The translations under genes and the position numbers were made by a program. Shown here one piece after another: positions 1 to 64,000 of a stretch of DNA of 64,000 nucleotides. Positions within the stretch are counted from its first letter, which is position 1, and each line of letters begins with the position of its first letter. Location: the IMG/VR virus record IMGVR_UViG_3300013947_000036, positions 5,787 to 69,786 of that record; one strand, written 5' to 3'. The notes under the pieces were generated by a model. The model was given only the letters and a program-made list of their open reading frames with translations, did not search any database and was not told the DNA's origin. Source of the DNA: a virus (taxonomy: Duplodnaviria; Caudoviricetes).

Positions 1-336
1 ATAATATTTAATAGATTTTGAAAAGTTTGAATATACTGTTGTATATATATTTTTATCATCTTTTATTTTTTTACAAAATTTTATAAGATCTGGATGTAGT
101 GTTGTTTCTCCTCCTATAAGATCTAAATGTAAATATTTTTTTCCATTTTTAAAAATAACGTTGTATATAAAATTATATAATTTATCTAAATCTATTTTTT
201 TATGTGTTCTTGGAAAAACATTATAACAATATTCACAATTATAATTACAATCATCTATTATAAATGCTAATAATCTAAAACTATTTTTTTTAGAATAAAA
301 ATCTTCATTATAAATTTCTATTGGATATTTTTTCAT
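1..336 (-). CDS. Radical SAM protein (N-terminal part; runs off the window)
   Basis: ATG at 336; DDCNYNCEYC (CxxxCxxC) and LIGGETTLHP motifs. Confidence 0.8.
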   Translation of the reverse strand, partial: MKKYPIEIYNEDFYSKKNSFRLLAFIIDDCNYNCEYCYNVFPRTHKKIDLDKLYNFIYNVIFKNGKKYLHLDLIGGETTLHPDLIKFCKKIKDDKNIYTTVYSNFSKSIKYY

Positions 337-353
337 ATTAAATATTTAAACTA

Positions 354-790
354 TTAAAAAGTATTAAACAATATATATTGTACCATACTATTTTTATTGT
401 TTAAACTAAAACTTCTAATATTTTTATTCAAAATATCGTCAAGAAGAACTCGATATTTAAGTTTCAAGTTTTTAATTAGACTGAATAGTTTTTTCCAATC
501 ATCGATAGAATTATCAAATGATGTTTGCTTCCATTGCTCATTCATTTGATTCAAACTCCTATCAAATTTTGGATAAAACCATCCTTTTTCAAATTTTTTA
601 AATCCACGTCTTGCTATTTCAATAGATGCAGCAAAATCATATCAGGAGTATTTTCATTTCCATATAAAATATTTCCAATAATTGATGTATAACTTGGATT
701 GATTTCAACGACTTCATATCCATGAAGTTTTGATAACATCTTTAACTTATTTTCAAATAGACATCTATCCCAAGAATTTTTATATAACTT
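354..790 (-). pseudogene. tnpB: C-terminal relic of a TnpB-like (IS200/IS605/IS607 OrfB) gene
   Basis: Translates NSWDRCLFENKLKMLSKLHGYEVVEINPSYTSIIG...PDMI/AASIEIARRG, like a TnpB C-terminus; 1-bp frameshift near 633; no N-terminal half. Confidence 0.65.
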
Positions 791-818
791 TCATATTGAT
801 TTGTATAATATTTTATAT
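647..818. repeat. 172-bp inverted repeat, arm 1 (pairs with 4184-4355)
   Basis: Reverse complement aligns to 4184-4355 with 3 mismatches by eye. Confidence 0.9.
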
Positions 819-841
819 TTGTATTTTAAATATTGAAAATT

Positions 842-1644
842 ATGGAAAATAAATAGCAATTTAGTAATTGGAAACAAAAAATTGAAAATGTAAAAATAAA
901 AAAAAAATAGATTGTTTAAGAATTATAGAATTAAATATATCTAATATTTGTAATATTAAATGTCCATTTTGTCCTCATAGTAATAATTGGAATAATTATA
1001 ATGAAAAATTTATTAATATTAATATAATTGATAATATAGTTTATTAGTTAAATAAAATAAAATTTTCAGGTTATATTTGTATAGCAGGTCATGGTGAACC
1101 TACTCTTCATCCTATGTTTTTAGATATATTAAAAAAATTAAGAAATTTTAATGTTGTTTTAGTTACAAATGGAATTCCTATTTCTTAGAAATAGATACAA
1201 GAAATAAATTTATATTGTCAAATAAAAGTGTCAGTTCATTTTTGGAATTAGATAGATAATTATAAAAATAAATTTAAAAATTCAAATGCTATATTTAGAA
1301 ATCATGATATAATAAATCCATAGATGAATATTTATAATAGAGCTGGAAATATTATTTCAAAAACTGATAAAATAATACATAAATGTAATTATCCATTTTA
1401 TAAAATAATGATAGATTCAGATGGAAAATATAAACGATGTGAAGCAGATTGGAATTCTGAAACAAAAACAAATTATTCTATTTTTAATTGTTCAATATTA
1501 AATTATTTTTGTTATAAATTAACAAATATACGACAATAGATTTTAATAAATAGACAATATTGTAATTTATGTAAAAATTGTAATATTTGTGGTGAATTAA
1601 TTGGAAATAAATTTGTAGATTTTTTAAGAAATGAAAAGAGATAA
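842..1644 (+). pseudogene. Radical SAM/SPASM-type protein with frameshifted 5' end
   Basis: Frame 901-1644 open under TAG=Gln: CNIKCPFC, AGHGEPTLHP, C-terminal CxxCxxCxxC; ATG 842 is out of frame; A9 run at 899-907. Confidence 0.65.
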
Positions 1645-2563
1645 TCCATATAAATATAAAAGTGGTTTATCTATTGCAAATGAACCATCAGATAATCTGA
1701 TATTGACAGTTAATGCTAGACAATATCCAGATATGAATTTTATTTATAATACTTTAATACAAAAATTAAATATACAAAATTATAATATAATAATAGGAAA
1801 TGGAATTGAAAATGTACTTAAAAACGTTTTATTAGGTTTAAAACCTAAACAATTAACTTGGTTTTATCCAACATGGGGTTTTATAGATGTATATTGTAAA
1901 CAATTAAATATTATTACAAATAAATATAAATTTATTTTTAGAAATAATTATTTTTATGAAAAAAATATAAAATCTAATATAGATACTTATTATACAACAT
2001 TTACTATAAATAATTTTTTTAATCATACTATTAATATTAATAATATTAAAAAATCAAAAATATGTATTTTAGATGCATCATATATTAATATTATAAATTG
2101 TTAGCAAAATATTAAAAATTTAATAAATAATATATGTAATAATAAATATTATTGTAAAAATACAATTTTACTTGGTTCATTTGATAAAATATATGGAGCT
2201 GGTTTAAGATTAGGTTTTGCTATTTTTCCAAAAAATTTATCAAAAAAAATACTTTTATAGCGAGAAATATTTATAAATTGTGCTGCAGCACAATTTATAA
2301 ATAATAAAAATTTTTTAGAACCTACTAATTATTTTTATAAAAAAATAAAGTCTTTAAATTTTAATAAAATAAAATTAACATATTTATTTATATGTAAAAA
2401 TTTTATAACTTTATGTTTTAATAAAGAACAAAAATTTTAGATATAGCATAAAAAACAATTAATTAAAAAAATGTATTTATATAGATTTGGAATTCCAAAT
2501 TCAATAATTGAATTTAATAAACTTATAATAGAATTTAATAAAAAACAACTTTTTGTAAATTAA
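1631..2563 (+). CDS. PLP-dependent aminotransferase, class I/II (HisC/CobD-like)
   Basis: TAG readthrough; IIIGNG, LDASY and SFDKIYGAGLRLGFA (PLP-lysine) motifs; ends TAA. Confidence 0.75.
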
Positions 2564-2564
2564 T

Positions 2565-3077
2565 ACAATTACTAAATGCATTAATATTTATTTTTTTTAT
2601 AGTTTTTGGTATATAAATTATTTTTAATGAAATACAATTTTTAAATGCATCTTCCATAATATATTTAGTATTATAAAGATATATATATTTTAATTTTATA
2701 CAATTAAAAAACATTTCCTAATTAACATTTTCACTATTTAATATAATAAATTTTAAATTAAAACAATCACAAAATTTATTATTTAAATAAATTTTATTTT
2801 TTTTTGTTAATTTAATATGTTTTTTAAATATAAAAAAATTTTTCTTACAATATTTATTATCTGCGCAATAATTATATTTAAATATATAAATTAAATTAAA
2901 AATATTAAAAATAAAATTTAAAAATATAAAATTTAAAAATGATTTAAAAGAAAACTAAAAATATTTTTTATAAAGCTAATTTAATATAAACTATTTATTT
3001 ATATTATTATCTTTAAATAATTTTTTAGAGTTAGTTATATTAATTAGTATTTTTCCAAAATTTTTTTTCTTTTTCAT
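2565..3077 (-). pseudogene. Degenerate BspA-type leucine-rich repeat gene
   Basis: IMEDAFKNCISLKIIYIP and FFNCIKLKYIYL repeats; frame broken near 2893. Confidence 0.35.
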
Positions 3078-3092
3078 AATTTTAAATTATAC

Positions 3093-3195
3093 AAAAAAAT
3101 TTAATGAGAAAGATGCTAAATCTTCAGCTTAGTGAACTCTATGTCATGCTGAAGACATAACATCTATCTTACGAATTTTTATGTATAAAGTTCAC
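3093..3195. mobile_element. Nested pair of ~50-bp hairpin mini-elements (copy A 3093-3195 interrupted by copy B 3132-3182, opposite orientation)
   Basis: Removing 3132-3182 restores ATGCTAAA-TCTTCAG-CTTAGTAT-AAAGTTCAC, collinear with the other copies. Confidence 0.75.
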
Positions 3196-3211
3196 AATTT
3201 AAATACAATCT

Positions 3212-4174
3212 TTAATGATTGCTAGCTTCAATATATATTTTTTCTTTTTTTATAAGTGGTAAATTACAACAACCAAATTTAATTGGACATATTATTTTTT
3301 TAAATTTAATACTATTATAATATATATTTCCAATTGGTTTAATATTAGTAGAATATGCTGTTTGTGGACAATTATAAATTTCACCAATAGAATTTATATA
3401 AATTGCATCTATACCAGTATAACAAATATAATGATAAAATGTATTTATATTATTATTATTAATAATATCATCTTCAAAAACTTCATATATCTATTTTAAT
3501 TTATAATTATATATTATATATTTCTAATCATGTTTATTTTTAACATAATTATATAAATAATCATAATATTGTTTTTCTTCTAATGTATATAATTCATTAT
3601 ATGAATTTGAATTATCTATAAGAGAAATATCTAAATTATGCATAGATATATTATTTTTTTGATAAAAATCTAAAAATAATTTAAATAAATTTATATTTTG
3701 ATTTATATATTTATGTTCAAATAATACTATATTAAATATATTTTTAAAATTATGTAACTTTATATATTTATTAAAAAAATTATAAACTGTATTATTTGTA
3801 TTATTAAAATGATATGATATTGTTAATTCAAAATTTTTAAAATTTAACAAATCATTATAATAATTAATTGATTCTGAAAAATTTGTATATATATTAATAA
3901 TATAATTTGGATTTTCTTTTATAAATTTTTTTAAATCTGGATGTAATGTTGGTTCCCCACCTAATAATTGTATAATTATTTTTTTATTTTGTAAATGTTT
4001 AGTATTTTTAATAAAAGTTGTTAATTTATTTAAATTAAGATAATTATTTTTATTTTTTCTATAATTTTTAGTTGAACAATATGCACAGTTATAATTACAT
4101 TTATCAATAATATCTATATATAATAGAAATTTTTCAGTAGAATAAAACCATTTATTTTTTACAATTGAATACAT
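3212..4174 (-). CDS. Radical SAM protein with C-terminal Cys (SPASM/twitch-like) domain
   Basis: CNYNCAYC, LLGGEPTLHP; TAG at 3524 read through to TAA 3212. Confidence 0.8.
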
Positions 4175-4183
4175 TTTTTTAAT

Positions 4184-4355
4184 ATATAAAATATTATACA
4201 AATCAATATGAAAGTTATATAAAAATTCTTAGGATAGATGTCTATTTGAAAATAAGTTAAAGATGTTATCAAAACTTCATGGATATGAAGTCGTTGAAAT
4301 CAATCTAAGTTATACATCAATTATTAGAAATATTTTATATGGAAATGAAAATACT
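4184..4355. repeat. 172-bp inverted repeat, arm 2 (duplicated tnpB fragment)
   Basis: See 647-818. Confidence 0.9.
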
Positions 4356-4356
4356 A

Positions 4357-5295
4357 TTAACACATATAAAACTAATCACGATTATTAATAGTTAAAAAAT
4401 CTAACATTTGTTTATCACATTCAATACAAGATTGAAATTTGCCATTTAATATATCAGTATAATCTAAAATATTATCTTTATCAAATTCAGACTAATTTAC
4501 AAATAAATAATAACATATACAAGGGGTAACCTAACATAAATTATTTATACGTATAAATTTATTTTTATAACAATAACATTGTATATTTTTTATATTTGTT
4601 TCTTTTATTTTTTTTAAAAGTTTTCTATATTTATAACTAAATAATAAATCTGAACATATTTTATTATTTGCAAGAGTTTTATTTATATTAAATCTTTCAT
4701 AAATAGGATCAGTATCAATTATTTTATAATTAGAAAACTATTTTAAAATATTAAATATTTTATTATTATCTTCATTTTTATTATATTCAAATTTAATATA
4801 CTACATAACATCATTATGATTATTATTTTTAAATGCTAATGCATTTTCTAAAATATTATTTAATTTTGATCCAACTCTATATTTTTCATGTATTGCTTGC
4901 GTTGTACCACATATAGTAAATATTATTTTTGAGTTTGAATTAAAATGAGTACTTAATTTTTTCCACCAATTTATATTATGAAGTGTACCATTTGTAAATA
5001 AATTAATCTAAATATTTTTATAATAAAAATAATCTATAAATTTTATAAGCTCTGGATGTAATGTTGGTTCTGATAAATTTCCACCTATATTAATTTCTTC
5101 AATATTTGGATATTCACTTAATTTAATTAATAATTTATTAATATCAATAAATTTTTTTGGTAATTTTTTTATAAAAAATTTAAAATTTTTAAGCTATGAA
5201 ATACATAAAGGACACTTTAAATTACATATATTAGATAATTCAATATCTACAATTTTAATATCAGTTTTATTTAATATAAATTTTTTATTTATCAT
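4357..5295 (-). CDS. Radical SAM protein
   Basis: CNLKCPLC, GGNLSEPTLHP, LFTNG, C-terminal CxxC; open under TAG=Gln. Confidence 0.8.
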
Positions 5296-6034
5296 AATTT
5301 TTATTTTTATAAAGTTTATCTAAAAAACATTTTGGAGTACGAATTATTCCATTTTTATTTTTCCAATTTCCATCAAAATAATGTTCAATATAATTTGGCT
5401 AATTATATTGCTAAATATATTTAAGTTTAAGTTTATAAAAATTTTTTTTATTTATTAAATACTAAATATTTGACCACCATTTATCATTAGTCTAAAGAAG
5501 TTTAATACTATTTTGTATATTTGAATTAGATATTGAACCAAAAAAATAATTATCATCTGCAACATTATTTGAAGCATTATTATTATAATGTCGATTTACT
5601 ATAAAACTACCAAGCTAAAGCAACTAATTATCAAATGGTTTAAGAGGAAATGTATCACAATCAACATATATTCCTCCAAATTCTTGTATTATTCTAAGTC
5701 TATATATATCACTTAAAAGTTGTATAAATCGTATTTCTTTTCCATAAAAAACTTCTTGATGTTGAAGTATATACATATATGTCTTATTCAAAATATTTTT
5801 ATATTTTTCATTCTTGTTAAGAATATCAAAAATTACTTCATTTAACATTTTGTCATATATTGAATTTATTTTTCCATTATATATATCTTCAATATTTTTT
5901 ATTGAAAAATGAATTAATTTAACAATAAAATCAGGATTTGCTTCTTTATATGCATTAATACTAAACTATACATAATTTGGAATATTATCTCCAAACCAAA
6001 TCATAAAAAGTTGTTTTGGAATCATTATTGACAT
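5285..6034 (-). CDS. Glycosyltransferase family 32 (DXD sugar-binding)
   Basis: IPKQLFMIWFG N-terminus, SDIYRL..GGIYVDCD motif; TAG readthrough. Confidence 0.8.
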
Positions 6035-7016
6035 TTAAATATTTAAGTTTATCAGTTTAAATACATTTTCTTTTGGTAATCCAAATTCACATGGACATCC
6101 ATTTGACATACATAATGTTTTTGAAAACTTAAGCATATATAAATTATATATATTTCCAATATTTTTATATAACATATCTGCACATGGAAATATATTTCCA
6201 TTAAAATGAACATAAAAATATGTTAAACCAGCATTACATATCCATTTTTTAAAATTAAATGTAATATCATTTTTTACTTGAATTTCTGACATATTACATA
6301 TACTATTATCATTATAATATACACTTATATGTTTATCACAATCAAAATTATTATACTATAATAAACGTTTATTATATTCATTAAGTTCAATGTTAGTATA
6401 TTTTTCATGTCTTATTTTATTAAATTTAGTTTTATCATAATCATCTATTAAATTACATTCAACATTATTATTAAATATCTTAAATAATCTATCATAAACA
6501 TTTAAACATTCAAAATAATATTTTGTATGTAACATTATATGTATAGAAGCTATAGCAATAGTTTTACTTTTTAATTCTAATATTTTCTTAATAAATAAAT
6601 TAGTTCTATATTGATTTAAATAATGAAATGATATTAAAAAATTTACATTATATTTAGCACATTCTATATAAAAACTAATAGGCTAAGAAAAATTTGTAAA
6701 TGAATATAATGATATATTATCTAATTTATATATTTTTTTTTATAAATGATAAATAATTTTTATGTAATGTTGGCTCACCACCTATAAGAATAATTTTAAA
6801 TTTATAATTAAAATATTTTTTTTTCAAAAATTTTATATATAATAATACTTTATCTAAATTTATTTCTATATTAGTTCTAATATAATTATCCTTCATATTA
6901 TAACAATATTCACATTTATAATTACATTTATCTATACAATGAATACATATTTTTATTACATTTGTATATTCACTTGAATCTATTTTAATTGGATAATGAG
7001 TCTTTTTAAATTCCAT
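6035..7016 (-). pseudogene. Radical SAM/SPASM protein with one frameshift in an A9 run
   Basis: CNYKCEYC, IGGEPTLH; removing one base at 6733-6741 joins it to the CNAG...FPCADM...CPC domain (6035-6292). Confidence 0.7.
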
Positions 7017-7656
7017 TGTAATTATTTTCACAATTTTTAATAATATCTTCAATTTGAATACGTTTTGAATATTGTCCAGCAAAAATAAAATTAAATTTAC
7101 TGTTATTTAAAATCTTATATGCTAATGGAAATAAATCATATGCATATGGAAAAACATATATATTAGTTTTCAATTTAAATTTATTCAAATCAACAATTGC
7201 ATGCTATATATCAATATTAAATGCATGCATTTGTTGAAATTTTGTCAAATTCATATTTTTCAAATCAAGATGCTATGCACCATGACAAGCTAAATAAATA
7301 TTGTCAAATTCAAGAAGTTCTCTAATTTCATCTATTGACATATATGCATTAAATGCATTTTTATCACCATTATGTATTCTATCATGAAACTTTGCACAAT
7401 CAGCTTCATAAATTGGTTTTGCATTGTTTTGTCTAAAAATTCTTGATGAAAATCCTAATACACAATATATATTTTTAGCTTTTAATTCTTTTATTTTTTC
7501 TTTTATAAAATAAAACTATGAATATAAACAATCATCAAAAAATATTAAATCATTGTCATTTAAAAATGACATAATATCTTTAAAAACAAAAGTATGATGA
7601 ATTACAATCATTCTCTTTATGTTTTGAAGAATATAACTAAAACAATATTTCATCAT
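7006..7656 (-). CDS. Polysaccharide deacetylase-like (CE4/NodB) protein
   Basis: FFDDC, ACHGAQH and VFPYA motifs after TAG readthrough. Confidence 0.65.
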
Positions 7657-8492
7657 AGATTCTTGCAAATCCAATCATATAATAATCCTTTATATATTAT
7701 ACTATGTCTAATAAATTTAGATGATGTCAATTCATGAATATAATTTATCCATTTGCTAGCTTCAAGAATTTCGCATTTTTTTCCATTATTTTCAGGAATA
7801 AAAGAAATATCATAATCAATACATGACAAAAAATCATCAATACCATCTTCAAAATTACGTTTAATATCTTTAGGTGATATTATTCTATGTTTAGACTAAA
7901 TTGCTTCAAGCAAATTCTATGGAAAAGTATCTTCAATATTTGAACATCTATAATAAAAATAATGAGAACAACTTTTCCAAAAATCTTTTGAATCATATGT
8001 ATGTCTCCAATTTGGATTAGTAGCTAAATAATTTTCAATACACTATTTGTCACCCATTGTAATTATTGGAACATGTATATTTTTTACAAAATCTATAAAT
8101 GCAATATTAGATTCTACTCTAATATCTCTTGCATAATATCCTATACTTGGAAATTCATTAACTTCAAAATTGCTTTGATATATAGTTGGAAACCAACATT
8201 GATATTTGTCAATATTTTTTCTGTAATATGAATATCCATCTACAAGTTTTTTACCAGGGAAAAAACTTGCATATTCTTTTCTGCACATTACAAAATCATT
8301 TAGTCTATCTAAACATGAATATTTATAAAAATATGGATTCTAAAGTCTCCAAATTCTATTGTCTTTTGGAATCTATTCTATATTTATATCATAAGACTTA
8401 AAAATATCTGGATATGTATTTTCCAGATATTTTACAGTTATTCCAGATCCTATTGAATTCTTTTTAAGCTAATATATTAAATTATATATCAC
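7653..8492 (-). CDS. Hypothetical protein
   Basis: GTG start overlapping the upstream stop; open to TGA 7653 under TAG=Gln. Confidence 0.6.
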
Positions 8493-9190
8493 TTCACCAT
8501 TTTATAATTTTCAAGATTTGAACGATATATATTAAGTTGTTTTTCAACTTCATCTACGGTTGTAGCATTTTCTATATTTTTTCTAGTTTCAGTCAAAAAA
8601 TCTGTAGTATGTTTTAATTGCATCAATTTATCATAACTATTAAGATACTTTTCAAGAGTATTTAAATTGAATTGTGTAGTATCATATTTTTGCTTCTTTT
8701 CAATATATTCTTGCTCTTGTTCAAATGTTGCATTTTCATCTAGTTTTTCAGGTTCTTCACATTCTTGTGAAGCTTCAATTACTTCAAAATATTTATCTTC
8801 TCTATTAGCATCTGTAATGAAATATCCTGCATTCAAAAGTGACACATAATTATTCAAATAATCCATCAAATCAATTACTGAAACTGTAAACAACGCTTGA
8901 TGCATTCGTGCTGAAACTTCATTTATAGCCATTTGTTTACATCTAGCTAAATCATCTAATGCTTCAATGACTAAATCTTTTGGTTGAACTTCTGGATATT
9001 CTAATGTTTTGCATATTGTTATTTTCTTTCCAGCAGCTAATGCTTTTTTACAATCTTCAATTGTCAACAATGTTGCTCTCAATGTACTGCAATCTGGTTC
9101 AACTAGCATTGCATTAGAATATGTAATACCTAATACTTGCCAAAAATTTCCTTGATCTTTAACTAAAAGAAGTTCAAAATTATGATCCAT
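8489..9190 (-). CDS. Hypothetical phage protein
   Basis: 233-aa ORF with no internal TAG. Confidence 0.75.
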   Translation of the reverse strand: MDHNFELLLVKDQGNFWQVLGITYSNAMLVEPDCSTLRATLLTIEDCKKALAAGKKITICKTLEYPEVQPKDLVIEALDDLARCKQMAINEVSARMHQALFTVSVIDLMDYLNNYVSLLNAGYFITDANREDKYFEVIEASQECEEPEKLDENATFEQEQEYIEKKQKYDTTQFNLNTLEKYLNSYDKLMQLKHTTDFLTETRKNIENATTVDEVEKQLNIYRSNLENYKMVK

Positions 9191-9602
9191 TTTTTATTTT
9201 TCCTATTTTTCCAATTTGAAATTTTACATAATCAATATTATCATCTGAAATATGATACTTTTGTTTTAAAATCTGCACTATTGATCTTAATACCTATGAT
9301 ACTTCAGTTTTATTATACATCTATGTAAACATATCAATATATATTATACTTTCAATAATATTGACATGTTTGATTTTATGTAATTTGTCTTTAATATATT
9401 CAGAATAAAGTTTTAAATTTTTATGATTTGCTGGAATTTCAGTTTCTAATGATTTTTTGTATACTTTATCATTGACTATTATCTGCAAATTTTTTGGAGT
9501 ATTGCAATTGTATATGTTAGTATTAACAGGAAAATCACATTTTTCCAAATGTATTTCTTTCAATGATGTACAATTGTTAAATGCTCCAAATTCTATAATC
9601 AT
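9180..9602 (-). CDS. Hypothetical protein with one BspA-type LRR unit
   Basis: IEFGAFNNCTSLKEIHL; TAG readthrough to TAA 9180. Confidence 0.5.
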
Positions 9603-9605
9603 AGA

Positions 9606-10592
9606 TCAATAGTAGTTGCAATTTCCATAACACCAACAAACTGAATATCCATTGCAATCAGAATAACATATGCAATCCTAAATTTCATTATTAGCTACAA
9701 CTTCAAAAACATTTGTTATTAGTTCTGTTTCTATCAAATTAGTTTCATTAGACAATTTATCTGAATGATAAATCCAATGATCATGTTTTCGATTGCCAGT
9801 TTTTTTATCATTACCTTCTGGTTGCATTTTGCCAAGAATATTATTCAATTCTTTAAGTTCTTTTATAATATTACCAGATTGTGCAGTATTTAAACGTTCA
9901 ATACCAGTATTATTATTATTCCAAGCATATTTTGGAGATTTATTTTTTTCTCTAATTCTTTTATTAAGTACATCTACTAACCAATTATAATCACCTATAC
10001 TTATATTATAGTATTTAAGTATAGTATCATGAGATATTTCTATAAATTCTGAATTTAATATATGACCTCTACACTCAGATTGTATTTCTGTTCTACTACC
10101 TTGGTAATATTTTGTATCTTTATATGCTACAGATTCTACTTCTTGTTTAGTATAAGAATATGCATGGTTTTTACAATAAATTATTTCATCATTTGATTTT
10201 GGAACAGGCATAGACCAGTGTTCTGGAAAATCATGTGAATCAATTATAGTTGAAAGTGGACGACGAACACTATTTGTTGACAAAATTGGTTTTCCTTTAT
10301 CATCATATCCAAAATCATCTTCATCATATGAAGTTTTAACAATAGGCACTTTAGATCTAAAAATACATTTATATTCAGTTATATTATTAAATGATGTATT
10401 ATCATCTTCTGGATATACTGTAAATATACAACCTTTTTCTCCATGACATGAAAATCCAACAGCACATAAATCTTCTTCTTTAATTTTTTTATCTGGATTA
10501 TCATGTAACTTATCAAGTAAACTATATCTATAATCATTATAATATTCTGGTAATTTTACCTATTCATTAATATTTGATAAATTAATTGACAT
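9606..10592 (-). CDS. 328-aa protein with C-terminal Cys-rich tail (CICYSDCNGYSVCWCYGNCNYY)
   Basis: ATG 10592; the tail lies beyond TAG 9678; ends TGA 9606. Confidence 0.75.
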
Positions 10593-10594
10593 AA

Positions 10595-11671
10595 TCAAAT
10601 TCCTTGTGTTAAATAAACATAATTCAATAATTTAGAAATATATCCAAACCATTGATAATATTTACATTTATTTTTATTGTTTGATCTACATGATGACCAA
10701 TTTTTGTATATATCTTCATCATCTTTCAACTAAGTGACATGACATGCAGAACAATGTGTAGCGCCACATTTAATGCATTTTTCATCTAGTTCCATATTGA
10801 ATTTTTCAGAAATAACTTCATATAATGAATTTATGTCATTTATATTGTTAGTTATAAACTTTTTTGAATTTGAAAGATATGGACATCCATGACAAATGTA
10901 AATATTTCCATCATTATGCATATGAATACTATTTGCTAATCCACAATTCATTTTTCTGCCATCACTAAACCATTGCCATAATGGTTTATGGTTCTTTTTA
11001 ATGTATTGCAATTCTTTTTTAGCAACTTCTACAACAACTTTTTTCCAAATTTCAAATATTTCAGGTTTTGGAGAAGTTGCAGTATCTAATGTTGGAAAAT
11101 ATGTAACTTTATTGTCAAATCTATTTGCTAATTCTTTATATGAATCCCAAATTTCTGGAAGTTTATCTATCAAATCATATGACAATGTAGCTTTGAATGA
11201 AAACTAAATATCATTATCATATAAATATTGAGCAGTTTCTATTACTTGTTTTCCAGTATTTCCACGCTTCAATGTATGATGTGGTTCACCATCATAAGAC
11301 AATTGAAAATGAAATTTATGTTTATTTTTCTAAAAATAATCTTTAGAAATTAAAGTTTTAAATCTATCAATCAATGTTCCATTTGTATAACAATGATATT
11401 TGACAAAATCATAATCACATGTATTTTCTATGATTTTATCCATAAAATCAGTATTTAAAAATGGCTCTCCACCCCAAAATGACAATATAAATGAACTATA
11501 TTTGTCTTTATCAAAATTTTTGCATGCATCAATTATAAGCTATAATTGTCTATTTTCAATATCTAGATTTCTTGGATTACATGTATGAGAACCTTCAAAA
11601 CAATATGCGCAATTGCAATTGCAATTATTAGTAAGTGTTACTTCAACAAATATATGTGGTTTATTGTCCAT
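10595..11671 (-). CDS. Radical SAM/SPASM-domain enzyme (peptide/protein maturase-like)
   Basis: CNCNCAYCFEG, FWGGEP, YTNG, SYDG; C-terminal CGL...YICHGC...CxxC...CxxC. Confidence 0.85.
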
Positions 11672-11951
11672 TTGATAAATTAGCTGCTGTATTTAAAATA
11701 CTTTTATCTGATGAAATTTCATTTAAAATATTGTTTGAAATATTGTTTGAAATATTATTTTTTGGCTAATTAGCAATTTCTAATGATAATTTTTCAGCTT
11801 CAGACAATGATTCCTATGAAATTTTATGTGTTTCTAAAATAGCTTTAGCTAATTTCAAAAGTGTCAAACTAACTGCTGGCTCATCATTATCTAATAAATC
11901 ACTTGCTTTTTTTAAAAATAAAACACCTACTAAAATATTCGAATCATTCAT
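11661..11951 (-). CDS. Small hypothetical protein
   Basis: ATG to TAA, two internal TAG, overlaps the start of the next gene. Confidence 0.55.
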
Positions 11952-11967
11952 AACTTAAATATTATAC

Positions 11968-12017
11968 ACAAAATTCGCAAGATAGATGCCATGACTTCAG
12001 CATAGCATAAAGTTCAC
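11968..12017 (+). mobile_element. 50-bp hairpin mini-element (copy 2)
   Basis: TTATAC|ACAAAATTCGCAAGATAG ATGCCATG-ACTTCAG-CATAGCAT AAAGTTCAC. Confidence 0.7.
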
Positions 12018-12031
12018 AATTTCAGAAAATT

Positions 12032-13117
12032 TTAAATATCAGTTTCATTTTCTAATACATTTACTTGAACTAATTGAGTATCAACAGGTGCTACCTATTT
12101 GCAAATATCAGATATTATATTAGCAATTTCAGTTTTTAAAGTATTTTTTATTTTATCTTTGTTTTCATTATTTATATTATTCAATGATTCAAAAATTTTT
12201 TCACATACAATATCTACATCATAATAATTTGTCTTATGTGTCTATGTGTATTCATATCTATTTAAACTTGCTAAAACTTCAATTTTCTGAAAATTCAAAT
12301 TGTTCATGCAATTATCTGATTCAGTTTTTGTATTGTTATTGTAATTTATGTTGTCATAGTATTTTAAATAAACCTAGTCATTACAATGATCTATTGCAAT
12401 ATATTTTCTAGCATTAATTAAATTTGTAACAAAATCATTATGAGACATACTATATAAACTATTCAATTCATTTTTAGTTTTATATATATTTGCTGTATAT
12501 TGTCCAGAATCATAGTCATTTTTAGCATGTCCAGGTATTTCAATTATTTGATTGTATTCAACTTTTGACAATTTGTTTGAATTTATTGTATCAATATTCA
12601 AATCATTTATAGATGTTGCAGTGTTTACATTACTATAATCATACAATATAGTGCTAAGGTGCACATTTGGAAGTGTACTTAGATAATTTGTTAAATGCCA
12701 ATAGTAAACATCAGATAAAATTGTGTTTTTTCCTAATGATTTCAAACCATTCAATTGATAGATTGTATCTCCAACTTGAATTTGATTTATGATGCTTGTC
12801 AATAATGAATTATCTCTATAATTGTATATATTTTGAAAATTTCGTGAATCTGGAAGATTAGAATCAACAGTTTTATTGTATAAAGCAGATTTTAAATATA
12901 AATTATTTAAACAATAAATTGATGAATAAAGTTCATCATTATTATTTGCAATTAAACAATTTTTATTGAAATATTTATCAGAATTATTAGTAGCTTGCTC
13001 AATATTTGCATAATACATTTCAAACTGAGTACTACCATTATTTTCTATTTCAAGCAAAAATGCTTTATTATTGCTTGTTGACGTAAAACTTTTGATTGAT
13101 TTTAATTGTTTTATCAT
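12032..13117 (-). CDS. Hypothetical (probably virion-associated) protein
   Basis: Open under TAG=Gln to TAA 12032. Confidence 0.65.
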
Positions 13118-13184
13118 TTCACTTCAAATTTTGTATATTTAAATATTTAAACAGTTTAAATATTTAAATGATTAAAGATTTTAA

Positions 13185-13595
13185 TCAACACCATTGTGCT
13201 GATGTAGCTATACCATATAATTTTACATTGTTTGCAAGATTAACTTTAGTTCGTTCAACATTCATTATACCTAATATGTCAAATGAAACATTATCATTAA
13301 ATGCATATGTATTAATAGTTAATGGACCAGACAATGTTCCACCTGTAAGTGGCAAATAATTTCCAAAATTGTTTTCTGCACTAGTTGTTCTTTCATTTAG
13401 TACACTGACGTTATTTGATAAATCATTAATCTATTTTTGTAGATTTGTTGTCAATTCATTTACATAATCAATAAATTTACGTAAATCATATTTATATGAT
13501 GTATTATTATAACTAACTTCAAGCCAAGTTTCAGCTTGAATATTAGATATTGCATTTTGTAGTGTGTTAAGTTCTGTGATTGATTGTATATTCAT
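13185..13595 (-). CDS. Small tail-fibre-related protein
   Basis: YLPLTGGTLSGPL fibre motif; coiled-coil N-half. Confidence 0.6.
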
Positions 13596-14744
13596 TTAAA
13601 AATATTCCTTTTAATCTTATTTGCCAACTTGACATGTTATAACTGATAAATCAATTTTAGCAGTTTTAGCACTATTTGCATTTATAAGAAAACAATATTC
13701 ATTTTCAGATTTAATATATACATTGTAAATTTCTATATCAGGATCATTGCAAGAAATTCCAATTATACTTGTTGGTATATATTCATATTTATTAAAATTA
13801 GTAACATTATCATCTTGATCACTATACTAACTAGATTTTAATTGATTTGTTTTTGTGTATAATTTTAAACCTTCTGAACAAGTAACATCTATAGAAAACT
13901 CAAATGTTAACATTGGATATAAATAGTAAAAATTTAAACCATTACTACCTACTGAATTTCGTATATCGTTTAATACACTCATCATACTAGGTCTATATCT
14001 ATCACTAGTGTTATCATATAATGTATAAACAATATTATCACTAGAAGATAAATACTTATCATTTGACAAGTCAACAAATTGTCCATATAAATCTGAAGTA
14101 AGTCTATTTATATTAGCTGAAAGTTCAGGATCAATATCTCCAATAGTTCCCCCAGAACTACTTCCAGTACCCATAGTGCTAAGTGCAGCAACTTTATCAG
14201 ATAAATCATCTAAAGACTTAGAAATTGATATTATTTCACTATTTAATGTAGTTGAAATATTAGAAACATCTGTTTTTTTAATGTAGTTAGTGCTAATTGA
14301 AGTTATATCAGTAGTTAAACTAGTTGAAATAACACTTACAGATGATATTTTAGCATAATTTTCAATTTGTATATCTTTTATAACTGCTTTTTTTATAGTA
14401 TCTGAATCTACTGTACCTGTCTAAATACTAGTTATTTGTTTATTTATAGCAGTTATATCATTTTTCAATTCAGTTGAAATACTACTTGCAACAGATGTCA
14501 ATGTATATGTATTTCCTAAAGTTGATCTAATATCATCTATTGCTGAATTTACTATAGTATCAGTTGATGATTTTATACCAGTTGAAATATTTGCAACTAA
14601 CTGATTAGAAAGAATACTGTAATGGATATTTCCAGTTCGCCAACTATCATTAGTTATTTTTGAACCTAAAAACACAATATCACCAGTACTAGTCAATTCA
14701 GTACTATAAATATATCCAAGATTTCTAATATTTATTTCTGCCAT
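13596..14744 (-). CDS. Hypothetical structural protein (Ser/Thr-rich)
   Basis: Joins ORFs 14421-14744 and 13827-14174 via TAG. Confidence 0.6.
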
Positions 14745-14755
14745 TTTAAATCCTT

Positions 14756-17700
14756 TTAATGTATCTAATTGAAATAACTAGTGACATATAGTTTAGAATC
14801 ACCAATTTTGATATAATCATTATTTTTCTCAATCTAAGTTTCAATATCTTTATATTTGTCAGATTTAATATAATATTTGTCAATACTAGCTTGTACACTA
14901 TCATGAAAATCATCATTGATTTTATCATCAACTAATTGCAAAATAAATTTAGGTGTAGTATCTGATATGTTTTTAATGAAAAATATATGAGATGGAATCA
15001 AAGCATTATTGACAATTTTCTGCAATTGCAAATAACCTGAATTTCCAGGTGAATCTAGATTCAAAAACTAATGTTTTATGTTATATAGATTTTTAAGACT
15101 AGAATCTTGCTTAAAATCATGTTCAGTATGGTAATTGTACCATTTAGTGTTGAAATCAAGTTTTATGCCTTTAGTTGTGTTATACCAACAAACAGACAAA
15201 ACATCTTCAGTTCCATTGTTGTTGTATAAACCAATTATATATTGATTGCTAATATTTGCTTGATATTGTGATCTATAAGTACCTGGATCATATAATTCAT
15301 GTATATTTCTAATGTTTGTTGCTTTTATAAGATATGCATTATCTTTGAATTTATCAAAAGTTTTTTTCGAAAATTCACCATCAGTTTTATTAGTAATATC
15401 ATTCAAATCTACATTAAATTGTTCATCTATACGTATTGATATGTCTGTTGTTCCAAGTTCAGTCTAAAATTGTGTAGGATCATATATATATCTTGAAATT
15501 GTCTATAGACGTTTTTTCATTTCAGAATATCTTGCATCAGTATAATTACCAACACGATAGCTATTTGCTTTAGTATCAGATGAATCAAATATTTCATTGT
15601 ACTATTTTGTGCTATAACTTTCATGCATTCTTGCTGGAATAGCAAATTTGAAGAAAATACCTTTATTACTAGTAGCCGATGGTTTACCTATAAGTTCAAA
15701 TTTAACCTATTGTTTCTATATCAAATTTTTCTGCCAACAGCTACCATTGTTGTTATCATTAGTCTAATAAATATTGTTATCTTTATCTCTAAAAGTTTTT
15801 ACAAATCCCATATTTCCATACAATACATATTTTCTGTCAATATTAGACAAAGGTTTTATTTGTTTTGAGTCATAAACTAATTCTCGTGTCGTTATTGATC
15901 TATTTATAGTGTCAATTTTGTCATTTATTGACTAATTATTTGATTTTATCTATGGATAATTACTGAAAATATGTCCTAATCTGTCTTTTAAACTTAGATT
16001 ATTGTTTGTCAATTTATTGTTTATGTATGCAACTGTTATATTTTTTTTATCTGTTACATTTATATGTATCTTAGTGTTAACGCTTAAATCATTGCAAGTT
16101 AAATCATATCTTAGATAATTTTTGACTTGATCACCATATTTTTCATTTTTAATCCAATATGGCATATAGATTGTATATCTATTATTATTTAGTTTTGTTG
16201 CAACAACACCTAAATTTGTATTGTTGTTGTAGAAACCTTCAAAAGTATAATCAGATAATGGAATATACTAAGTAGAATCAGAATAACCACTTTGAATATC
16301 TTGTGTCAAATAATAATTGTATTTGTTTTGTTCAAGTGAACTATCAAATATCTTCTTTATGTTAGCATGTATAACTTGTGTTTCATTATTAGAATTTTCA
16401 GTATATTTGCATACAAACATCAATTCAGATTTATCTTTTGAAATTGTAAAATCATATACAGCTGGAAATTTAAAACTATTTAAATTGTTTCCAAAATTTG
16501 ATATCATATTAACATTGTCAAAAGCTGTATTTGATTTTAACACTAAATGTTTGTTGTTGATATATTTTATTTGTGATATGTCATTTTTGTAATTATTACT
16601 AGTATCATAAACCATCATTGGAAAAGCAATTGGATGGTTTTTTATTCTCATGAACATTATTCCAGGTTTATCTTTCCAATAATCACTATCTAAATGTTTT
16701 GCATCTTTTATATTTCTAATACTATTATCATATTTGACTAAAATATACATATTATTGAAATAATCTCTTCCATATCTGTAAATGTTATAATATGGATTAT
16801 TAGCAACAGCTGTTAAATATGAACTTAAATTTGTCAACTATGAAGTTATTTGTGACAATTCTGTCTAAGACAAATTCAATTTATTGTACCATTTGTTAGT
16901 TTGATTATTCAATGATATTTTAAATTCATTAGAATTTTTCAAAAATTCATAGATAGTTGTTGGATAGAAAATGCCATCATAGTCAATATGTTCAACAGTG
17001 ACGTTCAATGGAGTTTTATTTGATGATTTTTCATATATTGAAATATAGTCAGAATTGACATTATATGGATTATTCCATACATTTTTAAGATATCCATTTT
17101 GATCTATATAAGTAGACAATTTATTGTATAGAATATCTGAGAATTTTTCAGAAATTATGTTTGCAATATTGTCAATTGGATAGTCAAATTCATCTGAATA
17201 CATAAATGCTTGCAAATATGGATGGATTTGATATGATGGATGTTTTTTGTTTTTCAAATTGTAAAATGATTCTGATCCAGATGACAAACCACTGTATTTT
17301 TTGAACAATCTATTTTTGTAGTCTCTAAATGAAGATAATTTAGATTGATTGTAGTTTGAAATTGAATTTGTCAAATTCAAATCAATATTGCAACATATGT
17401 TTCCATTTGAAGATTTGAATGTATTGTCTGCTCCTGTGTTATAGACATTGTTCAAAAAATTATTCAATGTAGTTTTCTATTTGTCATCATATTTAGATAA
17501 TGATAATGTTGATTTAATTGGTTCAAGTTGCATTTGCAGATTTTGACTATACATACTATAGATATTGTCAAATGTAAATTCTGTTTTAGATGAACCTTTT
17601 ATGAAATTAGAATTTGAAAAAATATTGTTTGAATTATGTGGCAATGACTGATTTATGTATTTTGATGATTCCCAAAATCTTGCATTTACATTTTCATTTT

Positions 17701-19177
17701 CAGCATCATTTGCAGTGCTTATGTTGAAGTATTCAGTTGGATCTACATATTCATTTACATTGATTATTACATCTGAAACTTGATATTCATGTATTTGATC
17801 AGTGGCATTTAGTTGCTAACATATTTTTTTGTATACAGGATAAATATTGTTTTTTACATATTCTCTGACTACATATGACAAATGAAGTTTTGTTCCTTTA
17901 AGAAAATTCTTTTGGACTTGAGTTTTTATTTGTTCACGAATTTCACGTATTGAATCTGTTATTTGCGCTAACAATTGAGCAACATGTTCAATCATCTATT
18001 GATTTATGTTATAGTCATCACTATTTTTAGTATATAGTCTCTAAGATGTGTTTTTGACAATCAAATATGAATTGTCGACATTGTATTTCTAAGAATCTAT
18101 ATACAATGACAAATAGTTTGAATATTCATTTTCAACAAACTTGAAATATTCTTGCACTGCTTTTTGCCTGTAATAATAATATCTTGACTATAGTTCATTT
18201 GCACTTAAAGGTTGGTTTCTATATGCTTGTTCAGCACTTAGCAAATATTGTTCATGAATTGAATAATCTGAAAATTTTGTGTATCCATTTTCTATTTTAT
18301 CATATTCAACGACTTGATTAAAACTTTTTGAAACATTGTATTTTAATCTATATTTTTCTAATTTGTCAATTTCATCAATATCAGTATTTGCAATAGTGAA
18401 ATCTGAAAGAATTATTGTGTCAGACAAATCTCTATAGATTTCTAAATCAGACCAATTGTATTTAAGATGACAATAATCTGACAATACTTTATTGTAGACA
18501 GCTGAAGTGAAATTGTAAAGCAAATTGCTGTTTATGTATGGTTTGTATTTGACTGATATGTTGTCTTTGCCTAATTCTGTAGACAAAATTATAGATTCAT
18601 CTGTTGTATTGAATACAGATGTCAATCTAGCATTAGTCAATTTTTCTATGTTTGACATCAAATCTACTGATGTTTCTGTATTTAAACTTGAAATTTGTTC
18701 ACCTAACAACTATGCAAACAATGGTTGAACTTTATTTCCATTTAACAAATATTCTTTTTTTATTGATAAAACATCTATCAACTTCAATATTTTCAATGGC
18801 ATTAATTTTATTTTGTCAAAAACAGTATAATTAATGCCTAATTGACTTATCATTGATTGCAAGGATTTTATCTTGCAAGTGTCAATATCTGATATATTGT
18901 CAATAAAATTCAAAATATTTGATTCAAATACTTCTGAAATATTTTCATGTAAAAATGAATCTGACAATGATTTTTCAGCAATATTCGACAAAGCATTCCA
19001 AATATATGAATCTTTTGTGTTGCTGTTTCCAGACAATGTATCATAAGCAGTCTTTTTGAAATTGAAATTATTGACTGCATTTACAGCTTCTCTAGTAAAA
19101 GAAAAATTATTTGTGTTTTTTTCTATTAAAGATATATAATTACTTAATTCATTACTACTTATGACATTTTCACTCAT
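14756..19177 (-). CDS. ~1470-aa baseplate/tail-associated protein
   Basis: Seven track ORFs share one frame, separated only by TAG; directly follows the gp6-like gene. Confidence 0.7.
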
Positions 19178-19210
19178 ACTTTTATTATTTACTTTTTGTG
19201 AAAATAGAAA

Positions 19211-19233
19211 ATGCTAAGAATATGTCTTAGCAT
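19211..19233 (-). terminator. Putative intrinsic terminator
   Basis: ATGCTAAGA-N5-TCTTAGCAT hairpin followed by a T run on the minus strand. Confidence 0.6.
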
Positions 19234-19258
19234 TAAAATTTGATTTTTTTTCTAAAAA

Positions 19259-21178
19259 TCAATATTGAACAGTATTTATATTGTTGACAGATTTACGTAT
19301 AACTTTTATTTTGCTAGCAATATTTGCTGAATTATATAAAATAGGAAATTGGAATGTTTCAAGTGATCTAGAGTTAGTTGAAATTTCTAGATCATCACCA
19401 TAATCTATGAATGTTGATGTCCATGTTGCAAATGACAAACCAATCTATATTCTTTTTTCTCCAGTTTCAGTATTATAGTAAACAGTTCTTACATTTGTTA
19501 TAGAACCAATTTCATATATGTCATCTAGCAAATCATTGTAATTAACTAGTTGTCCAAGTTTGAAATTGTCTTCATTGAAAAAATTCTGAATTTTTGTAGC
19601 AATCTATTGCTATATGTTTGAGTTAGCATACAATGTATTATTGTCAATAGTTATTTCAAAATATGAATAGTTGTTAGCATCAAACATTGTAGTGTCATTG
19701 CTAAAATACATTTGCATTGCTTGTTCTTCAGTTTGTGCACATGGAGCAAAATAGACATCTAATGGTTTTAGATAAACAGGTTCATGTGTAAGTGTTTTTA
19801 TGCTAGTTATTTCAGAATTCAAAACATTTTTATATATTTCAGCATCTGCTATCATTTTTATCCAAATATATACATTGTTCATGTCAGCAGCATCTGAATA
19901 TTTCAAATCATATTTAGTCAATCTATTTGGAGTTATGTAATAATCTCCAGAATTATGTTTTTTTACACCAATGTTGTACAACCATCTATAGAATGTAGAA
20001 ATATATTCTGCATTGTTTTGACATTTTACATCAAGAATATCAGATTTAAATCTGTTTTTTATGAAATATTCATAGTCAGATGCAGTTACAAGTCTATTTC
20101 CAGTTTTGAACCATTGTGGAGCATTTCGTCTTATTTCATCTACGCTTTCTTCAGCTAAACCATATGATGATTTTTCAGTGTTTGACCATTTAGCATCTGA
20201 GTAGATTGTGCCACTAGCCATATTTGAACTATCAATATCTTCATCTGCTCCAAAAATTCCTTTATATACATCTGATGACATGCCAAAAACAGATTTATTA
20301 TGGACTATCTTAGCATTTTCAACATCATATGGATTCAATTGCAAAGTTTCATCATTTGAATCAAGATACATAATGAAAATTTGAGCATCTTTTTCTGGAA
20401 TTTCACCAGTTGTATTGTCACCAAATGACAATTCATATACTTTGTTTTCATTAAGTCTTACATTGTATATAGTGTCAGTGCTAGTATGTATATATGAACC
20501 ATTGTCAGTATTGTTTGCCATGAACAAACCATCAGATGTAGCTGTCCATTGTTTAAATATATTTTGATTCAAACTGTCTTTTACATAAACATGTATCATA
20601 GAATCTGATACATATTGCTTAGAATTTGAATCTGATTTCAAATCATCTAATACAAATGTCTAAAATGCTTCACCTGATGATGTAAAAATAGTAGGATAAA
20701 GCTTCCATATTCCATTGTAGAAAATAAATGTAGCATCATTATTTACATTCAAATCTTCATCTTTGACTAATGAATAATAAACTTTTCTTCCATTTGCATC
20801 ACTAAGTTTAGTATATATTGTTGAATATTTCTTAAAACTTCCTTGATTAACAGTTAAATTTTGTTTGTTTGTTATAGTAAATGTTGTAGTTGATGGTGAA
20901 TAACCTTTTGGATTATAACCAATAAACTTGCAAAGTCTATTTATATTTTCATATATCTATGTGTCACTAAACATAGCTTCTGCTGCAGCAGAATTCAATT
21001 GATACATTAAACATTGATACATATATGACACAATATCAATCAATATTGCAAGATTTGATCCTTCATAGACCTAATCTGTGAATCTTGTGTCTTCTGAAAG
21101 TTTTCTAGTTATAAGATCTTTTATACTATAAGCAGAAAATCTCAAATACTATATATTATTATCTGTAGATGATGCCAT
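19259..21178 (-). CDS. gp6: Baseplate wedge protein, T4 gp6-like
   Basis: DQVYEGSNLAILID, ESVDEIRRNAP, RLVTASDY motifs; 639 aa after readthrough. Confidence 0.85.
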
Positions 21179-21191
21179 GTTATTAACTAAT

Positions 21192-21326
21192 TTAGCTATT
21201 TAAAGTGTTTTTTATTTTTTTAAAACATTTATCTTTTATGATTTTCTCTAAAAAATTTGATGCTTTTACATTTTTATTATTTATCACAGCTTTAACAAAT
21301 TTCTCTACATCTGTTGTTTTTTCCAT
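21192..21326 (-). CDS. 44-aa hypothetical protein
   Basis: ATG to TAA, preceded by the AAAAGTAAATA motif. Confidence 0.45.
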   Translation of the reverse strand: MEKTTDVEKFVKAVINNKNVKASNFLEKIIKDKCFKKIKNTLNS

Positions 21327-21371
21327 AAACAAAATTCCTTTAAAATCTATTTACTTTTCAAAAAATAAAAA

Positions 21372-21393
21372 TAAGCGCAAAAAATTGCGCTTA
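21372..21393 (-). terminator. Putative intrinsic terminator
   Basis: TAAGCGCAA-N4-TTGCGCTTA plus T tract. Confidence 0.65.
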
Positions 21394-21419
21394 AATTAAT
21401 AAAAAATTTAATTGAAATT

Positions 21420-22349
21420 TCAAATTTGTTTCAAATACTGTTGAATTTCACTTATAAGTTCTAAAATAGAATTCTTCATATTGTTTTTAATTTCTTCTAT
21501 ATTAGAATCTGGTTTTGATGTATGTCTGTATTGAATAGCAGTATCAATTGGAAGTTCAATCAAATCTAATTTGATATTCAATTTTTCTGTCAAAATATCA
21601 TTAATGATATTTGCAAGTGATTTCATTGACAATGAATTTTTATTGTCAACTATATTTGCTTTGCAATTTTTATTTGATAAAATTTTGTCAACTGACATTT
21701 TACTGGCTAAATCAATATCAGTAAATGTACGTGTCGTATTCTTTGAATAATAAATTTTCTAAGTAGTTATACCTGAAAACAACATATTATATATGACACC
21801 TCTTTGTTGATTTCTTCCAAATACATTGAATGGTCTCAAAATCTTAATACTCTAAAGTAAATCTGGATATGCTTTCTGAAAATCAAACAGTTTATTTTCA
21901 ATTAAATATTTGTTATATGAATATAAATATCTAGGATTTTCTAGATTAAATTTATACATTGATTTATCAGTTATAACATCATCAATAGAATCTAATGAAC
22001 CAAAACATTCAGATGTAGAATAAAATGTTATAGAAAAATGTTTATTTTCATTTAACATTGTTTCAAAACAACTTTGAACAATATTGTTATAAAGAATTTT
22101 ATTGTAATTAGCTGCTAAATATGGTTCTGAATTAAAAAGTATTGCACCTATTTTTGATGCAAGTATCACAATATTGTCATAATCATTTTCTTTTAAGAAA
22201 AGTTTTAAAAATTTCTAGCCAACATCTGTACTTAAATCAGCATCATTTAAATCTAATGACTTAAAATAAATATTTCTTTTTTGCAGTTCATTCTATAAAC
22301 CTTTACCTAAAAATCCATTTCCACCTAAAAGCAAAACTTTATTTTTCAT
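21420..22349 (-). CDS. NAD-dependent epimerase/dehydratase (extended SDR)
   Basis: VLLLGGNGFLG Rossmann motif, FYSTSECFG, YxxxK, LRPFNVFG. Confidence 0.8.
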
Positions 22350-22420
22350 ACATAAAATATTGTACAAAAAAAAATAAGTAGTTTAAACTACTCATTTAAT
22401 GAGAAATTGAAATAGAAAAA

Positions 22421-23044
22421 TCAATTCCACTTTGAACTTAATGCCATACCATGAATTGGATTTGTAAATGTCTTAGTACCACTAATAAACTAATTACCAG
22501 TAAGTAAAACACAATTATTAGATATATATGTTGTTATCTAATTATATAAGGATGTTAAATCACTAGATAAAGTACTACTCATTGATGCACTAGTAATATT
22601 TATATTGTTATTTATACCATTTAATAAATCTTTAATTTTAGTACTTAAATCATTAGATAAGCTTGTGAATGTAGCAGTTAAATGGTTTTTAAAGTCATTC
22701 TATTCATCTGATAAAGTACTAGATAAATTATTTAAAGTATTAAGTATATCATTACATTTAGATATATGTAAATTTAATGTAGCTACATGTTTATTATATT
22801 TATCAGATATTTCATTTAATACATAATTAGTACTATTATAAAGTGGTTGAATATAATCATTCTCTAGTTTAGCATATATAGCTCCACATAATTGTGTTGT
22901 CAATGAAGCTGCATCTATATTAAATGATATATATTTTTTTAAAACATTATCTTGTTTATTTATAGTGCCAACTAATCTAGACACTAGCAATAAATCATTC
23001 ATTTCTAATGATGAAAGTGTTGAAAGATCTGAAATTTTAGCCAT
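22421..23044 (-). CDS. Small tail-fibre-related protein
   Basis: MAKISDL N-terminus, LLTGNQFISGTKTF fibre motif. Confidence 0.6.
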
Positions 23045-23053
23045 AGTTTATTT

Positions 23054-23800
23054 TCACTCCGATTGTTTTGTGTATGTATACATATAACTATATTGTTGTT
23101 CATTCAATGTAGGAATAGAATATATTATTTCAAGATGAATAGTATTGTTTTCAGTGTCTTCAACAGTTGAAACATTTACAATCTAGTTTATAGATACTCT
23201 TGGTTCATATTCTGAAATGCAATGTTGAATTTCAGCTATAATCTATTCTGTATTGTAATCAGTTATTCCAGAATACAAATATTTGTAAAGTGTATTTCCA
23301 AATTCTGGATTCAAAATTCTTTCACCTGGCAACCATGAAAAAATATTATGCAAAGAATTTTGAACAGCTCTTACATTGACACTTCTGTCAACTTTATATT
23401 TTGACATAGATGTGTTAATGATAAAACTATTGTAGTCATCTATATAAGATTTGTCAGGAAATATTTTAACAGTATCTAAATCATGTGATAAATCTCTATC
23501 AGTCAATATTGAAACATTGTTTAAAGTATTGTTTAATTTATCTAAATTAGAAATAACATAATTTGAAATTTTTGAATCAGCTGTCAATTCAACACTACCA
23601 TTGCTAGTGCTACTATATATGTAGTTTTCTAATTCTAAATCTTTTAAATAATTGATTTCATTAGGCTTTATGTAAAATTCTCTAGATGTTGCTGCAGAAT
23701 TGAACTTTGATTTCATTGAAATATCACTATAGACAACTAAATTGTCATTTGACAACAAATTTGTTTGATTATTTCCAACATTATATATTTTATTTGCCAT
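23054..23800 (-). CDS. gp25: Baseplate wedge subunit, gp25-like, with N-terminal extension
   Basis: AVQNSLHNIFSWLPGERILNPEFG and YEPRV motifs. Confidence 0.85.
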
Positions 23801-23802
23801 TT

Positions 23803-24654
23803 TTAAAGTTCAATTGTATATCCAACTAAAAACATTATATGTCTCTAAATAATTTTGTTTGGTTCTTTTTCTTGTATAGCTTCATCAGTTTTTTTTACAT
23901 TAGCTATTATTGGTTTCAAATCAACAAGATATTTCTTTATGTTTTTCTGAAAATCATTTGATGTTTTTGTTTTTCCATCTGCATCAGCATATATTGTGCG
24001 CATTTGGTTCTAAGATATTTTTGATGCATTTTGTTCACCAGAAAATGTTTTGAAATACGTTTGTAAAGATTTAAAACCTTCATTTTTTGCTTTTGTCAAA
24101 TTAGTTTCAAGTTCAGTTTTACGTGTTTCATTTTCTTTAGCTACATTGTCAAAAAACTGTTTTTGAGCTGCTTTGAATTCAATTTTATTGTTTTCAATGT
24201 CAGATTCTGAAACTTTGAATTCTTTTACTTTAAATCCTTTAAGCAAATCATTGTAAGCTTTTATGATTTTTTTCTAGACATCTAATGCTGCAGATTTTTT
24301 GTCTGCATCTTTATCAGTCAATTTTTGTTTTTCTTTTTCTTTTTTGTCTTTTTCTTCAGCTTTTACTAATTCTTTGTCTAAATCAACAAGTTTTTTCTGT
24401 TTTTTAAGATCTATTTGCAATTGATATTCAAAAAGCTTAGCAATTCCTAATTGATATTCACCACTTTTGTTTCCTAAATCAAAATTTACATTTCCAATGT
24501 TTTCAGGTTTTGCTGAATCATTAGGATTTAAAATTCCAGTGTTGACAATGAACATTCCATTGTCAGTTTTTACTTGATCTTTTGCTGCTAAATGCAACTT
24601 AGCAAGTAAAACTCCAGCATCTATATCAAAAATTGGTGTATTAGAATTTTCCAT
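23803..24654 (-). CDS. Hypothetical Lys/Glu-rich protein
   Basis: Joined through TAG 24274, 24010 and 23853 region. Confidence 0.6.
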
Positions 24655-24670
24655 ATCAATATTTCAAAAA

Positions 24671-26728
24671 TTATTCAGAATCTTGTTTAGCTCCACCTTT
24701 TTTCAAACCTTTCATTGGAACAATGTAAAAATCTAAACCAGTGTTAACATTGTTGTCATCAGTGTTTTCTTGATTTTCTTCTGAGTTTTTAGAATCTTTA
24801 TTATCTTCTTCAGTTGATGCAGTTTTAGCTAAAATCTTGTCAATTGGCGTATTTGCTAATTTTTTCCAAACAATATTGTTGTCATTTAAATTGTTCAATT
24901 TTACTTCAGTGTCTTTTTCACTTAAATCAGCATCAGCTAATATTTCATAGAATGGCTTGAAACCAGATTTAGCATAATTTTTGTTTTCTTTGTTAGCATA
25001 TGCTAAAGATTTTCCATCTTTATTTACAAATGTTTGTTTTATGAACTCATCTAAATTAGATCTTATTTTTTGCAAATTTTCAATTATTCTTGGTATTGCA
25101 ATATTTTTGTATTTAGAATTGTCTTGTTTTTTAATATCTTCATCATTAGTGTTTTCTGAAGATTTTTCTGTTGTTTCATCTGATGATTTTTCATCTGTAG
25201 TCTCTGAAGTTTTTTCTTCTTTTTCTGTAACAGCAGTGTTTTCCTCAAAAAGCATTGACATAATATTGTTTGCTATATAGTTTTCAGATAAATATTCTAC
25301 ATCAACAATATCATCTGCTAGATATGTTTTCAATGTATTTTCTATTATAAGCTTTCCAGAAATGTTGTTTATTTGACTAGAATTGACTTCTTCCTTTTGT
25401 TTAGATTCTTTTTCTTCATTGTCAATATCTATTTTTTCATTATTATTTGCATCTTCAGAATAATTATTGACTAAAATAACATCTTTTGAACTTATTCCAT
25501 GCTTTAGTTTTTTGAACAATCCTTTTATAGAAGCATTAACTAAATCTGCAATTGATTGTTGATTGAAAAGTTTGTAGCTTTTATCTGATTTGTCGACTTT
25601 TACGCAAATAGCTAAATCAACTGCTTTTATAGCAGATTTAGCTTTTCCATCTAAACGTTTGCTAAGATTTTTTATTATAGTTTGTGAATCAATAATGACA
25701 GATTGAGCATTTGATTGTGGAAATTTATTTTTCAATTCAGAATTGAAATTTGATTGAAGTTCATCAGGATTTATTTTTCCAAAAACTTTGTCAAGTGAAT
25801 CTACTACATCACCAATAGTATGCACTTCTCCAGCTGAACCACTTCTCCAATCAAATGATGATACTCCTAAATTCTTGAATATATTTCCTAATGTTTTTCC
25901 AAGACTTTTTCCTATCATCTTGAATGCATCTGCAATTTTATGTTCAGGACGTCCTTTTACAATAAGATTATATGTTATGCACCAACCTTTTGCTTTTTGT
26001 GATTCAGTATTATTTGTATCAGTTTTTTGTGTTTTATCTTTTTCTGGTGCAGTGTCAGATGAATCAGATTTAGTGTCACTTGATTCAGCATTTTCTTCAG
26101 AAGATTCAGAATCTTCATTAGATTTTTCTGAAGCTTCATCTTCTGCAGCTTCATTCAATAAATATGTTGAAAATGATGGAATATGTATGCTTTCATTATT
26201 CTATTCATTAGATTTTTCAGTATTTTCAGCTGATGAAGATTCTTCATTTTGTTTTTCTTCTGTTTTATTTTCTTGTTCAGTATTGCTAGTTTCAGATCCT
26301 GGAATAATGTAGATTTTATCTGTTGTTATTTTAGATACAATATCTGGACCAGCAAACCATTGGACATATTCTTGAATGACTGGCAATGCTTCATCAACAG
26401 TAATCAACTAATCTTCTTTTGTTACTGTTGCAGCTATTATATTAGAACCAGCTCCAGTGAATTTAGCTGATTTTTTATCTTTTCCATCAATTGCACTATT
26501 TGTTATTTGAATATCAGAATTTTTAGCTGAAGCTTTTTTAGCAGCATTGAAATGTAAAGATATAAGTATCTAATCTAAATCAATATCGCAAACTGATACA
26601 GTTTTAGTATTTTCATCTGCAAACAAACTAATATTTTTGCTATCATCAGTTTTATTATCATCAGTTGATACTTGATTGTTTTCAGTTTTATTGTCAACTT
26701 CTTCGTTTTTTATATCTTCACTTGCCAT
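24671..26728 (-). CDS. Large acidic low-complexity protein
   Basis: ATG 26728 behind the promoter motif; readthrough joins the 68-aa and 495-aa ORFs. Confidence 0.65.
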
Positions 26729-26756
26729 ACAAATTACTATTTACTTTTCTAAAAAA

Positions 26757-28109
26757 TCAATCTATTGAAAGAGAATAGTTTCTAATTAAAACTAAATTTT
26801 GACGATATCGTATAAGATTAGAATCAATTAAACTTGGTATAATAATATCATGTACTTTTGCAACTATCCAAAGACCTTCAAAAATTTTATATTTATTTTT
26901 AATATCATCTAATTTATTTAAATCATCTGTTGCAATATCTTTAGAATCTCTATCAAGAGAAATATTTAATAAAAATCCAGGTTTTACCAAAATATTACCT
27001 GTAGTATTTATAACTAATGATGAATCTTCTAAAAGCATTTTAACTGAATTTATATAAATATTAAATGTATTATTCCAATAAGTACCACTCTCTAAATATT
27101 TTATTTTATTATTAAAAAATGTATATTTTTCTTTATAGTTTTGATGATTGAATTTGCTATTTTGATATGCTAAAATTTCTTTAGTATCAATACTTTTATC
27201 AACAAATCGATTTTTATCATAATTAAAATCAAAAAACAATTTAGTTTTATTGTTTTGATATACATGTATTTTAGGAAATTTTGTAACAGTATTAAATTCA
27301 TTTGGTTCATTTTGTGTTGAAAATTCAGTATTTGATCTAAACATTGACAAAATGATATTTGTTGCACCTAAATATGTATCTTGATTATCTATAGTTACTA
27401 TTTGATATTTATTTGTAAAACTATTATATGTTAAAAATTTTAAATTATTATCTTTTTCCTTATAATAATATAATTTACTTAAAAGATAATTAACTGCTGT
27501 TATAACATTATCATTTTTTTGTGTTATGTAATTTATACGTACATTTGATACAGTATTTTTAAAAGATTCAGTATCAACAATAAGTTCATTTTCCATTAAT
27601 ATAGCTTTTATAATGTTAAATATTGATTCTTGTTTCTTATTGTAATTAGTAAAATTAACTGTACTCATACATTGAAACCAATGTACACTTAAAAAATTCA
27701 ATTGATAAGTTATAATATGTTTTTGTCTATCTAAAATTTTTATACTATTGACAAAAAATTTATGTACAAAACTAGATGTTTCACTTAATTTTTCAATTGT
27801 TATATCTTTATCAAATTTTTGAATAACTTCTTTGAAAATTACTTCAATATAAATAAATTGTTTATCTAAAAATTTATCAATTACACCGTAATTATCTTGA
27901 TATTTTAGTTCACCATTTATAAATAATTTATTAAATTCATTACTATATTCTAATGATATAACATTACTGTTATTTAAACTAAAATTATAATATTTTTTAT
28001 CATCATTTAAATCATTTGGTGTTTCATATGAATACAAGTTGATATTTAAAAAATATCTTTTTCCATCATAATTAAAATAAGTAGCTGAAAAATCTTGCAT
28101 ATATATCAA
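26757..28109 (-). CDS. Putative baseplate hub/tail protein
   Basis: 450-aa ORF next to the gp53-like gene; assigned by position only. Confidence 0.5.
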   Translation of the reverse strand: MIYMQDFSATYFNYDGKRYFLNINLYSYETPNDLNDDKKYYNFSLNNSNVISLEYSNEFNKLFINGELKYQDNYGVIDKFLDKQFIYIEVIFKEVIQKFDKDITIEKLSETSSFVHKFFVNSIKILDRQKHIITYQLNFLSVHWFQCMSTVNFTNYNKKQESIFNIIKAILMENELIVDTESFKNTVSNVRINYITQKNDNVITAVNYLLSKLYYYKEKDNNLKFLTYNSFTNKYQIVTIDNQDTYLGATNIILSMFRSNTEFSTQNEPNEFNTVTKFPKIHVYQNNKTKLFFDFNYDKNRFVDKSIDTKEILAYQNSKFNHQNYKEKYTFFNNKIKYLESGTYWNNTFNIYINSVKMLLEDSSLVINTTGNILVKPGFLLNISLDRDSKDIATDDLNKLDDIKNKYKIFEGLWIVAKVHDIIIPSLIDSNLIRYRQNLVLIRNYSLSID

Positions 28110-28435
28110 CTATCAAAATTATTAATATCAGATATTAAATCTGAAACTCTTTCTTGATTTATATATTTTACTTTAGTACCAATAGGAACAGTTTTAAAAA
28201 CATCTTTTATATTAACATTGTTTATTTTCATTAACAACCAAGCTAATCTAGTTGTTCCATATATTTTATATGAAATCAATGGCCATTGTAGTTCAAAATC
28301 ACAAACATAAGTTAATATCTAATCATCTGATATATTTATATATACAGTAGAATTAAGATTAAAAAAATAATTATTTTTTTTATCTATATAAATACTTAGA
28401 CTATTTTCAAAATCTGTTATTTTAATATAGTCCAT
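28106..28435 (-). CDS. gp53: Baseplate wedge protein, gp53-like
   Basis: WPLISYKIYGTTRLAWLLMKINNV motif (not in ORF track because of a TAG). Confidence 0.7.
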
Positions 28436-28470
28436 ATCACTATTTTTTATATCATAAATAACCATAAATT

Positions 28471-29928
28471 TTATTTTTTACCTGTACTACGACCATTATC
28501 ATCTAATTCTCCATTCCAAACTTTAACTACATTGTCAATCATACCATTAATTCCATTTGTCAATGCAGATATTGCAGCAGAATTTGTTCTAGTGAATTCA
28601 CCAGATGAATACTTATTAATAATATTTGAATTATGTGAATATTTAAACAAATAATTATTAAAATTATCAGGTAATAATGATTCAAATGTCAATTCAACAT
28701 GATATACATCTGGTATTTTTATTAAATTTTCAGAAATTATAGCATTTAAAAATACTTCTGGATTCATACAATTATTTATATGTGGTTTAAGTTTATTCTA
28801 TATCCATGTTTTTGGCATATTTCTTAATATGCCAAATTGAGTAACTTTAAAATTTCCTGTACATGCATAAAGTCTTCCATATCCTTCTAATTTTATGTCA
28901 TATAAATGTGGAGAATGCTAAAACATATTATATTGTATCCATTTTGCATTTGGAATTATAGTGTTTACAAATATAAAATTGATCAATGCAGAATCATCAG
29001 TATCATTGAATAAATCAAATTTGACATTTACTGTAGATGGTGGTGTAGCATTTCCTTCTTTTCCACTCCACCATGGCATTAATGAAATATTGACATTTCC
29101 TAAAAGATTTTTTATTAATGGACCAATAATTGGCATATTTTCACCTTTTGCTAATGTAATACCAGTTCCTGGCCAACCTGGATTTCCATTGCTAGCATAC
29201 ATTTCTCTATTTTCAATTACACATGGCAATTCATATAAATTTGTTGTAGTACATGATTGAAGCTAATACCACATAGTATATGGAAAATTATATATGTATG
29301 TTTGCAGTTTTTTCTAAGTAGATGTATAATTTTGATTTAATAAATTAGATTGATTAAGTTTTCCAAATGAATCAGTATATAAATCTTGATCTGCAAAACC
29401 TGTTAAATATTTAACAGCATATTTACATACACTAACTAATTTTTGTATTATACTATCATCAATTTGATCATCATCTGTTTTTTTACCAGCAGCTTCATTT
29501 TCTTTTTTCTTTTGATCTTTTTCATTTTTAAAAATATCTAATACACTTGAAATAAGTTTAGCAAAAAAATCTAAAGCTTGATCTAATCGTGTATCTGGAA
29601 GAAATTCTCGTATCTATATTCCAGGAATAGTATCAAATATTGTATTTATTGATATAGTTTTAGATCTTTCACTTTCATTAGTTGGATTATCAATATATAA
29701 ATATCTATATGAAATATCATCTATTATTTTAGTTTTTAAACTAGTTGGACATATATTTATTGTTCCTCTATTTATCATTTTGTTAGTATTTCTAAATGAA
29801 AATACTTGTGGAATTCCTTTTACGTCTTTAGCTTCTTTATATTCATATGTATTTAAAGATTGATTAGGATCTAAAACAAATGGCAAATGCATTTGTTTTA
29901 TATTACCTGGAATAGAAAAAACTCCCAT
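28471..29928 (-). CDS. Putative baseplate/tail-tube junction protein
   Basis: Three track ORFs joined in one frame; context. Confidence 0.5.
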
Positions 29929-32357
29929 TAAATATTATCCTTTCTTACAAAATCTTTATTATTTTTTAATATTTGTATTGGTATTGGTATCATTGACTAA
30001 TTATCTAATTTTTCAAAAATCATTTTAAATTTTTCATCTAAATATGACAATAAATTTGGTCCAAAATTATCAATTTGTTCAGCATTATTTTTATTTTTAT
30101 TGTTTTTCAAAATTTCATTTCTATTATTTAAATTTTCAGCTAAAGAATTTTGGTTTTCTTTTGATTGATTTTCTATATTGTTAATTGAATCTAATCCTGG
30201 TTTAACAATTTGAATAGATGTTTCAATAGTTATAGGTTCTTTGTCCTTAAATATATATTTATGTATTTCTTTAATTAAAGAAAACATATCATCTATTATA
30301 TGAATACTATTGAGCATTTGCTCAATTTTCTTTTGTTCCATTTTTTTATTTAATTCAACTAAAGCTGCAGCTTTATCTTCTTCTTCAAATTTTTTATTTA
30401 ATGCATCTGTTTCTGCTTTTATATAATCATTGATAGAATTGCCTTGTTTAGCTCTTTCAATTTCATCATCTGTTGGTTTATGACCTAATATTGCTTCACC
30501 AAGTCCACCAAGAGGCCATCTACAATCTGCTACTAATATTGCAAAATCTTGTATTTTTGTTCGTAATGCTTTAAGTGGTACTATTATATATAATTGAATA
30601 TTTTTAATTATATCCTTTACTATAGATCTTATAAGTTTAACAGCTTCTAACATAATGTCTGCTGTAACTAAAATAATTTCTGATATTTTTTCACCTATAG
30701 CTTTTGCATGAGTTCTTAAACCTTCAAAGAAATCTGCTATTATGCCTACAATAGAAGATAATATTGATGCAACTGATGCTACAGTATTTGCAACTTTTAA
30801 CATAAAATAGCTTATTTTTTCACCAATTTCTTTTGCATGTGATTTTAATCCTTCCATTAAATCTGCTAGTGTACCTACAACTCCATTGACAAATCTTCCT
30901 AATCCTACACCAATATCATATGCATATGAACCAATTCCTTCCATTAAATCTGCTAATATATCTACAACAGCATCAACAAATCTTCCTAATCCTACACCAA
31001 TATCATATGCTTTAGTGCTTAAACCTTTCATTAAATTTGCTAATATATTTACAACTGATAATGCAAAAATACCTAATGCTTCACCAATTGCTTTAGCATG
31101 CACTCCAATTCCATCTAATAATGGAACCATTACTTTATCCCAAACAACTTGAAGTTTATCTAATACAAATTCTCCAAGATTTTCTAAAAGTCTTAGAGCA
31201 TCTGCAAAAGATTTTAAAATTTCTCCTATTCCTTCAGATATTGGCTATAATGATTCTTGTATTGGTTTTAGCATTTTTGCAATTGGTTCAGCTATCAATG
31301 TCAAACCTAAAGCTAATATAGCCATAACAGGAAATACTATTTTTGCTAAAATTTTTAATATAAATGCAGTTAATACTTTAAATACTTTATTTAAAAATGT
31401 CTTAAAATTAGCTACCCAAAAATCTATAAAATTATTACAAAAATCTAAAACAGAATCTAATGTTTTTTTAATCTATTTAATTATTGCAATACTTTCTTTT
31501 TGTTCTTGTTTTTCAACTTTAAGTTGTTTTTCTTCTTTTTTAGAAGGTATTAATTTTGACAAAAAATTATTAGTATTTGAAAAATTTTTCAATACATTAT
31601 TCTAAATTTCTTCTATATTTAATAATATATTATCAAGTTTATCATAAATCTAACTTAAAAATGAATTTATTGTTGATAAAATATCAGTTTTTTGACTATC
31701 ATTATCTGAAGCTTCAGTATCTTCTGTATTTTTTTCAGAAGTTTTTTCTTTTTCAATATTATCTTCAGAAGTTTTATCTGATTTTTCTGTTTGTGTTTTT
31801 TCAGATATATTTTCATCTGATAAAGTTTCAGTTATATCTGAATTTTTTGTATTTATTTCATCTAAATTAGAATCTATATTATTTTGATTAGTTTCTAAAG
31901 TATTAAATTTATCATTGAAAAAATCAGTCAAAGTTTGAACTATATTATTTAATTTATCAGATAATATAGTTGCAATACTATTTGTTATCTATATTTTAAT
32001 AGTTTCAATGTCATTATCTGATAATTCTAAAGTTGATTTATTCTTTATAGTTTCATTTAATGAATCAACTATGTAATTTTTTACTTCTGTAAGTTCATTG
32101 TTTGTAAAATCATCTTTAACTTCATCTAAAAGACTTGCAATACGACCAAGAATTGCATCAGTGTTTTTGCTTGTAATCATTCTTTCATATTCTTCAAGTG
32201 TTTCATATGAATTAAAGATATTTTGAAGTATCTATTCAACTAATTGTTTTTCTTTATCTGATAATTTCTAGATCTAGATACTTGGCTATGTAGCTTTTAT
32301 ACTTTTAAGTAAAGCATCTTGTGATCCATTATTATTTGCTAGTTTTTTACTTCCCAT
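29928..32357 (-). CDS. Tape-measure-like protein
   Basis: 809 aa; amphipathic 29-aa repeats (AYDIGVGLGRFV...LADLMEG); baseplate context. Confidence 0.6.
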
Positions 32358-32395
32358 TTTTTATATATTTACTTTTAAAAATAAATATATTAAAA

Positions 32396-32420
32396 TTGAA
32401 GCTAGTTAAACTAGCTTCAA
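32396..32420. terminator. Perfect hairpin, putative terminator
   Basis: TTGAAGCTAGT-TAA-ACTAGCTTCAA. Confidence 0.6.
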
Positions 32421-32686
32421 AATTTCATTCTTAAACCATCTTTTCCCATTGTTATGAATATAAGTATATCACGTAATGAAATAATAGCTTTTTCAAAATC
32501 TTTCTTTTGAATAGAATCATTTTCTTTTTTAATTTTCTATTCTAAAATTCCAATATATGAAAATAAATCTAATAATGACATTTTATTCATTAAATCAAAT
32601 GGATTAAGTTTAAATTTTTGGAGAAATAGAAATTCAGCTTCAATTATATATTGATATGTTATTAAAGCTATTTCTCCAAACATCAT
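32417..32686 (-). CDS. Baseplate hub assembly protein, gp51-like
   Basis: ATG overlaps the upstream TGA; small gene following the gp26-like gene as in T4-like phages. Confidence 0.45.
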
Positions 32687-33534
32687 AAAAAACTTTCAGT
32701 TGTTGTCACATCATTTTCATATTTAGCACCACAATTATAACATTCATGTTGCTAGAATGTATCATTTATTTTCTTTATATATTCAGTTGTAATATATTTA
32801 AGAATACCATTTTCAGAATAAAGAACATCTTGTGGGAACAATGATGTAAATTGAATAATGTCATTTGGTTCAAAATCATTAAAATTAATTGTTCTAGCAT
32901 TTTTTGTTTTTTTATTTATTATAACAACTGATTTCAAAAACATATTTATATAGTCAATATTCTAAAAATTCTCAATAGATTTTGATTCATTTTTATTAGT
33001 ATTTCTATATTTTAATGCTGCAGATTTATAATATAATTGAATTCTTTTAACAGATGGATATTCAATTTCAAAATTAAATTTCCAAAGTTTATTTTCATAC
33101 TAATATTTTTTTGTTGTCAGTTCAATTTTATCTAATCTTTTTAAAACAATATCAAAATCTAATTTAAATTGGTTTTGAGCTCCACAATTTTTACATGTAA
33201 ACTTTATATCATTTTTAAACATGTTAGATTGATATAAAGCTATTAATAATTTTAATCTATCAAATTCTGAACAATCATATATATTAAAAGTTTCTGGTTC
33301 TAAACAAACTGAATTTATTAATGCACATTGAGCATCAAAAATAATATCTTTACGGTTTTCATTTTCAATTAATGTACGTGATAATGTTTTTTGCTAAGTA
33401 ACTGTTATTTCTTTGAAACCTACTTCTCTTTTAAGACTATTTATATAAATTCTATATACAGATGTAGCAAAATCCTATTTTAATGCATTTGCAATATCAA
33501 TAGCATTTTGTTTTTTATTGTTTTCTTCTGACAT
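32683..33534 (-). CDS. Baseplate hub assembly protein, gp26-like
   Basis: VGFKEITV, two CxxC motifs (CKNC, CYNC); TAG readthrough. Confidence 0.55.
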
Positions 33535-33562
33535 TTTTACATATTTCCTTTAATTTACTGCT

Positions 33563-33718
33563 TACTATTTCATATTTACTTTTTCAAAAAAATTTTCATT
33601 TTTTTTTTGAAAATAGTTTATGTTTTTATTTTCTAGGAAAGTATTAATATATAAAAAACATTTATGTTGTTTATTTCTAGGAAAGTATTAATATATAAAA
33701 AACATTTATGTTGTTTAT
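33563..33718. repeat. 112-bp direct repeat (copy 2 at 63890-64000) containing a 44-bp tandem duplication
   Basis: 33631-33674 = 33675-33718; 33563-33674 near-identical to 63890-64000. Confidence 0.9.
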
Positions 33719-33867
33719 ATAATTACGAATGTATTTCATATATAATTATCAATATATATCTTGTATTTTCTGTTTTCAATATATATATATCTTATTTTAA
33801 ATATTTAAATTTCTAAAACTTGTAGTTATATTTTTATATATGATTATGAGATAGACTTTTCTTTCAG

Positions 33868-33878
33868 AAAAGTAAATA
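33868..33878 (+). promoter_or_regulatory. Candidate late-promoter motif AAAAGTAAATA (one of 14 exact copies)
   Basis: 27 nt upstream of ATG 33905; same motif upstream of many structural genes. Confidence 0.6.
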
Positions 33879-33904
33879 GATAGAAAGATTAGTTTCTAAA
33901 ATAA

Positions 33905-34501
33905 ATGGGTTTAGCGTTAGGAAATTTACTAGGTGGCATTACAAATTTGACCACAGCTTTAAGTCATGAAAAAGGCGTAAAAGCTTTTTTGCATAACATA
34001 AACAAGTTTGGAATTCAGACAAAAAACAACTTTGAAGTAAATTTTTCTGGATTAGAACAAGCTACATTTTTCATTTAGAGCATAGAACTTCCAGGATTGC
34101 ATCAAAATTTCACTGAAGTCTATTATGATGGAAACAAAATTGATATTCCAATAAACCATGAATATGACCATGAATTTTCTATGACTGTTTTGAATGATGC
34201 TTAGGGTTATATATATTCAGCATTGACTAATTTCATTGTAAGTGATTCTACAAACATTCTAGCAAATTCAGGATATACTATGACAATAAAAGCTTTGACT
34301 GGAGACAAAAACTACAGTGGTTCAATGATAACATTGAATGGAGTAAGAATTGAAAATATTTCAGGTTTGTCATTTGGATATGACCAAAATGACATTTAGA
34401 CATTCAATATTTCTGGAAAACTCATAGACTTTACAGTTACGCCTGGAGCATTAGGAACAGCATCTAATATTCTTGGAACAGTCGACAATCTATTGAAATA
34501 A
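33905..34501 (+). CDS. Tail-tube-fold protein (gp19/gp48/gp54 family)
   Basis: NNFEVNF, SIELPG, FSMTVLND, TFNI motifs; three TAGs read through. Confidence 0.55.
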
Positions 34502-34509
34502 GGTGACAC

Positions 34510-35460
34510 ATGGGAGTTGGAAGCAATTTTGTAAATTCATTCATTGATACAGTAAGTGACACTAACAGTGGCACTAATTTGCAGCAATTTCTTAATAAAT
34601 TTGGATCATCAGCTGGAAAATATGCTGAATAGTTGAATCCACTTGCTACATTTGATGTCAACATAAAATTCTATCCAACTATATCATCTAAATCTATACA
34701 GAATATATCAACAAAGGACAAAATAAAAGGATTGCTAGGATCAACAGTCACTTCAATGGCTACAAATCTTGGAAACAATCTAACTGGTGGTTTGTTGACA
34801 TCACTTCTTAATAAAACTACAGTTGAATCAGAAACTACAGTTGAATCAGAAAGAAAAGACTTTGACAAAGCTGGTGAACATACATTTTTAGAATATCTAG
34901 CTAAAGCAAATCTTCTAGTTGGAGGAGAAAATTGGTTCAAGTCAGAACAAAGTGTATGTCCATTAGAGCTTCAATTAGGTTTCTATATTCAAAGTATAGT
35001 TGTTCCAAAGTTGAAAATACCAGATGGAGCTAAAATCTAGACATCACTTGGTGAATTTTCTACAAATGGAAACTATGTGATTCCAGACAACAACAATCTT
35101 CAATTAGACATTTTATGCACAAAACTTCCATTGCATGAAAGAATATTCTATCCATGGATGAGAGAAGTCACACTTCCATATTGGTCTTATGCAACTCAAC
35201 CATATACAACTGCTACAATAACAATTGATTTCAACAAACACACTGATTTGAAATATGTTTTTTGTGGTTGCAGACCTACATCAATTGACACAATACAGCC
35301 TACACAAGAACCAAATGGAAGCATAACTAGACAAGTCACATTTTTGTTTGATTTCATGTTCATTGAATCAAATGACACAACAGTAGAATCAGTTGAAAAC
35401 AAATTGTTGTCAACAGGAAAAACATTGTTGAATTCAGCTGGAAAAATGATGAATTTCTAA
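34510..35460 (+). CDS. Tail-tube-fold baseplate protein
   Basis: YIQSIVVP, IFYPWM, QVTFLFD motifs; TAG readthrough. Confidence 0.5.
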
Positions 35461-35501
35461 ACTTTCATAGAAATTTAAATTTTGTACATTATGAAATATA
35501 T

Positions 35502-37214
35502 ATGTGCAAAATTTCTGAAAAATCTAAAAATATTTTAAAACATATTGTAGAAACTCATTGTGTTTCATATGCAAGAATTTTAAAATCGAAAAAATATTCA
35601 GATTTGTTTTCTGAAATTTCAGTTGCTTTTGAAAATTTTCCAAATTTAGATCTAAACACTAGAATTTTTTGGATATTGAATAACTTAAAAACATATCCAA
35701 AATGTGAAATTTGTGGAAAAGAACTAGTGAAGACAAAATGTCATCCACTTGAAGGATACACTACCAAATTTTGCTCTAGCAAATGTGCACACAAAAGTCT
35801 TGCATTCAAAGAAAAAATTAAAAATGCATTAAGTTGCTATGATAGACAAAAAGCAATGCAAAAACGTGAATTGACTTGTTTAAAAAAATATGGTTGTAGA
35901 AATGTTTCACAAAATTCAGAAATAAGAAAAAAAATTTCAAAAACATTTTCTGAAAAAACTGATGCTGATATTTTAAAAACTACATTGAAAAGAAAAGCTA
36001 CAAAATTTGCAAGATATGGAGATGAAAATTATTTTGACAAAAACAAAAAACAGTCTACAATTGAAAAGAAAACAATAGAAAATCCAAAATATTTAAAAAA
36101 CATTGTAGAAAAAAGAAAGAAAACTTGTCTTAAAATATATGGATGTGATTGTGCAGCACAACGTGACATTGCAAAGAAAAATCGTGAAATTGCAATTTTC
36201 AAAGAACTCTATGAAAAAATGATGTCAAATGAAAAAGTTCTTCCATTATTTCAATTTGATGAATATTTTAAAGTTAAAAACACTCAAAAACTGAAATGGA
36301 AATGCAAAATATGTGGAAATGAATTTGAGTGTGAAGCTAATGATGGACATGGATTTCTTCCAAGATGCTACAAATGTTTTCCAAAGCAACAACCTGTGTC
36401 AAATGAAGAAAAAACATTAGTTGAATTCATTGAAAAACTTGACATTGAAATTCAAACTTCATGTAGAAAAATAATTCCACCATATGAACTTGACATCTAT
36501 ATTCCTGAAAAGAAACTAGCTATTGAATTTGATGGTCTATTTTGGCATAGTGAAAAAGCTGATGCAGAAGTTAGTTATCATTTAGTTAAAAATGAGATGT
36601 GTGAAAAACTAGAAATACAATTGATACATGTTTTTGAAGATGAATGGCTTTTCAAGAGAAAACAAACAGAAAATTTTTTGAAAAAAATTCTTGGAGTGCA
36701 AAATTGCTTCAAACATATCACAAATGATTTGTGTGAAATAATTGAACTTGATGATTTTCAAACATAGCAATTCATTTTTGAAAATTCATTGATAGAAAAT
36801 TTCAAACATGATGTTTCATTAGGCTTGAAATTTAAAAATGAAATCATAAGTTTGATGACTTTCACAAAAATATATGAAAATTCATATATAGTCAATTGCT
36901 ATGATGACAAAATTGGATTTGATGTGAAAGAAAGCAAGAAAAAACTATTGGACTATTTCATTAAAAATCACAAAACAAAAAGACTTATAGCTTTTGTAGA
37001 CAGAAGATTGCGTAATGGAGAAGATTTGAAGAAACTTGGATTCAAATTTCTCTTTGCTGGAGTTCCAAATGCATATCTATGGAATTTCAAAAACAAAAAA
37101 CAAAAAGAAACATTAGAAAAATCAATTGAAATTTCAAATGAAGAAAAAAATATGCGTGAATACACACGCATATATGATTCTGGAAATCTAGTTTTTGAAA
37201 AAACTTATTTCTGA
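35502..37214 (+). CDS. Homing-endonuclease-like protein HE1 (Zn module + PD-(D/E)XK/Vsr-like nuclease + GNAT-like C-terminal domain)
   Basis: RIFWILN..YPKCxxC, KYG repeats, PYELDIYIPEKKLAIEFDGLFWHS, YDSGNLVF tail. Confidence 0.7.
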
Positions 37215-37780
37215 CCTATCAAAGAACCTTTTTTAGAATCTTCAATAGTCCAATAGGTACTTTTTAGTGTAACGTCAAATGTAGCTACGTCACCACCTTC
37301 ATATGTCAATGAAACAGGACCTACTGCAGTGATTCTTATATTGTAAAGTTTGTAAGTTTCAATTACAGTCTTGTTGTCTTTGTCAAAAAGTGTTATACGA
37401 GCAATAGATTTTTCATTTATTCCTCTATCACCTTCAAATACTGAACCACCTTCAATGTCTGGGTTTATGACTTTTGCTTGCCAAGCTAAGAAAGCTCTGC
37501 GATATTCACCATTTACATCGGCCTAGATTGTCATTGTATGTTCATTTTCCATTGTAAGTCTTGTTGGAACTATATTTGCCATTTCAAAACCTTTATAATG
37601 GATTGACGCGTATTCAATATTTCTTCCAGGTAATGTAAAGTTTTTTCCAAACATTACTGCAGTCTTCAATACTTTGTCGATGTCATTGTAACCAGATGTA
37701 AAAGTAGCTTCCCATTGGTTGTTAGCACGTATTGTATTGCTGTTTGTAGCTGCTAAAAATTGTTCTATAGGCGTAGCCAT
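37205..37780 (-). CDS. gp19: Tail tube protein, gp19-like
   Basis: FTLPGRNI, AW, ETYKLYNI...GPVSLTY, TFDVTL..TYW motifs. Confidence 0.85.
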
Positions 37781-37849
37781 GTTAAAATAATCCTTTTTTA
37801 ATAAACGTTTATATAATCTATTTACTTTTAGAATTTCGAAAGTATAATA

Positions 37850-39622
37850 TTGTATTGTCTAGACGAAATTTTGAATATGCATAATGAATCAATAGAAGAT
37901 ATTTTGAGAAATAGACTTAGTGAAATGAAACCAACAGCATTTTTTTGTTGGCTGAAAAAACAAAAAGAAATTCTAAATGAAATATCTAAGTTCACAGAAA
38001 AATTAAATGACAGAAAATTCAGTTTAAGGACAAAATTGTATTGGTATTTGAATAATTTAGTTGATTTTCCAAGATGTACAGTATGTGGAAAATTGATTGA
38101 AAAAGACATTGTGAACATGAAAATTGGCTATCATAGAACATGTTGCAAAAAATGTTGCTATAAAGATGAATCTAGAAACAAGAAAATATCAGAAGTATAG
38201 TTAAATAAATCAATTGATGAAAAGCTCTAGATTGAATCTAGAAAACAACAGACATGTTTAAAAAGATATGGTTGCAAATATACATTTTAGTCTGACAACA
38301 ACAAAGAAAAAACAAAATTGACTAATTTGAAGAAATATGGTTGTGAAAATTGCATGCAGTCTGATGTCATCAAGAAAAAAATGAAAGAAAACAATTTGAA
38401 GAAATATGGTTGTGAAAACGTTTTCCAAGTCAAAGAAGTCAAAACAAAATCAAGACAGACATTGAAAAAACATTATGGAAGTGAAAGATGTCTATATTCA
38501 AATTCAATTATTGCTGAAAAACGAATCAAGCATATGACAGAGACTTTAAGGAGAAAATCTTATAGAAACTGCATTTTGCAAAATGCATTTGACAAACCAT
38601 GTTTCACAGAAGACTATTTTGCAGAAAACTACAGCAAAGATTCAGAATTTGAATTTGAATGCAAAAAATGTGGAAACAAATTTCATTCAAAACATATAGC
38701 TGGTTGCCATATGCTTTGTCCAAAATGCTATCCAAGAACATCATCATTTCCAGAAAGACAAATAAGTGACTATTTGAAAAGCATATGCAAAGAAAACATA
38801 ATTCTCAATTCAAAAAACATCATTCCACCTTATGAACTTGACATATACATTCCTGAAAAGAAACTAGCTGTTGAATTTGATGGCTTGTATTGGCATGCAT
38901 TTGAAAATTTCTTGAAGTCAAAAGGAGACAAAAACTACCATCTAGCTAAGACTGAGATGTGTGAAAAACTTGGAATACAATTGATACATGTTTTTGAAGA
39001 TGAATGGAAACACAAACAAAAAACAGTTAAAAATCTGCTTAAAAACATTTTGAATATGGATACTGAAAACAATCAACTGAATGGAAACTATGAAATAAAA
39101 CTAGCAACATCTGATGAAAGTGAAAAATTCATAGATGAAAACTGTCTTTACAGTAACATAAATTCAAAAATACATCTTGGATTATATAAAGAAAAAGAAC
39201 TTGTAGCATTGATGTTGTTTGGAAAATCTAGATTCAAAAGACAGCATGAATGGGAATTGCTTAGATTCTGCATAAAGCAAAACTATGTCATATATGATGC
39301 AGCTTTTGAAAAATTGCTTAATTTTTTTGAATAGAATTTCAAACCTAAATCATTAGTTTCATATGTTGACAGACGATGGAACACTGCAAAACTGCATCAG
39401 AAACTTGGATTCAACTTGTTGAAAAAAACTAAGCCAAACTATTTTTATGTAGACAATAAACATCAACAAAGATTCAAGAATTTTCAATTCAAAAAACAAA
39501 TATTGAAAAACAAACTTAAAAACTACAATGATTCATTGACAGAATACCAAAACATGAGAAACAATGGATATGAAACTATATATGATTGTGGAAATCTTGT
39601 AATGGTGAAAACATATGTCTGA
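37850..39622 (+). CDS. Homing-endonuclease-like protein HE2
   Basis: Same architecture as HE1, with SYVDRRW...LGF motif; five TAGs read through. Confidence 0.7.
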
Positions 39623-40607
39623 AAAATTGAAAATACAATTAGAAAAACTCATTGAATCATGTCCAAGAAATTTCATGAGAGTGTTGAAAAGCAAAGCAAA
39701 CAGACAATTGCTAGATGAACTTACAGAAAAAACAAAGTTTTTAAGCAAAAACGCAACACTTAAAACACGAATTTTTTGGATATTGAATGGCATTAGTTCA
39801 TGGAATGACAAACTAGTTTGCTGCAAAATATGTAGAAAACCATTAGACAATTTCAATGTTCTGTCAATAACGAAAGGATACAAAAAGACATGCAGCAAGA
39901 AATGTGAAAGAAAATTAGCATAGGAACAATATGAAAAAACATGTGAAAACAAATATGGTTGCAAAAATGCATTTCAAATAGATGATGTGAAAGAAAAACT
40001 GCTTGAAAACCAAAAAGAAATACAGAAAAAACGTGATGAAACTAGACAAATGCATTTCAAAAATGAAAAAGGATGGAATTTGTCAAAATCATTGAAAACA
40101 AGACTAGAAAAATATGGACATGCATGGAACATACATGCTGTTAAATTCACAAAATTCAAAAAATATGGAAATTGCAATTGGAACAATATTGAAAAAAATA
40201 TTCACACAAAAAGAAAAAATGGAACTTTCAACACATCATCACAAGAAATAATAGCACATGAATTAATTTGCTAGAAATTCACAAAAAATGATGTCATTTG
40301 GCAATACAAATCAGAAAAATATCCATTTCTGTGTGATTTCTATGTTAAATCTTTAGATTTGTACATTGAATGCAATTTTTCATGGACTCATGGAGGAATG
40401 TTTTTTGATGAAAACAATGAAAATTGCATTGAAAAACTAGACAAATGGAAAGAAAAAGCAAAAACATCTAGATTCTATGAAAATGCATTGAAAACATGGA
40501 CAATCAGAGATATAAAGAAATTGAAAACTGCTTAGGAAAACAAATTGAATTACAAAGTGTTTTGGACATTAGATGAAATACTTAATTGGAAAGGTGAAAT
40601 AGTTTGA
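39615..40607 (+). CDS. Endonuclease-like protein HE3
   Basis: Shared N-module; C-terminal YPFLCDFY..LDLYIECNFSWTHGG nuclease motif. Confidence 0.65.
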
Positions 40608-41662
40608 AAAAAGAAAAAACATTAGAAGTATTGAAAAAAATAATGCATGAACATAAAACTGGATACACTAGAATTTTGAAAATGAAGAAAAATTCAGAAT
40701 TTTTGAAGCAACTTCAATCATATGTTCCAGAAAAAGCAAAAAATCTGTCTTTAAAAGCTCAAATTGTTTGGTTGTTGCATGATTTAATTGATTTTCCAAA
40801 ATGCAAAAACTGTGGAAAAACTCTTTCAGACAAAAACATCAAACATGCTTTGCTTGGATACAATCAATTTTGTTCTCATGATTGCGCAAACAAATCTGAA
40901 TTCACAAAAAACAAAGCAAAACAGACTTTCATTGAAAAATACAATTGTGAAAATCCTAGCCAAAACAATGACATTAAAAACAAAAAAATCCAAACATCTT
41001 TGAAAAACTATGGAACAACAAATCCTGCTTAGAGTCAAATAGTCAAAAACAAAATCAAAACTACATGTGTTCAAAAATATGGAACAAATTGCACATTGAA
41101 AAACAAAAACATCAAAGAAAAAACTGAAAAGACAATGTTTGAAAGATATGGAACATTGCATGCAATGAAAAATCTAACAGTCTAGCAAAAAGCAAAAGAA
41201 ACTACATTTAAAAACTTTGGTGTATTGCATCCAATGCAAAATAGAGACATTAGAGTTAAAGCACAACAGAAACTAATGTATGACAACATTAGTTTTGATT
41301 CATTGTCTGAACTAATTCTTTATGTTTTTCTTAAAGACAAAGATTTTGATTTTGAATATCAACCAAACATATCATTTGAATATGAATTTGAAGGAAAAAA
41401 ACATGTGTATTTTCCAGATTTCAAAATTGCTGACTAGTTGATTGAAATTAAAGGAAGACAATTTTTCAAAAATAATGGAACAATGCAAAATCCATGGAAC
41501 CATATTGAAGATGAATTGTATGAAGCAAAACATCAATGCATGTTGAAAAACAATGTGAAAATCATTTTAGACAATGATTCATTGATTGTTGAAGCAATGA
41601 ATTACATAAATTCAACTTATGGAAATTAGTTTTTAAAATAGTTTAAAAAGAAAATACCATGA
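40604..41662 (+). CDS. Endonuclease-like protein HE4
   Basis: Shared N-module, KYG repeats; C-terminal YFPDF...IEIKG PD-(D/E)XK motif. Confidence 0.65.
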
Positions 41663-41680
41663 TTTTCATCATGGTATTTT
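41651..41680. terminator. Bidirectional terminator between HE4 and the capsid gene
   Basis: AAAATACCATGAT-N4-ATCATGGTATTTT. Confidence 0.75.
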
Positions 41681-41716
41681 TCAATATTTGTTTTTTCAAA
41701 TATTGTAAGGTTAATT

Positions 41717-43207
41717 TTAACCTTGTACGATTGGACCACCATTTGCAGTTGGTACATCTAAGCTAGAAGGCTTGAAGATAAAGTGACGTTCACCATTAAG
41801 TGCATAAGTCTCACTTACACCTTCAACTTTAATAAATGCATAGAAGTTCTTTGCATCCCAAGGGTTAGACATTACACCATAACGTGTTCTGCAACCAATA
41901 GATGGTGTGAATGAATCAGGCTGCAATACCTTGCTAAGTTGTAGAGGAACGTAAGGGCAGTAAATAATTCCTGAATCACCTGCTTGTTTACCTTTATAAC
42001 CTAAAAGAATATAGTCAGAATCTGCAGCTTGTGTATATGCATCACGTACTAGGAGTATTGAATCATCATTGATTAGACCAACTTTTGTAAGAGCACCAAC
42101 ACCAGTGTCAGGTACTGTAGGAAGTGCAGCACTTGTCTTGAATGATGTGAACTTATTCATTGAAAGTTGTTGTAGCAATGCGCAAATACGAGGAGTTGTA
42201 ACTGCAAAGTTAGCAGAACCTCTCTTTGTACGGATAGCAATCTAGTTAGCTTCAATTGTTATTTGAGTCAAAAGTGTAGCTAAACGACTCATCTAATCAA
42301 GACCATCAGCATTGCTTGGATTCCAATCAGATGTTGATCCGCCAATAATAGCAGCTTTGACCATTTCTGTTATAATCTGACGATCAATTTCAGCACCAAC
42401 TTCATATGTCAATGTATTGACCATTTCACGTTCAACATCAATACCTTGCATTGCTTGCATATCTTCAGCAAGTTCTGGTGACCAGTGAGCAGCTAGCTTA
42501 CGTGTTGTAGCTTCAACTGGTGATTTTACTAGCTGGAAGCTTACTGTTGGATATGAACCATCTGAAAGTTTAGCAAATTCAGTTTCTTGACCAAGACCAG
42601 TACCAACACCATTCCATCTATCTGCATTAGTTGTTCCAACATATGACTTCCAATAGTCAGAAGTTGTTAATGCATCTACATCACCTTTTTTACCAGTGTA
42701 ATTAGTTTCAGTTGGGTTGTAGCCAATTTCATTTTTTGTAGTATTTTTATCAGTATTAGGATTACCATTCTTAATAGATGGTTCACCAAGAATACCATTA
42801 CCATTGTAAACTGGACGATATGCAAGAGCATAGCCAACTGGACCATTTAGAGGTTGAACTCCAACTAGTTCGTTTGCCATAAGATTTGGCATAATACGAC
42901 GAAGCATTGGAAGAACAATGTTAGGAAGATAGAAGTCACCATACTTACCACCAGAATATGGTACGCTTGGATCACCTGACATTACACCTGCATTTGTGCT
43001 TGTGCGTGTACCAACAACATCAGTTTGTGCAACACCAGCTTCATTGAGCATACCTCTCATCTTGAAGAAGTTGCGTGTATTCTCAAGAATCTGAGCTAGA
43101 GCAATCTTTGTCTCTTCTGACTGAATTGGCTTACCAGATTCAAGTATTGGACCCCACTTCTGAAGTAGCTTTCTTTGGTGAGGATCATTTAGTAAACTTT
43201 TAATCAT
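41717..43207 (-). CDS. gp23: Major capsid protein, T4 gp23-like
   Basis: LVGVQPLNGP, TRKLAAHWSPELAEDMQAMQGIDVE, EAN(Q)IAIRTKRG, YCPYVPL, RTRYG; TAGs at 42293 and 42242. Confidence 0.95.
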
Positions 43208-43288
43208 TTTTTTTTACCTTTATTTGATATATAGTTTTATTTTTTATTTTGGTTATTGACTACCAAGTCAATAAAATCGTTGAAATCT

Positions 43289-44308
43289 TTAAAATGAATT
43301 GACCATATTGCAAAGAGATTTCATATAGTTAGAATCAATTATGTCATCTGATTCTAGAATAACTTCACCATCTTTATCATATTTGTATGATTCAGTTGTT
43401 TCGTATGGTTCATCTTTTTCTGATTCAGATGTTTCCTCTTTGTCTTCATTGTCATCTTCTGCAACAGCATCATCTTCATCAACTGTCTTCTTTGTTTTAG
43501 TTGATTTTGGAGCTTCATCATTTTCAAGAATATCATTTATTTCAGATTCAAGAGTTGTTTCATCTTCTTTTTCATCTTCTTTTATTTCATTCTTGATTGA
43601 TTCTAGTACAGTCTTGAATTTAGATTCAATTTCAGCTGTTGTAGCGTTTGCAAAACGTTTCTTTATCTTACGTGCTTCAAATGTTGGAAGATCTTTTGTC
43701 TTTGACTCAAGAAGTTCTATTGCTTTGAATTGTTCAATCTTTGAATTCAATTTCTGAGTTTTTGCCATTGATTCATTGAGCTTAGCTTGAAGTTTAGCGA
43801 TTTGAGTCTCAAGATTTTTCTTGTCTTTAGAGAATGATTCTGTCAGTTCAGCTTTCTTAGCTTGTACTGCATCTTCATTGACTGTCAATATGTTCTTCAA
43901 TGATTCATGAAGTGTTTCAAGCTTCTGCATACGATCATAGTCGACAATTGTCTTCTTAGGAAGAACTGATTCAACATACAAATCTAAATAATTGCTTACT
44001 TTGCGTGCAATTTTCTTTGATTCATTGATTGAGCGAATCTTGTTTTGGATTTTTGCAGCAAGCTCAGCATTTTCTGCCTAATGCTTGAGAAATGACTCAA
44101 AAACTTTCTTGTATTCTCTGTCAAGATGCTCAGTGACAATTTTCTTTGTAGCTTTCACTGTAGCTTCTTTTTGTTTGCTCATTTTTGATTCAAGTGCAAC
44201 AATAAATGTATCGAGACTTGCTTTCTGTGACTCATTCAACTTTACACCTGCTTCGGCAAAAGCTGAAATAAGACCAGCATAACTTTCTCTTATAGATTTT
44301 AAACTCAT
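43289..44308 (-). CDS. gp22: Prohead core scaffold protein, gp22-like
   Basis: Coiled-coil, YLDLYVE motif, directly upstream of the capsid gene. Confidence 0.75.
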
Positions 44309-44343
44309 ATGATTTATTACCTTTTATTTCACGCGTATAATAT

Positions 44344-44453
44344 TATTTACTTTAGTTAAATTCATTTTTCTATTAGAAATTAATTTCTAAGACTATTTAC
44401 TCAAATTTAATTGAATTTCTATTAGAAATTATTTCTAAAATCTATTTACTTTT
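44344..44453 (-). promoter_or_regulatory. Three tandem promoter motifs with two interleaved palindromes
   Basis: GTAAATA cores in 44344-44353, 44394-44401 and 44443-44453; TTAGAAATTAATTTCTAA (44373-44390) and TTAGAAATTATTTCTAA (44422-44438). Confidence 0.6.
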
Positions 44454-44490
44454 ATGAAATTAAAAAAAAATCACATATGAAAATGTGACA

Positions 44491-45003
44491 TCAAATAAAG
44501 CATTTTTTGTCTTTGTCATATTTCCAATGGTATTTAGAAGTCTTTGGAAGACGTGTTTTGACTTCACACCATGCATTGACTGGAATGTTTCCTGAATCCC
44601 ATGTGTCGACAAAATAACTGTTTGTGTTTTTGCAATTCACATACACAATATGTCCACCATCTTTCCAATCATTAACATAGACTAAATAGACTTTTCCATC
44701 TCCTCTATGTTCATCTACCCATTTGTCTAATGGCATTTCTCCATCAAATTTAAGTGGATTGTCTTCATTTGGAAGAAGTTCTTCAATTGGTCCAAGCCAT
44801 TTTTTGAAAGTTTTCTCCAAATCATACAAATCAATGCCATCATCACCTGTGAAACCAATTCCTTTTTTGCAATCAACTTTCATTAGTTTGCATGCGATTT
44901 CATAGTCTAGACCTAATGCTCCAACAATTGCACGAATCACACAGTCACCAACATTTTTTCTCCATTTGTTGTAGTTTATGTTTCTAAAATTTTTGCTTTT
45001 CAT
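44491..45003 (-). CDS. Hypothetical phage protein, possible papain-like Cys-His-Asp fold
   Basis: VGDCVIRAI, GGHIVYV, VDTWD motifs. Confidence 0.55.
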   Translation of the reverse strand: MKSKNFRNINYNKWRKNVGDCVIRAIVGALGLDYEIACKLMKVDCKKGIGFTGDDGIDLYDLEKTFKKWLGPIEELLPNEDNPLKFDGEMPLDKWVDEHRGDGKVYLVYVNDWKDGGHIVYVNCKNTNSYFVDTWDSGNIPVNAWCEVKTRLPKTSKYHWKYDKDKKCFI

Positions 45004-45030
45004 TGCAATTATTTACTTTTTTTTGCAAAA

Positions 45031-46563
45031 TCAAACATGAACATATTTCAAATATCCACAATCAGCAATTTGAAATGTTTTGTTTGTTGAAATATGTTTT
45101 TTGTTTTTCAATTTTGGTCTTGTAGCTTTTAAAAGCTTGAAATCTGGAATTTTGAAGCATTTGTTGAAAATGCTTCTGTCTACTATGATGTTTTTTGTGT
45201 TGTCATCAATGTTGTAGAATTTTGAAATGAAATTTTCATCTGTCAAAATTCCTTTGATCAGATTTTCAATTTCATGCTTGTTTTTTCTCCATTGATCTTC
45301 CCAAACATAGACTAGCTTGATGTTGTTTTTTTCACAAAGCTTTGTCTTGAACAAATGTGCATTGATGTCATTTAGTTTTTCATGTGAATGCCAATATATG
45401 CCATTGAATTCAAATGCAATTTTCAGTTTTGGAACATAGCAATCAAGTTCATATGGCCAAATAACTTTTCTAGTTCCTCTTAAGACATTTTCCTTGCCAA
45501 CAATGCTTTCAACAAATTCATCTAATTCAATTTCTGCATGTGATTGCCTATGGCTTAACTATGGAAAACATTTCAAACATTTGAAAGCTGTCTATTTCTA
45601 GCCTTCTCTCATGAAAAAATTCATGTCAAATTTGCTAGAAAATTCATTTTGGCATTTTTTGCACTTGCATTTGTACAAATGTTCATCATTATGTCTATTT
45701 GCAGCAAATTCTTCAATTGAAAACAATGGAACAATCATTGTCGAATTTTTGAAATATTTGTTGTAGAATTTTCTTGCATTTCTCAAACAAGTCAAATTTT
45801 TTAGTTCTTTGTTGTCGTATTGGCATTTAAGTGAACAATATTGTGGCCAAACACTGCTCATTTTCACATTTTTGAAATCTAATTGTCTTCCACATGTTTT
45901 GCATCTAGGAATTTCTTGCATCTGATGCGCAATCCAATACACTCTAGTTTCTAAATTCAATTTTGTGAAATCAAGTGGATATGATTTTTCAAGCAAATAT
46001 TTATGCAATTGTTTGTTTTTGCATATCCAATTTCTGAAATTTCTTTTGTGATTGCTTAGCAAATTCACTATTTTTTCATTTGAAATTTCATCATATTCAA
46101 TAAGTTCATTTTTCATTTTCACATTGCATTCATCTGGCAATTTGTTCACATAAAACTAAGCTGTTTTTCCAGATTTGCTTATTTTGTTTCTTGAACCTAT
46201 CAATTTTTTAATGTTTGGATCTGAATTTGAACATTTTTCATCACACCAAAATTCGCTTTGTTTCAAACTTGGTTTGAATGTTTTTCTTAAAATCTTTCCA
46301 CAATATGCGCATTTCACTAATTTATGTCTATTGTTCAACACATACCAACATCTAGATGAAATAGGTGTCACATAATCGACAAAACTAGTTTCAAACATCA
46401 CAAAATCAAACAACTTTTTGAATTTAGTTGTTTTCAACATATTGAAATATGAAAAAGGAAACTCATTCACTAATCGCTAGAGAATGAGCTTCATGTCGAC
46501 ATTTTCATCAATCAAATTTTTCTATATCTATTCAATCAATTCATGTTTTCTTTTTCTATCCAC
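45031..46563 (-). CDS. Homing-endonuclease-like protein HE5
   Basis: TRVYWI...PRCKTCG, WPYELDCYVPKLKIAFEFNGIYWHS, DCGYL tail. Confidence 0.7.
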
Positions 46564-46585
46564 ATATATATTGTACAGAGTATTT

Positions 46586-47308
46586 TTAAATCAAACTTGC
46601 AAAAAAATCACTGACAGCTTTTCCTAAAAATTCAGCTTTTTTAGATGAAATGTTTGTATTTGGCATTTTGCTTATTGTTTTTTCAAATTTATTGAATTTC
46701 TGCTCAACTATTTCACCATGCATATTGCAAACAAACTATTTGCTTTCCAAAATACCATTCACAAATCTATTTCCATCTGCTGTCACCATTTCACCAATAG
46801 ACGGATTTAGGACAGTATCAATGGTTATCAGCTGCAAATCTTTCACTAAACCTGTTTTTTCATCTACTGTTCCCATTGCCCTAGAAGACACACCCCATTT
46901 AGTTCCATACTAAGTAAGTGAAGCTAAAGTATCTCCACATACAGTTCCATGAATTCCAAATTTCTCATCAGAACACAATATGACAGCTTCTCCAATCCAT
47001 TGTTTATTGTCTTCTTCTAAAGAAAGAATTCTTGCAGATGCTCTAGTTGGATCTATCTCGCATGAGCTTGGATGTTCTAGCTCCATAAGTCCACGATTAG
47101 TTTCAATCATTTCTGTTCTGAATTTGTCGACTTCTCGTCTAAGTTCTTCATATGGATATATTCTTCCATTTCCATTTTTCTTTTCAGATTGCAAAAAAAT
47201 GCCACGAAATTTCATTGTTTTTGGTTTAGATGGATCATAAGCTTCATTTATGATCTAAACTGGTTCTTTTTCTTCAGTTATAAGTTTAAAAATTTTGTTA
47301 GTTTTCAT
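46586..47308 (-). CDS. gp21: Prohead protease, gp21-like
   Basis: GIFLQSEKKNGNGRIYP, ELEHP, GVSSRAMG, D.V.NPS. Confidence 0.9.
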
Positions 47309-47317
47309 ATTAACTAT

Positions 47318-48637
47318 TTACTTTTTTCTAAAAATTAAATTACCGCAATCATATAAACTATAGAAATTTTTCTTTTCATGTTTTCCTTGACATGATTTTG
47401 AATGGAAAACTTCAATTGGTTGAGTTGTTGATATAAAATCATAATGTTCAATTTTCCAAAATGTTGGATATTTATCATGTGGAAGTTCAATTATGTCATT
47501 ATTTTTAGAAATATTAGTTTTTCCATTGATTAAATCAACAATCAATTTTTTCTGTTCTTGTTTTCGATATATCCAATCATCTTCATAAATATGAATCAAA
47601 TGTATTCCATGTTTTTCACATATATTTGTTTTATTAAGCAAATGTAATTTTTTGTTTAAATTATGTTGTTTTGCAAATTGCATACTATGCCAATATACAC
47701 CATTAAATTCAACAGCTATTTTCTTTTCAGGAATCCAAATATCTAACTCATATGGATATATAACATGTCGATTTATTTTGTTGTTTTTATTAAAAATTTT
47801 AAGTTTTGGAAATGTTTTTTTCAAAAAATTTGTTATTTCAGATTCATATTGTGAATGATTGCCAATTGTATGTGTATGTTCTATTTTGCAAAATGGACAA
47901 ACTGTTATTTTTTTATATGATTTTATTGGAGCATTGAAAACGTGTTCACATTTCATACATTGCCACCAAAATGATTTTTTGTTGCATTGAAAATTTTCAA
48001 CTGTTTTTAAATCAAATAATGGTTTGAAATTCTAATTATTTTTGATAATTTCAATAATTTTCAATTGTTTTTTCAAATGTATTTTGTCTATTGTACTTTG
48101 AAGCTTCATTACTGAATCTGTTTTGTATTTTTCAAATATAGATTTTTTGAAATTAGCTTTTACAATATCAGACTACATGCAATTTTCACAACCATATTTT
48201 TTCAAATTTGTTTCAATGACTTGTTTTTTGAATTCATTTGTTCCAAAATTTGTATATGAACCATATTTCTTAAGACAAGTTTCTTTTGTTTTTTTAGTTC
48301 TATCTGAATATATTGAATTGTTGCATTTTTTGCAATATGTTGGATATCCAATTGTCAATTTTACATTGTATGTAAATAGTTTTCCACATAGTTTGCATTT
48401 TGGAAAATCATGAAATCCATTAATAATCCAAAATATTTTTGTTTTCAAACAAAATTTTGGATCTTTAAGTTTTGGAACTTGTTCACATATCCAATTGTAA
48501 AGATTTTTATATTGTTTTCCACTGATAATAGAATTATAATGCTAAGGAAAAGTTTTTAAAATAAAATCCAATTGTTCTCTATATGAGAACAATGAATTCA
48601 ACTTTTCATGAAAATCTTTTAATTCTTTTTTTGTCAT
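47318..48637 (-). CDS. Homing-endonuclease-like protein HE6
   Basis: KIFWIING..FPKCKLCG, YPYELDIWIPEKKIAVEFNGVYWHS, YDCGNLIF. Confidence 0.7.
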
Positions 48638-48675
48638 ATATAAACTAAAAACATTTAATTATATTTACATATTTT

Positions 48676-49713
48676 TCAGTATGAAAACAGATTTGCGATA
48701 CGAGTTTCCAATGGCAATTCTGGTTTGAAAAATTCATAGTCTGCTTTTTTGCCAGATGTATACATTTTCTCCCAGCAATAAGCGATATAGTTTTCTGGAA
48801 ATGTTTTTATGTTGAGATAGTGCAGAATGAGATTGTGCATGCAGCATTTTCTGCATTTTCCACAATTATTTCCAAATAGTTGAACATTGAATTTGTTTTG
48901 TGTATGATTTCTGAATGTTTTGTTGAATCTTCCTGATGTGACGCATGAATAGTAATCATCTTGCAGATTGTATTTCAAAATAGTTTTCAGTCTTAAGCCT
49001 TTGTCTTGGCCATCTGGAATTTTGATGAATTCAAGATTTGAAATATAATTTTCAAGACAAGACAGATAAGTTTGTGTGATTTCTCTAGCATCAGTCAGAT
49101 TGACCCCAGGAACAGCTTTGTCAATAGTTAAATCGAAATCATCTCCTAAGCTTAAGTATTTCCAGTTTCTTTCTAGACATATGTCTGACATAACAGACAA
49201 TATAAGCTAATTTTTCATTGGATTTTCTGGCCAAAATTGCTTGTATGGATTGAAATGTGTGTCTTTTTCTAGATTTTTAGTAACTTTCATTGCTAGCAAA
49301 TCTAAACCTAGTTTTTCAGCTAAGATTTGAGCATATTTCCATGCTAAGCCATTTTCATATGTGTTTATGTTTCTAGCAAAAAACAAATGGACATTATAGC
49401 CAGCATTCTTGAGATATATAGCTTGGAAAACAGAATCTAGACCTGCACTGAAACCAAGTATGACATCTTTTGATTTTGTGTCTTGAATGGTATGTTTTCC
49501 AAGATTTATGTTTGATGTTTTTTCATATTTTTGTTTGAATCGATTGTATATCAAATCAACCATTGGAATGAAGCCAGACAATACTTCTAAATTTCTGTCA
49601 AACCATTTTTTGTTGAATACATCATATAGATTCAACATATCCTAAGACAAAAATGGTTTGTTTAGACAATCAATTTGGATTTTTGTAGCTAAAAATTTAG
49701 ATGTTATTTGCAT
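48676..49713 (-). CDS. QueC-like PP-loop ATPase
   Basis: FSAGLDS PP-loop, NPMKNQLILS, YYSC and CGKCRKC motifs in QueC order. Confidence 0.65.
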
Positions 49714-50804
49714 TAGATTTTGTCACTTTCATTGATGACTACGATATATTCGTCATTTTTTCCCCAATGGCATGTGTTTGTGAAAGTTTCTTTTACGAAG
49801 TTCTTGTATTTGACAATGCTTCCATCTACTACAAAAACATATCTTTTGCATTTGTAGTTTTTCAGACATGTCTCTATCCAATCATCACATGATATGTTAG
49901 ATTCTGGTACTCCATCCCATATTTCAGTGTTTCCATATGGAGGACATGTCAACAAACATTCATATGTTCCAGTGTTTTTAGTTGCATCTGCATTTGCAAG
50001 ATCATATTGTGGAATTATGCCATTTTTCTCAAAAATTGGTTTTGCGAAATCCATCAATTCTTTTGATTCTTCAATGACTCTTTTGCTAAGATCTCTTCCA
50101 ATATATTTCTTTCCAAGTGCTATTGTTCCTAGAAGTCTTCCACTGAAACCTGAAAATGGATCAAACACTTCATTGAAATCTTTCAGATATTTGTCGACTA
50201 GATATCTTGCAGCATGTGGTTTGAAAAGACCTACATTCATATATTTTCCTGATGTAGTCAAACCAATTGCATAGATGAATGGTGGAACTTTTCCTTCTAG
50301 AAGATATTTCCAATGTATGTCAAATGGTTCATTCTTTTTATGTTCATTGAACCAGTCAGAACAACGTAGTCTATTCAAATAGAATTTTCTGAAAATTTCT
50401 TTGTCATTTTGCAAAATTTTCCATCCAGTATTTGGTGAAGCATGTTTTTTCTTAGCTGCATCTAGAAAGCTTTTATGGAAATATTTTATGATTGGTGATT
50501 TTGTCTTCCAATTTCTTTGATGATTCACTAATGTAGATATTTCATTTTCATACACAGATCTAGATGGTTCTTTTTCATTGACACTTGGCAATGGATGAGA
50601 TTTGACCCATTCATATTCTCTATCTAGATATTTGTCAGCAATAGCTTCTGCAAATTTTTTTGTGCAATTGCCTTTGTATTTGTAATTTGGATTTCCAGCT
50701 TCTCTTTGTATTTTAAGAAAAACTTTGTTTTCTTTCAATCCATCATATGTCAATGGAAAATTTTCATTTTCTGGCAAAATGTCTTTTCTAGATATATCAT
50801 TCAT
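49713..50804 (-). CDS. SAM-dependent amino (N6-A/N4-C type) DNA methyltransferase-like protein
   Basis: VFDPFSGFSG (motif I), YIGRD, LLTCPPY (motif IV-like). Confidence 0.7.
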   Translation of the reverse strand: MNDISRKDILPENENFPLTYDGLKENKVFLKIQREAGNPNYKYKGNCTKKFAEAIADKYLDREYEWVKSHPLPSVNEKEPSRSVYENEISTLVNHQRNWKTKSPIIKYFHKSFLDAAKKKHASPNTGWKILQNDKEIFRKFYLNRLRCSDWFNEHKKNEPFDIHWKYLLEGKVPPFIYAIGLTTSGKYMNVGLFKPHAARYLVDKYLKDFNEVFDPFSGFSGRLLGTIALGKKYIGRDLSKRVIEESKELMDFAKPIFEKNGIIPQYDLANADATKNTGTYECLLTCPPYGNTEIWDGVPESNISCDDWIETCLKNYKCKRYVFVVDGSIVKYKNFVKETFTNTCHWGKNDEYIVVINESDKI

Positions 50805-50817
50805 GAATATATCATAC

Positions 50818-50867
50818 TTGAAAATCATAAGATAAATGCCATGTTGAAGACATGGCATAGAGTTCAC
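50818..50867 (+). mobile_element. 50-bp hairpin mini-element (copy 3; loop inverted)
   Basis: TCATAC|TTGAAAATCATAAGATAA ATGCCATG-TTGAAGA-CATGGCAT AGAGTTCAC. Confidence 0.7.
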
Positions 50868-50870
50868 TTT

Positions 50871-51686
50871 TCAATCAACATAATCATCATATTTGATTCC
50901 AACAGCTTCTGCTATCTATTGTTGATATTGCATTATTTTCTGAAAATTATTTCTTAAATTATTTTTAGTCATTGACTATTCTGAACATTTCTAAATGCAA
51001 ATTGGAACTCTAGAATAAAAACGTTTTAAATTATTCAATACCTAATATTTAAAATTGTCAATTTTTTCATCTTTCTAAAATGGTATTTCTCTATATATGA
51101 TATCAGCTAATTCCATTTGATATTCATAAAGTCCTCTTAATGCAATATATCCATTTTTTGACAATGCATAACATAAACCTGAACTTACTGTAGTTGTTTT
51201 TGAAAATGGAATGAACAATTGATTGTTTTTTCTTGCAGTTTTCATTTCAATTAAATAATTAGAAATTTCAGTTTTTATATCTGGACAAGGAGTCTAAAAA
51301 TGTGAAAATAGACATAAATCATAATCCTTTATTGTTTTTTCAGCTTCTTCTAAAATTTCTGAGATTTTGTCAAGATTCTTCAAAAAAGAAAAATCATCTT
51401 CCATAATCAAAATCTTATTGTAATTATTCAATTCAGCAATTTTCATTATAGAATAATGGCCAAATGCACATGAAAATGCTGAACTAGAAGTTAAACGTTT
51501 TTCACAATTTATATTTTGTTTTAAAATATCAAAAAATGGTGATGAAATATTTTCATGAATATGTAAAATTCCACTGTCACTTAAACCAACTCTTTTAAGT
51601 TCAGAATGCATTTTGTCTTCTATATGTTTATATCCAGCATAATGCAATATATACACAGCATCAAAATATTTTTTCCAATCTATCAT
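50871..51686 (-). CDS. Glycosyltransferase family 25-like
   Basis: FDAVYIL, CAFGHY, ILIMEDDF motifs. Confidence 0.7.
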
Positions 51687-51695
51687 GAGTTTCCT

Positions 51696-52409
51696 TTATC
51701 TTTTATATGGAGATTCAATTTTATTTAACTCTATCATTTTTATGTTTTTTACAACAATCGATTTGTCATAAAATTTCATGAATATCCAAAAACCTGACAT
51801 TCTTTCTAAAATAAAACCTAATGCACGTTTTTGATATTTGTCTCTTAAATCTAGATTCAATTCTGGCAATATTTTCAAAGCAATATCAATACATATGTTT
51901 ATAAATTTGCTATATTCAAAAAACATTTTTTTGCTAAATACAAACATATTGCATTTTGCATAAACATGCTAATTAAGATATGTATTCAATAAAATTTGAT
52001 ATTCTTTTAAATATTTAGAAAATAAACTTAAAAATAAATCAAAATCATGTTTAATATGATATAAACAATAAGATTGATATATTGTAAAATATTTGTTTTT
52101 GCTAAATGTACATAAAATATTGTTGTCATTTAAATCATCAATTTTAAAATCTAAATATCTACGATATTGCGCAATTCCAATAAAATCTGGATTTCCAAGC
52201 AATTCATAATTTTTACTTAACCAATATATCATTGACATTTCATTCAAATATTGATTGTATTTTGATATATTGTCAATTCCAATGTCATCAGTGAATATCA
52301 TTTTAGATGAATTATATCCTCCACATCCAATAGGAACATATATGTCTTTTTTGAATTCATCTATAATTTCTGTTTCAAAACTATAGCAAATTGGAATTTT
52401 TAATGTCAT
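51696..52409 (-). CDS. DUF4422-like (glycosyltransferase-associated) protein
   Basis: DDIGIDNISKYN..LNEM..IYWL.KN....DFIGIAQYRRY, NMF, ER motifs. Confidence 0.7.
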
Positions 52410-52423
52410 TAAATATATTTTAC

Positions 52424-52475
52424 AAAAAAAATTGACAAGAAAGATGCCATGTCTTCAGCATGGCATAGAGTTCAC
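52424..52475 (+). mobile_element. 52-bp hairpin mini-element (copy 4)
   Basis: TTTTAC|AAAAAAAATTGACAAGAAAG ATGCCATG-TCTTCAG-CATGGCAT AGAGTTCAC. Confidence 0.7.
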
Positions 52476-52567
52476 AAAAAAAATGATAAAAAGATATTTT
52501 TATGTTTTAGATTATTTTTTTTTTGAAAAGTAAATAATAAATAACTTTATAAAGGAAAAAAATAAAA

Positions 52568-52768
52568 ATGACAGTAAATCAAGTAAGAAATTATATGATA
52601 AATAATATGCATAGAAATTCAGTTTTATATGCTGCAGCAGCTACATTAGCATTATTATCTGATGAAGTATCATCTAATGTATCATCAGAAGTATCATCTA
52701 ATGTATCATCAGAAGTATCATCTAATGTATCATCAGAAGTATCATCTAATGTATCATCTAATACATAA
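52568..52768 (+). CDS. 66-aa protein with SSEVSSNV tandem repeats
   Basis: Promoter motif at 52526, AAAGGA upstream, four 24-bp repeats at ~52664-52762. Confidence 0.5.
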   Translation: MTVNQVRNYMINNMHRNSVLYAAAATLALLSDEVSSNVSSEVSSNVSSEVSSNVSSEVSSNVSSNT

Positions 52769-52843
52769 TTTTAAAATTAGATTGTATTTAAATTATAAAA
52801 ATAAATAAATTTCATAAATAGAATAATTTTATTTTTAAGTTGA

Positions 52844-52893
52844 GTGCACTCTATGCCATGCTGAAGACATGGCATCTTTCTTGTCAAATTTTT
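52844..52893 (-). mobile_element. 50-bp hairpin mini-element (copy 5)
   Basis: GTGCACTCT ATGCCATG-CTGAAGA-CATGGCAT CTTTCTTGTCAAATTTTT; near-identical to copy 4, inverted. Confidence 0.7.
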
Positions 52894-52948
52894 GAAAAAT
52901 AGATTTAATATTAAATCAAAAAATAAAATAATTTGAGTAAATAAATAT

Positions 52949-54166
52949 ATGCAATTAGTAGAGAAACATATTATAAAAAGAGAAGATTCTAGATACAAAG
53001 AACTTATGGAACTTTGTCATCTTTCTAAGAATCTCTACAATACTGTTCTCTACACTATCCGTCAACATTGGTTTGAAACAAAAAACGATGACACAATCAC
53101 ACATAAATTTCTCAACTACTATGATGTTTGGAATATTTTAAAAAAAGACAATGTTGATTTTAAAGCTTTGAATGCACATTCTTCTTAGTTAGTGATAAAA
53201 CAAGTTGAAGCAAATTTCAGTTCGTTTTTCTCATTACTGAAACTCAAGACACAAGGAAAATATACTAAAAAAGTCCATCTTCCAAAATATCTTGACAAAG
53301 ATGGCTATAATGTGATTTCTTTCAACCAATTCAAGAAAAAAGAATTGAAAAACGGATATGTTTCATTACCAAAATCAAAAACATTGAAATTCAAAATCAA
53401 AAACACAAATCTTCATTTTATCAATATCGTTCCAAAGAATGACTATGTTCAAGTGAATTTCATCTACAAAAAACAAGAAGAATCTTTGAAAAAAGACAAT
53501 GGAAGATACATAGGAATAGATTTAGGTATAGACAATCTTGCAACATGTACTTCAAATGCATTGCAATCATTTATCGTAGATGGAAAGAAAGTCAAACATA
53601 TAAATCAATTTTACAACAAAAAACTAGGAGAAGTTAAATCAGAATTAAAAAAGAAAAACAACAAAGAAAAATCACATAAAACAAGACAATTGACATTAAA
53701 ACGAAACAATAAAATACAAGACTATTTTCACAAAGCTAGTCGATATATAATCAATCAAGCAGTTTCCAATGATATTCGAACAATAATAGTCGGACACAAC
53801 AAGAACTGGAAGCAAGAGGTTAATATCGGAAAAGTTAATAATCAAAAATTCGTTCAGATTCCTTTTGACAATTTGATTCATCAACTTAAATACAAAGGTC
53901 AATTGAAAGGAATAAATGTAATTGAAGTTGAAGAAGGATATACATCAAAGTGTTCTTTTCTAGACAATGAATCTGTTGAAAAACATGAAAAATATCTTGG
54001 AAAAAGAATATATAGAGGATTGTTCAAAAATTCAACAGGAAAAGTCTTGAATGCTGATGTGAATGGAAGTCTAAACATCATGAGAAAATATCTAAAATGT
54101 AACTGTGATGCTATTAAGCCAACAGATGCAGGGTTTGTGTATAACCCAGTTAAAGTCTACCTTTAA
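52949..54166 (+). CDS. tnpB: TnpB RNA-guided endonuclease (TnpB1; no tnpA)
   Basis: MQLVEKHII, SKNLYN, GIDLGIDNLA, EEGYTSKCS, NADVNGSLNI; one TAG at 53186 in SS(Q)LV. Confidence 0.9.
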
Positions 54167-54197
54167 CAAAGTTTATTCTATTTATGAATTACGGTAC

Positions 54198-54355
54198 ATG
54201 AATGGCTTGACAAACAAAAAATAGTGAAATCACGCTTAAAACATTTGATTGTGAATAATGAAAGAAAAATTTTTGCTAGAAAATGCATAGTCAAAGAAAT
54301 AGACAATGCATTGAAAGACAAATTTTTGAACAAATACCACATTCAAGGAAAAGAT
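54198..54355 (+). pseudogene. HE7 middle fragment, between two IS insertions
   Basis: EWLDKQKIVKSRL...FARKC...HIQGKD; 5' part of the gene missing. Confidence 0.75.
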
Positions 54356-54426
54356 ATAATAAATATTTCTGTTAAAAATATTAAAAATTGTTATAAATAT
54401 AAAATACTCTATGTATAATACTATAT

Positions 54427-55035
54427 ATGAAAAGCTGTAAAGTATTAAAATTATTAAATATAACACGTCCAACATTATGTAGATATGTTAAAAATGGTTT
54501 AGTTAAATTTAAACAACTTCCGAATGGTTTTTATGATTATGAAGAAGAATCTATCTATAAACTTTTAAATAAAAATATTGAACGTAAAAATATTATTTAT
54601 GCACGAGTATCTACACAAAAATAGAAAAATGATTTAGAAAATCAAAAAGCAATACTTAGAAAGTATTGTTCAATAAATGGGATAAAAATTTCTGATGAAT
54701 ATTCTGATATTGGTTCAGGAATAAATTTTGAACGGAAAGAATTCTAGCGATTAGTTAATGATGTAGTTAATCATAAAATTTCAAAAATCTATATAACATA
54801 TAAAGATAGATTGTCTAGAATATCATTTGATATGTTTAAGAATTTATTTTAGAATTTTAATTGTGAAATTATTGTTTTAAATAATACAGATGATAACAAA
54901 CAAATTGAAAAAGAGATTTTCAATGAAATAATTAGTTTGATACATTGTTTTGCAATGAAAGTTTATTCTTCTAGACGTTAGAAAAAATTAAAAAATATTG
55001 AAGAAGATTTAAAAATTGAAATAAATGAAGAATAA
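54427..55035 (+). CDS. tnpA: IS607 TnpA (MerR-like HTH + serine recombinase)
   Basis: IIYARVSTQK(Q)KNDLENQ, DIGSGINF, KDRLSRISF; four in-frame TAGs. Confidence 0.9.
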
Positions 55036-55128
55036 ATATTATTAATATTAATAATATTTAAAAATAAATATTAAAATAAAAGTAAATAATATTAAAAAAT
55101 GTAAATAAAATAAAGTAAATAAATACAA

Positions 55129-56520
55129 ATGCAAAGAGTGGAGACATATATTTTGAGAAAAACCAAAAACAAGAAGGAATATCTTGCTTTAGTTGATATA
55201 TGTCATAAATCAAAAAATCTTTACAATTATGTGAATTATGTTTTAAGACAATGTCAAACAAATAAACTTGAAAATATATTTGAATTCAAGGATTTGATTA
55301 AAACCGAAAAGAAAACAAAAAACGGAAAAATATATATTCAGAACTTTATTTCAGAATTTGATTTGTCAAAACGTCTTTCTAAACTGAAACAATTTGACTA
55401 TACAAATTTAAAAGCACAAGTTTCTCAACAAACAATTGCATTGGTATTTAAAAATTATAAATCATTTTTCAAGGCATCATCTGATTTTTTCAAAAATAAA
55501 TCTAAGTATAAAGGAAAACCAAAACTTCCTAAATATAAAGATAAAAATGGTTTGAATGTTTCAATTTTCACAAATCAATGTTCTACAATTGATAAAAATG
55601 GAAATCTGAAACTTTCAAAAGATTTGATTTTGAAATCAGTTAAAACTGATATTTCAAAACAAAATTTCAAACAAGTTAGGATAATTCCAAGACTAGATTA
55701 TTTTCAAATAGAAATAGTTTATGAGAAGTTGGAAGGAGAATATACAAAACAAGCAAAAAGAAAAAACAAAAAACTAAATACTGCATCAATTGATTTAGGT
55801 GTAGACAATCTTGCTACTATAACTTCAGACAACATGGTTCAACCAATTATTGTCAATGGTAGAGTATTGAAGTCTATCAACCACTTTTACAACAAACAGT
55901 TAGGAAACATAAATTCAATTTATTCAAAACACAATATTCATACAGGAAAGAAATTGAAAAAACTCAATTCAAAAAGATGTTTTAAGATAAATGACTATTT
56001 TCATAAAGCATCTAGAAGAATTGTTGATTTTTGTATAAATAATGATGTGAATACTTTGTATGTAGGATTAAACAAAAATTGGAAACAGAATTGTGATTTA
56101 GGAAAAAGAAACAATCAGAAATTCATCCAAATTCCTTATGACAAATTGATTCAAAAAATAAAATACAAATGTGAAGAAGTTGGAATAAATTGTGTTTGTG
56201 TAAATGAAGCTTATACTTCTAAATGTTCTTTCTTGGATAATGAATCTGTTGAAAAACATGAAAAATATCTTGGTAGAAGAACAAAAAGAGGGTTGTTTGA
56301 AAGTGGTAATAGAAAGAAATTGAATGCTGATGTGAATGGAAGTCTGAATATTTTGAGAAAGAACAATGGAAAAATAAAATTTTCAAACAAAATATTCAAT
56401 CCTATGAAAATAAAAGACGTAAATGCAATTTGTGATGTTGCTTATTTCAAATGGCAACCAACAAATACAGGTTGTGTGTTTCAACCAAATAGTAGTGATA
56501 CTATTAAAGATTTTTATTAA
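55129..56520 (+). CDS. tnpB: TnpB RNA-guided endonuclease (TnpB2)
   Basis: SKNLYN, SIDLGVDNLA, NEAYTSKCS, NADVNGSLNI; no TAG. Confidence 0.9.
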   Translation: MQRVETYILRKTKNKKEYLALVDICHKSKNLYNYVNYVLRQCQTNKLENIFEFKDLIKTEKKTKNGKIYIQNFISEFDLSKRLSKLKQFDYTNLKAQVSQQTIALVFKNYKSFFKASSDFFKNKSKYKGKPKLPKYKDKNGLNVSIFTNQCSTIDKNGNLKLSKDLILKSVKTDISKQNFKQVRIIPRLDYFQIEIVYEKLEGEYTKQAKRKNKKLNTASIDLGVDNLATITSDNMVQPIIVNGRVLKSINHFYNKQLGNINSIYSKHNIHTGKKLKKLNSKRCFKINDYFHKASRRIVDFCINNDVNTLYVGLNKNWKQNCDLGKRNNQKFIQIPYDKLIQKIKYKCEEVGINCVCVNEAYTSKCSFLDNESVEKHEKYLGRRTKRGLFESGNRKKLNADVNGSLNILRKNNGKIKFSNKIFNPMKIKDVNAICDVAYFKWQPTNTGCVFQPNSSDTIKDFY

Positions 56521-56549
56521 ATTTTAATAAATTTAATAAAATGAATAAC

Positions 56550-57005
56550 ATAGCAAAAACTAGACTTGGATTGTTTTACAACAATCATTTGATAGCTGTC
56601 ATGACATTCACAAAATCTAGATTCAACAAAAAATATGAATATGAATTGAGCAGATATGCAACAATTTCAAATTTCACAATTATTGGTGGAGCTGGAAAGC
56701 TTTTGAAATATTTTGAAAGAAATTTCAATCCAAAATCTATTGTCACATATGCTGACAGAAGATGGAGTAAAGGAAATCTATATTTCAAACTTGGATTCAA
56801 ACTAGATCATATATCAACTCCAAATTATTTCTATGTGAAAAACCAACATAGATTTTCAAGAATTCAATTTCAAAAACATAAACTTGAAAATATTCTAGAA
56901 AATTTCAATCCAAATTTATCTGAAGCTCAAAATATGAAAAACAATGGCTATGGAAAGATATATGATTGTGGAAATCTAGTATTTGAGAAAACTTATGAAA
57001 AATGA
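56550..57005 (+). pseudogene. HE7 3' fragment (GNAT-like domain)
   Basis: RLGLFY...VMTF...YELSRY...GGAGKLL...TYADRRWS.G.LY..LGF...YDCGNLVF. Confidence 0.75.
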
Positions 57006-58821
57006 ATTTGAAAAACTTAAAAATCAAATACTCAATTTCACAAACAAAACAAATATTCGTGATAGACTAGTGTATTTCAAAAAAAGAGTTAAACTTGATA
57101 CAAAATTGAACAAATCTAGTTTTTTCTTGAATTCAAAACTATGTTCGAATATAGTTGCTGCAACAAATTTTCTTCCAGAAAATGTTCCAATGTATTTTAG
57201 GATCAAATGTATATTGAAAAATATGACAAAACTTGAAAAATGCCAAATATGTGGAAAAGATCGTGCATTATTGTTTTCAAAAAAATTCAAAGATCCAATT
57301 CAAAAAACTACATGTGGAAATGCAACTTGCATTGCAAAACTTGCAGGATCTCAACACAAAATGACATCTGATGAAAAAATGTTGCACAAAAATATCATGT
57401 GTAAGCAAAAACAAGATATTGTCAAATACGCTAAGCAATTGCTAATTAAATATGAAACTAGAAAATTCAATTTGATTGACAGAAAAACATTAGAAGAAAA
57501 AATCAAAAATCTTCTAAAAACTTGCAATTCATTTAAAAATATTGCATTCATCAAAGACAAAATGTATGTGAATGAAATTGATTTTCTATGTTCAATTATT
57601 GATATGACATCTTTCATTGAAATTGACAAAAACAATTTCAAATGCAGATCATTCAGATGGGCTGAAAGATTATATTGCATTTTAAACAACTTGAAAACAA
57701 AACAAATTTGCAAATTTTGTGGATGTGAAAGCAAATTCATTTCATTTTATTAGGGTTATTCAGACACTTGCAAAAAATGCAGTGGACAAAAAATTCGTGA
57801 AGTCATGAATGGCATGCCATTATCAGACATAAGAAAACAAATAAATGAAAACAAATATGAAATTTTGAATTTTCCAACTAATACAACTAGACAACCATTG
57901 ATTGTCAAATGCAAAAAATGCCATCATATATCAAAAGTTTGGCTTTATAATGGCATAAGCAAAAAAATTTCTTAGCTTAATTTATGCAAACATTGCAAAG
58001 CTAAAGACAGAACATCAAAAGAAGAAAATGAATTGTTTGATTTTGTTTAGTCTTTGCTTCCAAATGAACTTATTTTTAGAAATGACAGAACTATCATAAA
58101 TCCACTTGAATTAGATATAGTCATTCCATCTAGAAAACTTGCAATTGAATTTGATGGCATATATTGGCATAATGATTAGCATATTGCAAACAACTATCAT
58201 TTGCAAAAAACTATTCTATGCAATAAAGCTGGATATAAATTAATTCATATATTTGAAAATGAATGGTTATCTGACAAAAAAATAGTCAAATCAATTTTAA
58301 TTGACAAACTTAAATGTAGTTTAAAAGAAACAATTGATGCAAATAAATGTTCTATATATGAAGTTAAAAATGAATATGAAAAATTAAAATGTCAAACATT
58401 CATAAATGAAAATAGTTTAATTAAAAATGAAAATTTTGATATTGCATTATGTATGAAATTTGAAAATTATATTGTAGCAACAATGACATTTTGTGAATTG
58501 ACTAATGATATATTCAAAATTATTGATTTTTGCATTAAATCAGATTTAAATATAAAAGAAGGCTTTGAATCATTTTTAAAATATTTTGAAAAAAATTTCA
58601 ATCCTAAAAAATTATATGCAAGTATCAATAGACGATATAGCATTGGAAATTAGTTTTTAAGTACTAGTTTTAAATTGATTGAAACTACACTTCCTAAATG
58701 TTCATATTTTATATACAATAAAAAACAAAAAATTTTTAATTCGCTAAAAACACAAACAAATAATTGTCATACAATATATGATTGTGGAAATCTAGTATTT
58801 GAGAAAACTTATGAAAAATAA
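56995..58821 (+). CDS. Homing-endonuclease-like protein HE8
   Basis: PLELDIVIPSRKLAIEFDGIYWH, IHIFENEW, YDCGNLVF; six TAGs read through. Confidence 0.7.
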
Positions 58822-58844
58822 AAAGGATGCTTAAGCATCCTTTT
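58821..58844. terminator. Bidirectional terminator
   Basis: Perfect palindrome AAAAGGATGCTTAAGCATCCTTTT between convergent genes. Confidence 0.75.
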
Positions 58845-58867
58845 TAATAATTTTATTTTTTTTAATT

Positions 58868-61447
58868 TTATTGCATTGCTTCTTCGAAGCTTCCACCAGT
58901 TGTCAATGCAATGAAATCAATCAATATGAATTCAGCAGTCTTAGTAGGTTTAATTCCTATTTTAACTTTCAATTCATTTCTGTCAATTACTTCAGGAGTA
59001 TTAGTAGTTTCATCACAGATTATTTTATAATCATATATTCCACCACCAATTTTTGCAGCTTTCATATATGGATCTATAGCATCAACTAAACGTTGACGTG
59101 TATATGCAGTATTTCCTTCATAAACAAAATATCTTGCAACTTTATATGCTTGACGTTCAAGTCTAAGGAATAATCTGCGAACATTTACACGATCAAATGC
59201 AGAAGCTGCAACTTGGAAAGTCTTTTGACCTTCTAGAACAATTCCATCTGATGGATAATTGATTGCATAATTCCAATTCTTTTCATAGATTGAACCAGCT
59301 TGTTTAGCATTAGGACTGAAAGCTACATCAGTTGCAGAAATTACACCTCTATTCAAACCAGCTGGAGCATCCCAATAGTTGAAATTGACATCAGTATTGA
59401 TGTAAACGCCCATAGCTTTGATTGAAGGTGGAAGCCAGAATAAATCTCCAGAGAATTCATCTGCTATTTCAAACCAATCTATATATCCAGCACCATAGTT
59501 TGTGTTTAGACCAGTGACAAATTTGATGTATGGAAGAATATTTGCATCAATTGTATTAGTTGGTTTTGATGATCTTATGATTTTCTTTTGTCCAGAAATT
59601 ACTAATGGTCTTGGACATTCTGTTATGAACATGCAATCTTTTCTTGTTTTTTTGCAAAATGTGTCATATTTTTGTACAACAGTTTTCCATGTTTTAATTG
59701 CAGCATTATTTGAATCACATTTCCAGCTTGCAATCAATGGAGTTTCTCCATCTGAAGCTAGTTCTGTTAAATTGTATTTTCCAGATTTTTCATATACTGC
59801 TTTTATGAATGATGCAATATTTGAAATACCAGCATCACAAACAATGTCAATGTCTCTTTCATTGATATCAGACACTTTTTCAAATGATTTATTCAAACCA
59901 TCATATATTGATTTGTCAATTGATATATTTTCAACTGTTTGTTCTTCATAAAAACCTAGAATACCAGTTATTCCAAGTGGTTTAGCAATATGGATATCTA
60001 AGCTATTATAATAATTATTTTTTGCTGTTTTAGTATTGTAGCAATTTGAAAATAGATAGATATAATTTGAAGAATTATTTACAATTCTGTCAATGAATTT
60101 TGATGCACCAGTATTTTGATCTTTTTCATCTTTTTGAAGTGATCCACAGAAAGCTTCAACTGGTTCAAATGCAATCTTGTTGCCTTCAGCTGAATCTACA
60201 TACATCTTGAATACAATAACACCAATGTCTTTTAGATGTTCACGTTTGAAACTAGATAATGTTGAATCATATTCAATTGTTGAAAAGTATTCATTAGCAT
60301 CAAATGAAACTGTTTCTGGAAGAGCATTGTCACCATCTTCTGCATTCCATGTCATTCTATTGTTGTATATAGCTTCAGTTTCAAGAACATTTTCTCTAAA
60401 ATCACCAATTGTATCTTCTGAATCATCATCAATTGAAATTGAAAGCTAATCTTTAACATCTGAAAATATAGGATTATCATTTAACAAATCATTGAATTCA
60501 CTTACTTTAGTAGCTAAAGTTTCATTACCAATGTTTGTATCACTAACTGCAGTCAATGATGTATTTAATTGTTTATTTAAACTATCTATAACAGTTTTGA
60601 AATCACCTAATGTATCTAAAATACTTTCAATTGAAGCATATGCTTGTTTGTAATTCTTATATGCACTGTTCAACTGTTTAACTAGATCATGATTTATTGC
60701 ATAAACAAATTCATCTTTATCATTAACATATCCAGATGAAATAGTATTTTCACCATATAGTGTTTTGCATTCACCAATGACTTCAAAATATTTAGCATTT
60801 TGTGGTTCAACATTTATTAGGCTTTGTGCATAAAGTGCATTTGCTGCTGTAGTTATGACTGGCAATATTCCAATCATTTCACGATCTTGACCTTTTCTAT
60901 GGTCTTCTGGAATCTTCTTATATGTTGCGCATGTTTTGTCAACTATCAAAATTGTGTCATTTGCAACTTTTTTTTCATCAGTTCTATATTCATCTACCTC
61001 TGATTGTGAATACATTGTAGGTTCTTGTGCACCATTAATGACAGCTACTTTGTTGATTGTTTTATCAACAGCTGAAATGCAATCTATGACAGTTGACAAT
61101 TGCAAATCACTAGTCAAAACTGATGTATCTTGCATAGTGTTAACATTATATTTGTAGCCAACTAATTTTTCAAATGATTCATTGTCATATGGAAGACGTG
61201 CACAATAAAGTCTTCCATTTTGATTCAAAACTTCAATGCATGCATTGTAGAAATATTTTTCTGCTTCATTGTCTGGTTCACCATAATAATTAGTCCATGC
61301 AGCACGTGTTGTAAACTCCATTGGCTAATATGCTTCACCTTTATTTGCAAAACCTGCAATATAGCATGTGGTTCCTGTCATTGCAGGACTATATTGTGAT
61401 TTATCTATTTCTTTGATTTCAACACCAGGTGCTGTTATAACTCTCAT
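58868..61447 (-). CDS. gp18: Tail sheath protein, gp18-like (copy 1)
   Basis: APGVEIKEID, WDAPAGLNRG, AFDRVNVRRLF, CDETTNTPEVIDRNEL; 859 aa. Confidence 0.92.
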
Positions 61448-61511
61448 TGTTTATATCCTTTAAATTAATTTAAGTTGATGAATTTTCTATTATCTATTTA
61501 CTTTTATATTT

Positions 61512-63869
61512 TTAAGATTTAAGTACTTCTTCATTGATATTTGCACTTTGGTTTGTGATGATATAATCTAGAATAATCCATTCTATAGATTTGACTGGTT
61601 TGATTGCAATTGCACAACGTAATTCATTGTTATCAATAGTCTATTGAGTATTGTTTGTTTCATCACAACGAATGATATATTCATTCAAACCATAGCTGTT
61701 TTTAGCATCTTCAAATATTGGACGAATTGTATCTACAAACTTTTGTCTGATATATTCAGTGTTTCCTTCATACAAGAAGAATTTAGCAAAATATTTTGTT
61801 TGTTTTTCTAGATAAAGCATTAAACGTCTGACATTTATACGATCTAATGCAGTTTGTTCAATTTGGAATGTTTTTTGGCCTTCTAGAACAATTCCATCTA
61901 TTGGATAGTTTATTGCATAATTCCATGCAGATTGATATATTTTTCCAGCTTCATCATTTTTTGGTGAAAATGCAGTATCATATACATTTATCAATTTTCC
62001 TCTGTTCATACCAGCTGGAGCATCCCAAGGATGATAATAAGTATCAATGTAAGTGTAAACACCAGCAGCTTTAATTGATGGTGGCAGCCAGAAGAAATCA
62101 TCAGTATATGCATCTTTTACATAAAACCAATTGCAATAGCCAGCAGAATATGATGAATTAAGAGCTATTACTTTTTTGATGTTTGGAAGTATGCTATTTT
62201 CAATAGTGTTTTTAAGATTTGTTGATCTGACTATTTTTTGGTTTCCATTCAAGCAAAATGGTCTTAAAACATCTGCAATAAAAATACAGTCATGACGCAT
62301 ATTTTTGCAAAAATTGTCATATTTTTGCAAGATAGTCTTCCATGCTGTTGTTCCATCATCTAATTTCCAATATGTTGTGTTTTGATTTTCAGAAAAACTA
62401 TCATCACTATTTTCTTTTAGTTGCAGTTTTTTGAATATATCTGGATATTGTTCAGCATTGTAAGAAACTAATGGTCTAATTTGTTGATCATAAACTGAAT
62501 ATGAACCATAATTGTTTACATATTGAGCTATATTTGAAACACCAGCATCACAAACAATATCAATATCTATATAATTTGGATCTTGAAGTTTATTGAAAAT
62601 TTTATTCAATGGTTCTATTATGCTATTTGTATAGTCAATATTTTTTATGCATTCATCTTCTTTGAATCCTAAAATACATGCAATCTAGTTTTGTATCATG
62701 ATAGTAGATGCATTATTGTAAGACTATGTTATAGCTACATTGCTGAAAAAGTTTATGAATTGTGAATTAGAATTTATAATGTCATCTATAAATATTGAAC
62801 TATTTGTGTTTTTGTCTTTAGCTTTTTTGTCTAATGCACCAACAAATGATTCAACTGGAGTAAAACTTAATTTTTTTCTGTCACCTTGATTAGCATAGAC
62901 TTTGAAGACAACAACACCAATTTGTTTTAAATATGTTCTATCTAAATAATTTTCTTGCTAGAAATTGATAATTGGAAATTGTTTAGCTGCAATTTTTGAA
63001 ATTGACTAATCATTTATAGAAAATGAACTTAATGGTAAATCAAAATTCTATGAAAACAATTTTGTTGATGAATATGCAGATAAATATGTTCCTTGTCTGT
63101 TTTTTGCATCTGATATTGTGTTGTATTTGCTAATTTTTTCTGATACTTCTGCTCCAGACAATTCATTTGATGTATCATCATTGATTTTAGTTGTATCTGT
63201 TATTATTCCTTGAAAATACATAGCATTTATTGGTGAAACAATAACTGGCATTATTCCTAGTAATTCTTCAGATTTTTCAATTATTTTAGTGTTAGCACTA
63301 AATGAACTCAACATGTTTATTTTTTCATATTGCTTTCTAGTGATATCAACTATTTGTATAGTGTTTTTTTCAATAATTTGTTCACCAGTTTTATATTTGT
63401 CTAAGTCTTCAAGCGATATTAATGCATTAGCTGATGCAACATTATTTATATTGACATATGAAGATATAGTTGAATCAATAGCTTTTAAATCTTCTAGATA
63501 ATCATAACTATTGTCAATATTTTGCAATACAATTTCACTATCAACTTTATATTTTAAACTTGTAAATTTATCTTTGCTTAAATTGTCATATGGAAGTCTA
63601 GACATCAAAAGAATTCCACCTCTATTCAAAATTTCTATACCAGCATTATAAAAATATTTTTCTGGTTCATTAGTTGGCTAACCAAATGTGTCATTTAAAG
63701 TTTGCAAAGAATTTATCCATTGTGTATCATAATTGATACCTTTGTCTGCAAAACCACAAATTAATGTAGTAGTGTTAACAATACTATAATCTGGTTTATT
63801 GTTATACTAAGATCTATCTATTTCATTAATTTCAATGCCTGGTGAATTTCTTTTTCTACTTATTGCCAT
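61512..63869 (-). CDS. gp18: Tail sheath protein, gp18-like (copy 2)
   Basis: SPGIEINEID, WDAPAGMNRG, ALDRINVRRLM, CDETNNT; 785 aa. Confidence 0.9.
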
Positions 63870-63889
63870 TGTTAAACTTTCTAAATAAC

Positions 63890-64000
63890 TACTATTTCAT
63901 ATTTACTTTTTGAAAAAAAAATTATTTTTTTTTTGAAAATAGTTTATGTTTTTATTTTCTAGGAAAGTATTAATATATAAAAAACATTTATGTTGTTTAT
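63890..64000. repeat. Second copy of the 112-bp upstream repeat (includes the promoter motif at 63900-63910)
   Basis: Near-identical to 33563-33674; may extend beyond the window. Confidence 0.9.

Follow-up and report, generated by a model that had tools for sequence, protein, structure and literature searches.

Why six copies of one short hairpin unit recur in the DNA of a tailed phage, most of them against promoter-like boxes, is the question raised by the stretch analysed here (the window: 64,000 nt, positions 5,787 to 69,786 of IMG/VR record IMGVR_UViG_3300013947_000036). The initial annotation of this DNA had located six such units and offered two readings, namely a minimal mobile element of the IS200/IS605 type whose target is effectively the -10 box, or a class of phage hairpin promoters or operators. 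All six units are present where they had been placed, and the hairpin core has five matches at three or fewer mismatches, against 0.01 expected by chance. In the orientation adopted from that annotation, a unit begins with an A-rich arm of 18-20 nt ending in AAAG, ATAG or ATAA (the guide, in the terms used below), followed by an 8-bp stem with a 7-nt loop and by A(G/A)AGT(T/G)CAC. The left flanks read TTATAC (three times), TCATAC, TTTTAC and TTTTTC, without duplication, and on the opposite strand four of them read G-TATAAT, G-TATAAT, G-TATGAT and G-TAAAAT, as had been described; these complement boxes lie 6-9 nt upstream of the ATG codons at 3077, 11951, 50804 and 52409. The contig, about 25% of a genome, holds two further units outside the window, at contig positions 4102-4145 and, in degenerate form, 2008-2046.

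The units fall mainly into subfamily I (guide AAAG, target TTAC) and subfamily II (guide ATAG, target ATAC), the latter being dominant in the window. At the left of the window, one copy is inserted inside another. The outer copy follows the target TTATAC (3087-3092, plus strand; complement G-TATAAT, 8 nt before the ATG at 3077), and its left part (3093-3131, plus strand) comprises a 20-nt arm with the guide AAAG at its end, the 5' side of the stem, the loop and the first 4 nt of the stem's 3' side, at which point the inner copy interrupts it. The right part (3183-3195, plus strand) completes this 3' side with its last 4 nt and adds the tail AAAGTTCAC. The inner copy (3132-3182, minus strand, 51 nt) belongs to subfamily II, with guide ATAG and a decayed hairpin; it lies 3' of a minus-strand TTATAC that is the complement of 3183-3188, within the stem and tail of the outer copy, and it faces the 3' end of a convergent gene, not a start codon. 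When all deletions of 44-57 nt were tried, removal of 51 nt from 3132-3134 best restored the outer copy, at 35 bits against a background 99th percentile of -23.

The remaining units are simpler in arrangement. A 50-nt copy of subfamily II (11968-12017, plus strand; guide ATAG, target ATAC, tail AAAGTTCAC) follows TTATAC at 11962-11967 (plus strand; complement G-TATAAT, 9 nt before the ATG at 11951), has a weakened hairpin at 11986-12008 and fills the gap between the minus-strand genes 12032-13117 and 11661-11951. The next 50-nt copy (50818-50867, plus strand; guide ATAA, target ATAC) follows TCATAC at 50812-50817 (plus strand; complement G-TATGAT, 6 nt before the ATG at 50804) and begins 3 nt past the stop of the minus-strand gene 50871-51686; its hairpin occupies 50836-50858, with the loop inverted relative to its flanks. 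Two copies of subfamily I retain perfect hairpins. One, of 52 nt (52424-52475, plus strand; guide AAAG, target TTAC, hairpin 52444-52466, tail AGAGTTCAC), follows TTTTAC at 52418-52423 (plus strand; complement G-TAAAAT, 7 nt before the ATG at 52409); the other, of 50 nt (52844-52893, minus strand; hairpin 52853-52875, tail AGAGTGCAC), lies in inverted orientation beside the flank TTTTTC, which is the complement of 52894-52899. The hairpins at 50818, 52424 and 52844 are stable, at -8 to -10 kcal/mol; those of 3132-3182 and 11968-12017, at -3.3 and -2.4 kcal/mol, are no better than shuffled sequences, and we count these two decayed copies against the explanation preferred below.

The window's phage encodes a T4-type tail sheath, and very large phages with such sheaths form the clade that harbours the element family. 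Proper reading of the genes needs TAG as a sense codon, a property of one phage among these uncultured phages: frames of at least 150 aa cover 46% of the contig under code 11 versus 100% when TAG is read through. Genetic code 4 did not improve the frames. The phage genome is 96% coding, and searches of the window for tRNA genes and Rfam families returned none of either. A close relative of this phage was not found in the phage record collection, and a protein-based search for loci near the copy at 50818-50867 gave no match. In contigs of related phages ranging from 20 to 56% GC, the unit is present in about 100 distinct copies; a query consisting of hairpin and tail had no match in 185,579 prokaryote genomes. 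Variants of the left arm are specific to single genomes, and the mini and long copies of one genome carry the same variant, which points to recent spread within each genome.

The long copies in these relatives connect the unit to a transposase. In contig G003, a copy of 1,907 bp (75057-76963) contains tnpA and tnpB between two of these hairpins. Its tnpA matches the Y1_Tnp model in two pieces (71 and 30 bits) and has both the HUH and Tyr regions, but it is broken by one in-frame TGA and one frameshift; its TnpB has 432 aa. Copies in G004 and G005 have tnpB only. The OrfB_IS605 and TNB domains are found in all three long copies, in each of which tnpB reads toward the right end and stops 9-12 nt before the right hairpin. 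These copies, and a 216-nt copy with two hairpins in G001 (44566-44781), carry a hairpin at both ends in one orientation. A Y1 TnpA, for which the initial annotation had proposed a search, thus exists inside a full-length, hairpin-bounded copy, broken, and in one relative: the Y1_Tnp model matches only that gene, and no tnpA turned up in G001, G002, G004 to G007 or the window's contig, all of which are fragments.

Empty sites, which had likewise been named as a check, were found in relatives of the window's phage. Contig G003 can be aligned collinearly with G001, G002 and G006, at about 76% nucleotide identity, and at no fewer than 12 orthologous gene starts the unit is present on one side of this comparison and absent on the other. 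Empty sites read AACC|GTAAATA, the boundary falls always before GTAAATA and after TTAC, and there is no duplication; about five of these sites are clean on both flanks. Among all contigs compared, no filled/empty difference occurs at strain level (at least 95% identity). A search for empty alleles of the copies in the window itself gave none; the sole near-identical strain (L102, 98.6% identical) has both copies that it covers, 50818-50867 and 52424-52475, the latter with a longer A-run. This strain is without the copy at 52844-52893 and the tnpB gene to its right, and has different DNA there.

The manner of insertion can be read from the copies themselves. The left cut lies 3' of T(A/T)TAC, 19 nt before the hairpin, and the left arm measures 18-20 nt; the right cut falls after TCAC, 9 nt past the hairpin, with GAAG as the right guide. 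Among 52 tabulated copies, guide AAAG accompanies TTAC 26 times and ATAG accompanies ATAC seven times, with no crossed pair; the sole crossed case, AAAG beside ATAC in the outer nested copy of the window, lies outside the 52 scored. This covariation defines two subfamilies and should therefore be counted as roughly one evolutionary event. The context TATTTAC makes up 23 of 29 subfamily-I targets and occurs at only 15 of the 84 intergenic TTAC sites of G001. Pairing in the stem is supported by covariation over 103 distinct copies (at stem pair 7, TA 31, CG 22, GC 19 and AT 7); a test of which strand forms the hairpin was uninformative, with 36 G.T versus 33 A.C mismatches. The subterminal hairpin, fixed target and lack of target-site duplication that had been recognized as IS200/IS605 hallmarks thus hold, and the 19-nt/9-nt geometry and the guide rule equal those of IS608.

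On this evidence, the units are very probably non-autonomous, one-hairpin derivatives of an IS608-like (IS200/IS605) element that stand beside promoter-like boxes. The first of the two original readings gains support from the empty sites, the Y1 gene and the guide rule in relatives; the two findings that the initial annotation had named as refuting mobility, a lack of empty sites and of a Y1 transposase, were thus checked with an outcome in its favour, though in relatives of this phage only. The full element, whose left and right ends bear the same hairpin, would move as single-stranded DNA by the 'peel and paste' mode of a Y1 HUH TnpA, the four bases directly 5' of each hairpin pairing with the cut site as its DNA guide. 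The 50-52-nt unit of the window joins one hairpin to the left arm, guide included, on one side and to the right tip on the other; the simplest route to it would be recombination across the two identical hairpins, which collapses the two-ended element. The target tetranucleotide is contained in the promoter-like boxes of the phage when these are read on the complementary strand: subfamily I uses TTTAC from GTAAA(T)A, and subfamily II uses TATAC from G-TATAAT. Insertion therefore falls directly upstream of a box, and both the box and the start codon, which follows at 5-9 nt, stay intact. T4-type late promoters require nothing upstream of the box, and such sites would therefore tolerate insertion, which may be why the copies survive. 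The promoter role of the GTAAATA and TATAAT boxes is itself putative, resting on position and conservation.

A variant that keeps the transposon origin holds that the phage has since put the one-hairpin copies to its own use, with the left arm serving as the upstream half of a promoter or as the terminator of the preceding gene. We think this unlikely, although the left arm has a T-run and a TTGAC-like box, about half of the GTAAATA boxes in G001 are occupied by a unit, copies fill the entire gap between co-directional genes, and copies are kept in the 98.6%-identical strain. Against it, empty boxes appear equally serviceable for orthologous genes, and decayed hairpins and inverted loops are tolerated.

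The second original reading, a native regulatory cassette whose hairpin is an operator, an activator site or a hairpin-promoter element read by a phage transcription factor, found no support and is very improbable. That most copies point the same way and are followed directly by a -10-like box and a start codon, that the sequence is conserved across phages of 20-56% GC, and that a palindromic site could bind a dimer would all suit it. However, the box is kept at orthologous genes where the hairpin is absent, the repeat stops precisely short of the box, the same hairpin also lies at the end of tnpB genes, and some copies have no gene after them (3132-3182 in the window; the copy at 58797 in G001, which faces a terminator). 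Variants of stem pair 7 that coexist in one genome also fit a hairpin better than the half-sites of one protein. An N4-type hairpin promoter was rejected as well, its stem and loop sizes being different and T4-type phages not being known to have a virion RNA polymerase.

The units were at first read as promoter cassettes resembling the PeSLs (promoter-early stem-loops) of T4-like phages, a reading that was dropped once the empty sites and tnpA/tnpB were found; that such terminator-promoter cassettes owe their spread, and the gene shuffling that goes with it, solely to homologous recombination, no transposase being involved, is scarcely credible here, because the T4-type sheath, the position of the stem-loops in short gaps between genes, close before promoter-like boxes, and the frequent breaks of homology between relatives at units are outweighed by insertions that are exact and lack flanking homology, by long copies that enclose tnpA and tnpB, and by units that obey the IS608 guide rule.

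Returning to the one-hairpin derivatives of an IS608-like element, the mobility of the one-hairpin form is doubtful, since one position of its left guide AAAG does not match the right cut site TCAC and since a TnpA dimer normally binds two hairpins. We nevertheless put forward, tentatively and as a possibility of low probability, the joint proposal that the one-hairpin unit is a TnpA substrate, that a guide change retargeted a subfamily, and that TnpB could spread the family to co-infecting phages. If so, the 50-52-nt unit would be the smallest DNA transposon known, and the one-base guide change from AAAG to ATAG would have given a subfamily TATAAT-type boxes as its target in place of the late-promoter core (GTAAA). 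As the recognition site of TnpB would be the same flanking motif, the family could cut element-free promoter sites of co-infecting relatives and copy itself in, and promoter boxes would give the element safe harbour and, in competition between phages, also serve as points of attack.

The IS200/IS605 family is known; the one-hairpin form and the promoter box as a landing site are undescribed. The findings suggest that, even where 96% of a phage genome is coding, a family of transposons can persist by landing at the phage's own promoter core, where insertion would be harmless because the promoter needs nothing upstream of its box. To judge from the sequences, the two subfamilies may be a natural example of the IS608-type retargeting by guide change that has previously been shown mainly by engineering. 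For annotation, these repeats should not be taken as promoters, operators or terminators, and recent exchange among these uncultured phages can usefully be tracked by whether a unit is present or absent.

Among known systems, PeSLs (Arbiol 2010; Comeau 2014; PMC2839356, PMC4122927) are likewise intergenic stem-loops directly upstream of promoter boxes that are tied to indels and homology breaks. In contrast to the phage unit, they themselves contain a -35 box, a 17-nt spacer, a -10 box and a ribosome-binding site, and their stems vary; in the phage DNA the unit stops short of the box, no hexamer resembling a -35 box is found at a distance of 16-18 nt from the box, and the ATG follows 5-9 nt past the box, mostly without a ribosome-binding site. 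The stem of the phage unit is moreover conserved in sequence, and a transposase family goes with it. The one-hairpin form, new for IS200/IS605, resembles the bacterial REPs, which are short, single, extragenic hairpins that occur in many copies, have a conserved tetranucleotide on the 5' side of the stem and are linked to Y1 HUH enzymes. REPs reside in bacterial chromosomes with a single-copy domesticated RAYT (TnpA-REP) gene and a GTAG-type 5' motif, whereas the ends of the phage units are those of a true tnpA/tnpB insertion sequence and their flanking target is fixed.

PATEs, or palindrome-associated transposable elements, are gene-less derivatives of IS200/IS605 elements, known for example from Geobacillus stearothermophilus and Haloquadratum (PMC10055086, PMC3119063), that are non-autonomous, keep the transposon ends and use TnpA in trans. 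The 216-nt copy of G001 fits this description, having both ends with their own hairpins; the window units, in contrast, have one hairpin fused between left arm and right tip (50-52 nt), without a second end and without a guide-RNA scaffold.

The closest counterpart is IS608 of Helicobacter pylori (IS605 group), which has hairpins just inside both ends, inserts 3' of TTAC without duplication and pairs its left guide AAAG with the left cut site TTAC at 19 nt and its right guide GAAT with the right cut site TCAA at 10 nt (PMC3201880, PMC5934647). The phage element shares the position of the left cut 19 nt before the hairpin foot and the guide AAAG, a right cut 9-10 nt past the foot, AG directly 3' of the foot, the pairing of guide base 2 with target base 1, and long copies with tnpB, one of which also has a Y1 tnpA, though a broken one. 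It differs from IS608 in its host, a phage clade, with no copy in the prokaryote genomes searched, in its right cut site TCAC with guide GAAG, in the opposite directions of tnpA and tnpB, in left and right hairpins of identical sequence, and in its preference for an extended target, (A)TATTTAC, the complement of a promoter-like box of the phage.

All six hairpin units described in the initial annotation are present in the window, at 3093-3195 (+), 3132-3182 (-), 11968-12017 (+), 50818-50867 (+), 52424-52475 (+) and 52844-52893 (-), and two additional copies lie on the contig beyond it. In the orientation used there, a unit opens with an A-rich arm of 18-20 nt whose last bases are AAAG or ATAG (once ATAA); an 8-bp stem closed by a 7-nt loop follows, then the tail AGAGTTCAC. 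The 23-nt hairpin core gave five matches at no more than three mismatches, against 0.01 expected. As originally noted, units have a T(T/A)TAC-like sequence on their left, and no duplication occurs. The opposite strand shows the flanks as G-TATAAT, G-TATAAT, G-TATGAT and G-TAAAAT, with a start codon 6-9 nt further on in all four cases. Folded as single-stranded DNA, three hairpins are stable, at -8 to -10 kcal/mol; two others have decayed. Two copies (window 50836-50858 and 74108-74130 of the related phage contig G001) combine an intact stem with a loop that is inverted with respect to its flanks, which fits an inversion between the stem arms.

The virus contig, of which the window forms bases 5787-69786, comprises 69,786 bp at 24.6% GC, is estimated to represent about 25% of the genome, and encodes a T4-type tail sheath within the window. 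The contig uses TAG as a sense codon and is densely coding only when TAG is so read: under code 11, 46% of its length lies in frames of at least 150 aa, versus 100% with TAG read through. The longest frame then lengthens from 526 aa to 1,501 aa. In related contigs of 42-50% GC, frame coverage is about 100% already under the standard code.

Beyond this contig, the exact hairpin was found in further IMG/VR phage contigs and 45 metagenome stretches; it had no match in the 185,579 prokaryote genomes searched. A profile search found 52 copies in nine contigs; metagenome loci raise the number of distinct copies to 103, and the DNA that carries them ranges from 20 to 56% GC. Stem pair 7 is found in all four Watson-Crick forms (TA 31, CG 22, GC 19, AT 7). 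Left-arm variants are genome-specific and common to the long and mini copies of each genome, which indicates that the units spread recently within each genome.

The window's contig is syntenic with G001 (25-58% protein identity). Three relatives (G001, G002 and G006) align collinearly to G003, a 184-kb contig, with about 76% of nucleotides identical, so that sites can be compared one by one. Where G003 reads ATATTTAC followed directly by GGTT, G001 carries a 216-nt copy between the two, again without duplication. The empty-site alleles proposed as a check on mobility were found in these relatives: at orthologous gene starts, a 51-nt unit present in one genome is missing from the other, where AACC runs straight into GTAAATA. 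There are 12 or more such sites, about five of them clean on both flanks and the rest on the gene side only. Judged from these alignments, the unit is an insertion, or its absence a precise excision; its boundary lies exactly upstream of the box, and the box exists without it. For the window's own copies no empty allele was found. A 98.6%-identical strain retains those at 50818-50867 and 52424-52475, and different DNA replaces the one at 52844-52893 together with the tnpB to its right. The copies at 52424-52475 and 52844-52893 stand tail to tail around 368 bp (52476-52843) containing a GTAAATA box, an AAGGA ribosome-binding site and a 66-aa ORF with SSEVSSNV repeats, whose number differs in that strain.

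The nested pair was examined by trying deletions of 44-57 nt and scoring the rebuilt outer copy. Of these, removal of 51 nt beginning at 3132-3134 was best, giving 35 bits versus a background 99th percentile of -23. The inner copy lies 3' of a TTATAC made from the outer copy's stem and tail. About 3.4 kb including this pair is bracketed by an inverted repeat of about 95 nt (725-820 (+), 4175-4270 (-)), each arm of which has a hairpin-less left-arm relic (760-788, 4214-4242; two matches, none expected) of the ATAG-bearing subfamily II, then a G-TATAAT box.

The Y1 transposase, likewise sought as a sign of mobility, was located in broken form in a relative. In G003, two of these hairpins, oriented alike, enclose a 1,907-bp element (75057-76963). 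Its Y1_Tnp (PF01797) gene retains HUH and tyrosine regions and is interrupted by an in-frame TGA and a single frameshift; the opposite strand encodes a 432-aa TnpB that stops 9 nt short of the right hairpin. No tnpA was found for the window's own copies on this contig, about a quarter of the genome. Copies in G004 and G005 bear tnpB only, and the 216-nt copy (G001 44566-44781) has two hairpins and, of tnpB, only the final ~100 nt. The one-hairpin form is probably the product of recombination within a two-ended copy, between its left and right hairpins, which are identical; the left arm, a single hairpin and the right tip would remain. In this form the left guide, AAAG, has one mismatch to the right cut site TCAC. 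Two units stand back to back near the G001 contig end (82566-82760); one belongs to subfamily II, and its left arm forms a long inverted repeat with the sequence after it.

Two further TnpB genes with OrfB_IS605 and TNB domains (52949-54166 (+), 55129-56520 (+)) flank a serine resolvase (54427-55035 (+)); this is an IS607-type arrangement, and these elements do not belong to the hairpin family. GTAAATA precedes the ATG of both tnpB genes by 5-7 nt. Several paralogous genes (35502-37214, 37877-39622 and others) have DUF7487 and MTES_1575-type endonuclease domains, and one such gene in G001 ends exactly where a hairpin unit starts (58796/58797).

Read toward the genes, the unit looks like a promoter cassette similar to PeSL motifs known from T4-like phages, a reading that was dropped after relatives were compared. 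AAAAGTAAATA occurs 5-8 nt before many start codons of the window's contig, structural genes included, and GTAAATA(T) takes the equivalent position in G001 and G003. These candidate promoter boxes resemble the T4 late promoter TATAAATA, which requires no upstream element. TATTTAC makes up 23 of 29 targets of subfamily I (guide AAAG, target TTAC) and, of G001's 84 intergenic TTAC sites, only 15 have this context; the excess implies either that the target exceeds four bases or that only TATTTAC-type sites are tolerated.

In cuts and guides the unit follows IS608. There the left cut falls 3' of TTAC at a point 19 nt ahead of the hairpin, and the right cut falls after TCAA, 10 nt beyond it; the four bases 5' of each hairpin (left AAAG, right GAAT) pair with the cut site (PMC3201880, PMC5934647). 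The corresponding distances in the phage units are 18-20 and 9 nt. Guide AAAG accompanies target TTAC in 26 copies and ATAG accompanies ATAC in seven, four of the contig's copies being of the latter kind; right ends of tnpB-bearing copies combine GAAG with TCAC. Crossed combinations are absent among the 52 tabulated copies, and the sole case, AAAG beside ATAC, is the window's decayed outer nested copy, outside the 52 scored. Where guide base 2 has changed from A to T, target base 1 has changed from T to A; the crystal structure of IS608 shows this pair.

Follow-up and report, generated by a model that had tools for sequence, protein, structure and literature searches.

The question raised by positions 3093–3195 of this phage DNA is whether two short hairpin elements, one lying within the stem of the other, record the movement of mobile DNA or have a regulatory origin. 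The window, the 64-kb stretch analysed here, is part of a 69.8-kb viral contig (G000) of 24.6% G+C with an estimated completeness of about 25% (CheckV). It encodes a T4-type tail sheath, and TAG has to be taken as a sense codon for its reading frames to tile the DNA, an example being the TAG-rich ORF at 14756–19177 (1,473 aa, 21 TAGs); no tRNA genes were found in the window. Under the TAG-sense code the nested site falls in a 134-nt gap between two minus-strand genes encoding a radical SAM protein (3212–4201) and a leucine-rich-repeat protein (2535–3077). The first of these belongs to a cluster of radical SAM genes on the minus strand at 1–11671, with GGEP and CxxxCxxC motifs, reminiscent of the T4-like Campylobacter phages CP220 and CPt10, which are rich in radical SAM genes and are carriers of TnpB-only IS200/IS605 elements. 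The nested site also lies within 3.4 kb bracketed by a 172-nt inverted repeat (647–818 and 4184–4355, 98% complementary), with arms that cover the sequence upstream of a divergent pair of radical SAM genes. Two early readings of the repeats, as a giant-virus early promoter of the AAAATTGA type and as a CRISPR-like repeat, were dropped once the tail sheath and TnpB genes had been found.

Read on the plus strand, positions 3087–3195 comprise in order TTATAC, an outer linker, a left stem arm, a loop, CTTA, an inner copy, GTAT and a tail. The TTATAC at 3087–3092 is the target motif (TAM) directly 5′ of the outer copy; read on the other strand it gives GTATAA(T), 10 nt ahead of the leucine-rich-repeat start codon. 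The left part of the outer copy (3093–3131, plus strand) consists of the 20-nt linker AAAAAAATTTAATGAGAAAG (3093–3112), the last 4 nt of which are the guide AAAG (3109–3112), the left stem arm ATGCTAAA (3113–3120), the loop TCTTCAG (3121–3127) and CTTA (3128–3131), with which the right arm begins. Its right part (3183–3195, plus strand) consists of GTAT (3183–3186), the rest of that arm, and the tail AAAGTTCAC (3187–3195). Between the two parts lies a complete inverted copy of 51 nt (3132–3182, minus strand; covariance model E 3.9e-16) which, read on its own strand, has the linker ATAAAAATTCGTAAGATAG with the guide ATAG, the stem ATGTTATG/CATGACAT, the loop TCTTCAG and the tail AGAGTTCAC. The observation in the first-pass annotation that this inner copy is inverted and follows TTATAC in its own orientation holds, with 3183–3188 reading TTATAC on the minus strand (the reverse complement of the GTATAA of the outer copy) and serving as the target of the inner copy. 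The outer copy has this same TTATAC flank, as do two further copies, one at 11968 and one at position 4095 of the genome.

The annotation had further claimed that deletion of 3132–3182 restores a canonical copy, and this was borne out in two ways. When 4,800 start/length deletions were scored against a weight matrix made from the other copies with the inner copy left out, only 51-nt deletions rebuilt a family member, scoring 36.8 bits as against -0.8 without deletion, while elsewhere in the 69.8-kb contig only seven sites scored 20 bits or more. Likewise, a covariance model built from 18 other copies with the outer copy left out aligns G000:8874–8981 (window 3088–3195) over its full length, with a single large insert (E 8e-6). 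In the uninterrupted outer copy as predicted, the left part is joined directly to GTATAAAGTTCAC. Deletion of 3132–3182, 3133–3183 or 3134–3184 gives an identical product, leaving the boundary ambiguous by 2 nt because the target and the end of the element both finish in AC (GT on the plus strand). An IS607-style insertion by a serine recombinase (2-nt GT..GT) was considered for this ambiguity and set aside for the simpler account that target and right-end motif both end in AC.

The rebuilt outer hairpin is weak, with six Watson–Crick pairs, one G-T and one A-C, and the minimum-energy DNA fold of the rebuilt copy differs from the canonical stem, indicating that the outer copy is old and decayed. 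The right arm of the outer copy reads GTAT where other copies read GCAT, and it is only for this reason that the ATAC target followed by the ATAG guide of the inner copy exists. The composite as it stands folds into a long imperfect hairpin (about -13 kcal/mol) of a kind prone to slippage by assemblers and polymerases, raising the alternatives of an assembly artefact at the palindrome or a local inverted duplication of the outer copy, the latter named in the annotation as a finding that would count against insertion. The two copies are however of different subtypes, with the guides ATAG and AAAG and an identity of 73%, while the inner copy matches copies lying 9 kb and 49 kb from it at 82–83% identity, indicating that the nested copy is not a local duplication. 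Since in addition the inner copy is intact throughout its length and sits directly against the correct target, and no other length of deletion restores the outer copy, duplication or artefact is hardly credible as the source of the arrangement.

A relative with the outer copy uninterrupted, as the annotation had proposed to find, was sought in viral and metagenome contigs and none was found. The predicted empty-site 33-mer had no match in the viral contigs and a 29-mer able to catch either the filled or the empty state had none in the metagenome contigs, while the flanking radical SAM protein had no relative in the viral contigs. A protein search returned a next-best match of 33% identity, and no close relative was present in the viral contigs, metagenome contigs or GenBank phages searched.

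The nested copies belong to a family of short elements of 50–52 nt, each with a left linker and guide, one hairpin and a right tail ending in TTCAC, of which there are eight in the 69.8-kb contig. Other copies in the window are found at 11968–12017 (plus strand, covariance model; guide ATAG, flank TTATAC) between two minus-strand genes, at 50818–50867 (plus strand; guide ATAA, flank TCATAC), at 52424–52475 (plus strand; guide AAAG, flank TTTTAC) 9 nt from the start of a minus-strand DUF4422 gene (51696–52409), and at 52844–52893 (minus strand; guide AAAG, flank TTTTTC) upstream of the first of two TnpB genes, TnpB1. A weak match at 56591–56627 lies inside a coding gene and was rejected as a chance match. 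The motif is present in twelve loci of IMG/VR viral contigs of 42–52% G+C, with about 14 copies in contig G003 and about eight in G004. Pairing in the stem has been kept, with 92.6% of cells pairing compared with 14–49% when the partner columns were slid, and two pairs are doubly changed. Identical 51-mers occur at different loci, both in G003 (41801 and 58797) and in G001 (9502 and 149766), the latter two having an imperfect stem in common. Scanning 185,579 prokaryote genomes for the exact motif gave no match and a looser motif gave one true match, in a Sphaerochaetaceae MAG, and three chance matches; GenBank phages showed no DNA similarity to the element.

Several copies depart from the common form. 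In two of them the loop is reverse-complemented (TTGAAGA at 50818–50867 and CTGAAGA at G003:74083–74139) while linker and tail keep their orientation, as expected if copies in opposite orientation recombine within the self-complementary stem. A copy at G004:276–319 is without the hairpin apex (GATGCC directly followed by GGCAT), and a remnant at G003:54576–54670 holds an inverted fragment of the right tail. The near-identical mini-elements at 52424–52475 and 52844–52893 are arranged head-to-head, each abutting the start region of an outward-facing gene, and enclose 368 nt (52476–52843) that contain one AAAGTAAATA box and a 66-aa ORF with SSEVSSNV repeats.

The origin of the short copies can be read from full-length relatives in which the same hairpin forms both ends. 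In this lineage the order is a TTTAC target, an 18–20-nt linker with a guide, a hairpin, tnpA and tnpB, a second hairpin with its own guide and a 9-nt tail ending in TTCAC, the hairpin having an 8-bp stem and the 7-nt loop TCTTCAG. The element at 75057–76969 of G001 begins with TTTAC followed by AGGAGAACCAACGAGAAAG, a hairpin and ATGAATCG, and ends with GGAAG, a hairpin and AGAGTTCAC; it encodes a TnpB of 432 aa and, on the opposite strand between tnpB and the left end, a Y1 tnpA (PF01797, Y1_Tnp, E 1.2e-20), an arrangement that is the classic IS605 layout. This is the only tnpA found with the ends of the family and it carries an in-frame TGA and a frame change. A second full-length relative lies at 38225–39678 of G002 and has a TnpB of 458 aa; this element has a group of tRNA genes next to it (L014:63–472 and 2509–2579). 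At three places (G002/L005, G001/L017 and the Sphaerochaetaceae MAG contig) a tnpB ends in the motif in the same orientation, and in the last of these the right end comes immediately after the TnpB C-terminus. A second hairpin stands upstream of tnpB in G001 and G002, after TTTAC or TTAC and the A-rich linker of the short copies, with a different tail (ATGAATCG...). ORFs with PF01385 and PF07282 end 7–40 nt before the right-end boundary (G001, G002, L037), and the subterminal hairpins lie on the same strand in direct orientation without terminal inverted repeats (L017/L032 in G001, L014 in G002). Forms intermediate in length, of about 216 and 319 nt with both hairpins kept, are found in G003.

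In keeping with membership of the IS605 group, these elements show subterminal hairpins, insertion without duplication, covariation of guide and motif, asymmetric linkers (18–20 nt left, 9 nt right) and a TnpB that runs into the right end. The short copies, which combine the left linker with a single hairpin and the right tail, are therefore IS605-type ends fused through the repeated hairpins, and the repeats are very probably non-autonomous, terminal-only derivatives of IS200/IS605 elements in a TAG-recoded T4-like phage. Neither a cognate tnpA nor a tnpB with the ends of the family was found in the 69.8-kb contig; a search with PF01797 found no Y1 tnpA in G000, G002, G003 or G004, and no TnpB match was found in G003 or G004. 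The window does encode two other TnpBs, a lone one at 52949–54166 with one TAG codon, and one in an IS607-type pair at 54427–56520 in which the serine-recombinase TnpA has four in-frame TAGs and the TnpB has none. Both proteins are unrelated to the TnpB of the mini-element family and the covariance model found no mini-element hairpin at their ends, and the motif was accordingly rejected as the right end of TnpB1 or TnpB2. A search of Rfam returned nothing in the window and nothing at the ends of the full-length elements.

The choice of target follows the guide. Among copies with A at the second guide position, 28 of which have AAAG, 30 out of 31 have T at the first target position, their flanks being TTAC in 27 and TTTC, TTAT and TCAC in one each, whereas all seven copies with the guide ATAG or ATAA follow ATAC (Fisher p 6e-7 for the covariation). 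The exception to this rule is the outer copy of the nested site, which has the guide AAAG with ATAC and brings the copies with an ATAC flank to eight. The right-end guide of the full elements, GAAG, goes with the end TCAC, and a single pairing register fits AAAG/TTAC, ATAG/ATAC and GAAG/TCAC; the one left-type guide of the short copies mismatches the right-end motif TCAC. The flank is kept beyond the usual 4–5 nt, as ATATTTAC or ATTATAC, and in G003 at least 8 of 14 ATATTTAC sites hold an element compared with about 12 of 126 TTTAC sites, an excess that fits either selection or recognition of a longer target. IS608 inserts at TTAC and has the right end TCAA. In IS608 a tetranucleotide guide 5′ of the hairpin foot reads the cleavage motifs, with linkers of 19 nt left and 10 nt right and the guides AAAG left and GAAT right (PMC3597680), and in the ISGst elements, which have TTCAC at their end, guide and motif covary in a similar way (PMC10055086).

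Comparison between G003 and G001, which align over kilobases, shows both clean insertion and the shortening of long elements. An empty site in G001 reads ..GGAATATTTAC directly followed by AAAAACC.., while the filled site in G003 reads ..GAAATATTTAC, 51 nt and AAAAACC.., with exactly 51 nt between TTTAC and AAAAACC and no duplication. At two further orthologous sites, each with kb-scale flank alignments on both sides, a long element of G001 has a short counterpart in G003: an 89-nt remnant stands in place of the full 1.9-kb IS at one, and a 51-nt copy in place of a remnant of about 320 nt with both ends at the other. It follows from these three sites that insertion is clean and that long elements shorten in place. 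The inference in the first-pass annotation that the inner copy had inserted 3′ of TTATAC without duplication thus agrees with the IS200/IS605 mechanism, insertion 3′ of (T)TATAC, and with the clean 51-nt empty/filled pair.

The positions of the copies might suggest instead that the repeats are a regulatory cassette, a terminator-like hairpin set beside a promoter and spread by recombination rather than transposition. Copies occupy intergenic gaps 7–25 nt ahead of start codons, antisense to the gene that follows, and adjoin boxes that are the flank in reverse complement (GTAAATAT in the phages of higher G+C, GTATAAT in the ATAG subfamily), and the reverse strand of three copies was flagged as terminator-like. 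The empty G001 site, however, already reads terminator-TTTTT directly followed by GTAAATAT; the -10-like box is therefore target-bearing phage sequence and not part of the element, and since it lies outside the element, siting next to promoters provides no argument for a regulatory origin. Furthermore, recombination would not give guide/target covariation or exact 51-nt boundaries, the same hairpin forms both ends of tnpA/tnpB elements, and no sigma-70-type promoter was predicted inside the element at 3093–3195. PeSL cassettes of T4-type phages combine a stem-loop with their own promoter and spread by recombination, and REPs, the single hairpins of the REP/REPIN system, are mobilised by RAYT, a relative of Y1 transposases, and have a GTAG motif. 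The present elements resemble both in being short intergenic hairpin repeats but, unlike PeSL cassettes, they do not carry a promoter within the unit, the promoter-like box here being the target sequence, and neither the domesticated RAYT gene nor the GTAG motif of REPs was seen here. A regulatory cassette as the origin of the repeats is thus largely refuted and very unlikely, although the hairpins may possibly have taken on a secondary role as terminators after insertion. The preference of the annotation for mobility over a purely regulatory origin is in turn strengthened by the tnpA/tnpB relatives with the same hairpins, the covariation of guide and flank and the empty/filled pair.

For the mobile elements so recognised, a sequence of events can be proposed at the nested site. 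Elements of this family enter in single-stranded form 3′ of a 4–5-nt target that pairs with the left-end guide, leaving no duplication; here the step would be carried out by a Y1 TnpA acting in trans, none being encoded in the 70-kb contig. The 50–52-nt copies would arise when two directly repeated hairpins recombine and the core between them is lost. At 3093–3195 an older AAAG copy would have drifted until its right arm read GTAT (ATAC on the other strand), whereupon a second element, whose ATAG guide matches ATAC, would have entered the older copy in inverted orientation. Because the short copies at the two orthologous sites are shortened longer elements, the inner copy may also have arrived longer, and on balance we lean towards its having entered as a longer element that later collapsed rather than as 51 nt. 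The family transposes through a circular single-stranded intermediate, and the right-end to left-end junction expected for the elements would read ..GAGTTCAC joined to ATAAAAATTCG.., but the 51-nt circle whose junction the annotation had proposed to amplify may never exist.

The other course, in which the 51-nt single-hairpin unit itself transposes with TnpA supplied in trans and the inner copy entered as 51 nt, is possible but rather doubtful. The lengths of the short copies are uniform and the copies are numerous in G000, G003 and G004 with few or no long elements there, the polymorphic empty/filled site of G001 and G003 shows the 51-nt form only, and in a parallel from Haloquadratum all six of six strain-specific ISHwa23 insertions are of the 52-bp form (PMC3119063). 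On the other hand, TnpA dimers of this family bind a hairpin at each end (PMC3597680), of which the short copies have one, and the guide fits the left flank and not the TCAC of the right end. The in-place origin of short from longer copies at the two orthologous sites likewise speaks against mobility of the unit, and the identical 51-mers at different loci in G003 and G001, which would suit a mobile unit, could also have been yielded by identical parent elements. A more speculative extension, to be held more tentatively still, is that the 51-nt unit is a Y1 substrate, excised by means of a single hairpin and guide, its target tuned to the complement of the promoter core (GTAAATA or GTATAAT) and its landing insulator-like. 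If true, the unit would be about the smallest DNA transposon known, and the elements would land harmlessly between terminator and promoter with the hairpin perhaps retained as a terminator-like insulator.

Short elements of this type have a close precedent in the terminal-only PATEs of Haloquadratum walsbyi, which include HqIRS46 in its core-deleted form and ISHwa23 in its 52-bp form (Dyall-Smith et al. 2011, PMC3119063). The two sets have in common a length of about 52 bp, fused IS605-type (TnpB/IS1341) termini with a single near-terminal palindrome, an origin by repeat-mediated deletion between the two end palindromes, the lack of inverted terminal repeats and of target duplication, and frequent nesting of one element in another, and the possibility that the short form is itself mobile was raised for PATEs too in 2011 (PMC3119063). 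The present copies have the non-coding length, fused termini, one palindrome and derivation by deletion that define terminal-only PATEs (PMC3119063). They differ in residing in bacterial phage genomes, including one that is TAG-recoded, rather than in a haloarchaeal chromosome, in having unrelated sequences, and in their concentration by promoter-like boxes just upstream of genes. As 52-bp terminal-only IS605-type derivatives and their nesting have been known since 2011 (PMC3119063), the elements add a further case to a type of mobile DNA already on record.

The elements described here also resemble IS608 of Helicobacter pylori and ISGst1-5 of Geobacillus stearothermophilus, in having one-strand subterminal hairpins, asymmetric linkers, a tetranucleotide guide, insertion 3′ of a 4–5-nt motif without duplication and tnpB, with a match to Y1 tnpA in G001, the left guide AAAG being the same as in IS608 and the right-end TTCAC the same as in ISGst. 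They differ in the sequence of the hairpin, in having a second subfamily retargeted to ATAC via ATAG, in the loss of the inter-hairpin core from most copies and in that the only tnpA with these ends is broken. ISCaje1-4 of CP220 and CPt10 are likewise carried by T4-like Campylobacter phages (Timms et al. 2010, PMC2853527), the genetic code of which is the standard one. They are IS200/IS605 elements, mostly TnpB-only, in AT-rich T4-related phages with many radical SAM genes, and the portions of that description drawn on here make no mention of mini-derivatives (PMC2853527).

What the phages add is a natural record of guide-directed target choice, in which the shift from AAAG to ATAG moves landing from TTAC to ATAC and one ATAG element has landed in the degenerate hairpin of an earlier copy. 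Terminal-only PATEs are extended from haloarchaea to phage genomes, including that of a stop-codon-recoded phage, and an explanation is given for repeats that might otherwise be annotated as regulatory signals of the phage. The phages also offer a compact system for testing the mobility of single-hairpin derivatives.

Two further repeated sequences were noted alongside the mini-elements. One is a multicopy segment of about 540 nt, found in G003 (65221–65758) and in three places in G004 at 95–96% identity and 72% identical to the AT-rich window at 435–709; it encodes a 95-aa ORF without a Pfam match and often adjoins a mini-element. Finally, the AAAGTAAATA box occurs 16 times in the window (19186–63909) compared with 1.4 expected, upstream of genes, which suggests that these boxes are a variant of the T4 late promoter.

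Follow-up and report, generated by a model that had tools for sequence, protein, structure and literature searches.

The window, the whole stretch of 64,000 nucleotides of viral DNA analysed here, carries on its minus strand a four-gene cassette encoding a small helical protein, a radical SAM (rSAM)/SPASM enzyme without an RRE domain, a Cys-hexad-tail protein and a partner protein of ~200-266 aa (Table 1). This cassette is widespread and undescribed. The rSAM gene ends in a TGA (10597-10595), and after a gap of 2 nt the ATG of the tail gene follows at 10592, preceded 8 nt upstream by the ribosome-binding site AAGGA. The enclosing ORF (9606..10598) holds two in-frame TAG codons, Q13 at 10560-10562 and Q307 at 9678-9680 in the numbering of that ORF, and with TAG read as Gln its product ends in ...EIQ-DCICYSDCNGYSVCWCYGNCNYY, followed by TGA.

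Table 1. Genes and features of the cassette region, in window coordinates
Feature	Coordinates	Strand	Evidence
Small helix-rich protein, 96 aa, first cassette gene	11661..11951	-	11-nt overlap of its stop with the rSAM start
Radical SAM/SPASM enzyme, 358 aa, four in-frame TAG	10595..11671	-	Pfam Radical_SAM; Cys motifs
Cys-tailed protein, 328 aa, fast-evolving body	9606..10592	-	TAG=Gln translation; relatives
Invariant tail D308-Y330 (DCICYSDCNGYSVCWCYGNCNYY)	coding 9609..9677	-	conservation in 98 ungapped tails
LRR_5-like protein, 140 aa	9180..9602	-	weak LRR_5 match (0.071)
Partner protein, 233 aa, motif NREDKYFE, fourth cassette gene	8489..9190	-	blastp homologues

An earlier note on this DNA had described a 328-aa protein with a Cys-rich tail beyond the TAG at 9678, starting 2 nt after the rSAM stop and invisible under code 11. 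Translation with TAG as Gln confirms the position, the sequence and the gene junction, and makes readable the tail that code 11 cuts off. The tail had also been called hidden by recoding, which holds under code 11 here, but the feature is not confined to recoded phages. The source is a stop-codon-recoded jumbo phage, and TAG as a Gln codon is supported throughout the window; the ORFs of at least 150 aa total 21,183 aa with TAG as Gln versus 10,428 aa under code 11, and the Q307 TAG aligns with CAA Gln codons of relatives. A tRNA search of the window returned none, and hence no suppressor tRNA there. A regulatory role of the TAG before the tail was rejected, as relatives carry CAA, AAT or other codons at this place and a second TAG lies at codon 13.

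The enzyme upstream of the tail gene belongs to the Radical_SAM family (PF04055; 2.5e-10, 41.2 bits vs a cut-off of 29.5). Its CX3CX2C motif (C17-x3-C21-x2-C24) and its SPASM cysteines C243, C260, C299, C302, C307, C310 and C336, along with G255, are all invariant in 29 homologues. Taking CX9-15GX4C ... CX2CX5CX3C ... C, with seven Cys and two auxiliary clusters, as the definition of SPASM, the enzyme carries the pattern as C243-x11-G255-x4-C260, C299-x2-C302-x4-C307-x2-C310 and C336, spaced slightly shorter than the canonical form; the Pfam SPASM domain (PF13186) is annotated on the homologues P0067 and P0109 and not reported for the window's enzyme. The Pfam score and these invariant motifs uphold the previous reading of the neighbour as an rSAM/SPASM enzyme.

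The closest named families are the peptide or protein maturases PapB, anSME, QhpD and SCIFF, each far below its curated cut-off. The top NCBIfam match, near full length, is PapB (NF047865; 2.5e-14, 53.3 bits vs a cut-off of 340), to which the Peredibacter orthologue scores 97.7 bits (7.6e-28) under the same cut-off, with anSME as its second-best NCBIfam match; QhpD (TIGR03906; cut-off 453 bits) matches the window's enzyme at 2e-6 and the Peredibacter orthologue at 2e-16. None of the maturase families compared (NF047865, SCIFF TIGR03974, TIGR03906, anSME TIGR03942, CXXX-repeat TIGR04115 and others) is reached at its cut-off. In the PDB, the best match is TvgB (8vpo; 5e-18, enzyme residues 10-345 vs 110-452) and the second best is CteB (9e-16, aligned from chain residue ~100). 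An N-terminal RRE domain is absent, with CX3CX2C beginning at residue 17 and the TvgB and CteB alignments at their residues ~100-110, and the enzyme lies outside the RRE-dependent RiPP maturases with a fused PqqD-like RRE.

The tail of the neighbouring protein packs six Cys into 19 residues. The earlier note had divided it into two units with a 12-aa period, CICYSDCNGYSV and CWCYGNCNYY; both 12-residue units are real, but the basic repeat is a hexad, a nested 6-residue period that is visible in the tails of relatives. Cys makes up 2.15% of the residues in the window's long ORFs, among which 0.045 segments of 19 aa with at least six Cys are expected and one, the tail, is observed. About 120 protein clusters share the tail D-C-[IV]-C-[YN]-[ST]-D-C-x5-C-x-C-[YH]-G-N-C-x2-Y, and this conservation rules out a chance origin. 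Across 98 ungapped tails there is little or no variation at the six Cys and at Asp314, the terminal Tyr is near-invariant, the Val is kept in 76 and hexad position 4 varies between Y, N and H; in the window's clade, conservation extends to Tyr312, 318, 324 and 330. Between loci the peptide stays constant while its codons differ synonymously, and therefore selection acts at the protein level; a DNA- or RNA-level cause of the invariance was rejected, since the synonymous sites vary. We define the Cys-hexad tail family by a C-terminal D-C-[IV]-C-x-[ST]-D-C-x5-C-x-C-x3-C-x2-Y, a helix before it and a homologous rSAM upstream, all of which are found at the window's locus. Literature searches for the tail motif combined with rSAM, thioether, virion or tail fibre returned no earlier description.

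While the tail is nearly unchanged, the bodies of most relatives (18 close ones and ~120 distant clusters, with members of 110-330 aa) are only 20-37% identical. One contig of 4.7 kb encodes both an rSAM (P0024) with 77% identity to the window's enzyme and a tail protein (P0011) whose identity outside the tail is ~33-36%. Distant members have two further motifs, MGC..C..C at the N-terminus and an invariant C.GH. No family in Pfam, PHROG or NCBIfam was found for the window's tail protein, and no NCBIfam or Pfam tail-protein or precursor family for P0224, P0254 or the Peredibacter tail protein. A single-protein search of IMG/VR for related loci retrieved no close relatives, tblastn of P0013 against 50,697 GenBank phages gave no match, and querying the PDB by sequence, with the family profile or with P0224, turned up insignificant matches only. 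Brucella phage "structural proteins" were rejected as relatives of P0224, because the match is confined to the Peptidase_S74 domain and the Cys tail is absent. AlphaFold2 modelling of the whole protein from 19 sequences was unusable (pLDDT 41). For the C-terminal 210 aa, 104 sequences gave long helices (pLDDT 66) with an unstructured tail at pLDDT 34-46, a confidence too low to lend structural support to the explanation favoured below, and a Foldseek search of this model against PDB and BFVD yielded nothing at E <= 0.001.

The position of the tail is indicated by many relatives, in which Peptidase_S74 starts at the residue right after it (...CGCNY|SDERLKENI), as exemplified by three members and by L020 (30.1 bits vs a cut-off of 22). 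Peptidase_S74 is an intramolecular chaperone described in endosialidases, the L-shaped tail fibre of phage T5 and the MAT fibres of Bdellovibrio (Schulz 2010, cited by PMC10769870). A Pfam scan of the window's tail protein detected no S74, which sets it apart from the S74 tail fibres and spikes proper, and since the domain follows the tail in relatives, the protein is an S74-less form in a family that includes S74 fibres; its C-terminus coincides with the one that S74 self-cleavage would create in the mature protein. With an autocleaving chaperone directly after it, the tail would make up the C-terminus of the fibre-like protein once mature. The described S74 fibres in Pfam, PDB and the literature searched include none with a Cys-hexad segment or an rSAM partner. 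Upstream of the tail gene are baseplate genes of the gp25-like and gp6-like kinds, and we infer a virion location, which fits this context and the S74 link; the protein is probably fibre-like, trimeric and part of the tail/baseplate region.

A code-15-aware search for co-occurrence of tail and SPASM genes, as the earlier note had proposed, strongly favours a functional link. Loci were collected with a degenerate DNA pattern of the tail in IMG/VR, genomes and metagenomes, and ~40% of the IMG/VR matches and >80% of the genome and metagenome matches were discarded as simple Cys/Asp/Val repeats. An rSAM homologue stands directly upstream of the tail gene at every assessable locus in IMG/VR (16/16), metagenomes (17/17) and cellular genomes (3/3, all Bdellovibrionota), counts that are not fully independent because many loci come from related phages and some contigs recur between collections. 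About 12 further contigs agree with this. By locus, an rSAM directly upstream on the same strand is present in the window, L002-L004, L010-L014, the P0224 contig, L211-213 and L214. The adjoining rSAMs are 27-99% identical to the window's enzyme, and at assessable loci they are spaced 0-13 nt from the tail gene or overlap it. In the reverse direction, a tail gene comes after each of the five distant rSAM homologues sampled (46, 42, 38, 35 and 32% identity). A tail without a neighbouring rSAM, which had been named beforehand as evidence against the link, does literally occur in the paralogues P0018 (L005-L007) and P0015 (L008), which lie beside terminase with no rSAM within 10 kb; for P0018 an rSAM is present elsewhere in the same 289-kb genome, and for P0015 none was seen in the 15 kb read of its 27.9-kb contig. 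Adjacency points to co-function, from which an enzyme-substrate relation is a further step, and modification of the Cys-tailed protein by the rSAM as its substrate is strongly implied.

The outer genes of the cassette recur as well. A 52-96-aa homologue of the small protein precedes the rSAM and overlaps its start in L002, L003, L004, L010, L011, L012, L211 and L214, with the common core L.L.EAS.LL..EPE.S..LL; the 96-aa protein itself has no Pfam, PHROG or NCBIfam family. Homologues of the partner (198-266 aa) lie directly downstream of the tail gene in L002, L010-L013, L020 and L077 (blastp 1e-6 to 3e-149), another is present in the Peredibacter locus, and L211 and L214 encode proteins of 243 and 246 aa in which the NREDKYFE motif was recognised by eye; no named family was found for the 233-aa partner. 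A promoter/terminator scan, which says little in DNA so rich in AT, gave no terminator-like site on the cassette's coding strand. Around the cassette extends a larger island that, in phage and bacterium alike, has 6-8 other rSAM genes and a set for sugar tailoring, including aminotransferase, epimerase, deacetylase and glycosyltransferase genes.

From these comparisons, we consider it fairly probable that the rSAM/SPASM enzyme of the cassette recognises and cross-links the C-terminal Cys tail of a fibre-like protein. The enzyme would recognise the invariant tail, possibly plus the amphipathic helix before it, and the small helical protein may take over from the absent RRE domain. The enzyme would next cross-link the tail by radical chemistry. 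Thioethers from Cys sulfur to carbon, of the type known from ranthipeptides, sactipeptides and QhpC, come first among the candidate products, and the invariant Asp314 is one possible acceptor. The product could be a rigid tip resistant to proteases and redox, and in relatives the S74 chaperone would cleave itself off after the final Tyr. A single rSAM may serve several paralogous substrates, which could account for a tail that stays fixed as the bodies change. The substrate status, the cross-link chemistry and the trimeric state are inferred likewise, as is whatever part the small protein and the partner play. More tentatively, thioether or other radical cross-links may lie within or between chains at the tip of a full-size fibre-like virion or adhesin protein, RiPP-type chemistry would be carried on a mobile four-gene cassette of recoded jumbo phages, other phages and predatory Bdellovibrionota, and the tail would be a universal handle by which one enzyme matures many diversifying receptor-binding bodies; this fuller reading is conceivable, but we would not rest on it.

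A close parallel is QhpD, a SPASM maturase that links Cys to Asp or Glu carbons in QhpC, the Cys-rich gamma subunit of quinohemoprotein amine dehydrogenase, which stays a subunit of a larger assembly and is not a secreted peptide. Both systems pair a SPASM enzyme with a Cys-rich protein, TIGR03906 is among the matches, and the window's tail has an invariant Asp; however, the protein here is fibre-like, of 110-330 aa, with a C-terminal motif instead of being a short leader-bearing subunit, the enzyme is without an N-terminal extension, and there is no dehydrogenase context. PapB (freyrasin) and CteB (SCIFF) form thioethers in a C-terminal core, at several Cys close to one another, and they are the top NCBIfam and second-best PDB matches, respectively, although the PapB scores are 53-98 bits vs a cut-off of 340, the RRE is missing here and the candidate substrate is longer than a short peptide. 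The tail motif matches neither SCIFF, CX3D nor the other listed precursor families, and at 110-330 aa the candidates fall outside the sacti- and ranthipeptide precursors (<~60 aa, with a leader and a Cys-rich core). TvgB (PDB 8VPO), the best solved-structure match by sequence profile, likewise acts as an rSAM/SPASM enzyme on a repeated short motif, namely as a poly-cyclopropylglycine synthase modifying Val in the TVGG repeats of a small peptide (PMC10878394). It differs in having an RRE and a small-peptide substrate, and nothing points to cyclopropanation in the window's system. Among structural proteins, HxH metal sites lie on the three-fold axis at the tip of the T4 gp37 fibre (with iron) and of the P2 gpV and phi92 gp138 spikes. 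They share with the tail a two-ligand, x-spaced motif repeated at the extreme trimeric tip, an analogy of layout only, as their ligands are His and not Cys, they have no enzyme partner and their sequences are unrelated to the window's tail.

This layout bears on an unlikely alternative, in which the tail stays unmodified and forms a structural knot, built on bound metal or on disulfides, at a trimeric fibre tip, the rSAM acts on another target of the island (be it a sugar or glycan, a different residue or a different protein), and adjacency reflects joint assembly of a decorated fibre. The tail has CxC at a regular 6-residue spacing, and as it directly precedes the S74 trimerisation chaperone in relatives, three tails would lie in register on the three-fold axis. 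The paralogues P0018 and P0015 stand away from an rSAM, and with so many other rSAMs and sugar-tailoring genes in the island of phage and bacterium, the cassette enzyme could belong to a different pathway. However, at every assessable locus the tail gene is joined to one rSAM family, not to the island's others, down to 27-32% identity, and by type the enzyme is a SPASM peptide maturase, not a modifier of sugars. We also know of no precedent in fibres for hexathiolate or trithiolate sites on a three-fold axis, which we count against such a knot.

Less plausible still, the protein may be the rSAM substrate with other chemistry: formylglycine formation (anSME), Tyr/Trp cyclophane C-C bonds, Val cyclopropanation (TvgB) or epimerisation. 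The tail may also be a follower-type docking tag, with the modified residues in the body or the N-terminal Cys motifs. The TvgB match together with the Val retained in most tails, the anSME match of the Peredibacter orthologue and the Tyr residues conserved in the window's clade could each be read in favour of such chemistry, and the MGC..C..C and C.GH motifs of distant members in favour of modification outside the tail. In RiPPs it is frequently the conserved segment that serves for recognition and the variable core that is modified, and by this logic the tail could be a docking tag, not the chemistry site. But with hexad position 4 variable, near-invariance is limited to the six Cys, Asp314 and the terminal Tyr, which points to Cys-centred chemistry, and since all maturase family scores are far below their cut-offs, the sequence favours no non-thioether assignment. 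It is very improbable that the tail holds an iron-sulfur cluster in an electron donor or cluster carrier for the island's 6-8 rSAMs, all of which need reduced [4Fe-4S], since despite its very high Cys density it lacks the ferredoxin-type CxxCxxC...CP spacing, its hypervariable, paralogous bodies are unlike a redox partner, and the S74 fusion and baseplate/fibre position do not fit an electron carrier.

To our knowledge, nearly all radical SAM/SPASM maturases described act on small peptides (RiPPs), and the others on a few enzyme subunits such as QhpC and the sulfatases. If the tail is cross-linked by its rSAM partner, SPASM chemistry would extend to phage virions and predator adhesins, which would suggest a new way to harden or lock a receptor-binding tip. 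It would also reveal a new class of RiPP substrate missed by standard gene calling, as code 11 truncates the tail in recoded phages and the Cys-tailed "precursor" is everywhere too long for peptide-centred RiPP searches. The invariant 23-residue tail and its dedicated enzyme could further serve as a portable tag for enzymatic protein stapling, and the cultivable carriers of the cassette, Halobacteriovorax sp. (CON-3) and Peredibacter sp. (HCB2-198), make the question directly testable.

The LRR_5-like gene between the tail and partner genes is absent from that place in distant cassettes and is found there in the window's phage clade only, where its product is 59% identical to that of a 137-aa gene of L002.

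The window has a GC content of 25% and is part of a viral IMG/VR entry, 69.8 kb long and with an estimated completeness of 25%, and the summed length of its long ORFs doubled, from 10,428 to 21,183 aa, once TAG was read as sense. With this reading, the tail gene contains two TAGs, one being codon 13 in the printed frame and the other, Q307 (9678-9680), aligning with CAA Gln codons in relatives. Cys accounts for 2.15% of residues in the long ORFs of the window, where at least six Cys per 19 residues occur once, in the tail itself, against 0.045 occurrences expected. The earlier note's description of the locus, namely the TAG=Gln translation, the six-Cys tail, the gap of two nucleotides after the upstream radical SAM (rSAM)/SPASM gene and the loss of the tail under code 11, is borne out in all elements. 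The 12-residue unit that it proposed stands as a super-repeat, and the underlying period is six residues, because a common tail variant, DCICNSDCNCNAVCACHNNCGCNY, has CxC in all four six-residue units (hexads) and 8 Cys.

Features of the window that are discussed in the text
Feature	Position	Strand	Description
Small helix-rich protein	11661-11951		52-96 aa across loci; shared motif; always before and overlapping the rSAM start
rSAM	10595-11671	minus	358 aa; radical SAM protein; four in-frame TAGs; TGA stop 10597-10595
Tail protein	9606-10592	minus	ATG 10592; 328 aa; ends DCICYSDCNGYSVCWCYGNCNYY-TGA
LRR_5-like protein	9180-9602	minus	140 aa; short, BspA-type
Partner	8489-9190		233 aa; 198-266-aa homologues with motif NREDKYFE after the tail gene in distant loci
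LRR_5-like protein	2535-3077	minus	short, BspA-type
Split radical SAM/SPASM gene	6035-7082	minus	two reading frames
Island genes	4357-5295; 3212-4201; 7006-7674		homologous to Peredibacter island genes
gp25-like baseplate gene	23054-23800
gp6-like baseplate gene	19259-21178

The tail is a real and strongly conserved feature. A word-based search found 18 relatives; in the body, most of them share 26-37% identity with the window's protein, and the last 23 residues are almost identical. When 1.84 billion representatives were searched with a profile, 120 clusters matched. Across 98 ungapped tails the six Cys are invariant, and Asp at hexad position 6 and the preceding Asp/Glu are each found in 96, the consensus being D-C-[IV]-C-[YNH]-[ST]-D-C-x2-[YNF]-x-V-C-x-C-[YH]-G-[NYH]-C-x2-[YN]; in some members the two tail halves are separated by an insertion, which reaches about 27 residues at most. 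Different loci use different codons for the invariant residues (TGC/TGT, TCT/TCA, GGA/GGT, AAT/AAC, GTT/GTA/GTG), so the tail is conserved at the protein level, and a DNA or RNA signal behind its invariance is ruled out.

The enzyme has a CX3CX2C motif (C17, C21, C24) and seven more Cys in a SPASM pattern, all invariant in 29 homologues, and its Pfam Radical_SAM score exceeds the threshold. Its best NCBIfam matches, all far below the curated cut-offs, are peptide or protein maturases, with PapB first and then others including QhpD, SCIFF, CXXX-repeat and anSME. The best solved structures, TvgB (8VPO; PMC10878394) and CteB, align only from their residues ~100-110, and therefore the enzyme is without the N-terminal RiPP recognition element, a role that may be taken by the separate small protein.

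The pairing of this enzyme with the tail is recurrent. An rSAM gene lies directly upstream of the tail genes at related loci L002 and L003 (two tandem tail genes in each), at L004 and on the 9.4-kb contig of P0224, a member bearing the Peptidase_S74 intramolecular chaperone (S74), and the truncated ORFs upstream of the tail in L013 and L014 are SPASM C-termini. In reverse, five of five sampled rSAM homologues, P0058, P0083, P0119, P0131 and P0141 (46, 42, 38, 35 and 32% identical to the window's enzyme), are directly followed by a tail-variant gene. Three collections were scanned with a degenerate DNA pattern of the tail, with simple Cys/Asp/Val repeats removed, and the co-occurrence that the earlier note wanted checked was found throughout: rSAM was upstream on the same strand in 16 of 16 assessable tails of IMG/VR (26 matches, 16 true tails), 17 of 17 of metagenomes (120 matches, 20 true tails, three of them unassessable at <1 kb from a contig end) and 3 of 3 of cellular genomes (185,579 species; 43 matches, 3 true tails), although these counts are not independent, because contigs recur between collections and many of the phages are related. 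The counted loci reach down to 27-32% enzyme identity, and their tail proteins range in length from 112 to 330 aa; in the IMG/VR loci about 0.45-0.5 kb separates the end of the upstream rSAM from the tail, and the cellular carriers are all Bdellovibrionota (two Halobacteriovorax and one Peredibacter). Tails lacking a neighbouring rSAM, which the earlier note took as evidence against its proposal, do exist as two extra paralogues within the window's own phage clade, but not among the assessable scanned tails. Both P0018 (L005-L007) and P0015 (L008) have terminase and DUF7487 genes as neighbours, and neither has an rSAM gene closer than 10 kb; for P0015, none was present in 15 kb read of a 27.9-kb contig. 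P0018 shares a 289-kb contig with the L002 cassette, and therefore the enzyme is available in trans.

We consider it fairly probable that the tail-bearing protein is the substrate of the rSAM/SPASM enzyme, which would act on it by putting cross-links in or near the tail, with thioethers as the leading candidate chemistry. That the enzyme instead acts elsewhere and the tail is a metal or disulfide knot free of modification appears unlikely, and other radical chemistry, or a tail serving merely as a docking tag, more doubtful still. Pairs of an rSAM/SPASM maturase and a Cys-rich substrate are known, and what would be unusual and noteworthy here is a candidate substrate that is full-size and fibre-like; our literature search found no description of the motif or of the tail/rSAM pairing.

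The gene of the tail protein lies downstream of the two baseplate genes and the gene of a 1473-aa protein, and the body of the tail protein diverges much faster than the neighbouring genes: one and the same 4.7-kb contig encodes an rSAM (P0024) with 77% identity to the window's and a tail protein (P0011) with about 33-36%, and the partners of the window and L002 share 82% identity. Such fast divergence beside conserved neighbours is typical of receptor-binding proteins. Most informatively, many relatives run on past the tail (...CGCNY-SDERLKENI...) into the start of S74, which was found in 3 of 130 members scanned (best E 3.7e-15); in L020 it scores 30.1 bits (cut-off 22), and model position 1 falls on the residue right after the tail, and most IMG/VR and metagenome tails have an S74-type continuation. 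According to a passage of PMC10769870 citing Schulz et al. 2010, S74 makes fibres and spikes fold into trimers and afterwards removes itself by cleavage at that Ser. Since S74 and its cleavage point directly follow the tail, the tail is the C-terminal end of the mature fibre-like protein, which is probably trimeric. The window's protein ends natively at this junction, and other members retain an S74 remnant of just 12-13 residues. The part before the tail was predicted as long helices (pLDDT about 66-89) and the tail itself with low confidence (pLDDT 34-46), and no fold match was found for the predicted structure.

The invariant tail seems to be a recombination joint for the exchange of fibre bodies. 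The P0018 body, beside terminase in L005, recurs on another contig, L006, where it adjoins the 137-aa and 233-aa genes that come after P0008 in L002, and the DNA through the tail into the next gene (L006:2455-2560) is identical to that of L002 (L002:10769-10880; cf. L005:10709-10820). In distant tail proteins (L010:9162-9764, L012:3131-3613, L077:1010-1561) the N-terminus is likewise rich in Cys (MGC..SYC...C or MACSGGHC...), and an invariant C.GH motif recurs in them and in the window's protein (SECRGH, at about residue 176); the tail may have a second conserved Cys site as its pairing partner.

Small protein, rSAM, tail protein and partner form a four-gene cassette, the partner being homologous to the downstream genes of distant loci (blastp 1e-6 to 3e-149), and the non-enzyme members have no family match in Pfam, PHROG or NCBIfam. 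The LRR_5-like gene between the tail gene and the partner is an insertion found in the window's clade only; large LRR_5 proteins with faint thioredoxin-like matches lie just upstream of the distant cassettes L010, L011 and L214.

In Peredibacter, the cassette belongs to a chromosomal island (L089:12594-19900, L090:1-11400), adjoins cytochrome b/c genes, not prophage genes, and opens a long operon that includes seven or more additional rSAM genes and encodes a DegT aminotransferase, PIG-L and CE4 deacetylases, an epimerase and a 356-aa pilin-like protein that combines an S74 domain with a prepilin N-methylation motif. Homologues of several of them occur in the multi-rSAM island of the window, and the cassette is therefore part of a larger conserved island common to jumbo phages and predatory bacteria; that the tail is an Fe-S carrier serving the rSAMs of this island is very improbable. 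Predatory bacteria are described as using S74 fibre adhesins in a passage of PMC10769870. In the split island gene, the N-terminal CX3CX2C part ends ...FIKKNI* and the C-terminal SPASM part follows in another frame across an A-rich stretch, which may reflect a frameshift, an error in sequencing or programmed slippage. Near or within the cassette region, related jumbo-phage contigs have genes for a reverse transcriptase (RVT_1) and for TnpB/Cas12f-like proteins (L005:14748-15911, L005:1-1292, L211:2555-3715), the TnpB-like gene of L211 lying between the second rSAM and the small-protein gene.

Follow-up and report, generated by a model that had tools for sequence, protein, structure and literature searches.

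A TnpB element of a TAG-recoded phage is probably a non-autonomous, IS607-like element with its own empty site as the homing target

The TnpB systems with which the present locus can best be compared belong to the IS607 and IS200/IS605 families. In CboIStron, a member of the IS607 family, the TAM is TGGG, the scaffold ends in UCGG and the TnpA core is GG (Zedaveinyte et al., PMC10690162); TAM and scaffold end have their final two bases in common and are unlike at position -3, and position -1 is unpaired (PMC10690162). In ISDra2 and the IS200/IS605 elements, the guide comes from the flank of the right end and the omegaRNA extends over the 3' part of tnpB; both features are also predicted for TnpB1, the protein studied here (Karvelis 2021, PMC8612924; Meers 2023, PMC10055086). 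At the level of the protein, Altae-Tran et al. 2023 (PMC10691335) described TnpB clades with a rearranged RuvC-II and an NADxN RuvC-III, and argued that these clades are active since the changes are conserved. The C4 zinc finger has been lost in some of the rearranged branches, and some such branches are enriched in viruses (PMC10691335).

The gene for TnpB1 lies in a 64,000-nucleotide stretch of phage DNA, the whole of which was analysed here (the window). The parent IMG/VR record has a length of 69.8 kb and a completeness of about 25% (CheckV), which implies a jumbo phage of about 280 kb. The region around TnpB1 is a cluster of mobile DNA with a glycosyltransferase operon on one side and tail-sheath genes on the other; megablast of positions 49000-60000 against deposited phages returned no match. 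The parts of the element and its two junctions are as follows.

52779-52782, plus strand: left junction AGAT, candidate TAM/target motif, with AT as the candidate core dinucleotide
52783-52948, plus strand: left end and 5' leader, 166 nt, kept in the copies from 12 contexts
52936-52943, plus strand: AGTAAATA, a motif found upstream of phage genes; the tnpB1 ATG follows after 5 nt
52949-54166, plus strand: tnpB1, 405 amino acids with TAG read as glutamine, with Pfam domains
53186-53188, plus strand: the single in-frame TAG of tnpB1, Gln80
54014-54199, plus strand: inferred omegaRNA scaffold, with helices at 54098-54167 and then a conserved tail ending ACAT
54200-54215, plus strand: predicted 16-nt guide GAATGGCTTGACAAAC, which follows directly on the conserved ACAT

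Long genes of the window are mostly broken under translation table 11, and reading TAG as glutamine rejoins split frames across its whole length. A preliminary description of this DNA had pointed to one in-frame TAG in tnpB1, which is there, and had called the gene recoded. Because TAG stands for glutamine window-wide, the codon reflects the code of the genome and is not a peculiarity of tnpB1. It falls on a conserved residue (Q80 is glutamine in at least 90% of relatives), and the copies of the TnpB1 family contain between 0 and 6 TAG codons each.

The identification of the protein as TnpB was borne out by both Pfam domains, OrfB_IS605 (PF01385, 76.7 bits, cut-off 30.5) and Cas12f1-like TNB (PF07282, 41.9 bits, cut-off 26.3). 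In a sequence search against solved structures, TnpB entries were too distant, and the best matches were Cas12f (E = 1e-7). D191, E326/E328/E329 and D370 are invariant among relatives. The canonical position of the RuvC-II glutamate is occupied by G282, which falls opposite the E of IQMEDL when aligned with a Cas12f entry, and it is followed by an invariant acidic cluster, EVEEGYTS, in which E326, E328 or E329 is the candidate alternative glutamate. RuvC-III reads NADVNG, and the zinc-finger cysteines (CxxC pairs) are missing. The glycine at the canonical glutamate, the alternative acidic cluster and NADVNG are features of the rearranged clades, some branches of which likewise have no C4 zinc finger (PMC10691335). 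The apparently relocated glutamate and the loss of the zinc finger distinguish TnpB1 from the protein of CboIStron. Since the RuvC-II glutamate is Gly282 and the zinc-finger cysteines are gone, the case for activity is drawn by analogy from these clades, and by this analogy TnpB1 is probably active as an RNA-guided nuclease. tnpB1 is under strong purifying selection, with a dN/dS of 0.03-0.06 against relatives (codons 1-340).

The element was compared with 12 relatives of 62-87% amino acid identity, which are situated in different contexts in large recoded phage contigs. Many full-length relatives exist in this range; the genes beside these copies include gyrB, NAD synthase, ligase and NrdD, and one identical TnpB protein was found at two sites. 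In two other cases (L006:6279-7283 and a copy in the P0069 context), the element is located 30-160 nt upstream of a DUF7487-type endonuclease gene, and endonuclease genes are abundant in both genomes.

On the left, conservation starts about 170 nt before the ATG, at AGAT-TGTATTTAAA, and still further to the left the copies bear no relation to one another. The junction itself is AGAT in about 10 of 13 independent cases (variants are AAAT, AGGT and TGAT); comparison alone does not distinguish it from sequence of the element, one copy reading AGGT. The left end of the relatives contains two GAGTAAAT(A) motifs, of which the first is interrupted in TnpB1. As the conservation of the relatives begins at the matching AGAT-TGTATTTAAA, the left end of TnpB1 is complete. 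The earlier view that the left host flank is absent had mistaken the anatomy: the 166-nt left end follows directly after AGAT, and the missing part on the left is half of an endonuclease gene. On the right, all copies finish in ACAT and then diverge completely, which places the end of the element at 54199, 2 nt beyond the position 54197 proposed before. Most copies have AT at the left as well as at the right junction. As judged from the aligned copies, the element spans 52783-54199 and comprises the left end, tnpB, the omegaRNA and the right end.

A tnpA gene was sought inside 52783-54199 and beside all 12 relatives, and none was found, so that TnpB1 is at most a non-autonomous IS607 derivative. 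It had been called an orphan, which holds insofar as no tnpA is adjacent; an IS607-type element with a tnpA, however, is inserted a short distance downstream in the same gene relic. One likeness to IS607 is the serine-recombinase tnpA with a MerR-type HTH that accompanies both this neighbouring element and relatives of TnpB1, TnpB relatives at 44% identity being located directly behind such genes. Neither a Y1 tnpA in this region of the window nor a terminal hairpin in the right-end tail was found, and the lack of a Y1 transposase and of end hairpins sets TnpB1 apart from ISDra2 and the IS200/IS605 elements.

Over its final ~250 nt, the element shows unusually high nucleotide conservation. From 11 copies, RNAalifold predicted 23 pairs at 54098-54167, with structure in the last ~100 nt; 96.8% of the cells at these positions are paired versus 33-41% when the partners are slid, and the covariation is 0.303 versus 0.05-0.075, a value reached in none of 500 shuffles. 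The fold of the single sequence is unremarkable (z = -1.17), and an Rfam scan of 52000-59000 gave no omegaRNA family, only a sub-threshold match to sraA. The conserved, covarying structure agrees with the RNA that had been postulated at the 3' end of TnpB1, and we infer that the TnpB1 transcript is processed to an omegaRNA. A sister group of TnpB proteins at ~51% amino acid identity (L024-L047, in human-gut contigs of ~150 kb) was left out of the RNA alignment because of its different right end, a terminal hairpin past the stop codon that ends in AATCACCT and is followed by variable flanks.

From the first base past ACAT, the sequence differs in every copy (12 or more), in keeping with the earlier proposal that the right flank serves as the guide. 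The junctions AGAT and ACAT share AT and differ at -3 and in this way mirror those of CboIStron (PMC10690162). By this parallel, position 54200 is most likely the first of the guide, which would make (N)AGAT the TAM and ACAT the end of the scaffold. The use of the right flank as the guide is also as in CboIStron and IS607, and so is the absence of target duplication, which is shown for the neighbouring IS607. In contrast to CboIStron, TnpB1 has neither its own tnpA nor a group I intron, its core would be AT and not GG, it is found in TAG-recoded phages, and its left end contains a motif that is seen upstream of phage genes. Position 9 of the guide (54208) is polymorphic, T or C, with C in strains L108, L110 and L115.

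Miniature derivatives are seen in a related phage record, G001, unlike in the window. Two identical copies of 340 nt are present at separate sites (G001:~4130-4520, L117/L118, and G001:143876-144215, L119), in which an in-frame fusion joins the left end and the first 10 codons with the last ~60 codons plus the right end. They keep the last ~210 nt, equal to the omegaRNA/right-end segment, and resemble MITE-like miniature IS derivatives in having lost most of what lies between the left end and the omegaRNA/right end. Their presence at several sites indicates that the TnpB1 family is mobile and is moved in trans, and their structure delimits the functional RNA/right-end module. One of these copies occupies the exact site that is filled by a full-length copy in L013. 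G001 also contains a Y1 transposase gene interrupted by TGA (L126/L127, G001:76493-76905) and a serine tnpA of which only a 57-aa N-terminal fragment is left (L123, G001:143230-143397), ~480 nt upstream of one of the miniature copies.

The octamer AGTAAATA, whose location 5 nt before the tnpB1 ATG was confirmed, occurs 20 times in the window compared with 7.9 copies expected. Most copies are 5-50 nt before starts on the same strand, including those of tnpB2 and of the tail-sheath genes, and in the relatives the motif is part of the left end of the element. The left end of TnpB1 has in addition received an insertion.

52844-52893, minus strand: hairpin mini-element, 50 nt, nested in the first GAGTAAAT motif of the left end

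This mini-element is missing from all 12 relatives and present in 8 of 8 near-identical strains. It has an inverted twin at 52424-52475, and the 37-nt core that the two share is present in the window in two copies without a mismatch. A reading of the hairpin at 52851-52887 as a left-end hairpin of the IS200/605 type was rejected, as it belongs to this separate element on the opposite strand that the relatives do not have. The 50-nt insertion may impair transposition or expression. The twins face the starts of tnpB1 and of a DUF4422 gene, respectively; ATTTAC, the complement of GAGTAAAT, resembles the TTTTAC/TTATAC sites behind which such mini-elements are reported to sit, which may explain the presence of mini-elements at promoter-like boxes. 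A TnpB copy beside a DUF4422 gene in L012 was examined as an orthologous insertion and discarded, the DUF4422 proteins being 34% identical and the flanks unalignable.

The right flank of TnpB1 is the relic of an endonuclease gene, HE3, which is itself split by the neighbouring element.

54200-54357, plus strand: HE3 relic, part A, EWLDKQK...YHIQGKD, aligned to HE1, HE2 and HE4
54358-56551, plus strand: IS607-type element, 2,194 bp, Pfam Resolvase and OrfB_IS605
54427-55035, plus strand: tnpA serine recombinase in IS607, Pfam Resolvase
55129-56520, plus strand: tnpB2 in IS607, OrfB_IS605, behind the serine-recombinase tnpA
56552-57005, plus strand: HE3 relic, part B, C-terminal domain ending ...EKTYEK and a stop codon, in the ORF 56541-57005

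Parts A and B together correspond to the last ~200 codons of a paralogous endonuclease gene. Part B is 52% identical to the C-terminus of HE4 (gene at 37850-39622), which is a nearer paralogue of HE3 than HE1 and HE2. In the left flank (52410-52960), the search for the HE3 N-terminus or a tnpA remnant yielded noise-level matches only. The flanks of TnpB1 are not halves of one gene, and therefore a rearrangement presumably came after the insertion; most likely, the 5' part of HE3 was lost when the element recombined with another copy of itself.

The IS607-type element starts 158 bp past the end of the TnpB1 element. Among the eight near-identical strains, all of which were retrieved through the TnpB1 protein itself, its site is filled in three (L109, L112, L113) and empty in five (L108, L110, L111, L114, L115). 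The empty site GAT-ATA-GCA (GGAAAAGAT-ATA-GCAAAAAC) restores one continuous frame of the relic, and comparison of filled and empty alleles revealed no duplication and a 3-nt overlap at the junctions. Since the element is polymorphic with a precise empty site, transposition by a serine recombinase must have been recent in this phage population. The element ends in ...AACAT, and its tnpB2 has 0 TAG codons compared with 4 in its tnpA.

Taken together, we consider it probable that TnpB1 is a complete, non-autonomous and selfish IS607-like element, presumably still active, that homes to its own empty site. The element would have integrated at AGAT in an intact HE3, at the codons GAA-GAT/GAA-TGG of the FEDEW motif, and a later rearrangement would have removed the 5' part of HE3. 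The processed transcript would consist of the scaffold ending in ACAT and the next ~16 nt (54200-54215) as the guide, and TnpB with this omegaRNA would cut AGAT followed by the guide sequence. Its target would be the allele of a co-infecting sister phage that has no element, or else the joint left behind in the donor upon excision, and recombinational repair would copy the element back in, as in standard TnpB homing; retention of the element by cutting of the empty site is also the role proposed in ISDra2 homing (PMC8612924, PMC10055086). Movement to new sites would depend on a transposase acting in trans; the likeliest candidate is a serine recombinase such as the one of the neighbouring IS607.

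Two sites in the resident endonuclease genes resemble the target expected from the guide, and they bear on what the nuclease may cut.

36638-36657, plus strand: HE1 look-alike, AGAT then GAATGGCTTTTCAAGA, 12 of 16 positions matching the guide
38998-39017, plus strand: HE4 look-alike, AGAT then GAATGGAAACACAAAC, 12 of 16 positions matching the guide

The preliminary description had reported a match of 14 of 16 nt to HE1, the first 11 being perfect, and this match is real (54198-54213 versus 36640-36655, the position 36650 given for it being approximate), as is the TAM-like sequence at the HE1 site, where AGAT precedes. From it came the suggestion of a nuclease aimed at the endonuclease family, either as a hyperparasite or as a domesticated weapon. 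Spelled out, the TnpB1-omegaRNA would cut HE1 or HE4, or the endonuclease genes of competing phages, and would hop between such genes or act as a weapon, which we hold to be quite improbable. HE1 and HE4 read TTTGAAGAT followed by GAATGG and HE2 reads TTTGAAAAT followed by GAATGG, the codons of an FE(D/N)-EW motif with the junction before EW; among more distant homologues of the relic, GAAGAT is found just upstream of the site in 9 of 13, 8 of which continue with GA(A/G)TGG. The ancestral HE3 site thus almost certainly offered AGAT, as far as can be read from these homologues. The TAM-like AGAT and up to six bases of the guide overlap a conserved catalytic motif and are common to many members of the family, so the insertion into the codons of FEDEW accounts for the likeness of the guide to HE1 and HE4 by paralogy, and the guide need not have been aimed at the family. 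In the register of CboIStron, the match to HE1 falls to 12 of 16, with the first 9 positions perfect and mismatches at 10, 11, 15 and 16, and that to HE4 is perfect over the first 6 with mismatches at 7-10. ISDra2 TnpB does not cleave targets that carry a double mismatch within positions 1-12; the double mismatch at 10-11 therefore makes cross-cutting of HE1 unlikely, and cutting of the resident endonuclease genes by TnpB1 is by this comparison unlikely in general. Strains with C at position 9 match HE1 over only 8 nt, an unrelated site at 24950, which has no TAM, agrees with the guide over 11 consecutive nt, and intact HE1 and HE4 coexist with TnpB1. The guide would match an intact HE3 allele elsewhere perfectly, and the two copies just upstream of DUF7487 endonuclease genes might be read in the same sense; the guides of the other 12 copies are, however, unrelated to endonucleases. 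TnpB1 is trivially a parasite within a parasite, being inserted in a homing-endonuclease gene. No sign of domestication was found, and the miniature derivatives at several sites mark the family as mobile.

It is also unlikely that TnpB1 has become a fixed, immobile gene of the phage that excludes sister phages without the insertion or has another RNA-guided function. The gene is at the same site in the eight near-identical strains with differences of 2-4 nt, the mini-element interrupts the left end, the gene-upstream motif is directly before the ATG and TnpB1 has no tnpA of its own, all of which would suit an immobile gene. However, these strains are too similar to reveal long-term retention, the architecture is identical to that of copies at many other loci, and the promoter-like motif belongs to the element in all relatives and was not gained here. 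The L012 copy is not orthologous, and the exclusion of element-free genomes would be the same mechanism as homing. It seems hardly likely at all that TnpB1 is a stranded wreck, intact in sequence and without function for want of a transposase, an undamaged left end and a remaining target. The interrupted left end, the loss of the 5' half of HE3 and the presence of the element in every sampled strain (retrieved, as they were, via TnpB1) would fit such a state, but the ORF is undisrupted with its residues conserved, the second promoter-like motif is intact, and a serine recombinase is encoded 228 bp downstream in some strains. The homing element thus remains the reading that we prefer, and with it the apparent RNA-guided attack on homing endonucleases becomes a side effect of the landing site of a transposon.

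The TnpB1 lineage is IS607-like and adapted to TAG-recoded jumbo gut phages, both in its code and in its upstream motifs. It represents a useful natural system, in which the solo-TnpB family is well delimited and strongly conserved, has an apparently rearranged active site and includes miniature derivatives, and TnpB1 may offer a compact nuclease without a zinc finger. The exact ends, the predicted TAM (AGAT) and the guides form a basis for studying TnpB homing during phage co-infection, while the neighbouring IS607 provides a natural pair of filled and empty alleles with exact junctions that coexist in near-identical strains. A further idea, that the lineage is a phage-specialised RNA-guided homing element that spreads between co-infecting jumbo phages without its own transposase and uses endonuclease paralogues as preferred landing pads that can be re-targeted repeatedly, appears to us very improbable; if true, it would be a genuine RNA-guided hyperparasite of protein-guided homing endonucleases.

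To the left of the element, a small ORF (52568-52768) contains a 12-nt tandem repeat (SSNV/SSEV) that varies in length among the near-identical strains, its product having 66 amino acids here and being called with 58 or 74 amino acids in the strains.

Follow-up and report, generated by a model that had tools for sequence, protein, structure and literature searches.

A recently active IS607-family element in a jumbo phage that reads TAG as glutamine, with a codon contrast between transposase and nuclease that probably reflects history

Why do two genes that travel on the same transposon differ so sharply in their use of a codon that the host phage has reassigned? The question is raised by an IS607-family element in a stretch of 64,000 nucleotides from the virus record IMGVR_UViG_3300013947_000036 (we refer to this whole stretch as the window), in which the transposase gene tnpA is rich in in-frame TAG while the nuclease gene tnpB2 has none. 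We consider it likely that this is a recently active insertion sequence resident in a jumbo phage with TAG read as glutamine, and that the contrast between its genes stems from history and mutational path rather than from a selected gate. The host is a T4-like jumbo phage of about 25% GC with a gp23-like major capsid protein. It decodes TAG as glutamine: in-frame TAG occurs in about 47 of the 51 ORFs of the window, where TAA and TGA are the only stops. TAG accounts for 172 of the 687 glutamine codons counted in 47 genes of the window. A tRNA search covering the whole 69.8-kb contig, window included, found none, hence no suppressor tRNA there.

The element spans 54358-56551 (2,194 bp with one 2-bp AT core), its body lying at 54358-56549 on the + strand (2,192 bp) and recurring at two loci in identical or near-identical copies that share its ends; for one of these loci there is an empty site. 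The AT crossover core has its left copy at 54356-54357, in agreement with the single AT of the empty site (L040) and with the in-frame join of the interrupted gene. ATA stands at both junctions (54356-54358 and 56550-56552), and comparison with the empty site gave a single 2-bp AT core at the element ends and the target, with no target-site duplication. The element interrupts a relic of a Hef-like homing endonuclease, the N-piece at 54188-54357 (+) being equivalent to about amino acids 281-333 of AR9 Hef, and the C-piece at 56552-57005 (+) to about 334-490, with its stop TGA at 57003-57005. Hef-like endonucleases of many jumbo phages match these pieces by tblastn: AR9 Hef residues 281-339 fall on 54200-54373 and residues 334-490 on 56550-56984, and with three full-length Hef proteins the pieces join at consecutive residues, the reading frame being kept across the junction (GAT/ATA GCA, the slash marking the join). 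The clean insertion first noticed is borne out by the junction copies of ATA and the in-frame join. As for the insertion into a homing endonuclease gene, the same Hef-like gene is indeed interrupted, but merely as a C-terminal relic, since the N-terminal nuclease part of about 280 residues found no counterpart upstream of TnpB1 when full-length Hef proteins were compared with the window.

The insertion lies 158 bp downstream of the right end of a TnpA-less TnpB1 unit (52778-54199, +; right end ...GGTACAT), whose left boundary was set at the point where L031 and L030 become identical. Its tnpB1 ORF (52949-54166, +; 405 aa) carries one TAG among 18 glutamine codons. The terminus and hairpin at the right end of this unit are homologous to those of the IS607 element, and both right ends join as AC/AT, between 54197 and 54198 and between 56549 and 56550, just as first noticed. 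The tips of the IS607 element were non-complementary in a terminal-repeat check. One subterminal pair of 40 nt (54367-54406 and 56502-56541) is 73% complementary, 80 such pairs being found in AT-only DNA, and TTAAAAAT-like repeats are also present. Only 69 nt separate the left junction from the tnpA ATG, and the left end gave no Intron_gpI match in Rfam at E<=1, so that the element does not qualify as an IStron. An AT-only perfect palindrome of 28 bp (55033-55060; a self-match on the opposite strand) overlaps the tnpA stop and is a candidate terminator or operator.

The gene tnpA (54427-55035, +) encodes 202 aa and holds four in-frame TAGs at codons 66, 107, 142 and 185 (positions 54622, 54745, 54850 and 54979). 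Its product scored 172.9 bits against the model NF033518 'IS607 family transposase', whose cut-off is 110, in an alignment that covers profile positions 3-186 of 187 and includes all four TAGs; it also matched PF00239. PDB matches comprised the catalytic domains of the IS607-family TnpA proteins 6dgc and 3lhk, plus 3ilx, with YARVS aligned. By these matches the protein is a serine recombinase of the IS607 type (N-terminal HTH, C-terminal catalytic domain with a Ser nucleophile), and the family originally proposed is confirmed. The standard code (code 11) would end the protein after 65 aa. Because all four TAGs align with CAA or CAG glutamine codons in the closest relative, L018, whose tnpA is 92% identical, their reading as glutamine is well supported, and two of the four fall on glutamine positions invariant in the family; the claim that the transposase needs TAG to be read as glutamine stands. 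We reject as exceedingly improbable that tnpA is a decaying pseudogene in which the TAGs are true stops and TnpB2 is the only functional product. Code 11 does cut tnpA into the 65-aa ORF plus fragments, but neither TAA nor TGA occurs across 202 codons of 21%-GC DNA, the transposase model is matched over its full length, the TAGs land on glutamine positions, and the element bearing exactly this tnpA sits at two loci, accompanied by an empty site and by right-end deletions at the AT core. A TATAAT hexamer at 54414-54419 (+), 7 nt before the tnpA ATG, may be the promoter of a leaderless tnpA mRNA; its position is conserved in L018 as well as in L024 and L025, two standard-code copies of 44% GC.

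Downstream of tnpA and in the same orientation, an order shared with L016-L018, L021, L024, L026 and the Lak copies, lies tnpB2 (55129-56520, +), which encodes an RNA-guided nuclease of 463 aa. Both TnpB2 (148 bits) and TnpB1 exceed the cut-off of NF040570 'guided_TnpB', and the RuvC triad D222/E360/D401 of TnpB2 is invariant among 22 homologues including TnpB1; the zinc-finger cysteines of TnpB2 are mostly missing. A peptide-pattern search for TnpB2 relatives in IMG/VR found none. The region at 56429-56551 (+), which holds a hairpin (56470-56486) and closes with ...ATAACAT, is a candidate omega/reRNA scaffold, since RNAalifold analysis of 10 relatives predicted 16 pairs, nine of them with compensatory double changes, in a structure that reaches the right end. 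This right end is kept even in GC-rich standard-code contexts. Rfam yielded no family at E<=1 for 52300-57300; RAGATH-18, the IS605-orfB motifs and group I introns were among those not matched. From its position relative to the right end, and by analogy with IS605/IS607 TnpB (PMC11061315, PMC10690162), the right flank at 56552-56571 (+) would be the template for the TnpB2 guide; it is unique in the window except for a site with three mismatches at 57110-57127. All insertion and deletion sites read ATAT directly 5' of the flank, and the TAM of TnpB2 is expected to be AT-rich and ATAT-like.

Exact matches to the TnpB2 protein came from 32 contigs, those to TnpA from 41. With 0-7 nt differences, the 2,194-bp element was present in the Hef relic (L030, L035, L037-39) and near nrdD (L032-34, L036), all of these copies having four TAGs in tnpA and none in tnpB. 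For the second locus, on the nrdD side, L040 is an exact empty site consisting of left flank, AT and right flank, the flanks being 99% and 97% identical; a pattern search of IMG/VR for the empty Hef-relic site found none. Deletions adjoining the right end, of 174 bp (L036), 384 bp (L032) and 673 bp (L031), all start exactly at ...AACAT and each stops where the undeleted DNA reads ATAT. Yet another right flank, a third and distinct one, borders the copy in L022, which is 99.3% identical. The second locus, its exact empty site and the three right-end deletions argue together for an IS607 element that is active or very recently active.

Ahead of tnpB2 we found three copies of GTAAATA (55082, 55101 and 55115) within 55078-55121 (+); two of these have the form AGTAAATA, and the stretch stops 7 nt short of the tnpB2 ATG. 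The two promoter motifs originally pointed out, 55078 and 55112, represent AAAAGTAAATA and are real as the phage AGTAAATA-type motif that recurs before structural genes. Exact AGTAAATA occurs 20 times in the window, and 17 of these occurrences are intergenic and sense-upstream of genes, among which are the TAG-rich sheath, tube, tape-measure and prohead protease genes. It also sits 5 nt before the tnpB1 ATG, and motifs of GTAAATA type precede tnpB in L018 (one copy) and in L022 (the same three). A generic sigma-70 scan of the window gave 42 matches against 39.5 +/- 6.6 in shuffles, which is no excess. Since tnpB2 lies behind the motif of TAG-rich structural genes it is probably expressed late, when TAG would presumably be decoded already, and this makes it doubtful that TnpB2 alone is made under the host code. 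The phage-type expression signals bear out the proposed adaptation of the element to this clade of phages; long-term residence holds in part only, the four tnpA TAGs being recent.

The codon counts made by hand proved correct. Glutamine is encoded in tnpA by four CAA, no CAG and four TAG, and in tnpB2 by 17 CAA, four CAG and no TAG, so that the split of 4/8 against 0/21 has a Fisher p of 0.003, and the G-ending glutamine codons are exclusively TAG in the former and exclusively CAG in the latter. Against the background of the window, 0/21 has P = 0.002 (binomial) or 0.01 (beta-binomial allowing gene-to-gene spread). The comparison across recoded phages comprised seven copies, some of them interrelated (two are from Lak phages), and none of the six other than ours has a TAG-free tnpB. 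TAG per glutamine codon in tnpA versus tnpB was 3/8 versus 8/30 in L016, 1/6 versus 8/23 in L017, 5/5 versus 7/20 in L026, 7/8 versus 10/23 in Lak-A1 and 5/7 versus 11/28 in Lak-B9, while in L018, the closest relative, the contrast runs the opposite way (0/7 versus 2/22). Pooling the five other copies without Lak-B9 gave 16/34 for tnpA and 35/118 for tnpB (p = 0.066), and the excess in tnpA is individually significant in L026 and Lak-A1, which leaves room for weak selection for the TAG-loading of tnpA. The check proposed with the original prediction goes largely against it, the asymmetry being mostly absent elsewhere; tnpA tends to be the TAG-richer gene in four of the six. Profile scans with TnpA gave 22 loci in IMG/VR and 80 in JGI metagenomes, nearly all standard-code, with no further recoded pairs.

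The absence of TAG from the tnpA of L018 suggests that our four are recent. Sliding identity to L018 (79-93% in tnpA, 58-92% in tnpB), examined for a possible chimera of tnpA and tnpB2 of different origin, had no sharp breakpoint. Most glutamine codons of tnpB are conserved CAA, two steps from TAG, so that a low TAG content can arise there without a selected gate. Moreover, this sub-lineage is TAG-poor overall and occurs also in standard-code genomes, for which reason the contrast is best read as history; the code split between tnpA and tnpB2 is probably an accident rather than a built-in switch.

Could the split nevertheless have been selected? A gate by design, with a code-neutral nuclease made alone under the early host code and transposition switched on by the change of code, is in our judgement very unlikely. 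It would suit a tnpA that stops after 65 aa in code 11 beside a tnpB2 open in both codes, a TAG contrast nominally significant in this element, the tendency to a TAG-richer tnpA in four of six other copies, and the similar gate proposed by Borges et al. (10.1101/2021.08.26.457843) for a recoded intron endonuclease. However, tnpB has 2-11 TAGs in each of the six other recoded copies, and code neutrality as a conserved or designed feature is not borne out; in L018 the pattern is reversed, the tnpB2 motif is one shared with TAG-rich structural genes, so that transcription is probably late anyway, and nearly all genes in the window need TAG decoding, a dependence hence not special to tnpA. Selection for portability, which we regard simply as unlikely, would have the sub-lineage shuttle between standard-code and TAG=Gln phages, a TAG-free tnpB (and usually tnpA) spreading further and the copy in the window being locked into code 15 recently by its four tnpA TAGs. 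Close relatives do lie in standard-code contexts, where TAG is a stop (L021, L024, L028, L029), the L018 element has TAG in 2/29 glutamine codons while its neighbouring genes have 31/53, the 92% identical tnpA match in L068 is uninterrupted, and tnpB2 keeps its four CAG where resident genes use 6% CAG and 25% TAG. Yet in L016, L017, L026 and the Lak copies both genes abound in TAG, which shows that portability is not maintained across the family, and nothing directly attests to a move of the sub-lineage from one code to another; a simple recent arrival would leave the same pattern. We find it distinctly unlikely, too, that in TAG=Gln phages IS607 elements are tamed or timed by codon choice, with tnpA preferentially loaded with TAG (in four lineages 7/8, 5/7, 5/5 and 4/8, in some cases well in excess of the local background), the transposase made only after the code switch, and the nuclease/guide module readable in both codes in some lineages; were it true, the genetic code itself would both regulate a transposon and restrict its host range.

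A recently active element whose codon contrast is real in its lineage and arose by history and mutational path remains the reading we favour. The unit would consist of a left end, tnpA, the RuvC-type tnpB2 and a right end doubling as guide-RNA scaffold. TnpA would move it into sites of ATAT type by conservative exchange at the 2-bp AT core, leaving the target unduplicated, and in this way it may have landed in the already truncated Hef-like relic. Its four TAG=Gln codons would allow a full-length transposase only under TAG suppression and lock transposition to infections by code-15 phages, while transcription of tnpB2 would be driven by the late-type phage motif that the element carries. The nuclease, if it acts as IS605/IS607 TnpB does, may cut empty sites made of ATAT and the flank in co-infecting genomes, restoring or spreading the element. 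On present evidence no new regulatory principle is revealed here. What the locus offers is a natural, well-delimited transposon mobile inside an alternative-code virus, with a transposase impossible under the standard code, which bears on the notion that a genetic code can act as a barrier to mobile DNA; as a test system it is compact too, since the target is an AT core, an exact empty site is known and each right-end deletion re-templates the TnpB guide.

Among known systems, IS607 of H. pylori and its family (Kersulyte 2000; Chen et al. 2018, PMC6188088) share with this element the order of tnpA, a serine recombinase with its DNA-binding domain at the N-terminus, and then tnpB, as well as an apparent lack of clear terminal inverted repeats, the lack of target-site duplication and an identical 2-bp core at ends and target. 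That core is GG in H. pylori IS607 (PMC6188088), whereas here it is AT, in ATAT-type sites, and the four TAG=Gln codons in tnpA, the internal phage late-type motif before tnpB and the recoded jumbo phage host set our element apart. The reRNA system of ISFba1 (PMC11061315) and the TnpB of CboIStron (PMC10690162) resemble it in the intact RuvC triad, in a conserved covarying RNA structure that overlaps the tnpB 3' end and extends to the right end, and in a guide expected from the right flank. Unlike them, ours has no Rfam match (RAGATH-18 or other, E<=1), lacks most zinc-finger cysteines, and is expected to use an AT-rich, ATAT-like TAM rather than AGGAG/GAGGG; unlike CboIStron it has no group I intron and a left end of 69 nt. 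As in the intron homing endonuclease of Borges et al. (10.1101/2021.08.26.457843), an in-frame reassigned stop would delay the enzyme of a selfish element until the code switch, although there the phage is TGA-recoded and the enzyme a homing endonuclease, whereas ours is a transposase, for which the comparative data show no conserved pattern. Finally, Campylobacter phage CP21, ISCbt4 of Clostridium phage c-st and the Staphylococcus and cyanophage copies are, like ours, members of the IS607 family in large virulent phages; those use the standard code, whereas the transposase described here would depend on TAG suppression.

The contig carrying the element (69.8 kb, IMG/VR viral, 64 kb of it forming the window; CheckV completeness estimate ~25%) derives from a T4-like jumbo phage using code 15, because the window encodes a gp23-like major capsid protein together with sheath, tube, tape-measure, baseplate and prohead protease genes, and because ~51 long ORFs tile its DNA (25% GC) when TAG is read as glutamine, with in-frame TAG in nearly all of them and every stop being TAA or TGA. 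Of the 687 Gln codons counted in 47 resident genes, 172 (25%) are TAG, ~6% CAG and ~69% CAA. A tRNA search found no tRNA genes on the contig.

Codon counts in the IS607 element agreed with the original prediction: tnpA (54427-55035) has four TAG and four CAA codons, and tnpB2 (55129-56520) has 17 CAA, four CAG and no TAG. By sequence comparison the reading of TAG as Gln in tnpA is solid, since at each of the four TAG positions the closest relative, L018 (92% amino acid identity), has a CAA or CAG Gln codon, and neither TAA nor TGA occurs in the 202 codons of tnpA, in DNA of 21% GC. Two of the four TAGs sit at family-invariant Gln positions. The NCBIfam profile for IS607 transposases gives a full-length match to TnpA at 172.9 bits (cut-off 110), and solved catalytic domains of IS607-family TnpA proteins also align with it, the YARVS serine included. 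Read in the standard code, the tnpA product would end after 65 residues, just beyond the catalytic serine. A 28-bp perfect AT-only palindrome (55033-55060) overlaps the tnpA stop codon, and L018 carries a partly similar sequence.

To the left of the element lie a TnpA-less TnpB1 unit (~52778-54199; ORF 52949-54166, with 1 TAG) and a 158-bp piece of a Hef-like homing-endonuclease relic, the remaining piece of which runs from the element to a TGA at 57005. Both pieces align at consecutive residues to three full-length Hef proteins (AR9 Hef 281-339 and 334-490), so that the insertion is clean, as had been proposed, and the Hef halves join in frame. No counterpart of the N-terminal ~280 Hef residues was found upstream of TnpB1, and the target is therefore only the C-terminal remnant of a dead gene. 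The window contains five other Hef-like or HNH-type genes (35502-37214, 37877-39622, 45031-46494(-), 47318-48637(-) and 56995-58821), three of them full-length and all with TAG codons, in a 23-kb stretch of head and tail genes. A ~40-bp perfect inverted repeat (arms 52432-52470 and 52850-52890, each with an 8-bp-stem hairpin of terminator-like score) encloses a small repetitive ORF (52568-52768), one arm falling inside the TnpB1 unit.

The exact TnpB2 protein was found on 32 metagenomic contigs and the exact TnpA on 41. In related phage contigs the same 2,194-bp element occupies two loci, the Hef relic or a site beside an nrdD region, both carrying the same ATAT 4-mer, and the copies differ by 0-7 nt, all synonymous and all within tnpB. 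The IMG/VR contig L040 carries the empty nrdD-side site exactly as predicted (left flank, single AT, right flank), its flanks sharing 99% and 97% identity with those of the occupied locus. This site places the boundaries at AT|body...AAC-AT| without target duplication. Absence of target duplication is a hallmark of IS607 (PMC6188088), the core of which is GG whereas that of the phage element is AT. Deletions of 174, 384 and 673 bp (L036 and L032 compared with L033/L034, and L031 with window 56552-57224) start precisely at the right-end terminus and end where the undeleted DNA reads ATAT, and the L022 copy (99.3% identical) has still another right flank. Taken together, the two loci, the empty site, the deletions and the L022 flank show that the transposase with four TAG codons is active, or was so very recently, in the phage population.

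Between Hef-relic and nrdD-side copies, the 6-7 differences (all synonymous) are confined to 55224-56034 of tnpB2, a cluster that may mark a patch of recombination. The two sets of copies are identical in the left end, in tnpA and in the last 517 nt. The deletions are nested, in near-identical IS607 copies, and each places new sequence at the putative TnpB guide-templating position. In L031 (4920-4930, equivalent to window 57225) the terminal AT of the right end and the next G form a new ATG that opens a Hef-like ORF truncated to 532 aa, whose start codon comes from the end of the element.

Both tnpB1 and tnpB2 encode guided_TnpB proteins by profile match, and D222, E360 and D401 of TnpB2 are invariant among 22 homologues. 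All relatives, even GC-rich ones of standard code, keep the right end, which terminates in (A/T)ACAT, as does that of TnpB1; this explains the AC|AT noted at both junctions. The last ~120 nt have a conserved fold in which 9 of 16 pairs show compensatory changes, as expected of a TnpB guide-RNA scaffold (no Rfam family matches it); TnpB cleavage, its guide and its TAM are putative. A solo tnpB in a 51%-GC standard-code contig (L020:5001-6438; 68% identical) has the same right end and uses CAA and CAG equally, whereas every Gln codon in the contig's own genes is CAG, a difference suggesting that this tnpB came in recently from elsewhere.

The TAG contrast between tnpA and tnpB2 is nominally significant (Fisher p=0.003); set against the background of the window, 0/21 in tnpB2 has P=0.002 under a binomial model and P=0.01 when over-dispersion is allowed for. 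TAG is likewise missing from three further genes of the window (0/12, 0/16 and 0/5 Gln codons). A TAG-free tnpB is absent from all six others of the seven recoded copies compared, some of them mutually related: TAG/Gln is 3/8 in tnpA and 8/30 in tnpB of L016, 1/6 and 8/23 in L017, 5/5 and 7/20 in L026, 7/8 and 10/23 in Lak-A1, 5/7 and 11/28 in Lak-B9, and reversed in L018 (0/7 and 2/22). All relatives keep CAA at the majority of tnpB Gln positions, and CAA to TAG takes two substitutions. Comparison with L018 revealed no sharp identity breakpoint between tnpA and tnpB. Standard-code genomes (L021, L024, L028 and L029) also carry the family, and TAG content is decoupled from that of neighbouring genes (depleted in L018, enriched in L017 and Lak), which fits mobile units bearing their own history; the TAG-rich pairs of L017 and Lak-A1 (L010; MK250015, 43752-45758) have almost TAG-free neighbours. 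Pooling five other recoded copies (Lak-B9 left out) gave TAG in 47% of tnpA against 30% of tnpB Gln codons (p=0.066), and in the window copy TAG accounts for every G-ending Gln codon of tnpA and CAG for every one of tnpB2. Because of this residual signal we keep selection for a code-switch gate on the transposase, and likewise selection for portability, each as an improbable explanation, but every other recoded tnpB compared contains TAG, which argues against a designed asymmetry.

The two promoter motifs predicted before tnpB2 proved to be copies of a recurrent phage motif, AAAAGTAAATA; a generic sigma-70 scan is uninformative in such AT-rich DNA. AGTAAATA (usually AAAAGTAAATA after a T-run) occurs at 19193, 26745, 32373, 33580, 33871, 44351-44450, 45017, 47322, 52529, 52936, 55081, 55114, 61502 and 63907; 17 of 20 exact window copies are intergenic and directed at a downstream start codon, the genes behind them including both sheath paralogues, tube, tape-measure and prohead protease. 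Given these structural genes and the gp23-like capsid, the motif looks like a variant of the T4 late promoter, TATAAATA, with presumably late timing. Ahead of structural genes it often ends just 5-9 nt before the ATG, a spacing with which late mRNAs would be leaderless or nearly so. One copy lies 5 nt ahead of the tnpB1 ATG, three GTAAATA copies precede tnpB2 (the last ending 7 nt ahead of its ATG) and L018 has one copy; in L016 and L017 the motif is ahead of tnpA instead. TATAAT lies 7 nt before the tnpA ATG in the window copy, L018 and L024. With its late-type motif, tnpB2 is most likely expressed together with late genes that are themselves rich in TAG, which removes the temporal advantage proposed for a TAG-free nuclease.

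IS607 elements and TnpB cassettes are already known in large phages, and a recoding-based delay has been proposed for an intron endonuclease, with transposons unmentioned (Borges et al., 10.1101/2021.08.26.457843). Our literature search found no description of an IS607 element with a TAG-coded transposase. The element is thus a new and unusually well-documented representative of a known family, distinguished by its AT core, the code-15 codons of its tnpA and the phage late-type motif, a putative promoter, before its tnpB.
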